The notes beneath the pieces are model-generated. The model was not told the origin of the DNA. It did no database searches and saw only the letters and a list, made by a program, of their open reading frames with translations. 64,000 nucleotides of DNA, from assembly GCA_965217895.1 (NCBI GenBank), contig CBDCJV010000002.1, positions 1,728,001 to 1,792,000 of the forward strand. Direction: 5' to 3'. Positions 1 through 64,000 of the stretch are shown in pieces (within the stretch, counting starts at the first letter, position 1; each line of letters opens with the position of its first letter). The translations under genes were made by a program, and so were the position numbers. The stretch is from Waterburya sp. (lineage in GTDB: Bacteria; Cyanobacteriota; Cyanobacteriia; Cyanobacteriales; Xenococcaceae).

Positions 1-214
1 ATTAAAGCAATATTTTGTAATATTCCTAGAATAGTCTCAGATTAACTCGCTGTTGCTATCAGGAATCGCATATTTGTTCTTCTTCTCACGCATTTTTTTG
101 AGTGGGACGGTTTTCATGCACATAAGTAAACAAACGTTCTTAGAGACAAATTGTTCGGTGAGATCGTCTACAGGCGATTAAAAACACAATATTTAGATCA
201 TTAACACAGATTCT

Positions 215-1288
215 ATGACAGCAACATTACCAGCATCGCCACAAAGTTTAAAATCGACCCAATTAGACGACAATATCAAACTTAGAGATATTATCAATAC
301 ATTACCTAAAGAAGTTTTTATTAAAAATCCTCGTAAGGCATGGTCAAAGCTAGTTATTAATGTCTTGTGTGTTGCTTTAGGCTACTGGACAGTGGCAGTT
401 TCACCCTGGTACTTACTACCTGTTGCTTGGATATTTTTAGGCACAAGCTTACAAGGCTTATTCGTCATCGCCCATGATTGTGGTCATCGTTCCTTCTCTA
501 ACCGTATTTGGGTAAACGATTTAGTGGGACACGTTATGACTCTGCCAATTATTTATCCCTTCCATGCTTGGCGTATTTTACATAACTATCATCACAAGCA
601 TACAAATAAGCTGGATGTAGATAATGCCTGGGCTCCTTTTACTCCTGAGACGTATGATAATTGTTCTCCCACTATACAGTGGCTATATCGTCGAATGCGA
701 GGTTGGTTTTGGGGGTTTGGTTCAATTATACATTGGGCAAAACTACACTTTATTTGGAGTAAGTTTGAAGGTAAACAAAGAGAACAGGTTCGCTTATCGG
801 TACTAGTAGTTTTAATTGGCGGTGGTATTATTTATTCCACTTTGTTTATCACTACAGGATTTGTTGGCTTAGTTAAGTTTTGGCTTATGCCTTGGTTGGT
901 ATATCATTTCTGGATGAGTACCTTCACTATGTTTCATCACACTATGCCTGAAATTCCTTTCAAGGCAGAAAATGAATGGAATGAAGCTCGCGCTCAACTA
1001 TCGGGTACGGTAAACTGCAAGTATCCTTGGTGGGTAGAGTTTCTTTGTCACGATATTAATGTGCATATCCCTCATCACCTAACTACGGGGATTCCCTGGT
1101 ATAACTTGCGTTTGGCTCACGATAGTTTAGTAGAAAATTGGGGTGATTATCTTTATCCTGACTGCACCTTTAACTGGAAACTAATTCAGAAGGTAACTAA
1201 AGACTGTCATCTGTATGAAGAAAAAAATAACTATCAAAGTATAGAAAAGTATTACTTGTCTAAATCAAACTATGCTAACGATATTTAG
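215..1288 (+). CDS. desA: Acyl-lipid (delta-12-type) fatty acid desaturase
   Basis: Three His boxes (HDCGH, HNYHH, HIPHH) and hydrophobic segments; regiospecificity inferred from resemblance to cyanobacterial DesA. Confidence 0.75.
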   Translation: MTATLPASPQSLKSTQLDDNIKLRDIINTLPKEVFIKNPRKAWSKLVINVLCVALGYWTVAVSPWYLLPVAWIFLGTSLQGLFVIAHDCGHRSFSNRIWVNDLVGHVMTLPIIYPFHAWRILHNYHHKHTNKLDVDNAWAPFTPETYDNCSPTIQWLYRRMRGWFWGFGSIIHWAKLHFIWSKFEGKQREQVRLSVLVVLIGGGIIYSTLFITTGFVGLVKFWLMPWLVYHFWMSTFTMFHHTMPEIPFKAENEWNEARAQLSGTVNCKYPWWVEFLCHDINVHIPHHLTTGIPWYNLRLAHDSLVENWGDYLYPDCTFNWKLIQKVTKDCHLYEEKNNYQSIEKYYLSKSNYANDI

Positions 1289-1357
1289 GACTTGTGGGAT
1301 ATGGTAAATACTGTATCCTTTTTTTTTACTCTTTTGGTAGGTCGAAACGATTGAAAA

Positions 1358-2797
1358 CTAATTGGACTTTAAACGATTAGTTAACCTTGCTTTCAATTCA
1401 GATTTAATACGATTGAGAATTGATTCTTCATCTAAAGAATCAAGAATTTTTTGGACTACTACCTTAGGACTTTGTTCTCCCCAGGATGCTCCATTGGCTA
1501 GATAGGTTTTTGTTACCTGCCCAATAGCGTAAGAAGATACGCCTCCTACTCCTCCTTGAGCGATCGCCACAGACAAATAGGGAGCAAGGGACAAACCTCC
1601 CGTGGCAGGAATAGCCAAGCCTAAAATTCCTTTAAGAGAGCTTAATCCTAGAGTGGCAAGCAGTTCGCTGGCACTAATTCCTCCCATGCTCAAAGCAATG
1701 CTCTTTAGAAGTTTTACTGCTCCTGATTGAGTCATGGTAATGCCATACAGACGGGATAGAGAAATAATTATCCCCACATCAATAATCGCTCCAGAGAACA
1801 AATCGATCGCCGTTACGGGATTAAGAGCGATCGCCATCGCTTTGACCATCATTCCCTTATTAATAAGCTCATTGGCAGCCTGATCGCGAATTGCCAGTTT
1901 ACGCTGTAGTAACTGCTCGTTTACTTCGTCAGCAAACAGCATACTGTTAAGAGCCACCAGAGATTTTCCTTCACGGTGTAATAATTCCAGAATTTTAAGC
2001 TGCAAAGATGCTACCTGTGGTTTGCCTGGAATCCGCTGCACTTTAATTCTGCCTGCTTTGTCTTTTATCCCTCTAACTTCAATCGGCGATGCAGCCACCA
2101 TAATAATTTCATCGGGGGAAATTAATTCTTTAACTCTCTCTTCTTTGATTTTTTGGTAGATAGCTAACCTGTCGGCTTGGGGATATTGATCGATTTTGTT
2201 AAACACCAACAGCATTGGTTTACCTGCTTCTCTGAGCTTTGCTAAAGCACGATATTCCACCTGGGTAATATCCCCTGAAACCATAAATAAGATTAGATCG
2301 ACTCGTTTAGCCAAATCACACGCCAAAGCTTCTCTGGCTTCGCCGTTAACCTCATCAATTCCTGGAGTATCGATTAGTTGAATTTGTCCTGCTTTGCCTG
2401 GGACGATCAGGCGTTGAAGATTTTCAGAAGTTTCGGCAATTTGTTCTGGGGTTAGGTGCCATTTTATAGTATCTATACTGCGAGTTACTCCGTGAAGCGC
2501 GCCTGTGGGAAAAATATTTTGCCCTACTAAGGCATTTAGGACAGAAGATTTGCCTCTACCTACCATGCCAAAAGCTGCAATCTGCACTACCGAATGCTCT
2601 AGTTTATCAAGCATGAAACTTAAGCGATCAATCTCTGATTCTAAGCCAGCTTGTTCTTCAGCAGTTAGATCGATATTACTAATTACATCCCGTAAAGAAT
2701 TCTGAGCTTGACGATAATTTAACTCAGCAGTAATTTCTTCAAAGCTAAAAAGCGTTTGTTTCAACTCTGTCTGATTTTTAGCTTCTTTTTTTGACAA
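1358..2797 (-). CDS. Era-like GTP-binding protein with C-terminal DUF697 domain
   Basis: G1 GMVGRGKSS, G3 DTPG, G4 NKID; Gly/Ala-rich hydrophobic C-terminus. Confidence 0.85.
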   Translation of the reverse strand: MSKKEAKNQTELKQTLFSFEEITAELNYRQAQNSLRDVISNIDLTAEEQAGLESEIDRLSFMLDKLEHSVVQIAAFGMVGRGKSSVLNALVGQNIFPTGALHGVTRSIDTIKWHLTPEQIAETSENLQRLIVPGKAGQIQLIDTPGIDEVNGEAREALACDLAKRVDLILFMVSGDITQVEYRALAKLREAGKPMLLVFNKIDQYPQADRLAIYQKIKEERVKELISPDEIIMVAASPIEVRGIKDKAGRIKVQRIPGKPQVASLQLKILELLHREGKSLVALNSMLFADEVNEQLLQRKLAIRDQAANELINKGMMVKAMAIALNPVTAIDLFSGAIIDVGIIISLSRLYGITMTQSGAVKLLKSIALSMGGISASELLATLGLSSLKGILGLAIPATGGLSLAPYLSVAIAQGGVGGVSSYAIGQVTKTYLANGASWGEQSPKVVVQKILDSLDEESILNRIKSELKARLTNRLKSN

Positions 2798-2887
2798 TTC
2801 ACAATCCCTCCTATTGGCAGTTAGTAATTAATTATCAGCGATCGCCAGCTTGAAGCAACCAAATTGTATTGATATATGGTGCAACGT

Positions 2888-3550
2888 CTAATTTTCTTCT
2901 AAACGCTTTAAGGATATTTCTGCTGCTTCTTTTACTTGGGGGTGTATATCTTTAGCTAAAAACTTCAAGGCAGATGTGCTTTTCTCTGTTTTCAAATTAC
3001 CGAGTGCTTCTGCTAACCTTTGGCGAATTAACCAATCTTCTGAACCAGCAAAATTAAGAATTTTATCTACTGCTTCAGTGGCGTTGATTTCTCCTAAAGC
3101 AGCGATCGCAGCCTGCTGAAGAATTACTTCCTCACTATCTAAAGCCTCCATTAACAATTCCTTGGCGCGAATATCCTGCAAATTACCAAGAGAAACTGCA
3201 GCACTAAATCTGACTAGCCAATTATCATCTTCATAAAATGCCCTCACTAGATGTTCAAAGGCACGAATATCATTTAAGTAGCCTAATGCCCCTGCTGCAT
3301 CCGCTCGAATGCCATAATCTGGATCGGTTGCCAATAAATCGATTAGCAGTGGAAAACATTCCTTGGTTGGCTTTATCCCTAGAGCAAATACCGCCATCGA
3401 ACGCACAGGAAGTATTTCATCATTTAAAACTTTTTTAATTAAGGGAACAGCATCTTCTGGTGCAACTTGTCTCAAGGAAGTTAAAGCCAATAAACGATCC
3501 TTAGAATTAGGGCTTTCTAGCTGCCTGGCAATCTTTTCTAAATCTGGCAT
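2888..3550 (-). CDS. nblB: HEAT-repeat PBS-lyase-like protein (NblB-like)
   Basis: Repeated VRxxAAxALG HEAT units, 220 aa. Confidence 0.6.
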   Translation of the reverse strand: MPDLEKIARQLESPNSKDRLLALTSLRQVAPEDAVPLIKKVLNDEILPVRSMAVFALGIKPTKECFPLLIDLLATDPDYGIRADAAGALGYLNDIRAFEHLVRAFYEDDNWLVRFSAAVSLGNLQDIRAKELLMEALDSEEVILQQAAIAALGEINATEAVDKILNFAGSEDWLIRQRLAEALGNLKTEKSTSALKFLAKDIHPQVKEAAEISLKRLEEN

Positions 3551-3721
3551 TTGGATGATAGTTAGTTATTAAATCAGTACTATTTTTATCTTAGAGGGTT
3601 TAAATAATAATACTTAAGAGACTTTCCCTACTTGCCAACTGTAGATATTTGGTATAGAGAACGCCTGATGTGAATTACTTCTTTCAGATTCATTGGTTTT
3701 CAGCTATTAGCTCTTAGCTAC

Positions 3722-3852
3722 TATAGCGTTTCTCTTATTTACGAGATGCACCTTAGTTGTGTCTGGTTAAGGGGAAAAGGCAAAAGGGCAAAGGTTTTGC
3801 GCTTTTTTCCAGAACTTAGTTAATGTACCTCATTGATTTGAGAATTGCTATA
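3722..3852. mobile_element. MITE with TA-bounded terminal inverted repeats
   Basis: Ends TATAGCGTTTCTC ... GAGAATTGCTATA; internal AAAAGGG/C heptamers. Confidence 0.65.
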
Positions 3853-3873
3853 CATGAATTTCAACCAGCAAAA

Positions 3874-4320
3874 CTATTTTCTCATCTTCTTATGAGTTGA
3901 AGATTCTTCAAATACAGTAAATCCTAATCTTGCATATAATTTCTCAGCAGGATTACCTTTAACGATTTTTAACCACAATTTTTTGTTTTGTGATTGTGCT
4001 TGCTTAATAATTGACTGGATCAGATTCGTTCCTATTCCTTGTTTTTGATGTTGCCTATCAATCTGAATCTCTGCTAAATAAATATCTGTTTTTGAAGTAA
4101 CAACTTTGATAAAGCCTAAGATTTGTCTTTTCTTTTCAATTACTTGATAGTTTTCTGGAATGAAACAAGCGCGAAAAAGCTGAGGATTCCAAGGATAAAC
4201 TTTTTCAACATAGTTTCTCATATTTTCAGCGTGGATTTTATCTAATAGTTCGATATCATCTGCTTTAGCTTGGCGAATTATATATCGTTTAGAATCATCA
4301 CCCCATTTGTCTGTCTTCAT
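3874..4320 (-). CDS. GNAT family N-acetyltransferase
   Basis: Motif A QKQGIGT; C-terminal NPAEKLYARLGF. Confidence 0.9.
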   Translation of the reverse strand: MKTDKWGDDSKRYIIRQAKADDIELLDKIHAENMRNYVEKVYPWNPQLFRACFIPENYQVIEKKRQILGFIKVVTSKTDIYLAEIQIDRQHQKQGIGTNLIQSIIKQAQSQNKKLWLKIVKGNPAEKLYARLGFTVFEESSTHKKMRK

Positions 4321-4390
4321 CTGTTAACTCTAATTAATTCAATTTAATTGAAAACAATGTCTAGAAAAGTTCTTAAACGATAATTATTAA

Positions 4391-5035
4391 TTAGAGAATT
4401 TCTAACAAATGATCTCGCGTGTACACTACTCTCGAATGTCTTAAGTTTCCTTTATTCCAAACTAGATAAAGATTGTTACGAGGATAAAATTCTGTCTGAT
4501 GTAAAAGACGGAGATTGCCAGTCTGTAGCTTTTGTTCACACAGATATTTTGGTAAAACAGTATAACCTTGACTAAAAGATACAAGCGATCGCACTATTCT
4601 TAAATCAGCAACAGTCACCGTCGCCTGAATATCTAGTTGAATTTGAAATACCTCGGCAAAATATTGACGAACTAATGGTAAATCTTCATCGTAGGCGATC
4701 AAAGGCAAACTCAATAATTGCCGTGGATCGAATGGTTTAATTAAATGTTGCTTTTCCCAATCAGCAGCAGCAACTAAAATCAAAGTCTCCTGCTCAATTT
4801 CAGCATAATCTAAAGCTTTACTTTGAGGTTGAGATGCGGTGATTGCCAGATCTACTGTGCCATCATCCAATAGTTGATAAATGCGTTCTTTTCCACCTAA
4901 ATGAATTCTGACTTTGAGATCGTGAGCCAATAAAGATGCGATCGCGGGTAATACTTTAGCATCTAAAAATTCGGCTGGGGTTGCCAAATGAATTGTACCA
5001 GCAACGGTTGCAATACGCGATCGCACCGCATTAAA
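4391..5035 (-). pseudogene. LysR-family regulator, 5'-truncated (substrate-binding domain only)
   Basis: LLDDGTVDLAI and LPLIAY LysR substrate domain; no N-terminal HTH; in-frame TAG just upstream of about 5035. Confidence 0.8.
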
Positions 5036-5400
5036 CTACGAGATGGTGCGCCCGTTAAACCAGAATCTGCTCAATCAGAATCTTAGAAGACATCTAAAAA
5101 ATTACTTTCTTACAACCTAATCTCCTAATTTCGCCCCCCCGCCCCCAAGTTTGGGGTAGGGCTGTTTCATTCTCTAAAAAAGAAATGCGATCGCGAATAA
5201 GTATATTTACTATTCCTATCAATGGCACAAAGAAAGTAATAATGGCAAATTATGGCTTAAATAACTGATTGCCTCGGTCATAGAATCGAAACCATGAACT
5301 CTCAGTAGGTTAATAACCCAACTTTTAATCAAGGAGATGTTTGTAGATGCTTTGCCGTGAAGTTGAGGGCTGTTATCTTCTTTCGTTACGACATCCTTAA

Positions 5401-5442
5401 ACGGCACTCAATACGGCGACGCAGGTTCGCCGTCCGTACCTC
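5401..5442 (-). repeat. 42-bp hairpin micro-element (GAGG...CCGT family)
   Basis: Removing it restores transposase codons W-H-W-V-K-D; related to 51442-51486. Confidence 0.8.
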
Positions 5443-5489
5443 CCCAATGCCAACGATTCTCGATACCCCAATGTCGGCCAATACCTTGG

Positions 5490-5863
5490 GGAATAAGCCA
5501 AGAAGTTGCTGTTCACAAGTAGCAGTAGCGCAGCCTGGAGGCTGCCGACGTTGCTCCGCAACGGCTAGACGCGAAGCGCGTCTGCAAGTTCAACCTCTGC
5601 CACAGCAAGCAAAGCTTGCAAAGTCGTCGAAGACGACGACATGGAGCGATAGCTCCTGTGTCAGACAAAGGGCTTGCCCGCATGTATTCAAGAGTTGAAT
5701 TATTTTTTCACCTTTTCCTCATCAATGAAGAGGCTGCATATCCAACTTCGGAGTTTTTCTTAATTGCTATCTGCTATTTGCACACGCTGGAGCGTGTCGC
5801 CATCGCGAAGCGATGTCGGCGTTCTCCAGAACGCGCTACTTGCTACTTAACTCCGAAGGAGTT
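5490..5863. repeat. Composite array of short GC-rich hairpins and STRR heptamers inside the ISAs1 transposase
   Basis: About ten 5-7 bp stems with 3-4 nt loops (TGGA, GAA, TCC, AAA, GATA), flanked by AAGTAGC/AAATAGC heptamers. Confidence 0.85.
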
Positions 5864-6651
5864 GGGTAAAGAACTAATGTAATAAGTAGCCGAATCCGAT
5901 TCATAATTATGATTACCTCTAATTCCCGAACGGAAAATCTTAATCACACTATAAACTCCAATCCAGCAAGAATTAAGATTTAGTGGAGGCTCAAATACTT
6001 CTACAGTTCGATGAGTTAGTCTGTTTCTAGTTTTTTCCGACTGCTTAAAGCGACGAATCGCAGTCTTATTGAGTGTTTGAAATTCTATTAGAGAAATGCA
6101 ATATCTTTCTCACTTTGTTTCTTATTTTCCCTAACTTTTATGCCTAAAATTTCCCCGCCTTCATGAGTCAAAGCCGAAACCATCATGACGAAGTTTTGCT
6201 GTTGTCCATAACAGTCGTTGACAGTATTTTTCAAACTTTTGCCATCAATTGCAATCCATTGACCTTGACTATTGTGAGTATACTGAGATGCCCATTCATT
6301 AAATACTTGAGTTACTGCCTCATAGTCTAAGCTCATCATTACCCTTCTCATTGTCGAATAAGATGGAACTCTAGCTTGTGGGATTTTGAGCGTTTCAATT
6401 AATTGACGGCGATGCCGTTCGACAAATCTGCCCAAACCTCGATATCCCCAATAACCGCTCATTATGCCTAAAATCGTTATCAATAATATCAGCCACAAAG
6501 AATGCCTTCGACCACCTGCTTTTCGCTCATCAGGTATTTGTTTCAAATAGTCAATTAAGCTTTTATCAAAGTTTTTTAAAGTCATTGAGCGGTTAAATTA
6601 GGTTTTATATCAATTTACCGCACTTTAGCTTTAGAATGAAACAGCCCTACC

Positions 6652-7273
6652 AGGTGTTGGGGGTAAAAGCACTTCCCCTTCGGTAGAGATTGGTCTTCAA
6701 TCCGAAAAGCGGGGATAAAAGCGGTTCTGACTGGAAGTCTAATCTGGTTCACCGCAAGCAAGAAACCCATGGGTAGCGAAAGCAAAGTATCCTCAAATTC
6801 CGTTACAAACAAATAGCCCAAAAGACTGATAGGCTATTGCCAAAAGGCAACAGGGCAAAACAACAGACATTAAAATATCATCTTTTAATGTTCAACATCC
6901 AAAACCCTCGGAACATAGGATTAGTAAACATCGTTAGTCTGAAACAGCAAAAATAGACTATTGGCTGTAGCCAAAAGGCAATAAATCTAGCTGATTTATA
7001 ATTGTTTATTTCTAAATCCACACCAGCTATAGATTTCGGTGGAAGTTTACACCCTAAAGGTTCCAACCAACGGATATTCGGAACGAGGAAACCCCTCCAT
7101 AACTCTCAGCAATGGTCGAACTTGTTGAGTAGTCAATTAAGACGCAATATCTCTAGAAATAGAGGTTATAGAGGGAGTAGGATTCGGTAAAAAGCTAATG
7201 CTCGTATGTAATGTATGAGATATGCCCACGTACCGACTGTAATTAGGAAGATAGTGAACAAGTAAGCGTAAAT
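6652..7273 (+). ncRNA. Group II intron ribozyme 5' part (DI-DIII), relic
   Basis: Directly upstream of the RT ORF; motifs GGGTAGCGAAAG..GTATCCTC, GGAACGAGGAAACCCC and GGAGTAGGAT..AAAAAGCTAATG resemble cyanobacterial chloroplast-like introns; boundaries uncertain. Confidence 0.6.
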
Positions 7274-8038
7274 ATGTCTAAAACTGATTTAAAACAATTA
7301 AATACAGTGGAATGGAACGAGATTGATTGGCGAAAAGTCGAGAAATCTGTTTTTAAGCTCCAAAAGCGAATCTATCAAGCCAGCAAAGATGACAATGTAC
7401 GAAAGTTAAGAAGGAACGTCCTCAAGGAGAATAAAAAATCTCTCTCCCTTATTAGATACGCAGACGATTTCTTGATTATCCATGAAAACCTGGACGTAAT
7501 TAAAACTTGTCAAGAATTAATAGGACAATGGCTCTTGGAAATAGGATTAGAACTCAATCAAGAAAAAACCAAAATTGCACATACCCTCAATAACTACGAG
7601 GATAACAAACCAGGGTTCGATTTCTTAGGGTTCAACATTAGACAATTCCCAGTAGGAAAATACCAATCAGGTAAGAATACCAACGGCGAAAATCTAGGGT
7701 TCAAAACGATTATCAAACCATCAAAAGAAAAGGTAAAAGAACATTACCGCAAGCTAGCCAATATAGTAGACAACCTTAAGGCTGCACCGCAGCACGCACT
7801 GATTTCAAAACTTAACCCAGTGATTAGAGGATGGTATAACTACTACAGAACAGTTTGCAGCAAAGAAACATATTCCAAAATGAATCAATTGCTGTTCTAC
7901 AAACTTATTAAATGGGGATATCAAAGACATTCTAACAAGAGTAAAACTTGGTCTAACAATAAATACTGGCACACAATTGGTATGAATAACTTAGTTAGTT
8001 GTTTCGGCTACTTGTTTTATCGTTTTACCCGTCGATAG
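7274..8038 (+). pseudogene. Group II intron reverse transcriptase/maturase, internally deleted and 3'-truncated
   Basis: N-terminus WNEIDWRKVEKSVFKLQKRIY joined almost directly to LIRYADDF; GFDFLGF; maturase X domain LNPVIRGWYNYY; no endonuclease domain or DV/DVI seen. Confidence 0.9.
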
Positions 8039-8137
8039 CAACCAATATTACTTGGTAATGACGTTACTCGCATTACGATACCTGTTTAGTAGTTTTTGTG
8101 TGCTTAAATGCTGACTGAGAGAAAGTTTTTTTGGCAT
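7990..8137 (-). pseudogene. IS630-type transposase HTH N-terminal relic
   Basis: Frameshifted reading MPKKLSLSQHLSTQKLLNRYRNAS...WLLSTGKTIKQVAETT; upstream end GGCGTTGGTGAATC near 8276. Confidence 0.55.
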
Positions 8138-8318
8138 TACTACTTCATTTGAATGGATGCAGTTTTATTTCAATTGATTATCCGTACTTGATATTAGTAA
8201 AGGTTTCAGCCGTTGGCTTTTTTAATCCCGTAAAAAATTACAGTCTCAAAAAATCATACCTTGATTCACCAACGCCTACTATTCAATAAAATAATTTTGC
8301 CCACCCTATAAAACTGTT

Positions 8319-8819
8319 TTAATTGTCAACCTCCGTTGCTAATACCAAAGGCATTATTTCTGTAGCAGGAGAAAAGCTAATATTGTTAGTAATGCGATCG
8401 CGAATCAATTGAGCAATCATCTGGTTGAGACGATACATCTCTGGACAAGGATTATAGCGATATTTCACATCGACAATACGTTGTTTTTTGCGTGTAATGA
8501 CAGAAGAATTTTTCTTTTTTTCCTCTACTTGTTTACTGCGGTTACGCAGAAAAATATCGGGTTTTTCACTACTGTTTTTCACATCGGGTAAAGTTTCTAA
8601 TGCGGGATTTTGCCAATAGCCCCTGTAGTTTTCACTTTTAGGATTCTTGTATAGCTTAAAGCTGTCTATAGTCGGAATATATAAAGCATAAAATTCTCCT
8701 TCTTTAACTACATGAAAACATCCCCAGTCTTTTTCTTGTCGATTGAGTAAGATATCAAGAGTCAGTCCCAAAGACGGGAGATTATCAAGGTTAGTAGGAT
8801 AATTGTGATGGCTGTTCAT
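8319..8819 (-). CDS. Hypothetical protein
   Basis: 166-aa ATG ORF, no motif recognised. Confidence 0.6.
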   Translation of the reverse strand: MNSHHNYPTNLDNLPSLGLTLDILLNRQEKDWGCFHVVKEGEFYALYIPTIDSFKLYKNPKSENYRGYWQNPALETLPDVKNSSEKPDIFLRNRSKQVEEKKKNSSVITRKKQRIVDVKYRYNPCPEMYRLNQMIAQLIRDRITNNISFSPATEIMPLVLATEVDN

Positions 8820-8938
8820 AAACTTCAGAAATAAACTTCAAAATGTTTGTAGTATTGCCAATCAAACCAAGATATGGTCAATTGATTAAAGGCATAGTTT
8901 TATAAATTTTTTACAGGTATTAGCAAAACACTATAATC

Positions 8939-9463
8939 ATGGAGCTAAAGAAATTTCTAGATTTAAGTGAGGGAAGATGGTTTAGTCAGCGTACTAATTA
9001 TCTCTTAGGTGGGGACAAAGCAGACAACAGTAAAGCAGATATCACTATTGAAACCATCTCTGCTGATGATTTGCGAGCCGTTGAGCTATGTCAGAAACAT
9101 CATTTTGACCCTAATCTCATTATTGGTGGTACAGTGCAAAGCTGGGATAATTCTGTAGACTGGGGCAAAGACAAGCAGGTAGGCTCGGCAACTATAGTTT
9201 TGGTTAGTAACCCTGGTAGCGATCGCACTGGCAAAATAATTCGTCCTCAGGATGCTAAAGTATGCGGTCATTACGTTTTAGGCGCAGATGAAGCTTTAAC
9301 CTTGACCATTGAAAATGATCAAATGTACGCTGAAGAGCGTCAATGGTTTGCCAGCGATAACTTTAAAATGCGTACCACAGTTGTCAAATACCATGATGGC
9401 AGAAAACAAACCTCTTTCTATTCAGAAATTCGCAAAGCAGCACCCAAAGACAATGAGCAATGA
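8939..9463 (+). CDS. Phycobiliprotein lyase, CpcS/CpeS family
   Basis: SEGRWFSQRT, EERQWFASDNFKMRT, SFYSEIR signatures. Confidence 0.9.
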   Translation: MELKKFLDLSEGRWFSQRTNYLLGGDKADNSKADITIETISADDLRAVELCQKHHFDPNLIIGGTVQSWDNSVDWGKDKQVGSATIVLVSNPGSDRTGKIIRPQDAKVCGHYVLGADEALTLTIENDQMYAEERQWFASDNFKMRTTVVKYHDGRKQTSFYSEIRKAAPKDNEQ

Positions 9464-9550
9464 GCATCGAACAAATTGTAGGGTGGACATTTTAAGTTGA
9501 CTACAATAAGAATCGCTTATTTAACTAATGCCCACCAATCAGTAATTACA

Positions 9551-10198
9551 TTATCTTCTAGAATGTAGCTGGCGGTAGACATCACGGATATCGACGTTAT
9601 GATAAGCCAGAGCAACCAGGGTATGATAGAGTAAATCTGCTACTTCAGAGGCGATCGCCTTACTGTCATTATCTTTACAAGCCATGACTACTTCGGCTGA
9701 CTCTTCGCCAATTTTCTTGAGAATCTTATTATCTCCTCCTGCAAGCAAACTACAGGTATAAGAAGTCTCGCTGGGATGAGCTTGGCGATCGCGAATGACT
9801 CGGTATACTTCTGATAAGGTATCGGCTGGAGGAGCTTTTTTATTTTTGCTTTCGCCTACTTGATGGAAACAGCTTCGCTCTCCCGTATGGCAAGCAATAT
9901 CGCCTACCTGCTCAATAATAACGAGTAAAGCATCACTATCACAGTCATAACGTAATGACTGAACCTTTTGAATATGCCCCGAAGTTGCCCCTTTATGCCA
10001 CAATTCCTGACGCGATCGACTCCAATACCAGGCTTCTTTTGTTTCAAGGGTTTTTTGTAATGACTCCTTGTTCATCCACGCCAACATTAAAACCGTACCG
10101 TCAAGATAATCTTGAGCGATCGCAGGTACTAATCCCTGCTCGTTGTAGCGAATTTCATCCAGAGGAATATTGCAATTATTGATTGTGCTTGAGGACAT
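9551..10198 (-). CDS. hisIE: Bifunctional phosphoribosyl-AMP cyclohydrolase / phosphoribosyl-ATP pyrophosphatase
   Basis: [36 protein letters not shown]. Confidence 0.97.
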
Positions 10199-10199
10199 T

Positions 10200-10424
10200 A
10201 TTTATATTGTGCAAATTTATATTAGCTCAATTACTAAATTTGAACTTGAATACGGGTTACTCAAAAAGCCTAACTTAAGAAAACCGTTTGGAGGGCAAGT
10301 TGAAGACTTTTATATTGGCGCGATCGCACTACATCATAATTTTACCGTAGTCACAAGTAACATCAGGCATTTTGAGAAAATTCAAGGATTAGAGATTGTA
10401 AGTTGGAGAGTAGGCAATAGGTAA
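10200..10424 (+). pseudogene. PIN-domain (VapC) toxin fragment
   Basis: ISSITKFELEYG and DFYIGAIALHHNFTVVTSNIRHF; N-terminus and middle missing. Confidence 0.7.
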
Positions 10425-10529
10425 GTAGGTAGCCCTAGATTACTCTCCGCCTCACAAAGGTAGATTTTACATTCAATGGTTTTGACTGGCGAGGAGACGA
10501 GAAGCTTTGTTTAGTCAATTTAACGTCTA

Positions 10530-10790
10530 CTAGATTGAGTCTGGCATAATTTGTATCAATTCTCTTAAATTTAATAAAGCAGCTTCTAAAGATTCATCTC
10601 TCATTCTTTCATAACATTCAAGTAAAATTTCAGTTTTTCTCCAATCTTGCTCTGTTCTATTCTGGTTAATATTGATGTCCCAAATAATATCAGTTAACTC
10701 TCTAGCTCGTACCATTTGTTCTAGATTGTCAACAGCTTCAACAATCAACGAATATAATTGTTCTTTATCAGAATAATTTGACTTTGACAT
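10530..10790 (-). CDS. Hypothetical protein
   Basis: 86-aa ATG ORF, helical composition. Confidence 0.55.
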   Translation of the reverse strand: MSKSNYSDKEQLYSLIVEAVDNLEQMVRARELTDIIWDININQNRTEQDWRKTEILLECYERMRDESLEAALLNLRELIQIMPDSI

Positions 10791-11474
10791 AGTATTTTTT
10801 TTTCATGTTGGCGTATTTAATGTCAATTTTTTTAGCTACTTCAGGCAAATATTTATGGCAGTAATCTGTGACCTTTGGTCAAACCATTAACGAAAGGTAG
10901 GTTCACAGTTATGTTCCTCATCTTATTTGTCATCGGCAAAACTATTTGTGAAGTTGTAGTTAACGTTTTGTTTATTTTTTACAGCCTCCCCAATTGAAAT
11001 ATTGAGCAAGTCTGTCAACGAATTCATATATAAATATCTTCTCCTCTGTGGAGAAAATAAATTATTAATTCCTAAATCTCTTTCAAACAGCATATTTAGC
11101 GTGTTCTGCAGTTTATAGCTAGTTGAAGCTCAACTAGCTATATTGTCTCCTTCATAAACCCTTTATATAAACTTCATAAGAACTTTATAACCGCAAATGG
11201 GCAAAATGCCTAGTGAAAATACTTAAATTGCCGATTTTAAAATTAAGGTATTGAGGCAAAATGTCTGTATAACTACTTAAAGAGAGTATTTGACATTTTC
11301 AACTAAGCAAAAATTAATTCTTATCCTGCAGAACGAGGCTCTAGGCTCAAGTTTATGAACAAATTTGCGATCGCTAGTATTAGTGAGGCGGTATATGGGC
11401 ATTATTGGTGCTGCGATCGCTTCTACAGGCAGTAGTCATCTAAAGATTGTCACGCAAAAAAGCACAAATTCTAA

Positions 11475-11891
11475 ATGGATTCAGTATTTACCAAAATTAT
11501 CAAGGGTGAGTCCCCACCAGCTTTTCCGATTTGGGAAGACGAGCATTTCATTGCTATTCTTGTTCCTGAACCGATTAATCCTGGTCATACATTGCTTATA
11601 CCCAAAGAACAGATAGATTACATTTTTGATTTGCCAGAAGAACTTTATAATTCTATGTGGCAAATGGTCAAGTGGTTATCTTTGTATATTCAGCAGGCGA
11701 TGAAGTCTAAACGCATTGGTATTGCTGTAGAGGGTTTTGGTGTTCCTCATGTTCATATTCATCTTGTACCTGTAAATTCGGGCAATGAACTAAATCCTGA
11801 ACGAGCTAGTTTAGTTACTTCAGATGAATTAACAATAGTTCAAAACAAGATTCGTAAGCTAATTGATAATTGTGGCGTTGCTGAATTGTAA
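11475..11891 (+). CDS. HIT family nucleotide-binding protein
   Basis: GHTLLIPK and VPHVHIHLVP histidine triad. Confidence 0.95.
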   Translation: MDSVFTKIIKGESPPAFPIWEDEHFIAILVPEPINPGHTLLIPKEQIDYIFDLPEELYNSMWQMVKWLSLYIQQAMKSKRIGIAVEGFGVPHVHIHLVPVNSGNELNPERASLVTSDELTIVQNKIRKLIDNCGVAEL

Positions 11892-11920
11892 TGCTATTGA
11901 GCGATTTTTTATCTCTTTCA

Positions 11921-11952
11921 CAAGAAGCTTGAAGATTGCAAGCTTCTTTTTT
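11921..11952. terminator. Probable intrinsic terminator between convergent genes
   Basis: AAGAAGCTTG-aagattg-CAAGCTTCTT followed by a T-run. Confidence 0.6.
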
Positions 11953-11954
11953 AA

Positions 11955-13781
11955 TCAGAGAAAATTATAGTCTAGAGAAAAATAAATCCCATCTTCCTGT
12001 AGAGAATTGCCTTTAGTCTTGACATTGACTAAAGGAATACCCCAGTCTAAACGGGCATTAAAATTAGTGCCAGTAGAAAAGTTCAAGCCAACTCCTATAG
12101 AAGGTAAAGCCGAATTGCTAACCTCAAGATCGTCGCTGTTCCAAACCGTGCCAAAGTCAAAGAAAGGGGCAATTTGAACTATACCATCAATCTTTTTAAA
12201 ATGTAATATAGGTATTCTTAACTCTGCCGAGGTAAATATACCATTGTCTCCTAAAATCAAGTCTTGGCGATAGCCTCTGGCACTATTGACACCACCTACC
12301 CTAAACTGTTCAAAAGGTACTAAAGCACCTCCTGATAACTGAATATCTCCTCGCAGCAGAAAGAGAAAATTTTCACCAAGTTTTCTTACCCATTGGCTTT
12401 GTCCACGCCAAGCAAAAAAGGTACTGTCGGGTTCGCCATCATCATTAATTGTGGCATTAAGAGCATCTACGCCAAAGCTAAATTGCGATCGCAACGCTAA
12501 AACTTTTTGGTCATTGCGATTAACATATTCTTGAAATAATCTAATTGCACTAATTTTTGTTTCCCCATCTTTATCGGCACCACGAGATAGCTGGAAATCT
12601 TTATTCTGTAATGAAATCTCACTTTCAGTACGAGAAAGACTCAAGCCAACGGCAAATTCTTGGTTAGGTTTAAGTATTAAAGGCTGGCGCAAATTTAACT
12701 CGTAATAACGGGATTTTGACTGAATATCTAAGACATTGAAAGGTTCTTCAATAACGTCATTAGAGTTGATCCCAAATTCTGCCTTAATCGTACCGTTTTT
12801 GGAATTTATAGGTAGGGCATAAGCCAGATCAAAACTATTGCTACCGCTAGTATTGGTGTAATTAAAGTCGAAGCGATCGCCAAATCCTAACAAATTACCG
12901 TGGTTCAAACCTACCGAACGTTGGTTTGAGCCGACGCTAGGAGATCTATTATTATTAAAACTAGTGGAAATATTAAATACGTCTGCTTCAGTAATCTTAA
13001 TATCTAGCAAGCTTGTTCCTGGACGAATTCCTGCCGATAGTTCGGCTGAAACATTTTTGATTAAAGGATCGAGACGGAGTAGCTGTAAAGCAGACAAAAG
13101 AGACTCCACATTAACTGGCGTACCAGCAGCAGCTTCAATTCGAGAAGAAATATATTTGTCCGACAGATGTTTTGTACCAGAAACGTTAATTCCTTCCAAT
13201 TTTCCTTCTAAAACGGCAATTTTCACCGTGCCATTATTTAGTTCTTGAGGCGGAATATAAGCACCTGAATTGACGTACCCTTTGTCAGTATAAAGCTTTG
13301 TAATTGTACTGCGGGCTTGAAATAGCTCTGGCAGAGTTAAAGGGCGATCGCAATAAGATTTAATCGCTTTATTTAGCTCTTGTTGACTAAATACACTACT
13401 GCCAACTACCTGAAATTTCTTGACGACAATTTGTTTTGGAACATTAGATTTTTTAGCAGTAAATGATTCTTGATTGTTAAGCTTAGGTGATGTCTGGGCT
13501 TGAGATAGCAAAGAGGATAAATCACCAGCAGTTTTTTGAGGATCGCTTTCTAATGCCTTGGTTGTCTGCTCTTGCTTTAGTAAGGAAACTGTCAGAAGTT
13601 CTGAACTATCTTTTGTGACTCTTGGAGTTGAAGTGAGTTCAACTGCATTTGCCGATCGCAATCCTGTCAAGGTTGCTATCGAAGTTATGAGAAAAACTGA
13701 TAAACAAGAAGTAAATAGACCTGTATTCCTGGGATTAACTAGACTTAATCTTAAATGCCTCAAGGTATCTGGAGTAAACAT
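11955..13781 (-). CDS. ShlB/FhaC/HecB family (TpsB) outer-membrane transporter
   Basis: POTRA motif ITKLYTDKGY, barrel motif ARGY, LDWGIPL, C-terminal aromatic YNFL. Confidence 0.92.
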   Translation of the reverse strand: MFTPDTLRHLRLSLVNPRNTGLFTSCLSVFLITSIATLTGLRSANAVELTSTPRVTKDSSELLTVSLLKQEQTTKALESDPQKTAGDLSSLLSQAQTSPKLNNQESFTAKKSNVPKQIVVKKFQVVGSSVFSQQELNKAIKSYCDRPLTLPELFQARSTITKLYTDKGYVNSGAYIPPQELNNGTVKIAVLEGKLEGINVSGTKHLSDKYISSRIEAAAGTPVNVESLLSALQLLRLDPLIKNVSAELSAGIRPGTSLLDIKITEADVFNISTSFNNNRSPSVGSNQRSVGLNHGNLLGFGDRFDFNYTNTSGSNSFDLAYALPINSKNGTIKAEFGINSNDVIEEPFNVLDIQSKSRYYELNLRQPLILKPNQEFAVGLSLSRTESEISLQNKDFQLSRGADKDGETKISAIRLFQEYVNRNDQKVLALRSQFSFGVDALNATINDDGEPDSTFFAWRGQSQWVRKLGENFLFLLRGDIQLSGGALVPFEQFRVGGVNSARGYRQDLILGDNGIFTSAELRIPILHFKKIDGIVQIAPFFDFGTVWNSDDLEVSNSALPSIGVGLNFSTGTNFNARLDWGIPLVNVKTKGNSLQEDGIYFSLDYNFL

Positions 13782-13907
13782 ATTTATAGGTATGTTTTAG
13801 GAGAGCCGTTGCCCTAACATTCCCCAAAATACGTAGCAAATAACTTCAAAGAGCAAAAAAATTGTAAAATACACGGAGGAGCGAGTAAAGGTTATGGTTG
13901 CAAATAC

Positions 13908-15015
13908 TTACTGTTTAATCTGATAGCGCATTCCTGGTAGCTGAGAAATGAGATCCATTATTTCTAATTGAGACAAAATTGCCAAAATTTTACTGGTATT
14001 TAATTCTGTTTGTTCAGCGATCGCATCTAACGATATTGATTCATGAGTGAGCAAACTATAAATTTTTTCTAGTTCTGGTTCTAAATTGGGTATTGATTTA
14101 GGGATAGACGAGATACGATCTAAACAGGGCATTGTCCCCAGCATTTCTAGTAGGTGTTCGATGCTCAAAATGACGTGCGCCCCAGAATTAAGCAAACCTA
14201 AGCAGCCTAAAGATTGGCTATTATCTAAAGAGCCAGGTAATACATATACATCACGACCAAAATCATTGGCAAAGCGAGCCGTAATTAATGCTCCTGAACG
14301 TTCAGGAGCTTCGATGATGATTTACAGCCCGACATAAACCAGCAATGATGCGATTGCGTGCAGGAAAATGGTTGCGATCTGGCTTAGTTTGGGCTGGGTA
14401 TTCACTAACGATTAAGCCTTGAGTTTTTAAACGTTGATACAAAGAGCGATTACTGTAAGGATAAATTGTATCAACTCCTGTACCTAAGACAGCGATAGTT
14501 CTGCCGTTAGCTTCTAAGCAACTATGATGAGCTACTGCGTCAATCCCTGCTGCCATACCTGAAACAATACCAACACCATGATTTACCAAAGCTTGAGTAA
14601 TTTTATTAGTCCAGCGTTTACCGTATTCAGTCGGATTACGAGTGCCGACAATAGCGATCATTGGCTTAATGCCTTGATTTTCGGTAGAATCAACTACACC
14701 TAAGTAATATAGTAATGGTGGCGGACTAGGGGTTTCTAAAAGCAGTCTGGGATATGCTGCTTCTGCTGGAATCCAAAACTGAGGATTTTGCTTCTTATGT
14801 TCAGATATAAGTTCTACTGAATCAAATTTTGCTCGTCCCTGGTTTAAAGCATTAAAAAACTGACCACTCAAGCCGTCAATCTCGCCAAAAGCGATCGCTG
14901 GGGCGTGCCAAGCTTCTTTGAGAGAACCAAAATGCTGATAAACCTTTTTTAAAGAAACCGCCCCAATCCCCTTAATTTGTGACCACGCCAACCAGTAAGC
15001 TTGTTCTTGTTCCAT
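13908..15015 (-). pseudogene. dprA: DNA-processing protein DprA, frameshifted
   Basis: AIVGTR, VSGMAAGID, FPARNRIIAGL, then one extra A near 14322; the other frame continues IIEAPERSGALITA to the C-terminal winged helix. Confidence 0.9.
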
Positions 15016-15252
15016 AAAGTTTTAAAGTTTACTGATGCGATCGCTTTAGCAATTATTAACCAACGGTCACAAATTATTATTAATCGCCTTTTTTTGATTG
15101 TCAATTTATCAGTCAGGTTTTTGACAGCATCCTGACTGACAAAACTAGGCATTGTTGAATAATGAATAAGGATAAAAGCAAGTAATCTTTAGAGCTAAAA
15201 GCTAAAGGCTAAAAGCGAATAGCTTTTTTTGGTAATGATCGATTCAATTGAG

Positions 15253-15783
15253 CTAAAAGTCGCTTTTCTCTATATAACCACGAACGTCATTAAGGTCTAT
15301 ATAGCGGTCTGTAGCATTGCGTAGTTCTCTAGCGATCATGCCTTCCGTTGAGACTACGGTAATGTGAGTATTTTTTGAGCGCAAAAGTTCGATCGCCCGT
15401 TCAAAATCTCCGTCACCACTAAACAAAATGACGCGATCGTATTGCTCTACGGTGTTAAACATATCCACCACAATCTCAATATCCAGATTGGCTTTTTGAG
15501 AATAACGACCAGAAGCATCATCATAATATTCCTTGAGAATTTTAGTTCTGACCGTATAGCCCAAACTAATTAAGGCATCTCTAAAGCCACGTTGATCCTG
15601 GGCATCTTTTAGCCCCGTGTACCAAAAGGCGTTAATTAAAACCACAGTCGGATCTTTAGTGAAGTATTCTAATACTCTTCTAGGATCGAAAAACCAGCCA
15701 TTTTTCTGTTGAGCATAGAACATATTGTTGCCGTCTACAAATATGGATAGACGGTCTCTCAAGTACTTATTATGAGATTCCAT
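15253..15783 (-). CDS. labA: NYN/DUF88 domain protein, LabA-like
   Basis: IFVDGNN, KANLDIEIVVD, LFSGDGDF. Confidence 0.65.
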   Translation of the reverse strand: MESHNKYLRDRLSIFVDGNNMFYAQQKNGWFFDPRRVLEYFTKDPTVVLINAFWYTGLKDAQDQRGFRDALISLGYTVRTKILKEYYDDASGRYSQKANLDIEIVVDMFNTVEQYDRVILFSGDGDFERAIELLRSKNTHITVVSTEGMIARELRNATDRYIDLNDVRGYIEKSDF

Positions 15784-16225
15784 ATAATTTACCTATAAAA
15801 ACTTAAATATATTTAATGGCTAAAATTGGCAGCGCAACCAACAGCCATAACATTAAATTACGCCATAACAATTAAATGAATAAACCAGTAGCAATAACTA
15901 CGACCAAATATTATTAAATAGAAATTGGGCAATAAGCATCAATTTCTACAGGGTAATACCCGAATAAAATTTAATTTAGGTATATTTCACACACATACCA
16001 GTTTAAAACAAAAAAAACCTGGATAACAACTTAATTTGCTCGCGCAAGATTTTTTTACATACGCCGATTGTAATCTAGCTAACAAAGAGTAAATTTCTTG
16101 GCAAGCAATTGAGATAAATTTATTAAATCTGATAAGAAAAAGTAGTGTTAACGTTCTACTCAATAGCGATCGCCTAATTATCAATAAATTAAAAAAAGAT
16201 GTATTTTTCAGAATGATAGTGATAG

Positions 16226-17623
16226 TTATATAGTGCAGGCGATCGCTTCTGTATCTTCTTCAAAACAAACATAATCTAGACAGTGAGGATTCTCTCTTAA
16301 TAATTTTGCTAATAGCCATCCTGCAACAGTCCAAGTTTGAAATTTGCGGGAAGATTTACCAATTAAACGACCATTTTTGCCATCATAATATTCGGGCCAT
16401 TCATCATTCATCAGGCGAATTTCTGCGATCGCCATGGCTCGCTCTGCGAGATCTTCCCGACCCATTTTTTGACAGGCAGCCATCATCATCCACAACAATA
16501 CAGGCCAGCTACCGCCATTGTGATAAGACCAAGGAGTATTTTTGGGATCGCAGCCAGTAACGATTTTCCAAGTTAGCCCTTCCATGGCAGGATAACAGAG
16601 TTTCAAGGGCATTTTACTCACTAAATCAGACCAGCGATGCTCAATTAAAGTTAATATTTCTTGGGATTGATGTTCGGTGGTCAGCGATCCCATAATTGCT
16701 GCCAAGTTGCCCAGAGCAAAAAAGCGAAAATCCATTTTTCCTGGTCCCAAATTTCCTGCTAAGTAGCCTCCTCGGTCGGGCATCCATTCTGTCAACCAGT
16801 AAGGAATTGATTCAGGGTAGATATTAAATTTATTAACTACCGACTCACCAAACTGCTCGGCGCGATAACGGTGGATTTGATTTAGTTTTTTAAGATCGAG
16901 CCAATAATAATCTCGCAGATGAAAATTCAAGCTGCCTAGACGATTATTAATACTGTCAGCTAAAGCCCGACCTGCTGCGTTTTTAACCAGCATTTCACGG
17001 GCAGCCCGCAAAGCCATATAAAATAGAGACTGTATTTCTAAAGGATGTCCACTTAGTCCCATCGGGCGATCAATCATACACGCACCATCAGGGACAAGCA
17101 GAGTAGGTGTCATTTCAAATTGAGGGCCCAGGCAAATTTCTAGAATAAAGGTCAAAGCTTCCTGAAAACTGCTGCTGTGTGCTAAAGCTTCGTCTTTTGT
17201 TGCTTTGACATAAGCCCGCAATAAAATAATCCACCACAAACAAGAATCGATAGGCGTAACTCGACCAATTGCCTTATCGCCAAAGTCGGCATGAAGGTAT
17301 TGACTATTTCTCTGAGATTCGACTTTAAAGCTAGCTGGCATCAAGCCTGTGGGTGGCTGATAACAGTCAACTCGCCTCTTTTGCTTTTGCAAACCGACAG
17401 TTTCAATCAGAAAGTTATAAACAATCTCTGTTTTGCCCTGAATTAGAAATACCAAGGCTGCGGGGATAAAATCGCGAATAAAACACTGGTCGTAATTTAG
17501 TGCTTCTCTTTCAGAGTCTGTAGCTGCTACTACTCCCACAGGCTGCTGATTATAATAAATAATCGATTCTTCTAAAAGCCGATTTGCCTGCTGTTCGATG
17601 CTTTCCTTTGCTATCAATACCAT
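16226..17623 (-). CDS. Alkaline/neutral invertase (GH100)
   Basis: NYDQCFIRDF, DSCLWWIILLRAY, DGACMIDR, SYHNGGSWP. Confidence 0.95.
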   Translation of the reverse strand: MVLIAKESIEQQANRLLEESIIYYNQQPVGVVAATDSEREALNYDQCFIRDFIPAALVFLIQGKTEIVYNFLIETVGLQKQKRRVDCYQPPTGLMPASFKVESQRNSQYLHADFGDKAIGRVTPIDSCLWWIILLRAYVKATKDEALAHSSSFQEALTFILEICLGPQFEMTPTLLVPDGACMIDRPMGLSGHPLEIQSLFYMALRAAREMLVKNAAGRALADSINNRLGSLNFHLRDYYWLDLKKLNQIHRYRAEQFGESVVNKFNIYPESIPYWLTEWMPDRGGYLAGNLGPGKMDFRFFALGNLAAIMGSLTTEHQSQEILTLIEHRWSDLVSKMPLKLCYPAMEGLTWKIVTGCDPKNTPWSYHNGGSWPVLLWMMMAACQKMGREDLAERAMAIAEIRLMNDEWPEYYDGKNGRLIGKSSRKFQTWTVAGWLLAKLLRENPHCLDYVCFEEDTEAIACTI

Positions 17624-17871
17624 GAAAAATTAACTTTTAAAACAAAAATAAAAATTAAGGTGAATATTTAATCTAGATATATGAATAAGACTAATTTACT
17701 ATGTAATCGTATCTTGATATTTGTTTCTTTTGAGTTCAAACCTTACTAAACTCTTAAGTAAGTCTAGTTTTGCCAGTAAAACTGTTACAAAAAACAATCT
17801 TTAAAACTAAAATAAAGATTATAATGAGCAGTTTGGAATTTATCGCCCAGTCTTTAGGAGTTTGTTACACA

Positions 17872-20800
17872 GTGGTAGCTCAAGCAGAAAAAATTACCTT
17901 AGATACCCGCTACGAATCTAAAACCCAGTCTATTGCCCAAGAATTGATCAAAAGTACTAGACAAAAAAACAACATCTTTAATCGGATGCGGGATCAGATG
18001 CGTTGGGACGATAAAGTTTTGGACTGGACGATGGCTAACCCAGGGCTGCGGGTACAGATGTTTCGCTTTATTGATACTATTCCTGCCCTCCAGAGTAAAA
18101 CTGAAATTGCCAATCACTTTCAGCAATATATGAGTACGGAGGAAGTCGAGTTACCAAATGCTCTTAAAGGTATTCTAAACTTTAGTGATGCTGATTCTTT
18201 TCCGGCCCAAACCGCAGCAGCTACTATTACTAAAGCAGTAGAAACTCTGGCATATAAATATATTGCAGGGGAAAACATAGCCGAGGTCATCAAAACCATA
18301 GAACGACTGCGTAAAGAGGGCATGACCTATACTATCGACCTTTTAGGTGAAGCAGTAATTACCGAAGTTGAGGCAGAAGATTATTTACAACGCTACATTG
18401 ATTTAATCGAGCAGCTTGCTCAAAAAGCTCAAGCTTGGAAAAGGAAAGAGGGTATCGACCTAGCTGATGGGATCGAATTACCTCAGGTACAGGTATCGGT
18501 AAAGCTTACGGCTTTTTATTCTCAGTTTGACCCTTTGAATCCTGTAGGTAGTAAACAACAAGTGTGCGATCGCCTGAGAATTTTACTACGCAAGGCGGCA
18601 GAATTAGGCGCAGCAATCCATTTTGATATGGAACAATATCGTTACAAGGATCTAACGCTACAGATCCTTAAAGAGTTACTCATAGAAGAGGAATTTCGTA
18701 GTCGTACAGATTTGGGTATTACTCTCCAGGCTTACCTAAGAGATTCATATCAGGACTTGCAAGGAATTATTGAATGGGTAAAAGAAAGAGGTAATCCTTT
18801 GACGGTGCGGTTAGTCAAGGGGGCATATTGGGATCAAGAAACGATCAAATCTGAGCAAAATCATTGGCAGCAGCCCGTATACAACGATAAAGCAGCAACA
18901 GATTTAAACTACGAGCGTATGACGCAACTGCTGCTGGAAAATCATGAATACTTATATGCTGCTATCGGTAGTCATAATGTGCGCTCTCAGGCTTTAGCTT
19001 GCGCGATCGCTGAAACTTTAGATATTCCCCCCCGTCGCTTTGAAATGCAGGTTTTGTACGGCATGGGAGATAAATTGGCGCAGGCTTTAGTCAAGCGGGG
19101 TCATCGGGTACGGGTATATTCTCCCTACGGCAAGTTACTACCAGGAATGGCTTATCTGATTCGTAGACTATTGGAAAATACGGCAAATAGCTCTTTTATA
19201 AAGCAAAACCAAGAAGAAAAGCCCATTTCCGAATTAATTGCTCCTCCCATTGCTAATAATGAAGACGGTAGAGGCGTTTCGCGAAACGCCCCTACGGATA
19301 ATACCCAATTTGTTTATGCCCCCGATACAGATTACGCTGATACAGAAAGACGCACAAAAGCAGAACAAGCATTAGCTAAAGTCAAGCAAGAATTGGGCAA
19401 AACTTATTTACCTCTGATTAACGGTGAATATGTTGAAACTGACAGCTATCTCGACTCCCTTAATCCTTCTAAAGAAACTGAGTTAGTGGGTAAAGTCGGG
19501 CAAATATCTGTCGAACAAGCAGAGCAAGCAATGAACGCTGCTAAAGAGGCTTTTGGCTCTTGGAAAGCAACCTCAGCAACAGATAGAGCAAATATCCTGC
19601 GTAAAGCTGCCGATCTTATGGAACAGCGACGACATGAATTAAATGCCTGGATTTGTTTAGAAGTAGGTAAAATTATTCCCCAGGCTGATGGAGAGGTTTC
19701 CGAGGCGATCGATTTTTGTCGCTATTACGCCTCGGAAATGGAAAAACTTGCAGCAGGCAAAAATTATGATATCGCTGGAGAAAATAACCGTTACTTCTAT
19801 CAGCCAAAGGGAATTGCGGTAGTAATTTCTCCCTGGAATTTTCCGTTTGCGATCGCCACGGGCATGACCGTTGCTGCCCTGGTTACAGGTAACTGTACTC
19901 TCTTAAAACCTGCTGCCACATCTTCGATAATTGCTGCCAAAATCACCGAGATTCTAGTTGAGGCTGGTATTCCCAAGGGAGTATTGAGCTATGTTCCTGG
20001 TAAGGGTTCCCAAGTTGGCTCATATTTAGTAGAACACAAAGATACCCACGTAATTGCCTTTACTGGTTCAAGAGAAGTAGGCTGTAAAATATATGCGGAC
20101 GCAGCCAAGCTACAGCCTGGACAAAAACATCTTAAGCGCGTCATTGCCGAGATGGGAGGCAAAAACGCTATCATCGTCGATGAAAGTGCTGATTTAGATC
20201 AGGCAGTAGTTGGAGTAGTGCAGTCAGCTTTTGGCTATAGCGGACAAAAATGTTCAGCCTGTTCGCGGGTAATCGTTGCTGCCCCTGTTTATGATGCTTT
20301 CTTAGAAAGATTAGTTGAAGCTACTAAGTCTTTGAATATCGGTGCTACGGATGACCCCAGTATCCAAATGGGTCCTGTAATCGATCCTCAGGCACGCGAT
20401 CGCATTTTAGAATATATTGCCCAGGGAAAAAAGCAGAGTGAACTGGCTTTAGAAATGTCTATTCCCGATGGAGGCTACTATGTCTCCCCGACAATCTTTA
20501 GCAATGTGGCAGCGGATCATACTATTGCCCAAGAGGAAATCTTTGGTCCTGTTTTGGCAGTAATGAAGTCTAATAGCTTTGACGAGGCAATATCTATTGC
20601 TAACGGTACAGATTATGCTCTTACAGGCGGTTTATACTCCCGTACTCCCAGTCATATTGAGCAGGCATCTAGGGAGTTTGAAGTAGGAAACCTTTATATC
20701 AACCGCAACATTACTGGCGCGATCGTTGCTCGTCAACCCTTTGGAGGTTTTAAGCTTTCTGGAGTTGGCTCAAAAGCAGGAGGATCGGATTATCTGCTCC

Positions 20801-20874
20801 AGTTTCTAGATCCGCGAGTGGTGACAGAAAACATTCAGCGTCAGGGCTTTGCTCCTATTGAAGGAGCTGAATAA
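17872..20874 (+). CDS. putA: Bifunctional proline dehydrogenase / P5C dehydrogenase
   Basis: RLVKGAYWD, YLIRRLLEN, EMGGKN, GQKCSAC, EEIFGP; GTG start at 17872 preferred because of AGGAG RBS. Confidence 0.95.
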   Translation: MVAQAEKITLDTRYESKTQSIAQELIKSTRQKNNIFNRMRDQMRWDDKVLDWTMANPGLRVQMFRFIDTIPALQSKTEIANHFQQYMSTEEVELPNALKGILNFSDADSFPAQTAAATITKAVETLAYKYIAGENIAEVIKTIERLRKEGMTYTIDLLGEAVITEVEAEDYLQRYIDLIEQLAQKAQAWKRKEGIDLADGIELPQVQVSVKLTAFYSQFDPLNPVGSKQQVCDRLRILLRKAAELGAAIHFDMEQYRYKDLTLQILKELLIEEEFRSRTDLGITLQAYLRDSYQDLQGIIEWVKERGNPLTVRLVKGAYWDQETIKSEQNHWQQPVYNDKAATDLNYERMTQLLLENHEYLYAAIGSHNVRSQALACAIAETLDIPPRRFEMQVLYGMGDKLAQALVKRGHRVRVYSPYGKLLPGMAYLIRRLLENTANSSFIKQNQEEKPISELIAPPIANNEDGRGVSRNAPTDNTQFVYAPDTDYADTERRTKAEQALAKVKQELGKTYLPLINGEYVETDSYLDSLNPSKETELVGKVGQISVEQAEQAMNAAKEAFGSWKATSATDRANILRKAADLMEQRRHELNAWICLEVGKIIPQADGEVSEAIDFCRYYASEMEKLAAGKNYDIAGENNRYFYQPKGIAVVISPWNFPFAIATGMTVAALVTGNCTLLKPAATSSIIAAKITEILVEAGIPKGVLSYVPGKGSQVGSYLVEHKDTHVIAFTGSREVGCKIYADAAKLQPGQKHLKRVIAEMGGKNAIIVDESADLDQAVVGVVQSAFGYSGQKCSACSRVIVAAPVYDAFLERLVEATKSLNIGATDDPSIQMGPVIDPQARDRILEYIAQGKKQSELALEMSIPDGGYYVSPTIFSNVAADHTIAQEEIFGPVLAVMKSNSFDEAISIANGTDYALTGGLYSRTPSHIEQASREFEVGNLYINRNITGAIVARQPFGGFKLSGVGSKAGGSDYLLQFLDPRVVTENIQRQGFAPIEGAE
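19268..19295. repeat. GTAG-type REP-like palindrome inside putA
   Basis: GTAGAGGCGTTTCGCGAAACGCCCCTAC, in the interdomain linker. Confidence 0.75.
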
Positions 20875-20934
20875 TTATTGAAAGAATTGCTTTATCTGCT
20901 TCTGCTTAAACCTAACTCGCACTAGTTTTACCCC

Positions 20935-21225
20935 TTTTAGATTGAGCCAGATTCTTTTATTCTCAATATTACAAATACCCCATCTAGTCTTCATTTTTTT
21001 CACTCCCCAGTCATTAACTGATATTACGCAGCATGGGGTCATGGAGTAGTGAGTAAGGAGTATAGAGAAGTGGTGGAGTGGTGGAGATAGTGAAGCCAAA
21101 CTACCCCAAACACCCCGCTACCCAGTCTTCATAGATCGATAAATGCGTAACACCAGTTATTAATGCTGACATTGATAACCCGCTCTCATCTAGCTATCAG
21201 GCTAGGAAGTTCTGTTTTAAGCTGT
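20935..21225 (-). pseudogene. M48/YgjP (DUF45) metallopeptidase fragment split by a MITE
   Basis: KTELPSLIAR*ERVINVSIN | DWGVKKMKTRWGICNIENKRIWLNL. Confidence 0.7.
21016..21158. mobile_element. 143-bp MITE, copy 1
   Basis: TIR AACTGATATTACGCA / TGCGTAACACCAGTT, flanked by ATT/ATT; near-identical to 30744-30886. Confidence 0.85.
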
Positions 21226-21226
21226 T

Positions 21227-21655
21227 TTAATTTAATGGTATTGCTTTGACTTTTTTTGTTGCTAGAACTCTAATTTTTACCACTAGCTCATTCTGCATTG
21301 ATTCGCTACTTCCTTCCAAAGCTGTTTGAGGTTTTGCCATCACATCTACTGCCCCAGCCTTCATCACTTCATAGATATTGTCTATATCAGACTTTTGGAC
21401 ACTATTACTCAAAACCAAAATTGGGGTAGGACAATTTGCCATTACCTGCCTGGTAAATTCTAAGCCATCCATTTGAGGCATTTGCAGATCGGTACAAATT
21501 ACATCAGGTTTAAGATGAGAAACTAATTCTAATCCCTGTTTACCATTTTCAGCTTTACCAATTACTTCGATATGGGGAGAAGAAATTAGCATTTTTTCGT
21601 AGATATTGATTGCCACAGAGGAATCTTCGACTAATAAAACTTTGATTTTTGCCAT
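21227..21655 (-). CDS. Response regulator, CheB-like receiver domain only (copy 2)
   Basis: VEDS, PDVICTDLQMPQMDG, AGAVDVMAKP; stops before any methylesterase domain. Confidence 0.85.
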   Translation of the reverse strand: MAKIKVLLVEDSSVAINIYEKMLISSPHIEVIGKAENGKQGLELVSHLKPDVICTDLQMPQMDGLEFTRQVMANCPTPILVLSNSVQKSDIDNIYEVMKAGAVDVMAKPQTALEGSSESMQNELVVKIRVLATKKVKAIPLN

Positions 21656-21717
21656 GATATTTACCCTAATTTAATGTATTTATTCTTCGATTTGATCTGT
21701 AAAAAAAGCTTTAAGCT

Positions 21718-22146
21718 CTAAGCTAAAGGAATTGCACTAACTTTTTTTGTTGCTAAAACTCTAATTTTGACGATTAGTTCATTTTGAATTGATTCAGAAT
21801 TACCTCCAGAGGCAGTTTGAGGTTTTGCTATCACATCAACCGCTCCAGCTTTCATCACTTCATAGATATTGTCAACATCGGACTTTTGGACACTATTACT
21901 CAAAACCAAAATTGGAGTGGGATAATGTGCCATTACTTGCTTGGTGAATTCCAAGCCGTCCATCTGAGGCATTTGTAAATCAGTACAGATTACATCAGGA
22001 TTGAGTTGAGAAACCAAATTCAGTCCTTCTTTCCCGTTGCCAGCCTTACCAATTACCTCGATATAAGGAGAAGAATCTAACATTTTTTCGTAGATGTTGA
22101 TTGCCACAGGAGAATCTTCAACTAATAAAACTTTGATTTTAGACAT
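21718..22146 (-). CDS. Response regulator, CheB-like receiver domain only (copy 1)
   Basis: Same motifs; 21 of 142 residues differ from the neighbour by my count. Confidence 0.85.
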   Translation of the reverse strand: MSKIKVLLVEDSPVAINIYEKMLDSSPYIEVIGKAGNGKEGLNLVSQLNPDVICTDLQMPQMDGLEFTKQVMAHYPTPILVLSNSVQKSDVDNIYEVMKAGAVDVIAKPQTASGGNSESIQNELIVKIRVLATKKVSAIPLA

Positions 22147-22147
22147 A

Positions 22148-24616
22148 TTAATAACTAGTTATTAAAGTAGAATGAATTAATTGATTGAGGGTATCAAACA
22201 AAACTTGTTGACTAAAATTACCCTTAGTTAAATAGGCATTTGCGCCTGCTTCGTGACCACGACGTTTATCTTCATCAGATGCCAAGGTGGTGAGCAGCAC
22301 AATTGGTAATTGCTTATATTTGCTGTTTTGGCGAATGCTGGCAGTCATTTCCAAACCATTCATCTTGGGCATTTCCACATCGGAAAGCACAATGTCAAAA
22401 TCTTGTGCTTGAATTTGCTGTAAACCTGCCAAACCGTCTTCAGCAACCACTACATCGTAACCAGCACCTCTTAGAGAACGCTGCATTTGAGTCCGAATAA
22501 TAATCGAATCTTCTACCAGCAATAGTCTATTTTTGGCTATCTTTGTTTCCACTGGGGGAGAAACAGCTTGCCAGCTACCATTTCTCAATGAATGAAGCAG
22601 ATCCCAAGGGTTGAGAATCATACAGACTTCACCACTACCCAAAATAGTTGCTCCTGTAATATTAGGAATACGTTTGAGTAATTTACTTTGGGGTTTAATA
22701 ACTATGTCTTGTTGATCTACTAAGTCATCGACAATTACGCCAAAGCGATCGCTACCAGTTTGGAGAATAATGCAGAATAGATTATTCTTTTTTTGAGTGT
22801 AGTCTTCTAAAGTAGGCAACTGGAGTAAATTTGCCAGCCAAGCTATAGAGGTATGTTGATTTTCAAAGGTAATAGTTGGATTATCTTCAATTTCATATAT
22901 ATCCTGACAAGAAAGAGTAATCATAGTTTGAATGAACTCTAAAGGCAGAGCATAGGTAGTTTGATTGAGATTGACAATCAAAACTTTGGTAGTAGCTAAA
23001 CTAGTGCTTAGGCGTATCTGGAATTTGCAACCACTGCCAGGAGTAGAAGTTACCTGAATTGAGCCTTTTAACCTTTCTACATTGGCTCGAACCACATCTA
23101 AACCGACACCTCTACCAGAAAGCTCGGTAATTTGAGTACGAGTAGAAAAGCCCGAAGCAAAGATTAGAGATTGGATTTCCGATTCACTCATGGCAGCTAA
23201 TTCGGCTTCAGTACGCACTCTTTTTCTAATAGCCGTGGTGCAAATACTTTCCAAATCTAAACCCCGTCCATCATCGCTAATTTCAATCCCGATGCTGCTT
23301 CCTATTTGATAGCCTCTTAAGATTAGGGTGGCTTTTTGGGGTTTACCCTGAGCGATACGTTCTGCTGGAGTTTCAATACCATGATCGATCGCATTGCGAA
23401 CAAGATGCAGTAAAGGATCTTTGATTTCTTCTAATATCTTTTTGTCGGCTTTAGTATCTCCCCCTACAATCACTAGCTCAATTTCTTTGCCCTGTTGTCT
23501 GGCTAAATCCCTTACCATACGGGGATAAATATTAAATACCGTAGACAGGGGTAACTGCCTTAAATCTTGAATTCCTGACTCCAGGCGATCGGCTATAATA
23601 TCTAAACTGGAGACATCTTCATCGGCTCTGACTTTGAGATTATTAACTAAGTTACCCAAAGAGTTTAAACGCTGTTGGTTGCTGTTCAAGAAAGAGCGCA
23701 AGGGTTGAAACTGTTCTGAACTCAGGTTTGGTTCAAGCTGGGCAAAGATCTTGCTCTCATCAGAATTATGCTTACTCCAGCCTTCCCAAAGAGCTAACAT
23801 CTGCTCGATTTCCGTCATCTGCTGAAAAATACGCAGTTTGGTAACTACTAACTCACTGGCTTGAGTCATTAAGGTATCTAGCTTTTGTGGCTCAACCCTA
23901 ATGGTATCAATTTGATAGTCTTTGGCGGTTGTACCTGCTGTTACAGGCTGGTTAAGATTAGCTGCAACTACTACATCTGTATCTTCGAGTGGTTCTGGTT
24001 CGGCTACTGGAGAATCATCGGCAAATAAATCTGCTTCAGAACTAGTGTGATCTTTAAATAAATCAACATTATCTTGCTCGCCAAATAGATCTACTTCAGA
24101 ACTAGTGTGATCTTTAAATAAATCAACATTATCTTGCTCGCCAAATAGATCTACTTCAGAACTAGTGTGATCTCCAAACAAATCATCTTGATCGGCAAAT
24201 AAATCTGCTTCGGAGTTATTAACAGATTCAGAAATATCTGCTGCACCCATCAATGATGCCAGCACTTCAAACGTATTAACTTTTACCTCATCTCCTGTAA
24301 TTGCCTGATGAGAAAGTTGATTGACAGCATCAATACCTTGGTACAGGCGATCGCATAATTGGGCAGTTATTTCGCTTTTTCCTGCTTTAATGCCTTCAAT
24401 ACAGTCTTCTAGCTGATGCACCAGCATCTCGATATCGTTTAACCCCAGCATCCGTGAATCCCCTTTGAGGGTATGAGCTTCCCGCAAAAATTCTTCGATT
24501 GCTAAACTATCCTGGGGATTTTTCTCCAAGATCATTAAGTCGGCTTCTAACTTTTGTAGGTGTTCGCTACTGGAGGTTTTGTAAAGCTCTCTTAGCTCTT
24601 CGTCTTCTATATACAT
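22148..24616 (-). CDS. cheA: CheA-like hybrid histidine kinase (Hpt, dimerization, HATPase, CheW, REC)
   Basis: AHTLKG, HLVRNAIDHGIE, DDGRG, SGRGVGLDVV, C-terminal DVEMP receiver. Confidence 0.95.
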   Translation of the reverse strand: MYIEDEELRELYKTSSSEHLQKLEADLMILEKNPQDSLAIEEFLREAHTLKGDSRMLGLNDIEMLVHQLEDCIEGIKAGKSEITAQLCDRLYQGIDAVNQLSHQAITGDEVKVNTFEVLASLMGAADISESVNNSEADLFADQDDLFGDHTSSEVDLFGEQDNVDLFKDHTSSEVDLFGEQDNVDLFKDHTSSEADLFADDSPVAEPEPLEDTDVVVAANLNQPVTAGTTAKDYQIDTIRVEPQKLDTLMTQASELVVTKLRIFQQMTEIEQMLALWEGWSKHNSDESKIFAQLEPNLSSEQFQPLRSFLNSNQQRLNSLGNLVNNLKVRADEDVSSLDIIADRLESGIQDLRQLPLSTVFNIYPRMVRDLARQQGKEIELVIVGGDTKADKKILEEIKDPLLHLVRNAIDHGIETPAERIAQGKPQKATLILRGYQIGSSIGIEISDDGRGLDLESICTTAIRKRVRTEAELAAMSESEIQSLIFASGFSTRTQITELSGRGVGLDVVRANVERLKGSIQVTSTPGSGCKFQIRLSTSLATTKVLIVNLNQTTYALPLEFIQTMITLSCQDIYEIEDNPTITFENQHTSIAWLANLLQLPTLEDYTQKKNNLFCIILQTGSDRFGVIVDDLVDQQDIVIKPQSKLLKRIPNITGATILGSGEVCMILNPWDLLHSLRNGSWQAVSPPVETKIAKNRLLLVEDSIIIRTQMQRSLRGAGYDVVVAEDGLAGLQQIQAQDFDIVLSDVEMPKMNGLEMTASIRQNSKYKQLPIVLLTTLASDEDKRRGHEAGANAYLTKGNFSQQVLFDTLNQLIHSTLITSY
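24020..24211 (-). repeat. 60-bp in-frame tandem repeat in the CheA linker
   Basis: DHTSSEVDLFGEQDNVDLFK twice plus partial units. Confidence 0.9.
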
Positions 24617-24695
24617 AGTTTTGCTCAGAAAATTATGGTAAAAAGCTCTAAAAACTAAAGCCTATAGCTTATGGATTAGAGCCTATAGCTACAAA

Positions 24696-26054
24696 TTAAA
24701 CAATCGCTTTTAATTCTTCGGTGAATTTTTTCAGTTGGATTGTCGAAGCCCTGACATTTTCCATATCTGCTGCCGTATCCATTGCACCCAAATTAAGAGC
24801 GTTAACTGCTGCTAGAATTTCTTGAATACCTACAGCCTGTTGTTTGGCTGTGTTAGAAATTTCAGAGGTGTTGGCAAATACACTGTTAACAGCTTCCTTC
24901 ACCCCAATAAATGATTCGGCTGTACCTAGTGCCAACTTAATACTAGATTCGGCGGTTTTCTTCCCTTCATCGGTTACCATTACCGCACTGTTCATTGCTG
25001 CCTGTACATCTGTAACCAGGTTGTTGATTTTGTCCGCAGACTTACGACTTTGATCCGCTAGTTTCCGAATCTCCCCCGCAACTACCCCGAAACCTTTGCC
25101 GTATTCCCCTGCCCGTGCTGCCTCCACCGCTGCGTTGAGAGCCAGCATATTTGTTTGGTTTGCCAAATCACCTACAAGTTCAGATACCCCAGCAATTTGT
25201 TCTGTTTGTTCACTCAGGTTGATAATTTGTTCGGCAATTTCTCTTACTCTTTCTTTTAGGCTTTCCATCCCTGCTCTAGTTTGATCTACTGTTTGCGCTC
25301 CAGTTTCTGCCAGAGAGAGAGCCGTGTTGGCACTTTTTGCCGATTCTTCAGCTTGAATTGCCGAGCGTCTTGAGGTTTCACCTAACAAATCTACCGTAGA
25401 AGTGGTTTGGCTGACGGAACTTGCCTGTTCGTTAGCTACCTTTTCTTGGTTCTCTACTTTAGAGGCAATATCATCAGATGATTGAGCAATATGGTTGGTA
25501 AATTGATCTAAAGTATTGGTAATTCGCCGTGAACCCGCGATAATTATCGCTAGAATGATAAAGTTAAGTAATGCTACCAATAGCTGAATTCTTTTTAACT
25601 GTCTGACACTGGTGGCTGAGTATTCTTCGGCTGCGTTTACTGCTGCGTTGGTTAATTCAAATAATTTTTCGCTCTCTGCCAAAAGAGCAGCACGGTCAGC
25701 TTCTGTAGGTCTGGTTCTTACCTGCTGAATTAACTCTTTACATTTGTTCCACTGTGCTTGAGCCTCTTGCATTCTGGCGATGTAGGCTGTATCTGTAGCT
25801 TGGGGCAGTCCTAATTCTACGTTTCCATTAATTAAGCCATCAATTAGGTTATTTAACTTAGCAATCAGCTTATCATTGGGACTGTTAGAAAGTTCTAGCT
25901 TAATCGCTCTTTGTGTAGCCCCTCGAACCACACCAGACTGGTTAATAACTTTAGAATCAGATTCGGAAGACTTAAGAAAAATAACCCCCAAATTGGCTAA
26001 TACAATAACTCCAATTCCAAATGCACCTGCGGTTAACTGGGTTCCAATTTTCAT
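24696..26054 (-). CDS. Methyl-accepting chemotaxis protein with PilJ/NarX-like sensor domain
   Basis: Two TM segments around [13 protein letters not shown]; signalling tip [27 protein letters not shown]. Confidence 0.9.
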
Positions 26055-26099
26055 GAATTTTCTACCTATATAATTTAATTTAGTTAATAAAATATCTAC

Positions 26100-27143
26100 T
26101 TAAGCTGCTAGTTCTACCGTCAACGCTCCTTGGGCGAGTATTTTTGCTAAGTCAATCACGTTCAAAGGTCGATCTTGATAATTAGCAGTACCTTGGAGAT
26201 AGCTTGCTGTCTGAGAATTGATAGCAGCAGGCACAGATTTTAGTTCTTCTGGACGCAAATCGACTATATTAAAGACCTCTTCTACGGCAATTCCCGCTAC
26301 TATATTGCCAACCTCAATCACTACAGCTTTAAAGGACTGATTATTGTCCATTACCTCTAAATTCAAAGGCTGACGAATATCTACCAAGGTCAGAATCTCT
26401 CCTCTCAAATTCATATTGCCAATTATGTAATTTGGGCAGCAGGGAATAGTCATAACTCGCTCAATTTTGGTAAATTCTCTGACCATGCTGAGATCTAAGC
26501 CAAAATAATCGCCATTGATGCTGACGACTGCCAGAGAAATTAACTCAGTTGGTTCATCGTTATCGATAGCTTCTCCCAGGTTGGCAGCACGTCGAGACAA
26601 AATTTCTTTAGTATTGAGGGAGGCTGCGGGAAAATATCGCTCGTAAAAGCCACTTGCTGAGGATTTTGCTTCTAATTGTGACTCTTGGGCATCAATTAAT
26701 GCTTCCAAAGTATCGGGATGTCGAACAAGATTATCTACATTAAGGAGCATAATGATTTCGTCATCCAGATTAATTACCCCTTCAATAAAAGCTTGGTTAA
26801 TCTTTTTTTCTCGTCCATAATCTAAATCGACTTGAATATATCGATCGTCAATTTCATTAATTGTTTCAACCTGATGAACTACTACTCCTACCTGCAATCC
26901 TTGAGACTCCAGGACAATAACGCTATCGGTAAGATTGCACTGGTTAAACTTATGACCAAAACGGAGATCTAGGTGCATCACTGGCACAAATACAGAATGT
27001 AGATTGAGCAAGCCAACAATATCTGGTGGTGCTTCGGCGACGGCGGTTAATTCTGGTAATAAGAATATTTCCGTAACTTCTTTAGCGGCGATCGCATATC
27101 TGGTATTATGTAAGCTAAAAATTAAATAGGGCTTGGTTGCCAT
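26100..27143 (-). CDS. cheW: Tandem double-CheW protein
   Basis: Two CheW domains (IVGLLNLH; IIGNMNLRGEILTLVD). Confidence 0.92.
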   Translation of the reverse strand: MATKPYLIFSLHNTRYAIAAKEVTEIFLLPELTAVAEAPPDIVGLLNLHSVFVPVMHLDLRFGHKFNQCNLTDSVIVLESQGLQVGVVVHQVETINEIDDRYIQVDLDYGREKKINQAFIEGVINLDDEIIMLLNVDNLVRHPDTLEALIDAQESQLEAKSSASGFYERYFPAASLNTKEILSRRAANLGEAIDNDEPTELISLAVVSINGDYFGLDLSMVREFTKIERVMTIPCCPNYIIGNMNLRGEILTLVDIRQPLNLEVMDNNQSFKAVVIEVGNIVAGIAVEEVFNIVDLRPEELKSVPAAINSQTASYLQGTANYQDRPLNVIDLAKILAQGALTVELAA

Positions 27144-27166
27144 CTTTTCTTCCTCACCTTCGGTTA

Positions 27167-28354
27167 TTAGTTACTAATGTATTGACGAACAACTTCTCTA
27201 AGCTCATCTGGCTCAAACGGCTTGGTCAAATATTTATTTGTACCAGCGATATGTCCTTTTGCCTTGTTTAATAAACCATCTCGCGCTGTCACCATAATGA
27301 TTGGTAAATCTTTGAACTTAGTAATTTGTCGAACAGTCTTGCAAAACTGTAGTCCGTCAATATCAGGCATTGTTAAATCTAATAACAGTAGCCTGACTGG
27401 CTGTTGATTTAGGATTACCAAAGCGTCAATTGCTTTATCTGCAAGTAAGACATTGTATTGATCTTGCAAAGCGCGTTTAATTGAGGTTTGAATAATTGGA
27501 CTGTCGTCAACAGATAAAATTATTGGTAAATTTTCTCTATCCTGAGATCGATTATCAACAGCAGGGGTAGATGATTTTGATACGGTTGCCGTTTGATTAG
27601 CTGAAATTCCCATCGGAGTTTGAACAAATTTTACCCAGCCATTGTTAGCCCAATCAAAATAATTTTTAGCTACGATCAACGGATCTTTTGTCATCTTGTC
27701 AGCAATATCAATCAAAGTTGATTTGCCATCAACTGAATTTTTTAAATGTTCTATGATTTGAGAATTACCAATCTGTTTCTGTTGAGCAGTAACCACAGGA
27801 ATAGCATTCATGTCAGGAATATGGGCAGCATAACTTTCCCATTTCTGCTGACGTTGAACTAATTGTTTTTTAATCTCAGACCAATTTAAGCCATGATTAT
27901 CTTCGTCGTAATCAAGATCGAAATCTTTGCTTTCTTGCCATTGAGCTATCCCAGAGTAAGGTAAAAATCTTTCTAAAATTAAAATGACTTTATTGGTAAT
28001 AAAAGTTTCTACCTCTTGCCAAGTAAAGACTCTCATTCGACAAAGTAGTCCTACTGACTCTTTAATCGACGTAAAATTGCCAATTTTTTCACTGGCTACA
28101 GACAAGGCAGCATTGATCAAACCAGGATTTAATTCCTCACCCAACATTTTGCACAGTTCTTTGTTGTTTGGAATCTGTGAAATATTTATGTCTCCATAAA
28201 CCAATGCTCCTTCTCGCAATACTAAGATGCAGGATCTTTGATTTTGCCAAGCGTCAACTTGAGTTTCTAAGCTTAAAAACCCACTGGTTTTTTGTTTAAA
28301 TAAGGAGTCGAGAATAGAACTTAGCTGCTCTGATTCATACTTTTTTGAGGACAT
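27167..28354 (-). CDS. PatA-type response regulator (PATAN + REC)
   Basis: N-terminal TSGFLSL PATAN-like region; C-terminal VDDS, DLTMP, TKPF. Confidence 0.85.
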   Translation of the reverse strand: MSSKKYESEQLSSILDSLFKQKTSGFLSLETQVDAWQNQRSCILVLREGALVYGDINISQIPNNKELCKMLGEELNPGLINAALSVASEKIGNFTSIKESVGLLCRMRVFTWQEVETFITNKVILILERFLPYSGIAQWQESKDFDLDYDEDNHGLNWSEIKKQLVQRQQKWESYAAHIPDMNAIPVVTAQQKQIGNSQIIEHLKNSVDGKSTLIDIADKMTKDPLIVAKNYFDWANNGWVKFVQTPMGISANQTATVSKSSTPAVDNRSQDRENLPIILSVDDSPIIQTSIKRALQDQYNVLLADKAIDALVILNQQPVRLLLLDLTMPDIDGLQFCKTVRQITKFKDLPIIMVTARDGLLNKAKGHIAGTNKYLTKPFEPDELREVVRQYISN

Positions 28355-28731
28355 TGTTATTTTTTTTTACTTGAGCAAGCAAAAAGCAATTAATAATATC
28401 GATTAAATTAATTATTGCTAAAACTATAATTCCCAAAAAAGCGACAAAAATAACAACATAAACACGCAAATATTCATTGTTGTTATTTTTACTCTACAAA
28501 TAGAATTATTAATAACAAATTGTTATCAATGAGATGCGCTTTAATTAATATTAATTAAGACAATTAAGCAAACATTACAAAATTAGGGCTTACGCAGTGA
28601 AACGAAAACTTTACAGAGTGACAGAAAAAAGATAAGCTTGAGTATTAGGCGATCGCCATAATTAATTTTAGATATTTTTAGAGCGATCCGTAGCCTAATC
28701 GCTCTTTTGAAGACATAGAATCAAAAGCTAT

Positions 28732-29682
28732 TTATTGATATCCGATTAGTTCCTGATTATTCCAATTAAGGGTATCACCGATCTGTTTACCGTCATGATA
28801 GGCAGCTAGTATAACTTCGCTAGTTTTACCCCAAGAAATAGTACCATCAGCAGCGATCGCAATTGCGCCTAAATCTCGATGACGACTGCGAGATTCGCTC
28901 ATAGATTTTTTCATGGCATCGGCTAAAGACATACCATCGGTAACGCGAATCACAATTTTGGCAGCTAAACATTCTTCCATAATGTCTTCACCAATTCCCG
29001 TACAGCTTACCCCAGCCGAGGCATCAGCATAGTTACCTGCGGGCATAGCAGAATCGCTCACTCGACCAATTCTTTCTAATCCTTTGCCTCCTGTGGAAGT
29101 TCCTGCGCTGATTTTACCGTTTTTGTCGAGAGCAACCACACCAATTGTTCCTTTACGTGGCTCGTGAATTAATGCCTGTTCGGCAACTACTCCCGCCATT
29201 TTTTTATCAAAATTCTCATTCCGTTCCTGCATCCATTCTTGCAGGCGAATTTCTACTAAAGGATCGTACTTAGGCACGTGCAGTTCTCGCAGCAGTTCAA
29301 ACGCACCATAGTCCGACAATACGCGATCGTTTTCTCCCTGCAAAAACTTCGCCAGTTCAATCGGATGTCTAACACGGGATACATTAATGATCCCGCTAAA
29401 ACGTTGCTTCGAGCCATCCATCAAACCAGCACTCATACGTATCTGTCCGTCAGACTGAAGTACAGAACCTGTACCTGCATTAAAAATTGGTTGATTTTCT
29501 AACAGTCTACACCCCAAAATAACAGCATCCGTAGCACTAGCTCCATAAGCGAGTAAATCATATACTTCTTCCACAACCGAATGAAGGGCTTGGCGGACTA
29601 CCGCCTCACCCTTTTCACTCCTGATATGCCCTCCTGCGCCACCGTGAATAATTAGCTTGGGCTGTACTTGATTAGCTGACAT
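28732..29682 (-). CDS. iaaA: Isoaspartyl peptidase / plant-type L-asparaginase
   Basis: IIHGGAG, FNAGTGS, nucleophile GTIGVVALD, TSTGG, GRVSDS. Confidence 0.9.
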   Translation of the reverse strand: MSANQVQPKLIIHGGAGGHIRSEKGEAVVRQALHSVVEEVYDLLAYGASATDAVILGCRLLENQPIFNAGTGSVLQSDGQIRMSAGLMDGSKQRFSGIINVSRVRHPIELAKFLQGENDRVLSDYGAFELLRELHVPKYDPLVEIRLQEWMQERNENFDKKMAGVVAEQALIHEPRKGTIGVVALDKNGKISAGTSTGGKGLERIGRVSDSAMPAGNYADASAGVSCTGIGEDIMEECLAAKIVIRVTDGMSLADAMKKSMSESRSRHRDLGAIAIAADGTISWGKTSEVILAAYHDGKQIGDTLNWNNQELIGYQ

Positions 29683-29750
29683 AAATTAAATTGCTTTACT
29701 GAAAATTAACAACCGCATTATTGTAGATGGAAGCCCTGCATAAATGCTGT

Positions 29751-29912
29751 TTATGATTCACTATTATCAGATTGTTTGCGACGACGACAGCGATCTGAGC
29801 AATATTTAACGTCGTCCCAACACTTTGACCATTTTTTGCGCCAGGTAAAAGGGCGATCGCATACAGGACAAACTTTTGTAGGAAGATCGGATTTTTGACG
29901 CTGACGAGGCAT
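29751..29912 (-). CDS. DUF2256 family small protein (53 aa, absent from ORF track)
   Basis: Hand translation [53 protein letters not shown]. Confidence 0.9.
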
Positions 29913-29974
29913 ATTCTAGGGGATATAAGGAAGAAACAGTTTTATTATTACTTAAAAATTGCTAATTTAAAATA

Positions 29975-30745
29975 GTGGAAAACTTGTTGTCGAATATTAG
30001 AATTGTGCTGGTTGAACCTGCGGGAGAATTAAACGTAGGTTCAGTTGCCAGAATTATGAAAAACATGGGTTTGACTAAACTGGTGTTGGTCAATCCTCAA
30101 TGCGATCGCCATTCTGAAGACGCAAGAAGAATGGCAGTACACGCGGTAGATATCTTAGAAAATGCGATCGTTGCCGATAGTTTACCCCTTGCCTTGACGG
30201 GTTGCCAAAGAGCGATCGCCACTACCGTTCGTTCTCGTAGTGTACCAATTAAGCTAGAACCTGCCCCTACAGTACTTCCTTGGCTACTGACACCTAATGT
30301 ACAGTCTGCTTTACTCTTTGGTGCAGAAGAAAGAGGCTTAAGTAACGATGAATTGAAATATGCCCAAAGGTTTATTTCCATTCCGTCTAATCCTGATTAT
30401 CCTTCCCTCAACTTAGCTCAAGCAGTAGCTATTTGTAGCTATGAACTGTATCAGACTTGGCTAAAGCTTAGTCATAGCCCTGAAGAAGCAACGTTTGCCG
30501 ACCAATCTCAAGCTATATTAGAATTAACTCCCAGCCGTGCATCAATAGATGTATTAGAAGGTTATTATCAACATCTCGAATCAGTACTGCTAGAAATTGG
30601 CTATCTGCATCCCCACACCGCCTCTGTGAAAATGGAAAAATTTCGTCGTTTGTATAATAAAGCCAATTTGCAACCAGAAGAGGTAGCAATGCTTAGGGGG
30701 ATTTTGCGTCAGGTTCGTTGGGCAATTAAAAATCAATCTGGATAA
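29975..30745 (+). CDS. trmJ: tRNA/rRNA methyltransferase, TrmJ family
   Basis: NVGSVARIMKNMG, LFGAEERGLSN, SLNLAQAV (SPOUT). Confidence 0.85.
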   Translation: MENLLSNIRIVLVEPAGELNVGSVARIMKNMGLTKLVLVNPQCDRHSEDARRMAVHAVDILENAIVADSLPLALTGCQRAIATTVRSRSVPIKLEPAPTVLPWLLTPNVQSALLFGAEERGLSNDELKYAQRFISIPSNPDYPSLNLAQAVAICSYELYQTWLKLSHSPEEATFADQSQAILELTPSRASIDVLEGYYQHLESVLLEIGYLHPHTASVKMEKFRRLYNKANLQPEEVAMLRGILRQVRWAIKNQSG

Positions 30746-30886
30746 CTGATATTACGCAGCATGGGGTCATGGAGTAGTGAGTAAGGAGTATAGAGGAGTA
30801 GTGGAGTGGTAGAGATAGTGAAGCCAAATTACCCCAATTACCCCACTACCCAGTCTTCACAGATCGATAAATGCGTAACGTCAGTT
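30744..30886. mobile_element. 143-bp MITE, copy 2
   Basis: Same TIRs and internal GGAGTRGT octamers as 21016-21158; overlaps the trmJ stop codon. Confidence 0.85.
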
Positions 30887-31220
30887 AATAATTTATAGTC
30901 ATTGCGATTAATTGCTGACGCTCACTAATCACACCAATATTGACATACTCTATACATCTAAAAATCAGTAATTCTACTAGTGTAATTTGCGAGAGAAACA
31001 TTACATACTATTCATGACCGCAGATTATATCGTTTATCATTCAAAGTGCGGAATATCTAGCTAAAAGAGTTAGACTAAGCAAAATTGAACAATTGTGAAC
31101 CATAATGTCAACTGTTTTTGGCTGATGAATTCTAAGTATTTAGTTAATACACGAGAACTGATATGAACCCCTCATAATCTGGCTAAAGTCATTTTGTAAT
31201 TGTTTCCCCAGGAGTTAAGA

Positions 31221-32426
31221 GTGAATCGCAAAGGCAAAAAGTCTCCTCTTGCCAGAGTAAAAGCCAGCAAATCTAACTTAAAACAACCAGAAAAATCGGT
31301 CATACCTCCAAAGCAAACAAAGCCGAAAGCCAAAGGAGTTGCTGCCAAAAATCCCCGACTCAAAAATAAGTTGGAAGCTTCAAAAAATAAACTTTTGTCT
31401 AATAGCCCTGGCAAAAATAAACGCTTTCAGCAGCAGAAAAAATCGCGATCGCCTTTGTGGCTAGCTGCTTATGCGGTAGCTATCACTGTCGGACTGAGTA
31501 CAATCTTGGGAACAACTATTTCCTTGGCCAACTCTTTTCAGGATTCTGTTGCTGCTAATAATTCGCCTACCGCCAGTAAAGTATCAGCCAATTCTCAAAA
31601 CAAAGTTAAGTTAGAAAAGTTATTTGCGATCGCCTCTTTAGGTAAAGAAATAAGCCCTCTCAAGCTAAAGTTAGAGAATTTGGCACAACAATATCCTGAG
31701 TTAAAACCTGAATTTTTTTTAGTCGATCTTGACACCAAAGGATTTGTCAGTATTGAGGGTGACAAGAGCATTTCTTCAGCTAGTACGATTAAGCTGCCTA
31801 TTGTAGTTGCTTTTTTACAAGATGTTGATCAGGGAAAAATTAGCTTAGATGAACAGTTAACCATGACCAAAGACGTAATTGGTGATGGCTCTGGGAATAT
31901 GCGCTATGAAAAGCCTGGTAGTAAGTTTTCTGCTTTAGAAACTGTTATTAAGATGATGACTATTAGTGATAATACCGCCACAAATATGCTTATTAAACGT
32001 TTGGGAGGAATGGAAGCGTTAAACCAGCGATTTGCCAAAATGAAATTGACCCAAACCAGATTACGTAACCCACTGCCAGATTTAACAGGGACTAACACCA
32101 CCTCCGCAGAAGATCTAGGTAATTTATTAGCTGAAATAGATAGTGGTGATTTGCTTTCATTAAGAGCGCGCGATCGCTTGATACACATTATGGGCAATAT
32201 AGCAAATGATAGCTTACTACCTCAAGGTCTAGAACCAGAAGCACTTATTGCTCACAAAACAGGAGATATTAAATCGGTATTAGCCGATGTAGGCATGATT
32301 GATATGCCCAGCGGCAAACGTTATATTGCCTCTATATTTGTCAAGCGACCTGATAATTCTTCTCAGGCACGAGAGTTAATTCAAGAAGTGTCTCGCCAAA
32401 CTTATCAGTATTTTCAGCATCCTTAA
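31221..32426 (+). CDS. Serine hydrolase, class A beta-lactamase-like (PBP-A type), membrane anchored
   Basis: SxxK (STIK), SDN, HKTG; Lys-rich N-terminus then TM; GTG 31221 is the likely start. Confidence 0.88.
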   Translation: MNRKGKKSPLARVKASKSNLKQPEKSVIPPKQTKPKAKGVAAKNPRLKNKLEASKNKLLSNSPGKNKRFQQQKKSRSPLWLAAYAVAITVGLSTILGTTISLANSFQDSVAANNSPTASKVSANSQNKVKLEKLFAIASLGKEISPLKLKLENLAQQYPELKPEFFLVDLDTKGFVSIEGDKSISSASTIKLPIVVAFLQDVDQGKISLDEQLTMTKDVIGDGSGNMRYEKPGSKFSALETVIKMMTISDNTATNMLIKRLGGMEALNQRFAKMKLTQTRLRNPLPDLTGTNTTSAEDLGNLLAEIDSGDLLSLRARDRLIHIMGNIANDSLLPQGLEPEALIAHKTGDIKSVLADVGMIDMPSGKRYIASIFVKRPDNSSQARELIQEVSRQTYQYFQHP

Positions 32427-32478
32427 AATCGCTTCGCGGTCGGCTTTAAGCTTTAAGTATCAGTAGTTGACCAAAATC

Positions 32479-32742
32479 TCAATTGAAAATTCGTCTGCTT
32501 TTTAGCCTCCAACAGTCATCGAGCCAATCGATTAGTTCACTACGAGATGCAGTTGATTGTTTGACCACACAGCAAAGTTGCGCGATCGCATTGGGATTAT
32601 CGAGTTCTACTTCTAAAGGTTGATTAGTTGAACATCTACAGGGACTTTCGAGCTGCTGTAAACGATAATATATGCTCCATCGTTCAGTGTGCTTGATGCC
32701 AACAGGATGAATGATTGGTTGAGAAGATGGACTCGATTTTAT
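32479..32742 (-). CDS. Asr1405/Asl0597-family protein lacking a canonical start (ATA)
   Basis: Open 88-codon frame ..ERWSIYYRLQQLESPCRCSTNQPLEVEL..SRSELIDWLDDCW; in-frame TAA TAA shortly upstream. Confidence 0.7.
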   Translation of the reverse strand: MKSSPSSQPIIHPVGIKHTERWSIYYRLQQLESPCRCSTNQPLEVELDNPNAIAQLCCVVKQSTASRSELIDWLDDCWRLKSRRIFN

Positions 32743-33165
32743 GTTTTCACTTAAAGAGAATAATTATTAATTTATTTTTTATTTAATGCCAGCTTTCAAG
32801 TATGTAGTCGAAAACTCCAAGTATTTCTACAGAAGCTTTGTTAGCCTGCCTTTCCCAAATCTAATATACAGCTTAATGCTAATAGATTGCAATAGGTGTG
32901 ATTAGTATCACTCATAATGAAGTTCATAATCACTTTTGATTACTATTTATTAAATTGTTTATTGAAAAACCATATTATTATTCAAAGCCATAGATCACCA
33001 TGCTTTGATCTTGAATAATAGTTTGTATTCCATAATAGACAAGTCTTATGGTGATTTTTTATTTAAAATTTATCACGATAATTTAGCAAGTTTAAATTTG
33101 CAATAAACTTTTCATGCTAAATTGAGATTATCAATAAAACTAACCTTAATGAGAGAGTAAGAATT

Positions 33166-33729
33166 ATGTCTACTACCACAAATTTATTACGTCCGTTTGG
33201 TCACGTAGAAGATAATCCAGTATTGCTAGATAAAAGCGTCACTACGCCAGTATGTGAAGGTTTTAATGCTGTGTTGTCTAGCTTTCAAGGCTTATACTTG
33301 CAATATCAAAAACATCATTTCGTAGTTGAAGGTTCAGAATACTATTCACTACATGAGTTTTTCAACGAAAGCTATGAAGAAGTACAGGGACACATTCATG
33401 ACATTGGCGAACGTCAAAACGGCTTAGGCGGTATTCCTGCTGCTAGCTTTAGTAAGCTAGCTGAGTTATGCTGCTTCGAGCAAGAAGAGGATGGTATTTT
33501 TGGCGAACGTCAGATGGTAGAACACGATCTCGCAGCAGAACAAGCAATTATTAAACTGCTACGTCAGCAAGCATCACAAGCAGAAAGTTTAGGCGATCGC
33601 GCTACTCGCTATTTATACGAGCAGATTTTACTCAAAACTGAAGAAAGAGCATATCACTTACACCACTTCCTAGTCCACGATAGTTTGACCCTGGCTTTTG
33701 TTGGTAATAATGCCAATGGTTCTAAATAG
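33166..33729 (+). CDS. dps: Dps family ferritin-like DNA-protection protein
   Basis: [24 protein letters not shown]; cyanobacterial DpsA type. Confidence 0.93.
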
Positions 33730-33812
33730 TCTCGGCAATAATGTTAATTTCTGTACCATTTTTGCGTAGCTGGTTAATTACCCAACGTCTGCTACTGTGA
33801 GTTGAAGTACAA

Positions 33813-33842
33813 GCGTAGATTAATTGCTTTTGTAATCTACGC
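33813..33842. terminator. Hairpin between convergent dps and GAF gene
   Basis: GCGTAGATTA...TAATCTACGC. Confidence 0.5.
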
Positions 33843-33930
33843 AAGAAAAGTCTATTAAAAGCTAATAACTAATGACTACGAACGGTATTGCTAACGGTTT
33901 CACACCTGAAATCATCAACGCCGTAATAGA

Positions 33931-35397
33931 TTACGGCTGATTAACAGACTCTTCTAATAGCTTGACAGTTTTATTATCAGCTAGGCCGATCAATGCCTCA
34001 TCCAAGAGATTATCTGCTTCACTTTTGCCCTGATTAATGGCGACGAGAGAAGATTTAAATTTATAGGTAATTACTGCTAATTTTTTGATCATGATTTGAA
34101 TCATTTTTGTATCCTTTTTAGTTTGTAAAGAGCCATTTTGATTGATTAAATTAATTTCTCTATCCAGCAGTTTATTGAGATTATTAACTTCAATTAAAAT
34201 CTGGCTAGTATTTTGAAGAGGTTCTTTTATTTGCTGAATTTTTGATTGTGCCAAATTAACGATATTTTTTAGATTATCTAATTTATTAATTTCACCCTCT
34301 ACTACTTGAGATTGCTCTTTCAATCTGGCTTTAGATAAAGACAAGCCTGTATGCAAAGCAATATCTTTAAAATAGGTAATTTCGCTCTTTTGCCAATCTT
34401 TAAAACTAAAGCACTGATGAGCGACTAATAAACCATATATTTTGCCGTCATCCCAATTGATTGGTGCTATGAGATTCGATCTCACACCAATTTTGGCCAA
34501 ATTCTCTATATAGCAAGAAGTCATTCCTGCTTCATAAATATTGGGAATTGCACGAATTCTTCCCTGCTCGTATTGATCTATGTAGCGATACTCAAAACAG
34601 GGATCTTTAATTACACTGCCCAAAATTGTAGCCAAAGCTGGAATAGCTGCTTCAGCTACAATTTCTCCCAGACTCTGATCTTGTAAGCAATAAACTACAA
34701 CCCGATCGCAATTTAAGATTGATTTAGCTTTGTCTACTCCCAACTGCAAGACTTCCTTAAAGGTTACCGCAGCATGAATTTCTTGAGTGATGCTATTAAT
34801 TAACTGCTGTGCCTGCTGAGTATTTTCTAATTGATTGGTTAAGTTGATACGGGCTTTTAGCAGCGACAATTGTTCCATTGTCCAATTTGCCATTTCCAGA
34901 ATAAATTCCACCTCAGACTGCATCCATTGTCGAGTTTGAGAGCATTGGTGCATTACCAGCAACCCGTATAAAGCAAAATCTTGATCGATTAAGGGAATGA
35001 CTAAATTAGATTTAACATCAATTGCTTTTAAGGATTCTAAATGACAGGGAGCCATCCCTGAATTGTTGACATCACCAATAGCTATAATTCGACCTTTTTG
35101 ATACTTTTCAATATATCCTTCTTCAAAACAAACATCTCTAATTACTCTGTTTAAGATTTGGGCATAGCCAGGAGTAACAGCTTCGGCGGTGATTTTACAG
35201 AATGAATTTGGCTGCATACCGTAAACCACAACCCGATCGCATTTCAAGGCTTGGTGTATAATTGCCACACTAGCTTGAAGTATTTTTTCTTCTGTATCGT
35301 TATTACGTAATTTCTTTAAAATTTCAGTGGATAATGTATTTAACTGTTTGCCATTTGAGGAAATTGCCGAAAGTGACATTGATGGCTGCATATTCAT
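33931..35397 (-). CDS. Two-GAF cyanobacteriochrome-like protein with coiled-coil C-terminus
   Basis: GAF1 DVCF + CH, GAF2 DPCF + CY; CDRVVVY and GLLVAHQC motifs. Confidence 0.85.
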   Translation of the reverse strand: MNMQPSMSLSAISSNGKQLNTLSTEILKKLRNNDTEEKILQASVAIIHQALKCDRVVVYGMQPNSFCKITAEAVTPGYAQILNRVIRDVCFEEGYIEKYQKGRIIAIGDVNNSGMAPCHLESLKAIDVKSNLVIPLIDQDFALYGLLVMHQCSQTRQWMQSEVEFILEMANWTMEQLSLLKARINLTNQLENTQQAQQLINSITQEIHAAVTFKEVLQLGVDKAKSILNCDRVVVYCLQDQSLGEIVAEAAIPALATILGSVIKDPCFEYRYIDQYEQGRIRAIPNIYEAGMTSCYIENLAKIGVRSNLIAPINWDDGKIYGLLVAHQCFSFKDWQKSEITYFKDIALHTGLSLSKARLKEQSQVVEGEINKLDNLKNIVNLAQSKIQQIKEPLQNTSQILIEVNNLNKLLDREINLINQNGSLQTKKDTKMIQIMIKKLAVITYKFKSSLVAINQGKSEADNLLDEALIGLADNKTVKLLEESVNQP

Positions 35398-35719
35398 AGC
35401 TAAATAATATGTTTGTATTAATAGTTTGACAATATAATTTTTTAGGGCGTAACGTTTGAAATTAGAAATTATAAATTTACTAAATTCTCAATGGTCTTAA
35501 TAGATAGATGAGTATTGTTATCTATGTATAATTACAGAAGATTTTAGCGTATTCAAGTAATTTATGTTTTTTAATCAGATTTGAATACAGACTAGAAACG
35601 CTTAAAATTAGCGGTCTTTGAGAATTAGGAAAAAAATATTATTTATAATAGAGACAGAGAAAAGTAATAAATAAGGAAGCGTTTTGATTGACTATGTTTA
35701 GGTAATTAGTAATCAATCT

Positions 35720-36490
35720 TTAATCGGTGCTTTGTATGAAAGACTTTATCAATTGAACAAACTCTAAAGTCTGTTCAAAATGAACATTATGACCACTATT
35801 TTTGACAATTTCTAGCTTAGAAAAGCGACATAAAAGGTCAATTTGTTGATTAATAGCTATAAACTTTCGATCTAACTCACCCACTACAAGCAGCATCGGT
35901 ATATGGGCTTCTGGTAAATGATTCCAAAGAGACGGTTGCTTACCCAAACCTCCATGAAGTAGAGACTTAGCTAGTTTAAAAGGATTATTATCCAATCTTC
36001 TGGCAATCGCCTGTTGATAATTCGGATGCAAAGTAAAAGAAGTAAATAATGTATTACTATACCACTGCTGTAGAAATAAAGTAAAGTCTTGATATCTAAG
36101 TTTTTCTATTAAGTTAAAATCTTGTTTAATGCGTAATTCTCGCTCTGCTTGAGTTCGCAAACCTGGAGAAGCAGATTCTAAAATAACTCCTTTAAAATAA
36201 TGAGAAAAGTAAATAGCCAAATATAAGGCAATTCTACCTCCCATTGAATAGCCTACTAAAAAACAAGACTTTATTTTCAAAGTTTTTAAGAGTTGAATCA
36301 ATGCTTGGCAAATATTAGGTATTTGATAGTTATCATCTTGCCTAACTTTAGTTTTACCATGACCAGGTAAATCAACTACAAGACAATAAAACTGTGAGGA
36401 AATTAAACCAATTACTTCTAGAAAATCATTGCTATTCCCCATAAAACCATGAAGAAATAAAATAATTGGTTTTTGACGATCGCCAATCAA
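35720..36490 (-). CDS. menH: SHCHC synthase (alpha/beta hydrolase)
   Basis: FLHGFMG, GYSMGGR, ESASPGL, GHNVH; true start uncertain (no ATG upstream in frame). Confidence 0.9.
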   Translation of the reverse strand: MIGDRQKPIILFLHGFMGNSNDFLEVIGLISSQFYCLVVDLPGHGKTKVRQDDNYQIPNICQALIQLLKTLKIKSCFLVGYSMGGRIALYLAIYFSHYFKGVILESASPGLRTQAERELRIKQDFNLIEKLRYQDFTLFLQQWYSNTLFTSFTLHPNYQQAIARRLDNNPFKLAKSLLHGGLGKQPSLWNHLPEAHIPMLLVVGELDRKFIAINQQIDLLCRFSKLEIVKNSGHNVHFEQTLEFVQLIKSFIQSTD

Positions 36491-36707
36491 AGAATAGTTA
36501 AACTGATAATCTTGCTTGTATTTACTATTAATAGTGCAATTTTATTTTTATACTTTGATAAACTCTATGCAGATATTTAAACATATTATAAATGTTTATC
36601 ACAACAAAACCCACTCAAGATTGCAAATTAATATTTCACTTAACTGACTAATTTGAAGCCTTTAGATTATAATTTATCTGATATATCATCAATACAAGTT
36701 GGAAATT

Positions 36708-36911
36708 ATGGGTAGAAAAGCTAAACTAAAAAAAATGCGGAAACAGAAAACTACCGCCAAGTCTAATCAAAAATATAATCAAACTCAGTTTGTTCAACAG
36801 TTTGCCAAAATGGGTTATCAATTAAGAATCGATCCCCAGCTACAGCCAGAAACCAATAGAGGAAATATATCTCCCGAAATTCCTCAAGCAAAAATTGAAC
36901 CCAAGCTTTAG
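36708..36911 (+). CDS. Small basic hypothetical protein
   Basis: MGRKAKLKKMRK... ORF in an intergenic gap. Confidence 0.6.
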   Translation: MGRKAKLKKMRKQKTTAKSNQKYNQTQFVQQFAKMGYQLRIDPQLQPETNRGNISPEIPQAKIEPKL

Positions 36912-36927
36912 GCAATGTTATCTAAAG

Positions 36928-37137
36928 CTAAAGCAAAATATTATGGAGGGCTTTACGACTTAATTCCCAACTAGCTATAGGTAAGACAATTGGCCAGAAA
37001 AGAGGAGTAATTAATAAAAAAGCCCAGGATGTCAAATCATTTTTTGGCGTACTTTGGTCATAAAAGAAAAGCATTGACCAATAAACAAAAACCATAAGTG
37101 TAATTGTCCAGTACCAAGTAAAGATATTATTTGACAT
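36928..37137 (-). CDS. Small membrane protein
   Basis: Two hydrophobic segments around DQSTPKNDLTSW; LFWPIVLP. Confidence 0.7.
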   Translation of the reverse strand: MSNNIFTWYWTITLMVFVYWSMLFFYDQSTPKNDLTSWAFLLITPLFWPIVLPIASWELSRKALHNILL

Positions 37138-37234
37138 TTTTTAAAAAGCTTAAGCAACTACTTTATGCTTAAATTGTTATTGATAAGAATCAAATTTGTA
37201 AGCCGTAAGAACACTTAAATAGAATTAAGAATAA

Positions 37235-38017
37235 TTAAGAAGCTAAGTGATTTTGGCACACGAGTTTTAGACCTTGAAAAACTAAATTGCGCTCGACTAT
37301 TATCTGTGGAGAAAGCTGAAGAAGTTGCAGACGCAAATATCGAAATAGCAACTCACCATCTCCTCCAGTAAAAATTACTTGATGATCACAAAATTGTCGC
37401 TGCCAATCAGCAATATAACTACTAATACTAGAGATCGTTGTATAAATAACCCCGCTAGCGATCGCTTCTTCGGTATTTAATGCCCAACGTTGAGGTAGAA
37501 TATGAGGAAGTTCTATCTCTGGTAAAGCGGTTTTTTGCTTGAGGCTGGTAAGCTGCGATCGCAATCCAGGTAAGATTGCACCTCCTATAAGCTTTTTTTG
37601 TCGATCTACTCCTGTAAAAGTTAAAGCCGTGCCTCCATCTATTACCAGACAGGCTTTATTATAAGTTTCTACTGCGCCCCAAACTGCTAAAGCGCGATCG
37701 ATTCCCATAGTGGGATAAATATTTTCTAATTCAATATCTTCTAGAGTTACTATTTTTAAATAAGCATAATTTTGCCAGAGTTTCGTTTGTCCTGAGACAA
37801 CTGAAGCTAGATAAACTGGTATTTGCGTAAGCTGTTTTTCGAGTAGTTTGCTAGCTAAAAATTGCTGAGGTAACTGATTGGGTTTGATTGCGACTGATAA
37901 ATGTTGTGTATGCCAAGTTTTAATTAAAATATCGTGCTGAAACCATGCCCAATGCAGCCTGGAATTACCAACAGCTAACCCTAACCAATTATCAAAGCTT
38001 GTAAACTTATTATTCAC
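37235..38017 (-). CDS. coaX: Type III pantothenate kinase
   Basis: GNSRLHW, MGIDR, VIDGGTALT, GGAILPG, TGGDG. Confidence 0.93.
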   Translation of the reverse strand: MNNKFTSFDNWLGLAVGNSRLHWAWFQHDILIKTWHTQHLSVAIKPNQLPQQFLASKLLEKQLTQIPVYLASVVSGQTKLWQNYAYLKIVTLEDIELENIYPTMGIDRALAVWGAVETYNKACLVIDGGTALTFTGVDRQKKLIGGAILPGLRSQLTSLKQKTALPEIELPHILPQRWALNTEEAIASGVIYTTISSISSYIADWQRQFCDHQVIFTGGDGELLFRYLRLQLLQLSPQIIVERNLVFQGLKLVCQNHLAS

Positions 38018-38041
38018 TTGTGTTCAAAACTACCCGTAGAT

Positions 38042-39163
38042 TTACTGAGAATTAATTTTCTGCCACTTCTGTATCCAGGAAATTAACTGTGCATCACTAA
38101 TTTTCTGATTAGCGTTTCTAGTTTGCAATAATTGCCTCAAATCTGCTGCCGATTCTTTTTTCTGTTGTTGACAAGCAGTAATTAAAGTATTGTCGTCAAC
38201 TAGAGATTTTCCTAAGCCGAGAGATGTTTGCAGTTTTCTTTGTTCATCTTTGGCAATAGTATCTATAATAAAATCTGTACTGTTAGCTTTTTCTAATACT
38301 CCTGCTAAAGCATCAATATAAGCTGTACTATTATCTACTATCACAGTTTTAGAGATAATTGGTATACCAAAGCGACGAAAAGCAGCAGCACTAGCAACAC
38401 TACCGATAACTATCATTTGTATAAACAATAGATATAAAGGAGTTTTTGCAAGATAGCTTAGAACGTCTTCTCTTTGCTCCTCAACAAGAGTTTGGCGATC
38501 TTTATAGCCATGAATATATTCGTCTATCCAGATAGCTCGATTCTGGCTTACTAACTCTGCCAGAAATTCATAATTACCAGCAGAATTTTGATAGGCGTTA
38601 GCTGCCAAATAAGGAGTGGTGCTATAGATAACTTTGCCTTTACCGAGTTTTTTTGACCAGACAATTGCCCCATAGCGATCGCTCAGTAAGCTAGGATTTT
38701 GGCTGGGAAATATGTAACGGCGAGTAGTTTCAATTTCGATCTGACGACTGGATAAAGGTCGATCTCGATAGGGTATAAAGCTTTTAAAAGGTGCTGCGGT
38801 GGCTGGTAGATTAACTCCTAAAATTACCAGGGTATTGCCTTGTTCTACCCAGCTAGACTCATCTTTAGCTAAGTCTAGGGTGCTAGACAGAAAATCAGCT
38901 TGACTGTGGATTTTAATATAGGTAATTCCCTGATGATTGTCTTTAATAAATTGGGCAAAAGGCTTTTGCCAACGTTTAATTGGTATTTCCCTTTTTGACA
39001 TATACTCATACCATGCACCATAACCATCAGGAGCGCGTCCGTAGCTTGAGCCACTGTTGTTTTTACTGCCGTTGCTATTAGGTGCAGCAATTAAGGTTAA
39101 AATAATAATTACAGCGATCGCCATTGCTGCTAAGAGCCATTTACGTCGAGGAAAATTTGGCAT
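38042..39163 (-). CDS. DUF4350 domain membrane protein
   Basis: N-terminal TM, SSYGRAPDGYGAW, DEYIHGY, RRFG. Confidence 0.8.
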   Translation of the reverse strand: MPNFPRRKWLLAAMAIAVIIILTLIAAPNSNGSKNNSGSSYGRAPDGYGAWYEYMSKREIPIKRWQKPFAQFIKDNHQGITYIKIHSQADFLSSTLDLAKDESSWVEQGNTLVILGVNLPATAAPFKSFIPYRDRPLSSRQIEIETTRRYIFPSQNPSLLSDRYGAIVWSKKLGKGKVIYSTTPYLAANAYQNSAGNYEFLAELVSQNRAIWIDEYIHGYKDRQTLVEEQREDVLSYLAKTPLYLLFIQMIVIGSVASAAAFRRFGIPIISKTVIVDNSTAYIDALAGVLEKANSTDFIIDTIAKDEQRKLQTSLGLGKSLVDDNTLITACQQQKKESAADLRQLLQTRNANQKISDAQLISWIQKWQKINSQ

Positions 39164-39168
39164 TGGTA

Positions 39169-39780
39169 TCAGTTGGGATTAACTTCGATTTGCTTATACG
39201 CCTGCTGACATTGCTCAAACAGAGATCGATCTGCTTGTGCGCTACTAAAACATAATCTTTGATGACTAGACAGCAATAGCTCATAGGCTTGAAGGGTAGA
39301 TAGATTCTGTTCTAAAAGCGATCGCCGATATTCTTCATCGGTACGACTAGATCTTGCTGCAATAATTCCCCGCTCGTTTAGTAGCTGCAACATCGCTTGA
39401 TACAGACAAAAAATTGCTTGACGATAGTTACCTTCAATTCTGGCTGATTGCGATCGCTCCAACCAGTCTGCTCTCGAAAGCTCTAGTATATTAGTAGGTT
39501 TGTCGATGATTAAAGAGCGATTATTTTTCCTTTGCCAGCCTTTCCAGTAAGGACGCAAGCCAAGCCACAGTTGCCATGTCAGCCAAACTAATAAAATAGC
39601 CAGAAGCGACCACACACAGAATTTAACGACCTGCCAGAGTAGCTTAGATTTGAGCCATCCTAGCTCCCAGGAGTCTGTATCTAATTGAGAGGCTTTATAT
39701 TCAATCCATTCACCAATTCTGCGTTTAATTAAATCTATGCGCCAGCCTAAACCGTCTTGTTTGAATGACCCTGGGGACAT
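39169..39780 (-). CDS. DUF4129 domain membrane protein
   Basis: TM then GNYRQAIFCLY..SRTDEEY. Confidence 0.8.
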   Translation of the reverse strand: MSPGSFKQDGLGWRIDLIKRRIGEWIEYKASQLDTDSWELGWLKSKLLWQVVKFCVWSLLAILLVWLTWQLWLGLRPYWKGWQRKNNRSLIIDKPTNILELSRADWLERSQSARIEGNYRQAIFCLYQAMLQLLNERGIIAARSSRTDEEYRRSLLEQNLSTLQAYELLLSSHQRLCFSSAQADRSLFEQCQQAYKQIEVNPN

Positions 39781-40020
39781 AACAGTCTTGCATTAAACAT
39801 TGAACACTAATCATTAAACATTGATATTTCAAAATTGGGTAGTAGTTAGGGCAGACAAAATCTTGGTAGAATACTAATTCAGTATTAATTGGATGTAACT
39901 ATAACTATATCTATGCTTGGAATCACAGTTGCCTCTGGTAGATCGAGCTAGACTGGTAGATCGAGCTAGACTCAAAGCCTAAATTAATTATTAATTGTTT
40001 TCTAGGCTCGATATATATAT

Positions 40021-40806
40021 ATGCGTTTTTTTAATCAAATTAATTTACAAACTCCTGAAAGCGTTGAACTAGAATTTACTTTAGCAGGAATTGGCAATCG
40101 CTCATTTGCTTTAATAATAGACTACATAATTGTTGGGCTGAGCGTGTTACTAACTTGGGTAATTAGCTATTATTTTGCTTATCAAATCGATCCAGGATTT
40201 ATTTTTGGTTCAAATCCAGACCTACCTGCACAGTGGATTATAGCCATTCAATCTCTCGTTGCTTTTGCTATTTATGCTGGCTATTTTGTAATTTTAGAAA
40301 CTCTTTGGCAGGGACAGACTCCTGGTAAAAAATGGACAAAAATTAGAGTTATTGGCGATAATGGTAAGCCAGAAAGGTTGCCTCAAGCTATTTTACGAGC
40401 ATTACTTAGACCAGTAGATGATATCTTGTTCCTTGGCGTATTTTTTATCGTTTTTTCTCAACGAGAGAAGCGTATCGGTGATTTAGTGGCAGGGACACTT
40501 GTAGTTCAAGATGAGCAGGTATCCAAATCTGCCAATTTTGATATTTCCCCAGAAGCTCAAGATTTAGCAGTCCAACTAAGAATTGAGTCTGAGATAACTA
40601 ATTTACTGCCAGAAGACTTTGCCACCATTCGTGATTTTCTCCAGCGTCGTCAAAATATCATGTTGGAATATCAGCATAAATTAAGCCGTAAATTAGCCGA
40701 ACAGGTTAAAGAAATTATTTTGTTAGAAAAAATTCCCGAAGGTTATAGTAACAGCCAATTTTTAGAGGCGATTTATTTAGCTTATCAACAAAACAATGAT
40801 TATTAA
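40021..40806 (+). CDS. RDD family protein
   Basis: TPESVEL, AGIGNRSFALIID, GQTPGK, RIGDLVAGT. Confidence 0.92.
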   Translation: MRFFNQINLQTPESVELEFTLAGIGNRSFALIIDYIIVGLSVLLTWVISYYFAYQIDPGFIFGSNPDLPAQWIIAIQSLVAFAIYAGYFVILETLWQGQTPGKKWTKIRVIGDNGKPERLPQAILRALLRPVDDILFLGVFFIVFSQREKRIGDLVAGTLVVQDEQVSKSANFDISPEAQDLAVQLRIESEITNLLPEDFATIRDFLQRRQNIMLEYQHKLSRKLAEQVKEIILLEKIPEGYSNSQFLEAIYLAYQQNNDY

Positions 40807-40814
40807 AGGTAAGT

Positions 40815-41032
40815 TATCGCAGTACGTTGACTGGTTAGGACAGAAAAATGAACTGCTCGTAAGTAACAAGCGGTGCGACCCCCTAAAGGGTTCAGCAGTT
40901 TGCTTATGCCGGGGAACCCGTCCACCGCAACTGCTTCACCGCGTCGCCGTCAGGCGCAAGACAAAGGCTTTAGCCGCACGTACGCGCACCAAGACAGTAG
41001 CAAGTGTCCTAATATAAGTACGTATTGCTATA
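40815..41032. mobile_element. TA-bounded MITE carrying a 126-bp nested GC-rich insert (40870-40995)
   Basis: TATCGCAGTACG...CGTATTGCTATA; homologous to the inverted copy at 61296-61413. Confidence 0.85.
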
Positions 41033-41184
41033 TATCCAATCTAGATAGTTAACCCAACGAAGCATAGTGGCAGTCGTGTCTGTCTGTCTGTCCTATATAC
41101 CACGATCTAAACTGTCTTTAAATTAAATTTAACCTGAGTATTTGCAGCTTAAATCCGAGTTAAATTAATTAACAAAAAAGCGTT

Positions 41185-42900
41185 TTATAATTCAATTGCC
41201 TGAGAACTAACAGGGTCAAGATTAGTGTCAAAGTCGGTAGTATGTTCATCAACATAATCAACCGCTTCTTTTAGGGCGATAGTGCGATCGCTTATTATAT
41301 TTTTACTGGGTATTTTTACAATTACACCTAACTTTCTGAAGCGTTTTTCGGCTTGACTTTGCAAACCTACTAAGAATACCTGACGACCTTTTTCTAATGC
41401 TTCAGTTATAGCATTTTCCAAAGCTAAGGCAGAAGTCACACCCAAAATTGGTACTTCTGACATATCTAAAACTAACGCTTGATAGTCATCAATTAAATTG
41501 TGTTCGCGAGAGATGGCTTTGGCTACCCCAAAAATCATCGGACCACTTAAATAGAACAATAGTACGCGCCCATTGGCTCTTTCTAATAACTGTTTTTCTT
41601 CATCGTTGAGTACAATTTCTTCATCGTCATAAGTGATAGCTTTGACTTTTTCGGCTCGCAAATTAGTCAGACGTTCGATAGTCAAAATATTGGCAACAAA
41701 TACACCCACACCAACAGCCACCATCAAGTCAACAAAAACAGTGAGGATAATCACCCCATACATAATTAAGGCTGCTTTGGGAGAAATTTTGTGAGCGCGT
41801 TTGAGAAAACCCCAATCCACAATATCAAAACCTACTTTAAAAGCTATCCCCGCTAAAACTGCACTAGGAATACCTGTCAAATATTGACTTAAACCTAAAA
41901 CAACTACTAGTAAAATCAAGGCGCGAGTTATGCCAGATAAGGCAGTTCGACCACCAGATTGGATATTAACTACTGTCCCCATAGTTGCACCAGCACCAGC
42001 AATACCACCAAATAAACCAGAAACTAAATTACCAATACCTTGACCAATTAATTCTTTGTTAGAGTTGTGTTCGGTACGAGTTAAACTGTCCGCTACCAGA
42101 GAAGTGAGCAAAGCATCAATACAGCCTAACATCCCCAACACTAAACCGTTAACAAGCATAACTCGCAGTTGATCGGCTTCAAAGGTAGGAAGCTGTAACT
42201 TAGGTAAACCAACTGAAATTTTACCAATAGTGTGAATATTAGCGTTATCAAAGAAAATAGGGAAGATAAAGATGGCGATTATACTTCCTACAATCAAAGC
42301 CAATAATTGAGGAGGCATGAATTTTTTCAGCTTGGACGGATAAAAGAACAAGATCCCTAGGGTTAAGGTAGCCAGCAAAGTTTCTAAAGGATTAATATTT
42401 GCCAGCAGGGTCGGTAATTTTTGCACTGTACCTAAAGCACCGCCCTTAGGACTAACTTGCCCCAAAAATGGTGCAGTCTGCAAAATAATCAGAATTACCC
42501 CAATACCTGACATAAAGCCAGATATCACCGTGTAGGGCATCAGGGTAATATATCTGCCTAATTTAAAAATTCCAAAGATAATTTGAAAAATACCTGCCAA
42601 CATGACGACAGTAAATGCCATTGCCAAACCGTTTTCAGGATCGGCAGCAGTTAGAGTGGCAATTACGGCAGTCATCACTACTGTCATTGGACCAGTTGGC
42701 TCAGAGATAAGACTGGGAGTTCCACCGAACAAAGCTGCAAACAAGCCAATTAAAATCGCGCCCCAAAGCCCAGCAGAAGCTCCCGCACCAGAAGCAACAC
42801 CAAAAGTCAGAGCCATGGGCAAAGCGATTACCGCAGCGGTAATACCACCGAAAATATCGCCCTTGACGTTTTTCAAGTGAATTATGTTGGTGATTGGCAT
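41185..42900 (-). CDS. bicA: SulP-family bicarbonate transporter with STAS domain
   Basis: GDIFGGITAAVIALP, SEPTGPMT, GATMGTVVN. Confidence 0.88.
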   Translation of the reverse strand: MPITNIIHLKNVKGDIFGGITAAVIALPMALTFGVASGAGASAGLWGAILIGLFAALFGGTPSLISEPTGPMTVVMTAVIATLTAADPENGLAMAFTVVMLAGIFQIIFGIFKLGRYITLMPYTVISGFMSGIGVILIILQTAPFLGQVSPKGGALGTVQKLPTLLANINPLETLLATLTLGILFFYPSKLKKFMPPQLLALIVGSIIAIFIFPIFFDNANIHTIGKISVGLPKLQLPTFEADQLRVMLVNGLVLGMLGCIDALLTSLVADSLTRTEHNSNKELIGQGIGNLVSGLFGGIAGAGATMGTVVNIQSGGRTALSGITRALILLVVVLGLSQYLTGIPSAVLAGIAFKVGFDIVDWGFLKRAHKISPKAALIMYGVIILTVFVDLMVAVGVGVFVANILTIERLTNLRAEKVKAITYDDEEIVLNDEEKQLLERANGRVLLFYLSGPMIFGVAKAISREHNLIDDYQALVLDMSEVPILGVTSALALENAITEALEKGRQVFLVGLQSQAEKRFRKLGVIVKIPSKNIISDRTIALKEAVDYVDEHTTDFDTNLDPVSSQAIEL

Positions 42901-42966
42901 AATAGCAATTTAAAATATTGTGTTGATATTGTGTTGGTAAATTTTACTATGTTCTAAGTTTTAATT

Positions 42967-43018
42967 ATTGATAAAATAGTTTCATATGTGATATACGATG
43001 GTTTTTAAACTATTGATT
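42967..43018 (-). promoter_or_regulatory. Putative LysR (NdhR/CcmR) operator upstream of bicA
   Basis: Minus strand ATCAATAG-tttaaaaa-CCAT ... TTATCAAT, resembling the ATAG-N8-CTAT box. Confidence 0.45.
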
Positions 43019-43151
43019 AAACACTATTGTTATTATTTTTCGATTGATTTAAATCTATATAAAACTGCACCCCAATCAAGTTTTAAAAGCAATCTTTACT
43101 GCTTGAATTTTTTAATCTCAAAAAGAAGGAAAGGTTATCAATCGACTATAG

Positions 43152-44006
43152 CTAATTATCGTTCCTGATAAAATTACGCTCGATCGCATCAGCTACACGA
43201 CAAACATCAAACATTTGGGCTACATCATGAACTCTCAAGATATCTGCACCTCTGGCGATCGCACCATAGCAAGCAGCAGCCGTACCCCATACCCTCTCTT
43301 GAGGCTCGTTTTGCTTGAGTATAGGACGCATAAAGCTTTTACGAGATACCCCGACCAAGAGTGGTAGATTCAGTGCTTTTAATTCAGTCAAACGCTGAAG
43401 TAATGCCAAACTTTGTGATGCAGTTTTAGCAAAGCCAATGCCAGGATCGATAATAATATTAGTCCGCTTAATACCACAGGAGATCGCTTTCGATGTCTGC
43501 GTTGCCAAAAATTCTGCTACTTCTGCCACCACATCTTGATATTGAGTCAAAGACTGCATTTTTTGGGGATTTCCGCGAATGTGCATCAAAACAATCGGTA
43601 CGTCTAATTGAGCTACGGTGGTCAACATCTGCCGATCGAGAGTTGCCCCTGATATATCATTGACCATATCTGCCCCTGCTGCGATCGCTCCAATGGCAAC
43701 AGTTGCTTTAGTAGTATCAACAGAAATAGGTATAGTTGATTCTTGGCGTAGCTGCTCAATTACAGGAATAACCCGCTCTAATTCCAATTCAACTGAAATA
43801 GCCTTCGCCTGAGGACGAGTAGATTCTCCACCAATATCAATAATATCTACTCCTTGAGCAATCATATTTCGAGCCTGCATCAGGGCAGATTCTAAGCTAT
43901 TAAACCTACCACCATCGCTAAAGCTATCGGGGGTAACGTTCAGAATACCCATCAAATAGGTTCTTTCTCCCCAGTTAAAATGGCGATCGCGAATTTTTAG
44001 AGTCAT
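43152..44006 (-). CDS. folP: Dihydropteroate synthase
   Basis: GILNVTPDSFSDGG, IGGESTRP, DPGIGF, SRKSF, LRVHDV. Confidence 0.97.
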   Translation of the reverse strand: MTLKIRDRHFNWGERTYLMGILNVTPDSFSDGGRFNSLESALMQARNMIAQGVDIIDIGGESTRPQAKAISVELELERVIPVIEQLRQESTIPISVDTTKATVAIGAIAAGADMVNDISGATLDRQMLTTVAQLDVPIVLMHIRGNPQKMQSLTQYQDVVAEVAEFLATQTSKAISCGIKRTNIIIDPGIGFAKTASQSLALLQRLTELKALNLPLLVGVSRKSFMRPILKQNEPQERVWGTAAACYGAIARGADILRVHDVAQMFDVCRVADAIERNFIRNDN

Positions 44007-44181
44007 AGCTAGTACGAGATATTAAATTCTACCAACAAATTTACTATTTCAAATGCTTTCTTTCGTGCAACTCCTCTGGTAGATTAATCCTAGTCCCAAA
44101 TTCTAAAGTTTATCTAATTTATCTTTAGACTTGGGTAATATTTATTAATTTATTTAACAAGCAATTAGGAGGAAAGTCGCA

Positions 44182-45381
44182 GTGGCTAAAAAGACCGTAG
44201 CGAGTTTAAGCGAAGCAGATGTCTCTGGAAAAAGAGTTTTAGTAAGAGCCGATTTTAATGTTCCTTTAGATGATAGTGGCAAGATTACAGACGATACTCG
44301 CATCAAAGCTGCATTACCCACAATTAAAGATCTGGTTGGTAAAGGCGGGAAAGTAATTTTATGTAGCCACATGGGTCGTCCCAAAGGAGAAGTTAAAGAA
44401 GAATTACGACTGACTTCTGTTGCTAAGAGACTGGGTGAGTTGTTGGAACAAGACGTTGCTAAGTGTGATGATTGCGTTGGCGATGCTGTAGCTTCTACTA
44501 TTGATGGTATGAGCAATGGTCAAGTTGTTCTTTTAGAAAACCTCCGTTTTCATAGTCAAGAAGAAGCAAATGACCCTGAATTTGCCAAACAGCTTGCTTC
44601 TAACGCCGATCTGTACGTTAACGAAGCATTTGGTACTGCTCACCGCGCTCATGCTTCTACTGAAGGGGTAACTCATTATCTAAGTCCTAGCGTTGCTGGT
44701 TATTTAATTGAAAAAGAATTAGATTATCTGCAAGATGCAGTTGACAACCCCAAGCGTCCCTTGGCTGCAATTATTGGCGGTTCAAAAGTCTCTAGTAAAA
44801 TTGGCGTAATTGATACTCTACTCGACAAGTGCGACAAGCTACTCATCGGTGGCGGGATGATATTTACTTTTTATAAAGCTCGTGGTCTTAGCGTTGGTAA
44901 TTCTTTAGTAGAAGAAGATAAGCTAGATCTAGCTAAGTCTTTAGAAGCTAAAGCTAAAGAGCAAGGCGTTGAACTACTATTGCCTACTGATGTTGTAATA
45001 GCTGATAATTTTGCGCCTGATGCCAATGCTAAAACTGTAAGCATCAATGATATTCCCGATGGCTGGATGGGACTAGATATTGGTCCTGATTCAATTAAAG
45101 TATTTCAAGATGCTCTAGCTGACTGTAAGGCAGTAATTTGGAATGGTCCAATGGGCGTATTTGAATTCGATAAATTTGCTGCTGGTACTGAAGCGATCGC
45201 CCATACTTTGGCTGGTAAATCTGATGCTGTCACTATCATTGGTGGAGGTGATTCCGTTGCAGCAGTAGAAAAAGTTGGTGTAGCTGAAAAAATGAGCCAT
45301 ATTTCTACTGGTGGTGGTGCAAGTTTAGAGCTATTGGAAGGTAAAACTTTACCTGGTATTGTTGCTTTGGATGATGCTTAA
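44182..45381 (+). CDS. pgk: Phosphoglycerate kinase
   Basis: [32 protein letters not shown]. Confidence 0.98.
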
Positions 45382-45485
45382 ATTATTAAGCATTAAGCAT
45401 TAAGCATTTATTAGCCTGTAGATTGACTTATGTTGGTCTATGGGTGTTTTTTTATGGCATAAAGGTAAGAAAGTTAATTGATTGA

Positions 45486-47540
45486 ATGTACCGTACTAAT
45501 TTAGGCAAAGCCATATTGTTGATCGCAGGTATTCTTATTGCTGTAGCTTTTTATTCTTTTGGAAAAATTCAAGCTTATGAAAATATTAAATATATTTCTA
45601 TGAGTGAAAGAGTTGATGAGAATTTGGCTCTCGATCGCGAAGCCAAATCGGAAACTACTTCAAGCGATCGCTTGAGAGAATTGGCTGCTTTAAATGACGA
45701 TCTGGCGCAAATAGTAGCGAGCAATATTTCTGCACCTCCAGAATTACTAAAAGATTTAGCTTTTCATAAGAATCAAGCTGTCAGGAAAGCCGTTGTTAGA
45801 AACTCCAATACTCCGATAGAAACACTATTTATTTTAGGTGAATATTTCCCGCGAGATTTATTAAACAACCCAGTCTTTGAGTTTTTGACATTAGAAGATT
45901 TAAAATTCGTAGAAAAGATTTCTTCTGGTGCTATAGCTAGTCTAATTCAACAACCAAATGTCCCAGAATTTTTACTAAAGTATGCTGCTAGCCATAAAGA
46001 TAAAACAATAGCATATATGGCAAAAATGAGCGTAGCTATCTCAGGAGAAATGAATGAAGGATGGCATGAAGAAGCAGCAATTGTAATTCGAGAAACTCAT
46101 CTTAAATACGATATTCTCGATAATTATTTTGACGAGAAAGAAGTTAATAAATTCTTAGTATCTTCGGAATTGTTGCCTAATTTTCTTGAATTTATTCCTC
46201 CTGTTATTTTAAATAATTTGGAATTTAGAAGGAATCTAGGGAAAAATTCTAACGCAACGCCTAATTGGTTGAGACAACTGGCGAATGATTCTACTCGTTG
46301 GATTCGTAACGGTGTAGCAAAAAATCCTAATACCCCCTTAGATATATTAGAACTTTTGTCACGCGATCGCAATTATATGGTTCGTAGGGATGTGTTAGAA
46401 AATACTAATACAACAGTAGAAATAGTAGAATCCCTTGCTAATGATTCCAGTACTGAAGTTCGTAGCGGTGTAGCGAAAAATCATAAAACACCGACATATA
46501 AACTAAAATTACTTGCTGGCGATCCAAGTGAGCAAGTTCGTATGCAGGTAGCAGCAAATCCGAATACACCAGCAGCCAAACTTGAATTATTAGCTAATGA
46601 CGAAGATCCAACGGTTAGTCAGCTTGCTGCAAAAAACCCAAATACACCAGATAAAATACTAGAGTCTTTAGCTAAAGACTCTAGCGAAGACAAGCGCGGA
46701 TACATAGCAGAAAATATTGGTACACCCATAAGTATTCTTGAATTACTTGCTACTGATTCCGATCATTGGGTTCGCTATTATGTAGCAACAAATCCTAATA
46801 CACCATTAAATATACTAAAATCACTTGCTACCGATTCTGACAATTCAGTTCGTAGTGGCGTAGCGAAAAACCCGAATACATCTCTTGATATACTAGAATT
46901 TCTTGCTACTGACTCTACCAATTCCGATGTCCATAATTGGATTCACAAATCTTTAGCGGAAAATCCCAATGCATCGGCAAAAATCTTAAAATTTATTTCT
47001 ACTAATACCAATCCCTCTGTACGAGAAAATGTTGCCAGGAATCCTAATGCAACATCTGACATACTACAACTACTTGCTAAAGATTCTTTTGATATGGTTC
47101 GCTATTATGTAGCGGAAAATTCCAGTACATCATCAGAGATTTTGAAATTACTCGCCAATGATTCCAATATTTGGGTTCGTAGCAGCGTGGCGAAAAATCC
47201 GAATACAACTATCGAGACAATAGAAAAACTTGCTAATGATGCCGATAATTTAGTTCGCGAGTCTGTTTCGGCAAATCCTCAATGTACCCATAAAATAAAA
47301 GAAACTATTTTTAATAACTTTGCCAAATTGGAATATCCGTCTTTTAATCGTTTAACTTTTTTCCTAAGCGATTATGCAGAAAGCTTGGTTTTGGCTGAAA
47401 ATAGCAATTCTATCTCGTGGTTAGAAAGATATGCGATCGCCCAAAATGCCAAAACTCCAAAGGATACTCTCCAACAATTAGCCCAAGATGGCAATCGTAT
47501 TGTTCGTGCTACAGCAAAAGAAAGCTTAGAAAGATATTGA
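45486..47540 (+). CDS. HEAT/LRV-type solenoid repeat protein with N-terminal hydrophobic segment
   Basis: Many roughly 24-aa repeats VRxxVAxNPNTPxxILxxLAxD. Confidence 0.85.
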   Translation: MYRTNLGKAILLIAGILIAVAFYSFGKIQAYENIKYISMSERVDENLALDREAKSETTSSDRLRELAALNDDLAQIVASNISAPPELLKDLAFHKNQAVRKAVVRNSNTPIETLFILGEYFPRDLLNNPVFEFLTLEDLKFVEKISSGAIASLIQQPNVPEFLLKYAASHKDKTIAYMAKMSVAISGEMNEGWHEEAAIVIRETHLKYDILDNYFDEKEVNKFLVSSELLPNFLEFIPPVILNNLEFRRNLGKNSNATPNWLRQLANDSTRWIRNGVAKNPNTPLDILELLSRDRNYMVRRDVLENTNTTVEIVESLANDSSTEVRSGVAKNHKTPTYKLKLLAGDPSEQVRMQVAANPNTPAAKLELLANDEDPTVSQLAAKNPNTPDKILESLAKDSSEDKRGYIAENIGTPISILELLATDSDHWVRYYVATNPNTPLNILKSLATDSDNSVRSGVAKNPNTSLDILEFLATDSTNSDVHNWIHKSLAENPNASAKILKFISTNTNPSVRENVARNPNATSDILQLLAKDSFDMVRYYVAENSSTSSEILKLLANDSNIWVRSSVAKNPNTTIETIEKLANDADNLVRESVSANPQCTHKIKETIFNNFAKLEYPSFNRLTFFLSDYAESLVLAENSNSISWLERYAIAQNAKTPKDTLQQLAQDGNRIVRATAKESLERY

Positions 47541-47783
47541 TAACTAAAATAATATGCTGCTATGAATAAAACAGACAATAATTTCAGATTCGATTCCTTA
47601 TGCCATCTTTCATACTTTAGCAAGTAAGTCTGATATCGCTATCATCATTGATGGTGAAGACTACGTAGCTGAGGTAAATAATATAGCTTGTAGATAAAAA
47701 TGATTTTTCTACAGGCTTTTTTGATGGCGACATTTAAACATTGGGCGATTAGGATAGGAAGGGGAAATTAAAGGGTATGGGAA

Positions 47784-48926
47784 GTGAGCAGTTTCTGGGA
47801 TTCTATAAATATTGATTGGCTAAACTCGGAAATTGTGGAGGGGGATTTTCCTCTGCTAAAAGTTATTCTGGTAATTGTGGTCATAACCCTGGCACAAGTG
47901 TTAAGAAAGCTTTTTTCAGCAATTATTATCAAATACATAGAAGATTTAACCAGTCAGACAGAAACAGAATTAGATGATAAGTTGATTGCTATTCTCAAGC
48001 AGCCTCTAAACTGGCTTATTGTTATTGCTGGGGTTGGAGTTGCCAAGTTAATTATCGTTACTGAATTAAACTCAGCTATTAATAAAACTGCCGATAATAT
48101 AATTGGTTTGTTGGCGATCGCCACAGTTGCCTGGATTATTTTTCGTGCTTCTCCTTTGTTAGGTGAACTTTTAGGTAATTTAGCACTCGAAACAGAAACC
48201 GAACTAGATGATCTGGTTGTTCCTTATCTACCTAAACTTTTTCAAACTTTAGCTATAATCATTGTCTTACTCAAGACAGCAGAAGTCTTACTAGGTGCAT
48301 CAGCAGGAGCGTTAGTCGGTTTAATTGGTGGTACAGGTATTACTTTAGGGTTATTACTCAAAGATATTGTTTACGACTGGTTTTGCACCGTAATTATTTT
48401 TGCCGATCGCCTCTATGGCCTTGATGACATCTTAAAGGTTCAAGGAATAGATAAACTAGTACAGGTAAAGAATATTGGAGTCAGAAGCACCACCCTCTGC
48501 ATCTTAAGCCAAAATGCTTTAACTAAAATTCCCAACTCAAAAATGATTACGGGAATTGTGGAAAACTGGTCGCAAAATCCTGAACCGGAAAACCTCCTGG
48601 GTATTGATATTACCCTGAAGATCGACGATATTTCCTCAGAACAAACTGCCCTTATTTGTAATACTTTACGTCGCTTCCCTCAAGAAATTGAGTATTTGAG
48701 CAATCGCTTTACTGTCTGGTTTAGTGGTATGGAGCAAAATGCACGGATTATTAAAGTTCAGGCTTTTGCCCAAGTAGATAATCTCAAATCCTATAGTGCT
48801 GTTTGGGAAAAGATCAACTTAGGTATCTTAAAAGTGATGGAACAAGAAGGAATTGAACTGTTTTCTTCGACACCTTTTGCAATTCTGCCTGCTAAATCGC
48901 AAAAAGAAGTAGCGGTTAAGAATTAA
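47784..48926 (+). CDS. MscS-family mechanosensitive channel
   Basis: Multiple TMs, VKNIGVRST, IPNSKM. Confidence 0.9.
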   Translation: MSSFWDSINIDWLNSEIVEGDFPLLKVILVIVVITLAQVLRKLFSAIIIKYIEDLTSQTETELDDKLIAILKQPLNWLIVIAGVGVAKLIIVTELNSAINKTADNIIGLLAIATVAWIIFRASPLLGELLGNLALETETELDDLVVPYLPKLFQTLAIIIVLLKTAEVLLGASAGALVGLIGGTGITLGLLLKDIVYDWFCTVIIFADRLYGLDDILKVQGIDKLVQVKNIGVRSTTLCILSQNALTKIPNSKMITGIVENWSQNPEPENLLGIDITLKIDDISSEQTALICNTLRRFPQEIEYLSNRFTVWFSGMEQNARIIKVQAFAQVDNLKSYSAVWEKINLGILKVMEQEGIELFSSTPFAILPAKSQKEVAVKN

Positions 48927-49039
48927 GGATTTTGTTTTGATGTTTTGTCATTGAGTATATATTTTTATTTTCTAACTGAGATTTTGAAACGAAAGTTTCT
49001 ACAGTCTATTTTAGGCAATGAAAAAGAGCAGATTAATTC

Positions 49040-49255
49040 TAGTAGACGTAAAACTCCCAACGGCATACCATCCCCAAAGAAAATTTTTTAGCGATCGCCA
49101 ACAACTGTTTCAATACTACCGCCACCAATATTTATTACTAAAGCTTTGTCATCTCCTAAAGCGATTGAATTGCGGACAGCCAGAAAAATTAACCGCGCTT
49201 CTTCTTTTCCAGAAATAATCCTCAGACTAAGACCAGTTTGAGCTACTACCTCACT
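49040..49255 (-). pseudogene. Ppx/GppA exopolyphosphatase internal fragment
   Basis: Hand translation EVVAQTGLSLRIISGKEEARLIFLAV..LVINIGGGSIE..DR*..MPLGVLRL. Confidence 0.75.
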
Positions 49256-49300
49256 ACCATTAGGAAATTAATTGAAATGATTCCTTATAGTCATAAGATA

Positions 49301-50015
49301 ACGTGAATTCGGGATAAGAAAAAGGACAGGTAGTAAGCTGAAAATAACGACAAATTCAGTAAACCTGCCCTATGTTTAGTAAAGACAGAATTATTTTGCT
49401 CTGTTGACGATTTTTGTCTTGATTTTGAACCAGGTTGGAAACAACAGTTATTAACACAGGGAAAATGCCGTCTTCGTAATCGTCGATTAAGCTTGAGTGA
49501 AATTATGGCGGTGGGGGACGCTGCTTCGTAAGCAGCTTGTCCAACCACCGCGTTGACGATAGAAATAGCCTTTCATTTATCTGCTTATAAAAATTTCAAG
49601 ACATTTTACTGAGAAATTGTTAACCACTATTGGTGTCAAGCTTTCCCGCACTTGGTTAGTTACAACCGATTTGTGGAATGGCAACCAAGCACTTTAATTC
49701 CTTTGATGGCATACCTTCGCTCTGGCTTGGGAACAAGTACAGGAATCGGATTTATTGATTCTACCAGTATTAAAGTTTGTCAACACGGATGACCATGCTT
49801 GACAAACAGCTATTACGCAAAAGAGCTATAGTTGAATCTGTTATTGAACAGCTCAAACATATCAGTCAAATAGAACACTCACGTCATCGTTCCCCTGCTA
49901 ATTTTGTAGTTAATTTACTCTTAGGGCTTGATTGCTTATTGCCATCGTCCCCAAAAGCCATCTATTGCCGTTGATGACTTGATTTTGTCTGCTTCTGCTT
50001 AACCTGAACTCACGT
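49301..50015 (+). mobile_element. IS982-family element, internally deleted
   Basis: TIRs ACGTGAATTCGGG / CCTGAACTCACGT; flanks [57 protein letters not shown]. Confidence 0.9.
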
Positions 50016-50176
50016 TAAAATATTTGTTATGCTGTTAGTGAAATAAAATTACTACAATAACTATTAATTTCTAATGAGTTCATTAAATAGATTAATTAAG
50101 TCTGTGGTAATTGGCTTAATTGTCTTTTTATTTTCCAGTTTATTAATTATTGATCCTGTTAATGCCAAAAGTATTA

Positions 50177-51549
50177 TAGTCATTCTAAATAGGAAAAGTA
50201 TGAAACAATAGATAGAAGCTGAGAAATCGAGCGGGTGAGATGACTTATAGTGTAGATTTACGAAAGCGAGTCGTAGGCTTTGTAGCTTCAGGAGGCTCGA
50301 AAGCCGAAGCATCAAGAAGATATGAGGTGAGTCTATAGTGTGTAAATGATTGGTGTCAAAGAAAGGATTTAACTCCACCACCACAAAGTCGAAGAAAGCG
50401 AAAACTAGATTGGAAAGCACTCGCTCAACATATTCAAGAAAATCCAGATGCTTTGTTGAGGGAGCGGGCGCAACGTTTTGGAGTGCATACAAGTGCGATT
50501 GGATATGCTCAAAAGCAGATGAAATTGACTCGTAAAAAGCGGTGCGACCCCGCGGATTTCTAATCCGCTAGGGAACGCGCACCAAGACAAAACTCTAAAA
50601 TACAGCGAACGTAAGCATAGTCAACGAATTACTTTTCTGAGAAACTTACGCGAAATTGTGAGCTTAAGATGAATCGGGCTTTGAAGAATATATCTATCGT
50701 CCCTATGGCTGGTCAACAGCTTGGTTCTACATGGTCGGGAAACCCGACCGTAGCCCAAGCTCAAAACGGGGACAAAAAACTTATGGCGATCGCAATGGGA
50801 AAAGAGGGTCAAGAACCAGTCTAATAGCTGGAAAAAGCGCACCGCCTGCGAGTAAAGGGTTTCCTCAGCGTAAAGACGGAGCAAGCAGAGGCAGAGAATT
50901 ATTAGCACCGATTCTTTTTAGAGGAAGTACTAACGCTTTATGGTTTAATCGATGGCTCGAAGAACATCTAATTCCAGAATTGAAACCGAACTCTACTTTG
51001 ATTCTCGATAATGCAGCATTTCATCGAAAGGACGATGTGTTTCGCATCGCCGAACAAGCTGGTCATCAAATTTTGTTTTTACCACTTAATAAATGGGTTT
51101 AAAGCCCCGTCATTTATGACCGCGATCTTAGGGCGACGGCTAGTCGCCATCTCTGCCCTCGACAATAGCCCTTTGTTGGAAACCAACAAGACCGCTTTGT
51201 CTCGCAATCGCGGTGTTGACAATTGGGACTGGGGACTGGGGACTGGGTACGGAAATTTCTACGTAGCCGACGGCGGCTTTTTTGTATGAATCTTCACACA
51301 AAAAACGCGCCTTATTAATCCCTAATTCCCAATCCCTAGAATCACCGTTCCTTTTAGGGCGGTGAGCAGTCAACACCTTATTCCCCAGACTTTAATCGTA
51401 TCGAACAAGACTTCGCCATTCTTAAAAAAAGTCGTATTTATGAGGACACGGGTGGCGAATTCAATTCGCCACCGTGAGATGTCCGTTCCGCTCCAGATAT
51501 TTCCTTAGATGACATCGTTAAATCATACGGAAATTATTTGGAATGACTA
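50177..51549 (+). mobile_element. IS630-family element, degenerate, with multiple inserts
   Basis: TIRs TAGTCATTCTAAATA / TATTTGGAATGACTA with TA duplication; MTYSVDLRKRV, DESGF, LDNAAFH, LPPYSPDFNRIE. Confidence 0.92.
51083..51373 (+). mobile_element. Non-autonomous IS200/IS605-family mini-element
   Basis: Inserted 3' of TTAC without duplication, ends TCAA; left end AAATGGGTTTAAAGCCCCGTC, right hairpin CACCGTTCC-TTTT-AGGGCGGTG; excision restores LPPYSP. Confidence 0.85.
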
Positions 51550-51562
51550 TAGATTTTATAAG

Positions 51563-51597
51563 CAAAAAGACCATCACTTTGAAGAAATGGTCTTTTT
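51563..51597 (-). terminator. rRNA operon terminator
   Basis: AAAAAGACCAT...ATGGTCTTTTT hairpin just downstream of 5S. Confidence 0.7.
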
Positions 51598-51611
51598 ACT
51601 TATAAGATAAA

Positions 51612-51730
51612 ACCTGGCACTGAGCTATTTTTCCGGGGGGCTACCCCCCAAGTATCTTCGCCGCTACAGAGTTTAACTATCGAGTTCGGGATGGGATCGA
51701 AGTGGTTCCACTGCGCTAAAAACACCAGGA
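51612..51730 (-). rRNA. rrf: 5S rRNA
   Basis: Reverse complement begins TCCTGGTG and contains CCCATCCCGAACTC. Confidence 0.95.
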
Positions 51731-51842
51731 AGACTGGTAGGACATCCGTCCCTTCAAGACTGCATAAATCTAGAATTGTGCAGGTTGAGCCAAAATATTG
51801 AGATTACTAAATAAGTCCTTTAGTTGTTTGATAGATTGAATC

Positions 51843-54679
<2,837 letters not shown>

Positions 54680-54983
54680 TTTGATTGTTAGATGAGATCC
54701 AACAATCTTTTCTGCTCTATAGGTTATTACCTATTTGGACTTGTTTTTTTGTGAGTTTTTACACTCACTGCCTTAGTTCTATATTTTGGCTCTATCTCCA
54801 GCAAAATCTTTTTCTGTCTTTCGACATCCAAAGCTTTTGCTTTTTCTAGATATTATGCAGTTTTCAAGGTTCGCTTGCTAGAGTCTATAACTCCAGCATC
54901 CTCATCCTACCTTTTTGGCTGGTAGCTATGACAGTGCTGAATCTATTCTCTTTATTTTTAGCTCTTTTTCTCTTTTCGTTTTT

Positions 54984-55059
54984 TGGTGGAGATAAGCGGA
55001 CTCGAACCGCTGACATCCTGCTTGCAAAGCAGGCGCTCTACCAACTGAGCTATACCCCC
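54984..55059 (-). tRNA. tRNA-Ala (TGC)
   Basis: GGGGGTATAGCTCAG...TTGCA...CCA in the 16S-23S spacer. Confidence 0.97.
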
Positions 55060-55142
55060 TTTCATTTAACATTTATCAATTAACACTTATCATTCTCCAG
55101 CCATCGCTGTTTAATGTTCCATGTCAAATGTTCAATGTTTTA

Positions 55143-55219
<77 letters not shown>

Positions 55220-55381
55220 GCATTTTGGTTAGACTCATTTGACTGAGTTTAAACCAGAACACAATTAGTTTGACAGTTCTTGATATTTACCAATTTTTCG
55301 TTTTGTAGACCGACCTTTGGTTTGACCTGTGAAGCTCCAGACATAAATATCTGTCTTGGACTCACGGTTTTGGTCTCCCTA

Positions 55382-56875
<1,494 letters not shown>

Positions 56876-57094
56876 GAACATTTATTCATCAAGTTGATAC
56901 TTGATTTTCTGCTCTTTCTTTTTGTTATCCTTAATAATTGACTTGCAGATAAAATCTTAAAGTCACTAAATTTGGGGATGGAATTTAATGTTTTTAATCT
57001 AAAAAACTTGGTGTTCTAAAAACTGTCAAACTATTGCTTTGTCTAGGTTCTGGGCGTTGTTGACTGACTCATGTCTGTTAACCGCGCATTTACC

Positions 57095-57123
57095 AATATA
57101 GGTAATCTCAATCTCTCTGTCAA
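57095..57123 (-). promoter_or_regulatory. rRNA operon sigma70-type promoter
   Basis: TTGACA-17 bp-TATATT on the minus strand; boxA-like GAACCTAGACAA near 57039-57050. Confidence 0.8.
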
Positions 57124-57220
57124 CCCCTAATTTGAATTTTTTTTTAAATTATTTCTGTCTATCTTCTCAAAGACTGTCATGCTATGGTGTTTGGGCAGAT
57201 AAATAAAAAGTATTTTTCTT

Positions 57221-58099
57221 ATGTCTTTATCCTTTCAAGAAATTATTGCTACTTTGAACGGTTTTTGGAGCGATCGCGGTTGCATAATTGTTCAGCCTTA
57301 TGACACAGAAAAAGGGGCAGGAACAATGAGTCATCAAACTTTTCTACGGGCAATCGGTCCAGAACCTTGGTCTGTGGCATATACAGAACCTTGTCGTCGT
57401 CCAACTGATGGACGTTATGGTGAAAATCCCAATCGATTTCAACATTTTTATCAGTACCAAGTTTTAATTAAGCCATCTCCAGATAACATTCAGGACATTT
57501 ATTTGGAATCACTCAAAGCCTTAGGAATTCATCTAGAAGATCATGATGTTCGTTTTGTAGAAGATAATTGGGAATCTCCCACTCTGGGTGCTTGGGGTGT
57601 AGGTTGGGAAGTCTGGTTAGATGGTATGGAAGTCACTCAGTTTACTTATTTTCAGCAGTGCGGAGGAATTGACTGTAGCCCCGTATCGATCGAAATCACT
57701 TATGGTCTTGAGAGATTAGCAATGTATCTTCAGGATGTAGATGCATTTCCAAAAATAAGCTGGAACGATCGCCTTAGTTATGGAGACATTTTCCTACAAG
57801 CTGAAATTGAGCAGTGTACCTACAACTTTGAAGCCTCTGACCCTGACCTCCTGTTCAGTTTGTTTCGTCTTTATGAGCAAGAAGCTAAACAATTAATCGA
57901 GCGAGGTTTAGTTATTCCTAGTTTAGATTACGTTCTTAAGTGTTCTCACAGTTTCAATCTATTAGATGCTAGAGGAGTGATCGCCGTTACCGAAAGAACC
58001 CGTTATATAGGTAGAATTCGCAATATGGCTAGACAAGTTGCTCAGTTGTATTTAGATCAAAGAGAAAGCTTGGGTTTTCCTTTGCAAAAGATTGGTTAG
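57221..58099 (+). CDS. glyQ: Glycine-tRNA ligase alpha subunit
   Basis: [42 protein letters not shown]. Confidence 0.98.
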
Positions 58100-58144
58100 T
58101 ATCTAGCTTCTTTTTATACTGTTTGTCGGTCATTTATTCAGAGC

Positions 58145-58160
58145 TTATTGAGAATTTATA
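58145..58160. promoter_or_regulatory. Putative Fur box upstream of futA
   Basis: TTATTGAGAATTTATA resembles the cyanobacterial Fur consensus and precedes an iron-uptake gene. Confidence 0.6.
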
Positions 58161-58227
58161 GCAAAAGCTGTATGATGAGAAGTCTAAAAATACTCTCTTT
58201 TCTGAAAATATAGCTTTATAAATTCGT

Positions 58228-59301
58228 ATGAATAATCAAGTAAGTAGGTTTTCTAGGCGTTTTTTTTTAGGTGCTAGTACAGCAGCGATAGTTGTTGCCT
58301 GTAGCCAAACCAAGCCTAAACAGCCTCAAAACGAAACCAAAGCAGAAAAAACGCCAAAACAAGCTGGACAGGTAAATATTTACTCTGCCCGTCACTACAA
58401 TACTGACGATCAGCTATATGACGGTTTTACCAAGAAGACGGGTATCAAAGTCAACTTAATTGAAGGTAAAGATGATGAACTGATTGAAAGAATCAAAAGC
58501 GAAGGTGCAAATAGTCCCGCAGACATTTTAATGACCGTTGATGGAGGTAGGTTGTGGCGTGCTGAACAGGCTGGTGTCTTTGCCCCAGTAAATTCAGATG
58601 TTTTGAATCAAAAAATTCCTGCTAATTTACGCGATCCCAATAATCTTTGGTTTGCTTTTAGTAAACGGGCGCGGGTAATTATGTATAACAAAGATAAAGT
58701 AAAACCTACAGATTTAGCTACTTATGAAGATTTAGCCGATCCTAAATGGAAGGGGAAAATTTTGATGCGTTCTTCTAGTAATGTTTATAACCAGTCTTTA
58801 GTCGCAGGCATGATTGAAGAAAAAGGGGAAAAAGCAACATCAGAATGGATCGAGGGATTAGTAGCTAATTTTGCTCGTCCTCCCCAAAGTACTGACACAG
58901 GAAATATTGAGGCGGTAGCTGCGGGACTTGGAGATATTACTCTTGCCAATACTTATTATTTAGCTAGATACGAAGATAAGCCAGAAATATTTGAGAAAAT
59001 TGGCGTGATATTTCCTAATCAAAAGGATCGAGGAACCCATGTCAATATTAGTGGTGCGGGATTATTAAAAAATGCTCCAAACAAGGAAAATGCGATCGCT
59101 TTTCTAGAATATCTTGCCAGCCCTGAAGCTCAAGAATTTTTTGCGGTAAAAAATAATGAGTATCCTGTGGTAGAAGGAACACCGCTCAAGGAAGTAATAA
59201 AAAGCTTTGGGGACTTTAAGGACAATACTACTAATGTGGCTGCATACGGCAAAAATAATTCTACTGCTGTTAAGATTATGGATCGCTCAGGATGGAAGTA
59301 A
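58228..59301 (+). CDS. futA: Fe(III) ABC transporter substrate-binding protein (FutA/IdiA)
   Basis: Tat motif SRRFFL, lipobox VVAC, YSARHY, NTYY, HVNISG. Confidence 0.92.
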   Translation: MNNQVSRFSRRFFLGASTAAIVVACSQTKPKQPQNETKAEKTPKQAGQVNIYSARHYNTDDQLYDGFTKKTGIKVNLIEGKDDELIERIKSEGANSPADILMTVDGGRLWRAEQAGVFAPVNSDVLNQKIPANLRDPNNLWFAFSKRARVIMYNKDKVKPTDLATYEDLADPKWKGKILMRSSSNVYNQSLVAGMIEEKGEKATSEWIEGLVANFARPPQSTDTGNIEAVAAGLGDITLANTYYLARYEDKPEIFEKIGVIFPNQKDRGTHVNISGAGLLKNAPNKENAIAFLEYLASPEAQEFFAVKNNEYPVVEGTPLKEVIKSFGDFKDNTTNVAAYGKNNSTAVKIMDRSGWK

Positions 59302-59321
59302 TCTAATAGCTAGGTAAACAA

Positions 59322-61145
59322 ATGAAACAATTTCTTGGTCTGGCAGCTATGGCTATTGTTTTGCTGGCAGGTGGTATATTAGCTACCCCTTTATCTGCCC
59401 AGGTGAAATCGCCATCGTCTTTATTCATTGTTTATCCACCACCAGAACATCAAACTGTCGCCGAGAAAATGTTTTTTATTGGTACAGCACCTCGGCAGGA
59501 TCGAGTTTTCATCAACGATAAACTAATCAAAAATCGTAGTGATGCAGGACATTTTGCTCCTACTCTTCCTTTGAAAATGGGAGAAAATATTTTTAAAATT
59601 CGCGATCGCGATCGCGAAATAGAAGTTAAAGTTACTCGTATTAATAGCCAACCAGAAATCCCCCCAGGATTAGCTTTTGCCAATGATTCTTTAGTACCAG
59701 GAGTGAATATTGCTCGTTTGGTAGATGAACCAATCTGTTTTAGTGCAGTTGCGACCCCAAATGCCAATGTATCGGTACAGCTAGGTAAGAGTAAGATTAT
59801 GCTTTTACCTCAAGTAAATTCTGTTGAGTTGCCACCAAATTCTGCGGTGTTAACAGAAGCAAATGAACCTGAACAAAATCTAAATATTGGCAAATATGCA
59901 GGATGCACTACGTTGAATTATCCGTTCAATTATGGTAAGCCCATTTTTGAATTAGAACAAGATAATAAGCAGGTAACTCGCCAAGGTGGAGGAGAAATTA
60001 CAATTTTTTCTCCCCAAGACATTAAAGTAGTGGAAGTTATTGCTGATGAGGGAGTTGCTAGGACAGGGGCAAGCAGTGATTATTCTCGTTTAACTCCTTT
60101 ACCTAAAGGAACACGAGCCAGAGTAACAGGCAAAGAAGGAGAATGGTTTCGGTTAGATTATGGTGGCTGGATTGAAGAGTCGGAAACAAAGCCCGTGTTG
60201 GGTAACATACCGCCTCTATCTTTGATTCGAGGCATTACTTCTAGACAAGTAGATTCGGCAACTGAAATTGTTTTTCCTTTGCAAGTGCCTGTGCCAGTAG
60301 AGGTTAAACAAAAAGAAGATAGTATTACTCTTATCTTGCACAACACTACTGCCCAAACTGATACTATTCGTCTAGATGCTGACCCTATAATTAAACGTCT
60401 TGACTGGCAACAAGTATCCCCAACTCAGCTTGATTATACTTTTGAACTTCACACGCAGCAGCAGTGGGGTTATGACTTGCGTTATGAAGGGTCAAGCTTG
60501 ATATTCTCGATACGTCATTCTCCGATTGCTGGCTTAATGTTGCCTGAAGATGGTCAGATTAATAAAGCTATCAAAACCAATTCAGAAAGATTAGACAATA
60601 TTAAAATACTTTTAGATCCTGGACACGGAGGTAAAGAATCTGGTTCAAAAGGTCCTACAGGCTATCCTGAAAAAGACATTACCTTATTAATGTCCAAATT
60701 AGTAGAAGAAGAGCTAACCAAACTAGGTGCCATGGTTTATGTGACTAGGGATAAAAATATTGACGTTTCTCTAGAAGAAAGAGTAGCGATGATTGATAAA
60801 ATAAAACCCGATTTAGCCTTATCGATTCACTACAACGCTTTGCCAGATGGTGGAGATGCCGAGAAAACAAAAGGAATAAGTAGCTATTGGTACAATACCC
60901 AAGCTCATGCTCCTGCAATGTTTTTACAAAATTATTTAGTCACCAATTTAAATCGTTCTAACTATGGCACTTTTTGGAATAACCTCGCTCTGACTCGTCC
61001 TTATACTGCACCCTCAATTTTGTTAGAGTTGGGTTTTATGATTAACCCTGAAGAATTTGAATGGATTACAAACAGTAAAGAACAGCAAAAATTAGCTAGA
61101 GCCCTTGCTCAAGGAATTAGAGAATGGTTTGCGACGGTGGAATAA
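59322..61145 (+). CDS. N-acetylmuramoyl-L-alanine amidase (Amidase_3) with SH3-like region
   Basis: Signal peptide; LDPGHGG, SIHYNA, LLELGF. Confidence 0.92.
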   Translation: MKQFLGLAAMAIVLLAGGILATPLSAQVKSPSSLFIVYPPPEHQTVAEKMFFIGTAPRQDRVFINDKLIKNRSDAGHFAPTLPLKMGENIFKIRDRDREIEVKVTRINSQPEIPPGLAFANDSLVPGVNIARLVDEPICFSAVATPNANVSVQLGKSKIMLLPQVNSVELPPNSAVLTEANEPEQNLNIGKYAGCTTLNYPFNYGKPIFELEQDNKQVTRQGGGEITIFSPQDIKVVEVIADEGVARTGASSDYSRLTPLPKGTRARVTGKEGEWFRLDYGGWIEESETKPVLGNIPPLSLIRGITSRQVDSATEIVFPLQVPVPVEVKQKEDSITLILHNTTAQTDTIRLDADPIIKRLDWQQVSPTQLDYTFELHTQQQWGYDLRYEGSSLIFSIRHSPIAGLMLPEDGQINKAIKTNSERLDNIKILLDPGHGGKESGSKGPTGYPEKDITLLMSKLVEEELTKLGAMVYVTRDKNIDVSLEERVAMIDKIKPDLALSIHYNALPDGGDAEKTKGISSYWYNTQAHAPAMFLQNYLVTNLNRSNYGTFWNNLALTRPYTAPSILLELGFMINPEEFEWITNSKEQQKLARALAQGIREWFATVE

Positions 61146-61295
61146 TTTACTAATGTCAAATAGTACTGCCTCAACATCTCCATTTGATCAAATGAAAGCT
61201 TTTTGTTATCACTCGGGCAACTAAAGCGAAAAGTTATCACAAAAGATGGAGTCGCTTTTGGCAAAATAGTTGAATCAAGTCAGAAAAACTGTATT

Positions 61296-61413
61296 TATAG
61301 CAATACAAGGCTATGTTAGGACACTCCCTGCGGTGGGTACACCTTGGCTACTTATTACTTTTTACTTACGAGCAATTAAATTTTCTGTCCTAACTGATTA
61401 ACGTACTGCGATA
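61296..61413. mobile_element. TA-bounded MITE, inverted homolog of 40815-41032
   Basis: TATAGCAATAC...GTACTGCGATA with shared GTTAGGACA subterminal repeats. Confidence 0.85.
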
Positions 61414-61594
61414 CCATTAGCGATCGCAGCAATAAGTCATTGGTCAAATCAAAGAATCTATAAAGAAATATGTCAGTGATTTGAATATTTACTTGATAAA
61501 CTTTTCATCTTCTGGCATACTAATGGGTGGCAAGAACATAGCACAGCCATTTCGCTGTGTATCTTATCAGTTCCCCAGGGAAATTAGATGAAAT

Positions 61595-61666
61595 GCGGGT
61601 GTAACTCAGTGGTAGAGTGTCACCTTGCCAAGGTGAATGTCGCGCGTTCGAATCGCGTCACCCGCT
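61595..61666 (+). tRNA. tRNA-Gly (GCC)
   Basis: GCGGGTG acceptor stem, anticodon loop TTGCCAA, GTTCGAATC; CCA not encoded. Confidence 0.95.
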
Positions 61667-61797
61667 TCGCTCTATAAGTCGCTTAGCCTCATGGCTTCAG
61701 CGAATCTATCAATTGAGCTACCTATTTAAAAACAAATTAGGTTGTGTTCATCTTTATCGAGATTGAGGCTGAAATTACCTCCACGCAGCGGTATTAA

Positions 61798-62556
61798 TTA
61801 GTTCCATTCTTGTTCTTGCTCAGTCTTTAGCTGAATTAGTTTTTGCTCGATCTTTTGCCAATTGCTTGCGGTGCTTGAAATATCTAACTCTAGCTTGCCT
61901 GCATTTAAGTAAAGAAGGCGATCGCAAAAATTTTTAATTAAGCCTAACTGATGATTAACTATAATTATGGTTAGGTTTTGACTTTGGTTCAACTCTGCTA
62001 AAACACTTAAAAGATGATTTGCCGTACCTATGTCTAAAGCTGATGTCGGTTCGTCCAAGAGTAATACCTGGGGCTGCATTACCAGAGCGCGAGCGATCGC
62101 AACTAATTGTCTTTGTCCTAAAGAAAGCTGTAACTCGTTTCTATCTAGCCATTGAGTCGGTATACGCAGTAAATTTGTCCAGGTATCTAGTCTTCGGCGA
62201 ATTTCTGACTCTGGTAATTCCTGTAGCCGTAAGGGATAGCTTAGGGCATCTGCTACTTTCATTCCTAACAACTTAGGTTCTTGAGAAACCAAGACGATTA
62301 AACGACGCAGTTGAATTATTCCTAATTGTTTGACTGGTAAATCATTAAGATAAATTTCTCCCTGGCTTGGTGAAATCAAACGATTAAGCAGTCTTAATAA
62401 AGATGTTTTGCCTGCACCAGATGCCCCAACCACAGCTACCTTTGCACCTGAGGAAATATCAAAAGAGATGTCCTGTAATAAATAACTAGATCCCAAAGAA
62501 GCTTGAAGGCTAACCTGTTCCAAACGCAGAATTGATGGAAGATTGCGATCGCTCAT
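61798..62556 (-). CDS. ABC transporter ATP-binding protein
   Basis: GASGAGKT, LSLGQRQ, LLLDEPT. Confidence 0.93.
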   Translation of the reverse strand: MSDRNLPSILRLEQVSLQASLGSSYLLQDISFDISSGAKVAVVGASGAGKTSLLRLLNRLISPSQGEIYLNDLPVKQLGIIQLRRLIVLVSQEPKLLGMKVADALSYPLRLQELPESEIRRRLDTWTNLLRIPTQWLDRNELQLSLGQRQLVAIARALVMQPQVLLLDEPTSALDIGTANHLLSVLAELNQSQNLTIIIVNHQLGLIKNFCDRLLYLNAGKLELDISSTASNWQKIEQKLIQLKTEQEQEWN

Positions 62557-62729
62557 ACGCTAGTAGTTTGGGACAATATGCTTACTATAAAATGCGCTGT
62601 AAAGAATGTGCCTTAGATTTCGTACCAGTCAATTTTGTGTATGCTCAAGGGTTTAATTTAAGGACACTCGCCAATCTCCAGAATAATCTAACATCTTAGA
62701 GTAAAATCTAACTGACTTATTATTATTGC

Positions 62730-63530
62730 TTGAGGAGTAAAGATTTGAAGCTTCTAAAACTTGCTAATTGGCTATCTAAAGGGGATTTAGAGCGATATAA
62801 ACAACAAGCCCAGCAAGCCCAGCAAGCTCAACAAGAGCAATCAAAGCTGCAATACTTAGAGTCTGAGCTAAAAAGCCTCAGTGCAAAGCTTCAGCAAACT
62901 CAAAAACAATTAAGGCAAACTCAAGCTCAACTTCAGATCAACCAAGGTTTTCAAATTGAGTTAGGAGAAACTCAGCTAAGATTACAAAAAGTTGATGGCG
63001 AAGCAAAACTCTATAAAAAAGCGTTATTTGAACAACAGAAACAGTTTAACCTCACTCAGTCTCAATTGGAACATACACAGCAAGCCTTAGCTAAGTCCCA
63101 AAATTGGCTAGAGCTATTGAAAACACCGATTCAAATTGTTGAAATACAAAAAACTCTTCCCAAACAAAATTTTGATACCCTCTGGGGATTTGGAATTATT
63201 ACCCCCCAGCCTCAATCTCTGTCCATCGCTGGGGCAATATTAGTCAAAGGTTGGGTTTTGGGCAAAAAATCGATTGCCAAAACTCTTAGAGTCATTTATC
63301 AGACGGATATTTTATTAGAAACTCCCGTTAAGCATTCTCGTCCGACAGTGATGCAAAGGTATCCAGATATTCCTACAGCTAATAGCAGCGGGTTTGAATT
63401 TTCTATTTCTGTGGCAGGAATACCAGAATCGGCAAAATTCAAGCTGGAAGCTCTTTTGGAGGACGAAACTATTGTTTCTCTATGTGATTTTATTCTAAAA
63501 TCTGCACAAATTGAATTAAATGACACATAA
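62730..63530 (+). CDS. Hypothetical coiled-coil protein with beta-rich C-terminal domain
   Basis: Gln-rich coil including (QQA)3; VKGWVL..RP..YP..SGF. Confidence 0.7.
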   Translation: MRSKDLKLLKLANWLSKGDLERYKQQAQQAQQAQQEQSKLQYLESELKSLSAKLQQTQKQLRQTQAQLQINQGFQIELGETQLRLQKVDGEAKLYKKALFEQQKQFNLTQSQLEHTQQALAKSQNWLELLKTPIQIVEIQKTLPKQNFDTLWGFGIITPQPQSLSIAGAILVKGWVLGKKSIAKTLRVIYQTDILLETPVKHSRPTVMQRYPDIPTANSSGFEFSISVAGIPESAKFKLEALLEDETIVSLCDFILKSAQIELNDT

Positions 63531-63660
63531 ACTTTTTCGGAAACTCAGTTAGACTAATAAAAATTAATCACCCCATAAACAGGATGATAATAACTATAAG
63601 GAAAATATAAAAAAATACCAAAACGTTTACAATAGAACTTGAGGTGTTCGGAGGAACAAA

Positions 63661-64000
63661 GTGTTTACAAGACTCGCACAACAGCATCGTCGATTTGTAC
63701 AGGATCTGGTAATGACTCTTCAAGCCCTGGCGATCGCTTTTGAGAATCAAGGTTACTTAGCATCCTGCTATACCTGTGGTGGTGAAATGAATAGTGCCTC
63801 TTTTATGGTCAGTTTAAAAGATGAACATCTAATTCGTTTTTTGGTTTCAGATTACGGAATTACCTGGACTGAAATGAGAGATGATCGCGAACTGATGAAG
63901 TTAGAAGGAGCCGAAGCGATTAATCAATTGCAAGATTTGGCAGATTTAATTAAATATCAAACCCAATCACCTAAATCTTCAGAGGTTAAATCAGATAAGC
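63661..64000 (+). CDS. DUF1815 family protein, runs off window end
   Basis: GGAGG RBS, GTG start, FTRLAQQHRRFVQDLVM..ASCYTCG..IRFLVSDYGITWTE. Confidence 0.8.
   Translation, partial: MFTRLAQQHRRFVQDLVMTLQALAIAFENQGYLASCYTCGGEMNSASFMVSLKDEHLIRFLVSDYGITWTEMRDDRELMKLEGAEAINQLQDLADLIKYQTQSPKSSEVKSDK

Follow-up and report, generated by a model that had tools for sequence, protein, structure and literature searches.

The inserts of 42-51 nt that interrupt dead transposons in the window, the whole 64,000-nt stretch of Waterburya sp. DNA analysed here, are confirmed as real hairpin-shaped mobile elements, whose fold is kept while the letters change. What is new here is a target rule in the best-resolved family, D: one base of the insertion site varies in step with the end of the element's own stem. 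This match likely means that D is mobilized as single-stranded DNA and finds its site through base pairing.

Results

An earlier note on this DNA had described hairpin inserts in dead insertion sequences (IS), whose removal repairs the transposase. All six simple inserts were present where that note had placed them, all of them fold, and their excision in silico restored the reading frames of the IS630, IS982 and ISAs1 relics locally; the relics also bear stops, frameshifts or deletions independent of the inserts. Natural empty sites were found in relatives for all six. A search with a pairing descriptor returned 29 genome matches, 28 of them with identical anatomy, more than expected by chance. 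The ends of the inserts at 49508, 50539, 50717, 5530-5834 and 51121-51274 had to be revised. As the 50539 insert is 51 nt long rather than 50, all six lengths are multiples of three, and not five of six as first counted. The absence of terminal inverted repeats (TIR) and of a real target site duplication (TSD) was borne out, with no more than 1-2 ambiguous bases at the junctions. At the gathering score, the only Rfam matches of the window were rRNAs and tRNAs, and the inserts matched no family.

The gene-less hairpin families fall into two net size classes, of 18-24 nt and 42-51 nt. When G000 was compared with 2.0 Mb of G069, indel lengths peaked at 18, 21, 24, 45, 48 and 51 nt, and 31 of 41 distinct 40-54-nt indels were multiples of three (p=4e-8). 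It is extremely improbable that the inserts are non-mobile by-products of slippage or quasi-palindrome correction, or simply parts of the IS. Quasi-palindrome inversion of tip loops does happen, but the relatives have exact empty sites, identical or same-fold elements occupy more than 100 unrelated sites and the length classes are fixed; the filled/empty pairs refute this reading.

The first host is a non-autonomous ISAs1-family derivative (5155..6652, minus strand; PF13808) with seven further long genomic matches at 88-93%. It carries two inserts that are lacking in the ISAs1 of G069 (L038). One is a 42-nt, family F-like hairpin element (5401..5442, plus strand), which begins ACGG, ends CCTC and corresponds to an exact 42-nt gap in L038; all seven of its full copies sit within the ISAs1 derivative. 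The other, also a gap relative to L038, is a composite MITE-like insert of ~350 nt (~5505..5855), full of small hairpins and with 10 copies of its core, of which the segment 5530-5834 is a part. Within it lies a 21-22-nt hairpin element (5665..5686, plus strand; pattern match at 5668-5685) of the net +18 family, which overwrites 3-4 target bases, as judged from the family junctions in 45 filled/empty pairs. A family C element of the 51-nt type (40870..40996, minus strand) contains nested inserts, one of them a net +18 element (~40961-40982, plus strand); a search for an orthologous empty site of this family C element found none.

The IS982-family relic (49299..50019, plus strand; three copies at 87.6%, PF13612 on relatives) contains a 48-nt family D element (49507..49554, minus strand; model R1, 60.2 bits) with an in-frame stop and a target base at -3 that matches its end. 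An IS982 contig in run X3 skipped exactly 48 nt at 49505-49554, representing the empty site. The element is identical at 48 of 48 positions across three IS982 copies that are only 87.6% alike overall. Comparison with an IS982 subfamily of 72-83% identity, which has a D element at the same site with the same first bases, identified the 5' stub of a second D element (49782..49787, plus strand), where an IS982 deletion of ~300 nt starts. The inserts first placed at 49508 and 50717 belong to one family, D, on opposite strands.

The IS630-family relic (50240..51553, plus strand; PF13358) holds four simple inserts and a large nested one, all lacking in the IS630 of G008 (L003). The first is a 51-nt family C element in a poly-A frameshift stretch (50539..50589, minus strand), a gap in L003; in G017 and G069 this site has family C with different tip hairpins. 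It is followed by a 48-nt family D element (50715..50762, plus strand; R1, 64.8 bits), mismatched at base -3 and empty in L002, L003 and L017, and by a family E element, here of 51 nt, with C-like ends and an altered tip hairpin (50836..50886, minus strand), whose site is empty in L003 and L017 and filled, with the tip intact, in L002. The 291-bp MITE-like insert (51083..51373) has terminal hairpins and contains nested elements and heptamer repeats; it is a gap in L002, L003 and L017, and a joint skipping 291 nt was seen in four runs. Sequence and partial R1 hits resolved the segment 51121-51274 inside it as a decayed family D element (51118..51217, minus strand) that matches at base -3 and whose TT bulge harbours a nested 51-nt element. 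The last is a 45-nt family F element (51442..51486, minus strand), empty in L002, L003 and L017, with three relatives at unrelated sites.

The existence of several independent, structure-conserved families, mobile and nested in each other, was supported. Family D is the best resolved of them. Its 48 nt contain a single irregular hairpin of 44 nt. Among 54 sequences, chosen after a pairing filter, 17 of the 18 pairs showed two-sided (compensatory) changes, and 94% of cells were paired versus 39-48% when the fold was slid. The bulged T8, A14 and C37 were invariant in 120 distinct elements. The assignment of the folding strand depends on one conserved G.T pair, and elsewhere G.T pairs were no more numerous than A.C pairs (22 versus 32). 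Within the host family, 58 of 61 genomes contained family D, as against none of 149 other genomes of the class; the named matches were in Waterburya, Pleurocapsa, Hyella, Myxosarcina and unplaced MAGs. Among 106 clusters, five had one homologous site apparently entered independently by different D subfamilies, and two or three of these cases are convincing. In G000, orientations were mixed, and the GC skew of this genome was unusable for assessing lagging-strand bias.

The family D target reads N'-T-C|A-A, where N' is the element's own 3' end base, complementary to position 2 of the terminal stem. Among 62 target clusters, 46 had the end base at target position -3, in comparison to 17.8 expected by permutation (0/5000 shuffles); kin sites are not fully independent. 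The match recurred in 42 fresh clusters from other genomes (23 versus 13.5 expected, p=0.0009), which also matched at -2 (34 versus 30.5 expected, p=0.025) and showed no covariation at -4 to -8. All four bases follow the diagonal, and the matching base was already there in 26 of 27 empty alleles. Overall, 69 of 104 sites obeyed the -3 rule and 35 did not, including 50715 in the window. Homology at the junction was limited to 3-5 nt.

Other families differed in their junctions. The 30 family H targets read T-N-A-C|T, which is the element's own end (T 30, A 28, C 29 and +1 T 25 of 30), and covariation at -3 was absent among its few variants (17 of 30 versus 17.2 expected). Family C had C|T at its junction (14 and 16 of 19), no covariation at -2/-3, and some copies lacking 2-3 nt at the 5' end. 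Judged from sequence, the junction dinucleotide appears to be C|A for D and C|T for C, E and H. The 18-nt (net +18) family replaced 3-4 purine-rich target bases in its 45 filled/empty pairs, so that two junction types, clean and overwriting, occur. A D-like target rule was tried for this family and failed, as the element overwrites these bases. A clean HUH exchange is not expected to overwrite bases, whereas this family does. A 21-nt family inserts into GCG|ATCGC-type (HIP1) sites, with G-N-A loops in 17 of 18 variants, closed by C-G in 15; the G-N-A loop with C-G closure is a DNA mini-hairpin motif (PMC13037366).

The earlier note had further suggested that the elements are aimed at IS, or even kept for silencing them. 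The density of distinct sites in G000 would agree with this, at ~237 per Mb in long repeats (a self-BLAST proxy rather than an IS annotation), whereas unique non-ORF DNA had 73 and ORFs had 5; furthermore, mobile-element genes made up 14 of the 37 Pfam-named D flanks and some inserts carry in-frame stops. However, only 21 of the 151 distinct sites were in long repeats; unique non-ORF DNA held 83, other small repeats 25 and ORFs 20. Ordinary genes accounted for the other 23 of the 37 flanks, and many copies lie in frame within genes for OprB, CobN/ChlH, UvrD-like, FNR-like, DinB-like and other proteins. The D target is a 5-nt motif that occurs anywhere, lengths of 3n keep the damage minimal, and the insert-bearing IS derivatives kept on multiplying (seven ISAs1 and four IS982 copies). 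Targeting or silencing of IS is thus very unlikely and was not supported.

Screens based on gene enclosure, RAYT, IS200-type TnpA and integron integrase identified no mover enzyme. No element pairs enclosed a gene in G000 or in the pieces of G069. The 32 RAYT and five IS200-type loci of G000 and its relatives were never flanked by D, C or the net +18 family, and the RAYTs were flanked by their own GTAG REPs. Co-occurrence with RAYT was not observed, with RAYT 2.4 in 22 of 40 C-positive versus 79 of 161 C-negative genomes (p=0.6); RAYT 2.4 was absent from G064, which is complete and element-rich. IS200-type TnpA was found in 36 of 40 C-positive versus 118 of 161 C-negative genomes (p=0.035), a difference confounded by the load of mobile DNA, and was absent from G000 and G069. 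The best integron integrase score was 55 (TIGR02249, cut-off 265).

Discussion

With a probability that we put a little below even, the inserts are gene-less micro-transposons, likely moving as folded single-stranded DNA that is cut and joined in trans by a putative Y1-HUH-like enzyme. The data show fixed length and fold, precise junctions free of true duplication, recent gain in related genomes and, for family D, the target base that equals the element's own 3' end. The element would be peeled from one strand as a closed dumbbell, its terminal stem shut by a junction loop of 4-6 nt. The 5' arm of this stem may serve as a guide that pairs either with the end of the element itself or with target bases immediately 5' of the cut. 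The element would be pasted in by strand exchange, at C|A for D and at C|T for C, E and H, and fixed by replication; the putative enzyme would act in the manner of the IS200/IS605 and RAYT transposases of the Y1 HUH type. Copies would then accumulate where selection is weak and hitch along on IS, MITEs and plasmids, and lengths of 3n presumably persist because genes tolerate in-frame copies. Points against this model are the negative screens for an enzyme, the lack of separate left and right ends and of a 5' GTAG tag in D, the 35 D sites outside the -3 rule, the lack of covariation in H and C and the overwriting by the net +18 family; nor was any circle or excision product observed. A more specific proposal, which we offer tentatively, is that these are 48-nt single-hairpin DNA transposons, whose terminal stem also acts as a programmable guide to the target, pasted by an undescribed single-stranded DNA recombinase.

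The mobilization of folded single-stranded DNA or RNA had been suggested before. A folded single-stranded intermediate fits the data, and the covariation between target base and stem in D speaks for a single-stranded DNA route like that of IS200/IS605 rather than for the reverse transcriptase (RT) or RNA-guided options. Copying of a structured transcript, which might be circular or carry donor flanks, at a nick by an RT such as that of a group II intron, with the -3 match reflecting annealing of the cDNA end to the left flank of the target, seems quite unlikely. G000 has eight RT loci, including three identical 516-aa copies, and target-primed RT with staggered nicking can replace target bases, as the net +18 family does with 3-4 purine-rich ones. 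A few C copies miss 2-3 nt at the 5' end, and an RNA route was once proposed for small dispersed repeats (SDRs). However, G-N-A triloops are typical of DNA, D tip loops are found in either orientation (quasi-palindrome inversion occurs), D lengths are fixed with almost no 5' truncation, and the D elements in genes, 20 sense and 17 antisense, show no sense bias. A match maintained solely by donor flanks would decay, whereas the observed match follows the stem base across lineages.

Insertion of the folded strand through short homology by a common host or other recombinase (a type IA topoisomerase, a tyrosine or serine recombinase acting on folded DNA, or transformation-linked annealing), along routes that differ among families, is unlikely, though several observations point to it. 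No mobile enzyme tracks the distribution of the elements and two junction types exist. Family C is near-identical across distant families and also plasmid-borne, suggesting that the mover is widespread. The tip hairpins swapped at one site in three species and the identical 48-mer in the IS982 copies of 87.6% likeness suggest conversion by short homology. On the other hand, no integron integrase exceeded the cut-off, D lacks the GTT partner of the attC R box, and the junction homology of 3-5 nt is too short for RecA. The strict structural conservation argues for a dedicated binder.

To our knowledge, how the smallest mobile repeats of bacteria move (SDRs and untagged palindromic repeats) has been a standing question since 2008. 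With its constant 48 nt, known invariant bases and exact junction, family D offers a defined substrate, and it makes the sharp prediction that stem pair 2 sets base -3; on this basis, candidate enzymes could be screened using oligonucleotides. The results also show such elements outside Nostocaceae, where they add 16-17 codons in frame to ordinary genes, become nested in the composite repeats with which these genomes are cluttered, and travel between cyanobacterial families on IS and plasmids. A 48-nt guide-stem transposon, if true, would be far below any described transposon in size, and its recombinase would explain SDR-type movement and yield a minimal, scar-free tool for base-pair-directed insertion.

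The SDR1-8 of Nostocaceae (Elhai et al. 2008, Genome Res 18:1484) are said to be gene-less repeats of 21-27 nt that keep their structure through compensatory changes and nest in one another as well as in minitransposons and heptamer repeats, and they were reportedly mobile in recent times. The inserts share with them the compensatory fold, the nesting in all three contexts and the recent mobility, which supports the view that they are larger relatives of SDRs. They differ in size, as only the accompanying 21-24-nt families fit 21-27 nt, and in host, which here belongs to Xenococcaceae/Pleurocapsales. A stem-to-target base rule like that of D is not known to us for SDRs. SDR5 is a 21-nt repeat inserted between bases 3 and 4 of HIP1, the position used by the 21-nt family here and by that family only, and SDR-like repeats are not reported outside Nostocaceae (PMC5861425, PMC4390886, PMC13756078).

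In the IS200/IS605 group (IS608; non-autonomous derivatives such as PATEs), IS608 leaves its target tetranucleotide on the left flank, where a guide within the element recognizes it through base pairing (PMC5934647). The elements resemble this group in the lack of duplication, the short target kept on the left flank (D, H and C, not the net +18 family), the irregular hairpin with a bulged T and the reading of the target, which here is a statistical covariation in D only, suggesting pairing. In contrast, a single 44-nt hairpin serves both ends of D in place of separate left and right subterminal hairpins, the guide seems to be the stem arm itself, and no cognate TnpA was identified, G000 and G069 having none of the IS200 type. 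RAYTs cut C|T and C|A, selected through guide pairing (PMC8266576). The REP/BIME/REPIN-RAYT system, with its proposed single-stranded circles, is likewise similar in its small folded repeats, junctions and trans-acting Y1 nuclease. However, the elements lack the 5' GTAG tag (D begins AAC, H CAACG and C TGTCT), flank none of the 32 RAYT loci, are often intragenic in frame and have clear filled/empty sites. This genome also has canonical GTAG REPs, which form a family of their own. Like MITEs (e.g., Nezha of cyanobacteria), the inserts are non-autonomous, dispersed and nested, but they are far shorter, have no TIR/TSD pair, their ends being offset by unpaired leaders, and conserve fold rather than sequence. 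Integron attC sites are similarly sequence-variable, structure-conserved single-stranded hairpins with extrahelical bases, and D starts with AAC; unlike them, D has no GTT at its 3' foot, no cassette and no IntI over the cut-off.

Hairpin inserts and their empty sites

The six simple inserts reported earlier in the transposon relics were all confirmed in the sequence, together with their folding: a 42-nt insert at 5401 in ISAs1, a 48-nt insert at 49507 in IS982, and inserts at 50539, 50715, 50836 and 51442 in IS630. Excising them brought back conserved parts of the IS630, IS982 and ISAs1 transposases, as the earlier note had stated, although each IS carried further lesions. Insert-free copies were seen in relatives, and the elements have been mobile between these genomes: natural empty sites were provided by the IS630 of genome G008 (without any IS630 insert), the ISAs1 of genome G069 (without the 42-mer) and an IS982 contig of sequencing run X3, in which exactly the 48-mer was skipped. 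Five of the six lengths had been described as multiples of three; the insert at 50539 measures 51 nt, so all six are. The window spans C2:1728001-1792000 of the host genome (G000), which comprises 5.29 Mb in two contigs with 39% GC, and the closest relatives searched shared 93-95% pgk identity with it. Its alignment with 2.0 Mb of G069 (100 pieces, approximately 38% of that genome) revealed 231 indels of 12-200 nt, with length peaks at 18 (n = 26), 21 (21), 24 (9), 45 (8), 48 (25) and 51 nt (12); among 41 distinct indels of 40-54 nt, 31 were multiples of three.

Two further insertions of the window were noted. A decayed family H element lies outside the IS relics at ~10830-10877 (-). Hairpins lie close to both ends of the MITE-like insert of 291 bp at 51083-51373, whose right end is TCAA-like, and shorter versions occurred within one sample; we take its ends to be reminiscent of those of IS200/IS605 or IS607. 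Also in the window is what remains of a group II intron, its RT/maturase ORF truncated (6660-8038; PF08388, PF00078), and a complete rRNA operon (51612-56875), whose spacer holds two tRNAs, directly adjoins the IS630 relic.

Fold and distribution of the families

A descriptor built on base pairing and a TT bulge yielded 29 matches in the host genome, 28 of which had one anatomy. Family D consists of AAC, a 7-bp terminal stem (P1), T-(T/G), a 4-bp inner stem (P2), A-(A/T), a 17-nt tip hairpin, P2', C, P1' and C, 48 nt in all. The inserts at 49507-49554 (-) and 50715-50762 (+) both belong to this family despite sharing little sequence. The compensatory stem changes proposed for the families were borne out for family D, with two-sided changes in 17 of 18 pairs and 94% of cells paired, versus 39-48% when slid, in 54 ungapped sequences picked after a pairing filter. 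Further copies were likewise found; a pattern without pairing demand detected family D in 58 of the 61 host-family genomes, the reversed-pattern control giving 0-2 matches per genome, while its covariance model found nothing in 149 other genomes of the class. Named records sharing the window elements were from Waterburya, Pleurocapsa, Hyella, Myxosarcina and related MAGs, which points to Xenococcaceae (Pleurocapsales) as the host family. The 10 pattern matches in viral contigs were all unpaired. Resemblances to tRNA (7-bp stem, T8, A14) and to group II intron ends were also considered; neither was supported, and Rfam gave no match.

In family C (51 nt; at 50539 and 40870), the core is conserved whereas the outer arms vary. 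Its distribution over the order is patchy (40 of 201 genomes), with hardly any change from one family to another, and three plasmids carry it as well. Families E, F, G, H and I measure 42-51 nt, and there are short families of 21-24 nt in HIP1-like sites and one adding a net 18 nt. Several families have 17-nt tip hairpins in common, which differ among three species at one IS630 site. The elements are nested in one another; composites 93-144 nt long are polymorphic as whole blocks. Host-genome variants of the D core with different end bases occupy other fixed sites, within family I and within the HIP1 21-mer, which suggests that ends and targets shift jointly or that composites travel as units. 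An identical D insert (48 of 48 positions) was present in IS982 copies just 87.6% alike (window 49507-49554; G000:C2:923006, 2565097 and 4512358); these copies differ at positions 3 and 14 nt away from the junctions, which points to repeated insertion or short-tract conversion.

Genomic location

In the host genome, 263 matches corresponded to 151 distinct sites, which were assigned to classes by script proxies for repeats and ORFs, not by annotation. Unique non-ORF sequence held 83 of them (about 73 per Mb), other small repeats 25 (about 890 per Mb), long repeats 21 (about 237 per Mb), ORFs 20 (about 5 per Mb) and heptamer repeats 2. Open frames of at least 120 aa harboured 29 of 257 islands, and homologues of element-bearing frames included OprB, CobN/ChlH, UvrD-like, YbeY and PAS kinase. 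In relatives, family D adds 16 residues to open frames of FNR-like, B3/4-domain (PheT-like), DinB-like and helicase genes (loci L217, L142, L216 and L173). Scanning 68 D flanks gave 37 named ones, 14 in mobile-element and 23 in ordinary genes. There are seven copies of the insert-bearing ISAs1 derivative and four of the IS982 that carries family D. It is very improbable that the elements are aimed at IS. The location pattern fits tolerance in dispensable DNA combined with hitchhiking; the threefold excess of sites in long repeats would still allow a mild preference. The idea of IS silencing found no support.

Target rule of family D and other junctions

The 147 D copies from the host genome, the G069 pieces and 76 pattern matches were reduced to 62 target clusters, with the consensus N'-T-C|A-A-W around the junction. 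In 46 of these, the target base at -3 was identical to the third-last base of the element, which pairs with P1 position 2 (mean of 17.8 under permutation; none of 5000 shuffles); no match was seen at -4 to -8. In other genomes, a D element was present at 55 of 70 loci, which gave 42 new clusters after seven known targets had been dropped. The match at -3 recurred there in 23 clusters (13.5 expected, p = 0.0009), and that at -2 was found in 34 (30.5 expected, p = 0.025). When pooled, 69 of 104 clusters matched at -3, each of the four bases lying on the diagonal, and 35, including the insert at 50715 in the window, violated the rule. The flank base at -3 was already in place in 26 of 27 empty alleles (25 of 26 in a separate tally); it is therefore a property of the chosen site and not a later change.

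The D rule withstood the same comparison that felled a second apparent rule. For the net +18 family, complementarity between the flank base at -2 and the end of the element had been seen in 31 of 40 clusters, then in 16 of 17 further ones, but agreement with 45 empty alleles was 20, 14, 33 and 31 at -3, -2, -1 and +1, against 37-44 outside. Thus, three bases on the left and one on the right are usually the element's and not the target's. The family is a 21-22-nt hairpin overwriting 3-4 mostly purine target bases, and its covariation is an internal stem pair. Family H inserts after T-N-A-C, which is its own end, with T as the next base in 25 of 30; its few variants showed no covariation at -3. 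The family C junction is C|T (14 and 16 of 19), and no rule at -2/-3 emerged from its 19 targets. Two junction types thus coexist, and a single enzyme may not serve all families.

Mobile form and candidate enzymes

Of 18 variants of the 21-nt HIP1 element, 17 had a G-N-A loop; its middle position took any of the four bases, and C-G closed it in 15. This agrees with the DNA mini-hairpin motif GCGNAGC (PMC13037366). Family D tip loops were found in both orientations, and D copies in named genes were sense in 20 cases and antisense in 17. Loops and orientations lean, indirectly, towards single-stranded DNA rather than RNA. For replication-strand bias, the host genome offers no GC skew as a reference. 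A route through reverse transcriptase appears quite unlikely against these loops and orientations; the host genome does contain eight RT loci, including three identical 516-aa copies outside the window.

The search for an autonomous partner by split elements gave nested cargo only, and no element pair enclosing a gene was found. RAYT genes in the host genome comprise one intact subclass 2.4 gene, one broken copy and one frameshifted 2.2-type gene (subclasses after PMC6006769), all with GTAG REPs. The 2.4 genes are in tandem at G000:C2:3519192-3521286 (locus L232), one of them intact and containing a GTAG REP; the frameshifted gene lies at G000:C2:2354797-2355325. The REP family of these genes is present in dozens of copies across the genome and has in turn been hit by micro-elements. 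D, C or net +18 elements flanked none of 32 RAYT loci in relatives, and the co-occurrence proposed as a check did not appear: RAYT 2.4 was present in 22 of 40 C-positive and 79 of 161 C-negative genomes. RAYT was rejected as the cognate mover on account of its own REPs and this absent co-occurrence. For IS200-type TnpA, the proposed association held weakly for family C (36 of 40 versus 118 of 161 genomes, p = 0.035), but the two richest complete genomes, G000 and G069, lack the enzyme, and it was rejected. Movement by an unknown or host recombinase seems rather unlikely. The host genome encodes 10 tyrosine recombinase genes and two IS110-like ORFs (410 and 442 aa; C2:2846614 and 3922469) with weak PF02371 matches, and no integron integrase scored above the cut-off. 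A regularly spaced repeat with unique spacers at G000:C2 ~4496339-4496554 looks like a CRISPR array.

Our preferred, though tentative, reading is that the element is a closed single-stranded DNA dumbbell whose terminal stem arm would pair with bases 5' of the cut, the exchange being made by a Y1-HUH-like enzyme acting in trans. This reading draws on analogy. In IS608, the target is retained at the left flank, where a guide within the element reads it (PMC5934647), and RAYT cuts C|T and C|A via guide pairing (PMC8266576), possibly releasing a single-stranded circle (PMC8266576 and PMC3333891).

Comparison with known systems

The small dispersed repeats (SDRs) of Nostocaceae were reportedly described in Elhai 2008. 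They are also treated in PMC5861425, PMC4390886, PMC13756078, PMC2884548, PMC3116915 and PMC3733652. The kind of element is already known. Literature searches beyond Elhai 2008, which may bear on the question, turned up neither these families nor the stem-to-target rule. The view of the inserts as larger relatives of SDRs holds as to kind, but the 42-51-nt families fall outside SDR membership by length and host range. Membership likewise failed for REP, MITE and attC. The families work like the ends of IS200/IS605, but differ from that system in having no two separate end hairpins.

Follow-up and report, generated by a model that had tools for sequence, protein, structure and literature searches.

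The locus

The window analysed here is a stretch of 64,000 nucleotides from the genome of Waterburya sp. (5.29 Mb; called G000 below, with coordinates in it prefixed C2). At about 5129-6660, on the minus strand, it holds an insertion sequence which we take, from its transposase motifs, to be of the ISAs1 family. The transposase gene is broken into an N-terminal ORF at 6088-6585, which matches Pfam DDE_Tnp_1_assoc, and a C-terminal piece at 5219-5407; its reading frame is split between YYISSLPN and GRHWGIEN by a gene-less composite element of about 360 bases (TTCACAAGTAGC...GGAGTTGGGTAA, 5510-5870), which is carried by eight copies of the insertion sequence in the genome. A small hairpin, GGCGAC-GCAGGT-TCGCC, also interrupts the frame at about 5403-5433, between the GIENRWHW motif and the C-terminal piece, and an extra match to this stretch is seen in one other copy of the insertion sequence (C2:1715968-1715998). 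Further along, at 7274-8038 on the plus strand, lies a 254-amino acid ORF that resembles, as judged by eye, a piece of the reverse transcriptase of a group II intron.

The composite bears two copies, in opposite orientations, of a small three-hairpin cassette, with a different insert of 58 nt between them. Both copies were read from the sequence and are supported by folding and by the covariance model R1 described below (69.3 bits for copy A; 82.8 bits for copy B on the minus strand). Copy A (54 nt, 5530-5583, plus strand) consists of a first hairpin, H1, with the loop TGGA (GCAGCC-TGGA-GGCTGC, 5530-5545), linker 1, CGAC (5546-5549), a second hairpin, H2 (GTTGC-TCC-GCAAC, 5550-5562), linker 2, GGCT (5563-5566), and a third hairpin, H3, with a 7-bp stem and the loop AAG (AGACGCG-AAG-CGCGTCT, 5567-5583); a GC directly follows at 5584-5585, and then come further heptamers. 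Copy B (53 nt, 5834-5782, minus strand) comprises H1, again with the loop TGGA (GCGTTC-TGGA-GAACGC, 5834-5819), CGAC (5818-5815), H2 (ATCGC-TTC-GCGAT, 5814-5802), GGCG (5801-5798) and H3 with the loop TCCA (ACACGC-TCCA-GCGTGT, 5797-5782), and then GC. As the first-pass annotation had stated, both copies stand directly after AAGTAGC-type heptamers, which lie at 5517-5529 on the plus strand before copy A and, as two AAGTAGC units, at 5835-5848 on the minus strand before copy B. The heptamers that follow copy B, also on the minus strand, read GC-AAATAGC-AGATAGC-AATTAAG (5759-5781); the first GC would be the leftover of a heptamer whose other five bases the cassette replaced. Copy B and its heptamers lie within an outer inverted repeat, CTTCGGAGTT / AACTCCGAAG (5746-5755 and 5849-5858), which the repeat finder also returns.

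The two copies share a single plan: N6-TGGA-N6', CGAC, N5-loop-N5', GGC(G) and a third hairpin. Their stems differ at three of six pairs in H1 and two of five in H2, with every change compensated, and direct reading and folding bear out the original description of look-alike three-hairpin elements with compensatory stems at 5517-5848. That description also called the linkers and the first loop identical, which is right for the H1 loop and for CGAC and wrong for linker 2 (GGCT in A, GGCG in B); the H3 loops, AAG and TCCA, differ as well. Together A and B form an inverted repeat with 49-nt arms that are 73% complementary. Folded as single-stranded DNA, each gives three hairpins on either strand (z from -2.9 to -3.95, 200 shuffles each). 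Copy B also matches R1 on the plus strand, and is thus nearly two-fold symmetric.

The composite and its slots

The composite is also found outside the insertion sequence, at C2:337313-337672, 3825000-3825352 and 1876133-1876467, and shorter variants of it lie at three further sites in G000. Among seven aligned composite copies the right-hand slot has four different states, with other cassettes or the other orientation, so the inverted arrangement of A and B is incidental. A and B are different cassettes in two slots of the composite, both of them passengers; the opposite orientations noted from the start are real, while the two copies do not make up a functional unit.

The 58-nt insert between them (5602-5659, plus strand) has a closing stem, CACAG/CTGTG, and three predicted hairpins (folding z -5.75). 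In its place other composite copies have only TAAA(G) or TGAA(G), 4-5 bases. It occurs in ten copies in G000, all identical and all inside composites, and a sequence search of G000 for independent variants found none beyond these ten.

Two paralogous cassettes, at C2:3825020-3825081 and C2:2503190-2503251, have identical H1 (GCGAAC-TGGA) and H3 (AGCCGC-TCCAC), while their central 21 bases are different and in opposite orientation: CGCC-TTTCC-GAA-GGAAA-GTCG in the former, CGAC-TGCAC-TTT-GTGCA-GGCG in the latter. The central 21-base unit seems, then, to be exchangeable on its own.

A family with free but paired stems

The pattern derived from A and B in the first-pass annotation recurs at 28 sites in G000, so other copies do exist. 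The fixed letters alone (TGGA N6 CGAC N13 GGC, pairing not required) pick out 49 sites, 44 of which are perfect in H1 and H2, one has one mismatch and four show a one-base register shift. In the covariation statistics, across 17 aligned variants, 98.9% of cells are paired and 16 of the 17 pairs have changed on both sides, which none of 500 shuffles reaches, and when partners are slid by 1-3 columns only 29-47% still pair. R1, the covariance model built from these 17 variants, has 72 matches in G000, many of the sites matching on both strands.

A pooled set of 74 distinct sequences, from G000 and from loci in its relatives, was chosen on the fixed letters alone. In 55 of them every pair of the three helices is Watson-Crick; 13 contain between one and three mispairs, five are register-shifted and one is a chance match. 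H1 pairs in this set are 92.3% Watson-Crick, 1.4% G-T and 6.3% mismatched, and H2 pairs 96.4%, 0.7% and 3.0%; shuffled partners are Watson-Crick at 50-54%, with a maximum of 59-63% in 1000. The 52 distinct perfect cassettes contain 16 H1, 22 H2 and 26 H3 stems, freely combined (H1 GCGAAC, for one, is seen with 10 different H2 stems), and the early claim that the fold is kept while the sequence changes therefore holds family-wide. The family plan is a TGGA-loop hairpin, CGAC, a central hairpin, GGCG and a further hairpin that usually has a TCCA loop, the stem letters being free as long as they pair. No core-less form, with TGGA and TCCA hairpins at a spacing other than 21, was found in G000, where 20 of 20 perfect pairs are spaced by 21.

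At L103 and L113 in genome G062 and at L056 in G023, tandem cassettes are separated by GACGGAGC; cassettes there also form a chain of five hairpins, two successive cassettes sharing one hairpin as H3 of the former and H1 of the latter.

Distribution

A search of relatives gave matches in 12 of 41 genomes, all in the window's genus. At the family level 11 of 42 genomes have them (9 of 26 in genus g1, the single genome of g23, and 0 of 14 in seven other genera), and at the order level, with 36 candidates scored per genome, at least 4 of 151, one of them outside the family; among the 36 candidates scored per genome there was no match in 28 of the 30 families sampled. Complete genomes of the genus carry 22-88 matches and draft assemblies few, probably because the repeats are unassembled in drafts; G053 and G054, in 10 and 7 contigs, have no matches. 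Genomes rich in cassettes number at least five (G000, G019, G020, G023 and G062, to which G049 can be added), and at least four that are well assembled (G053, G054, G050 and G051) have none. A strict pattern run against one genome per species of bacteria and archaea returned 43 loci. In nine of them 14 or more of the 17 pairs form, and all nine come from cyanobacterial records, including Waterburya sp., Hyellaceae and uncultured Pleurocapsa; the remaining 34, nearly all from genomes outside the cyanobacteria, show no more than 10 of 17 pairs and are chance matches. Waterburya is placed in Pleurocapsales, and the cassette was found only in some Pleurocapsales-like cyanobacteria. Such a patchy distribution is as expected of a selfish element.

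A fold kept in DNA

An H3 with the loop TCCA is an H1-type hairpin on the opposite strand, and the cassette as a whole is nearly two-fold symmetric. Orientation resides in the central 21 bases alone: CGAC is the complement of GGCG but for one A.G pair, and 36 of 52 cassettes have TTC, TTT or TCC as the H2 loop, as against 6 of 52 with GAA, AAA or GGA. In the predicted fold of copy B, CGAC pairs with GGCG, and together with the flanking GC/GC this closes a four-way junction.

Strong covariation in three helices, and a central hairpin that is oriented and has a T-rich (in RNA, U-rich) loop, are what one could cite for a structured RNA, some regulatory or processing signal conserved by selection on its RNA fold. 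We regard this as very improbable, given that G-U pairs stand at about 1%, no commoner than mismatches, that the reverse strand folds equally well, that copies lie in either orientation within their carriers and also within a transposase gene, and that well-assembled genomes of the same genus, G053 and G054, are without the cassette; a search of Rfam with both strands of window positions 4800-6800 gave no matches at E up to 1. As both strands fold alike and G-T pairs make up only about 1% in the cassette helices, being as rare as mismatches or rarer, the fold is kept at the DNA level and the covariation is not evidence for a functional RNA. Since the central 21-base unit is oriented and its loop T-rich, the recognised, active form may be one folded strand.

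Another reading is a host binding site, for example a two-fold site for a DNA-binding protein or a restriction-modification enzyme, reading the inverted words CTGGAG/CTCCAG. These two words vary little and flank the H2 loop at a distance of 14 bases on each side, and CTGGAG is recognised by type IIS enzymes whose cuts fall 16/14 bases away. The type IIS version was dropped: CTGGAG is not avoided in G000 (observed/expected 1.17, rank 3792 of 4096 hexamers) and not every cassette has these loops, some showing other H3 loops or TTGGAA in H1. The patchy occurrence within the genus speaks against any host function, and we give a host binding site hardly any credence.

Several palindromic or near-palindromic hexamers are nearly absent from G000, namely GTGCAC (observed/expected 0.01), GAGCAC/GTGCTC (0.02) and GGCGCC (0.02), followed by TTCGAA, GACGTC and GAGCTC (0.04 each) and CTGCAG (0.06); this scarcity probably reflects restriction-modification avoidance.

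Filled and empty sites

Cassettes sit in heptamer runs inside several miniature transposons that have different terminal repeats, and three such families with different ends provide both filled and empty copies with exact junctions. Insertion into heptamer runs, as first proposed, is shown by these filled and empty paralogous elements. In one example the empty copy reads ...AAGTAGC-AAGTA/GC-AGATAGC... and the filled one ...AAGTAGC-AAGTAGC-[53 nt]-GC-AGATAGC.... In AAGAGCT runs it is CT that directly follows the cassette, which thus stands just before the final dinucleotide of the local heptamer. The heptamer junction is compatible alike with replacement of five bases and with a 2-base target duplication; one site, in an ATGTAGT run at C2:4953423, fits neither exactly.

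This ambiguity is resolved by a second carrier, the hairpin family CCCTTGCGCC-N4-GGCGACGCGGGGTC with the centre CCCTTGCGCC-TGAC-GGCGACGCGGGGTC, which has 60 regex matches in G000: 52 of 28 nt, five of 40 nt and single ones of 49, 76 and 79 nt. At C2:2083961 the 76-nt hairpin has GCGCC-[53 nt]-GCGAC where the empty ones have GCGCC-TGACG-GCGAC, and 76 = 28 - 5 + 53; in this hairpin-loop target, five bases have been replaced and nothing duplicated. The same hairpin-loop junction is present at five loci of two relatives. Targets include heptamer runs, hairpin loops and also non-repeat sites, with left flanks that vary (AGC, GCT, GCC, CGT, GAC). The expectation of an AAGTAGC-type context was accordingly correct in that heptamer runs are used, and too narrow in that they are not the only sites.

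Members of this hairpin family are spread throughout G000 (C2:88942, 1370143 and 2917805 are examples), their outer stems covary, and their YGAC-GGCG centre resembles the cassette linkers; the family carries, besides the cassette, at least one other insert, in the 79-nt form at C2:4110695. As to the miniature transposons, G000 has at least five families of 190-290 bases with different terminal inverted repeats, in some copies of which an internal heptamer run hosts a cassette (examples are at C2:1493000-1493140, 1840021-1840276, 1423154-1423393, 411161-411381 and 1150702-1150991).

At orthologous loci, a 99-base hairpin-plus-cassette present in G000 (C2:2083945-2084043) is absent from G019 and G020, and a 186-base miniature transposon with its cassette, present in G000, is absent from G019, G020 and G023. 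Carriers thus move while loaded with the cassette. Gain or loss of a cassette alone was not seen at orthologous loci: the two G000 sites compared differ by the whole carrier, and two sites of G062, which is too diverged, have no alignable intergenic orthologue.

Most G000 copies are passengers of larger repeats, and cassettes within one carrier type are alike, all hairpin-loop copies having H3 GCGAAC or GCAGAC. Palindromes, moreover, are deletion-prone. One might therefore take the three hairpins for a fast-evolving internal part of a few carriers, not mobile themselves, and the "empty" copies for precise deletions. We think this decidedly unlikely. In the hairpin family there is one filled 76-nt copy to 52 uniform 28-base empties, which makes insertion the simpler direction, and the same plan with the same constant letters is found in at least five unrelated carriers, so that it must have been copied between carriers at least that often.

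How the cassette may move

The Y1 transposase (PF01797), a RAYT or IS200 type of enzyme, was considered as the mover and rejected, as it shows no co-distribution with the cassette in the genomes compared: G000 has a single weak match (E 7e-6) and G020 none with 22 cassette matches, while the cassette-free genomes G054 and G053 have 18 and 26. No gene recurs beside the cassette clusters of G062 and G023. Terminal inverted repeats are lacking in the cassette; within any one copy H1 shows no sequence relationship to H3, and the H1 and H3 sets of the 52 perfect cassettes have just four stems in common.

The failure of any enzyme to track with the cassettes, as tested with PF01797, is one of several points that favour spread without an enzyme, by template switching in replication or by gene conversion through flanking heptamers or GC-rich stems acting as short homology, with the stems perfected by quasi-palindrome correction. 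Such correction is established in E. coli. A 77-base block of heptamers, cassette B and heptamers is 98.7% identical in two unrelated carriers, which makes an enzyme-free route between heptamer runs plausible. Loops are flipped on unchanged stems (AAG and CTT in the H3 of A-type copies; TTGCC-AAG and TTGCC-CTT in H2), the swap and inversion of the central 21 bases in paralogous composites is of the same tenor, and an internal deletion derivative is seen at C2:2747271-2747115. As an account of the whole family we nevertheless judge this unlikely, though worth keeping in mind. The exact ends and the 53-base length recur in carriers with no common flanks (the hairpin loop, the three miniature-transposon families and the non-repeat sites), there is no consistent microhomology at the junctions, and the stems turn over around an unchanging TGGA, CGAC and GGCG, a pattern that implies recognition of specific sequence.

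On balance, then, the explanation we favour, with some reserve, is that A and B are copies of a 53-54-base gene-less cassette, likely a non-autonomous mobile element that is moved as folded single-stranded DNA by a putative structure-reading enzyme supplied in trans. Such an enzyme would be structure-specific, would act on one folded single strand, and would recognise the constant loops (TGGA/TCCA) and linkers (the CGAC/GGCG arm, A.G pair included), while the stems need only pair. Selection for mobility might account in part for the upkeep of perfect stems, and self-correction of palindromes in replication for another part; among heptamer runs the cassette may also spread by gene conversion.

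A more specific and more speculative form of this idea, which we offer tentatively, is a "loop swap" class of ultra-small mobile DNA. The 53-base strand and its flanks would fold into a four-way junction, and an undescribed structure-specific enzyme, of neither the Y1 nor the HUH kind, would trade it for the five unpaired bases of a hairpin loop or heptamer, reading the TGGA/TCCA apices and the A.G mismatch of the central arm. Perhaps the abundant hairpins of about 48 bases, whose YGAC-GGCG centre is similar, are moved by this machinery too.

Comparison with known systems

Small dispersed repeats, SDR1-8, were reportedly described by Elhai and colleagues in 2008 from Nostoc punctiforme and its relatives. 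In the citing papers the SDR repeats are given as 21-27 nt, and SDR5 as a 21-nt repeat lying inside the HIP1 octamer and reported only in heterocystous Nostocaceae. On these descriptions the likeness to the cassette is considerable, in that both are very small gene-less cyanobacterial repeats that behave as mobile modules at exact points in short host repeats, with no mover named for either. Unlike the SDR repeats as so described, the cassette is 53-54 nt long, has three hairpins and was found only in Pleurocapsales-like genomes. The species-wide and order searches did not place the cassette in heterocystous Nostocaceae, and its exact insertions are into heptamers and hairpin loops, none being seen into HIP1, the SDR5 target. 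The central oriented unit of the cassette is also 21 nt, as is SDR5 in those papers, which is a lead only. Our best reading, by analogy, is that the Nostoc repeats are the nearest described kind and the cassette is analogous to them but distinct.

REP sequences are described as a single imperfect hairpin bearing a GTAG or CGTC tag, and REPINs as inverted doublets of these, associated with RAYT transposases (PMC3116915, PMC3733652). As far as those accounts go, the cassette resembles them as a short extragenic palindrome in many copies, non-autonomous and read as structure, and copies A and B even follow a REP-like GTAG, which is supplied by the AAGTAGC heptamer. Unlike REPs and REPINs as there described, the cassette has three separate perfect hairpins in place of a single imperfect tagged palindrome, and GTAG is absent where it sits in AAGAGCT runs, TATTAGC runs or the hairpin loop. 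Nor does it have a cognate, co-distributed Y1 (RAYT) gene, as judged from PF01797.

The miniature elements of IS200/IS605 type (PATEs) insert next to a fixed 4-5-base word, remove no target bases and need a Y1 TnpA. They share with the cassette hairpins near the ends, the lack of a clear target duplication and a probable action on single-stranded DNA; they differ in that the cassette replaces five target bases, has variable left flanks, goes into loops and heptamers, and reaches 22 matches in G020 with no Y1 gene. The marks of a DDE-type MITE, terminal inverted repeats and target-site duplication, are likewise missing, a 2-base duplication being possible only in heptamers.

The attC site of integrons is a single long imperfect hairpin with R and L boxes beside a gene cassette and needs the IntI integrase; it recombines as one folded strand, the choice of strand being set by unpaired or extrahelical bases. 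There, as here, it is the fold and not the sequence that is conserved, and the strand-choice bases of attC may be compared with the constant A.G pair and the T-rich loop of the central hairpin, but the element described here has three hairpins and no gene.

Literature on hairpin modules in Pleurocapsales and on heptamer repeats yielded no description of the cassette. What is possibly new here is the cassette itself, as a very small non-autonomous palindromic mobile DNA, which is a known kind, and possibly its mechanism as well.

Implications

For the discovery of RNA motifs the family is a caution, as perfect covariation in three helices is here most likely the mark of DNA palindromes and not of a functional RNA. 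How repeats too small to encode anything spread in bacterial genomes has been an open question since the Nostoc small dispersed repeats of 2008. The cassette family is an unusually clean test case for it, its 53-base geometry being fixed and its recognition letters constant, with dozens of copies that differ in sequence, and with filled and empty sites whose exact junctions have five target bases replaced; and since there are close relatives with and without cassettes, the enzyme may be sought by phylogenetic profiling.
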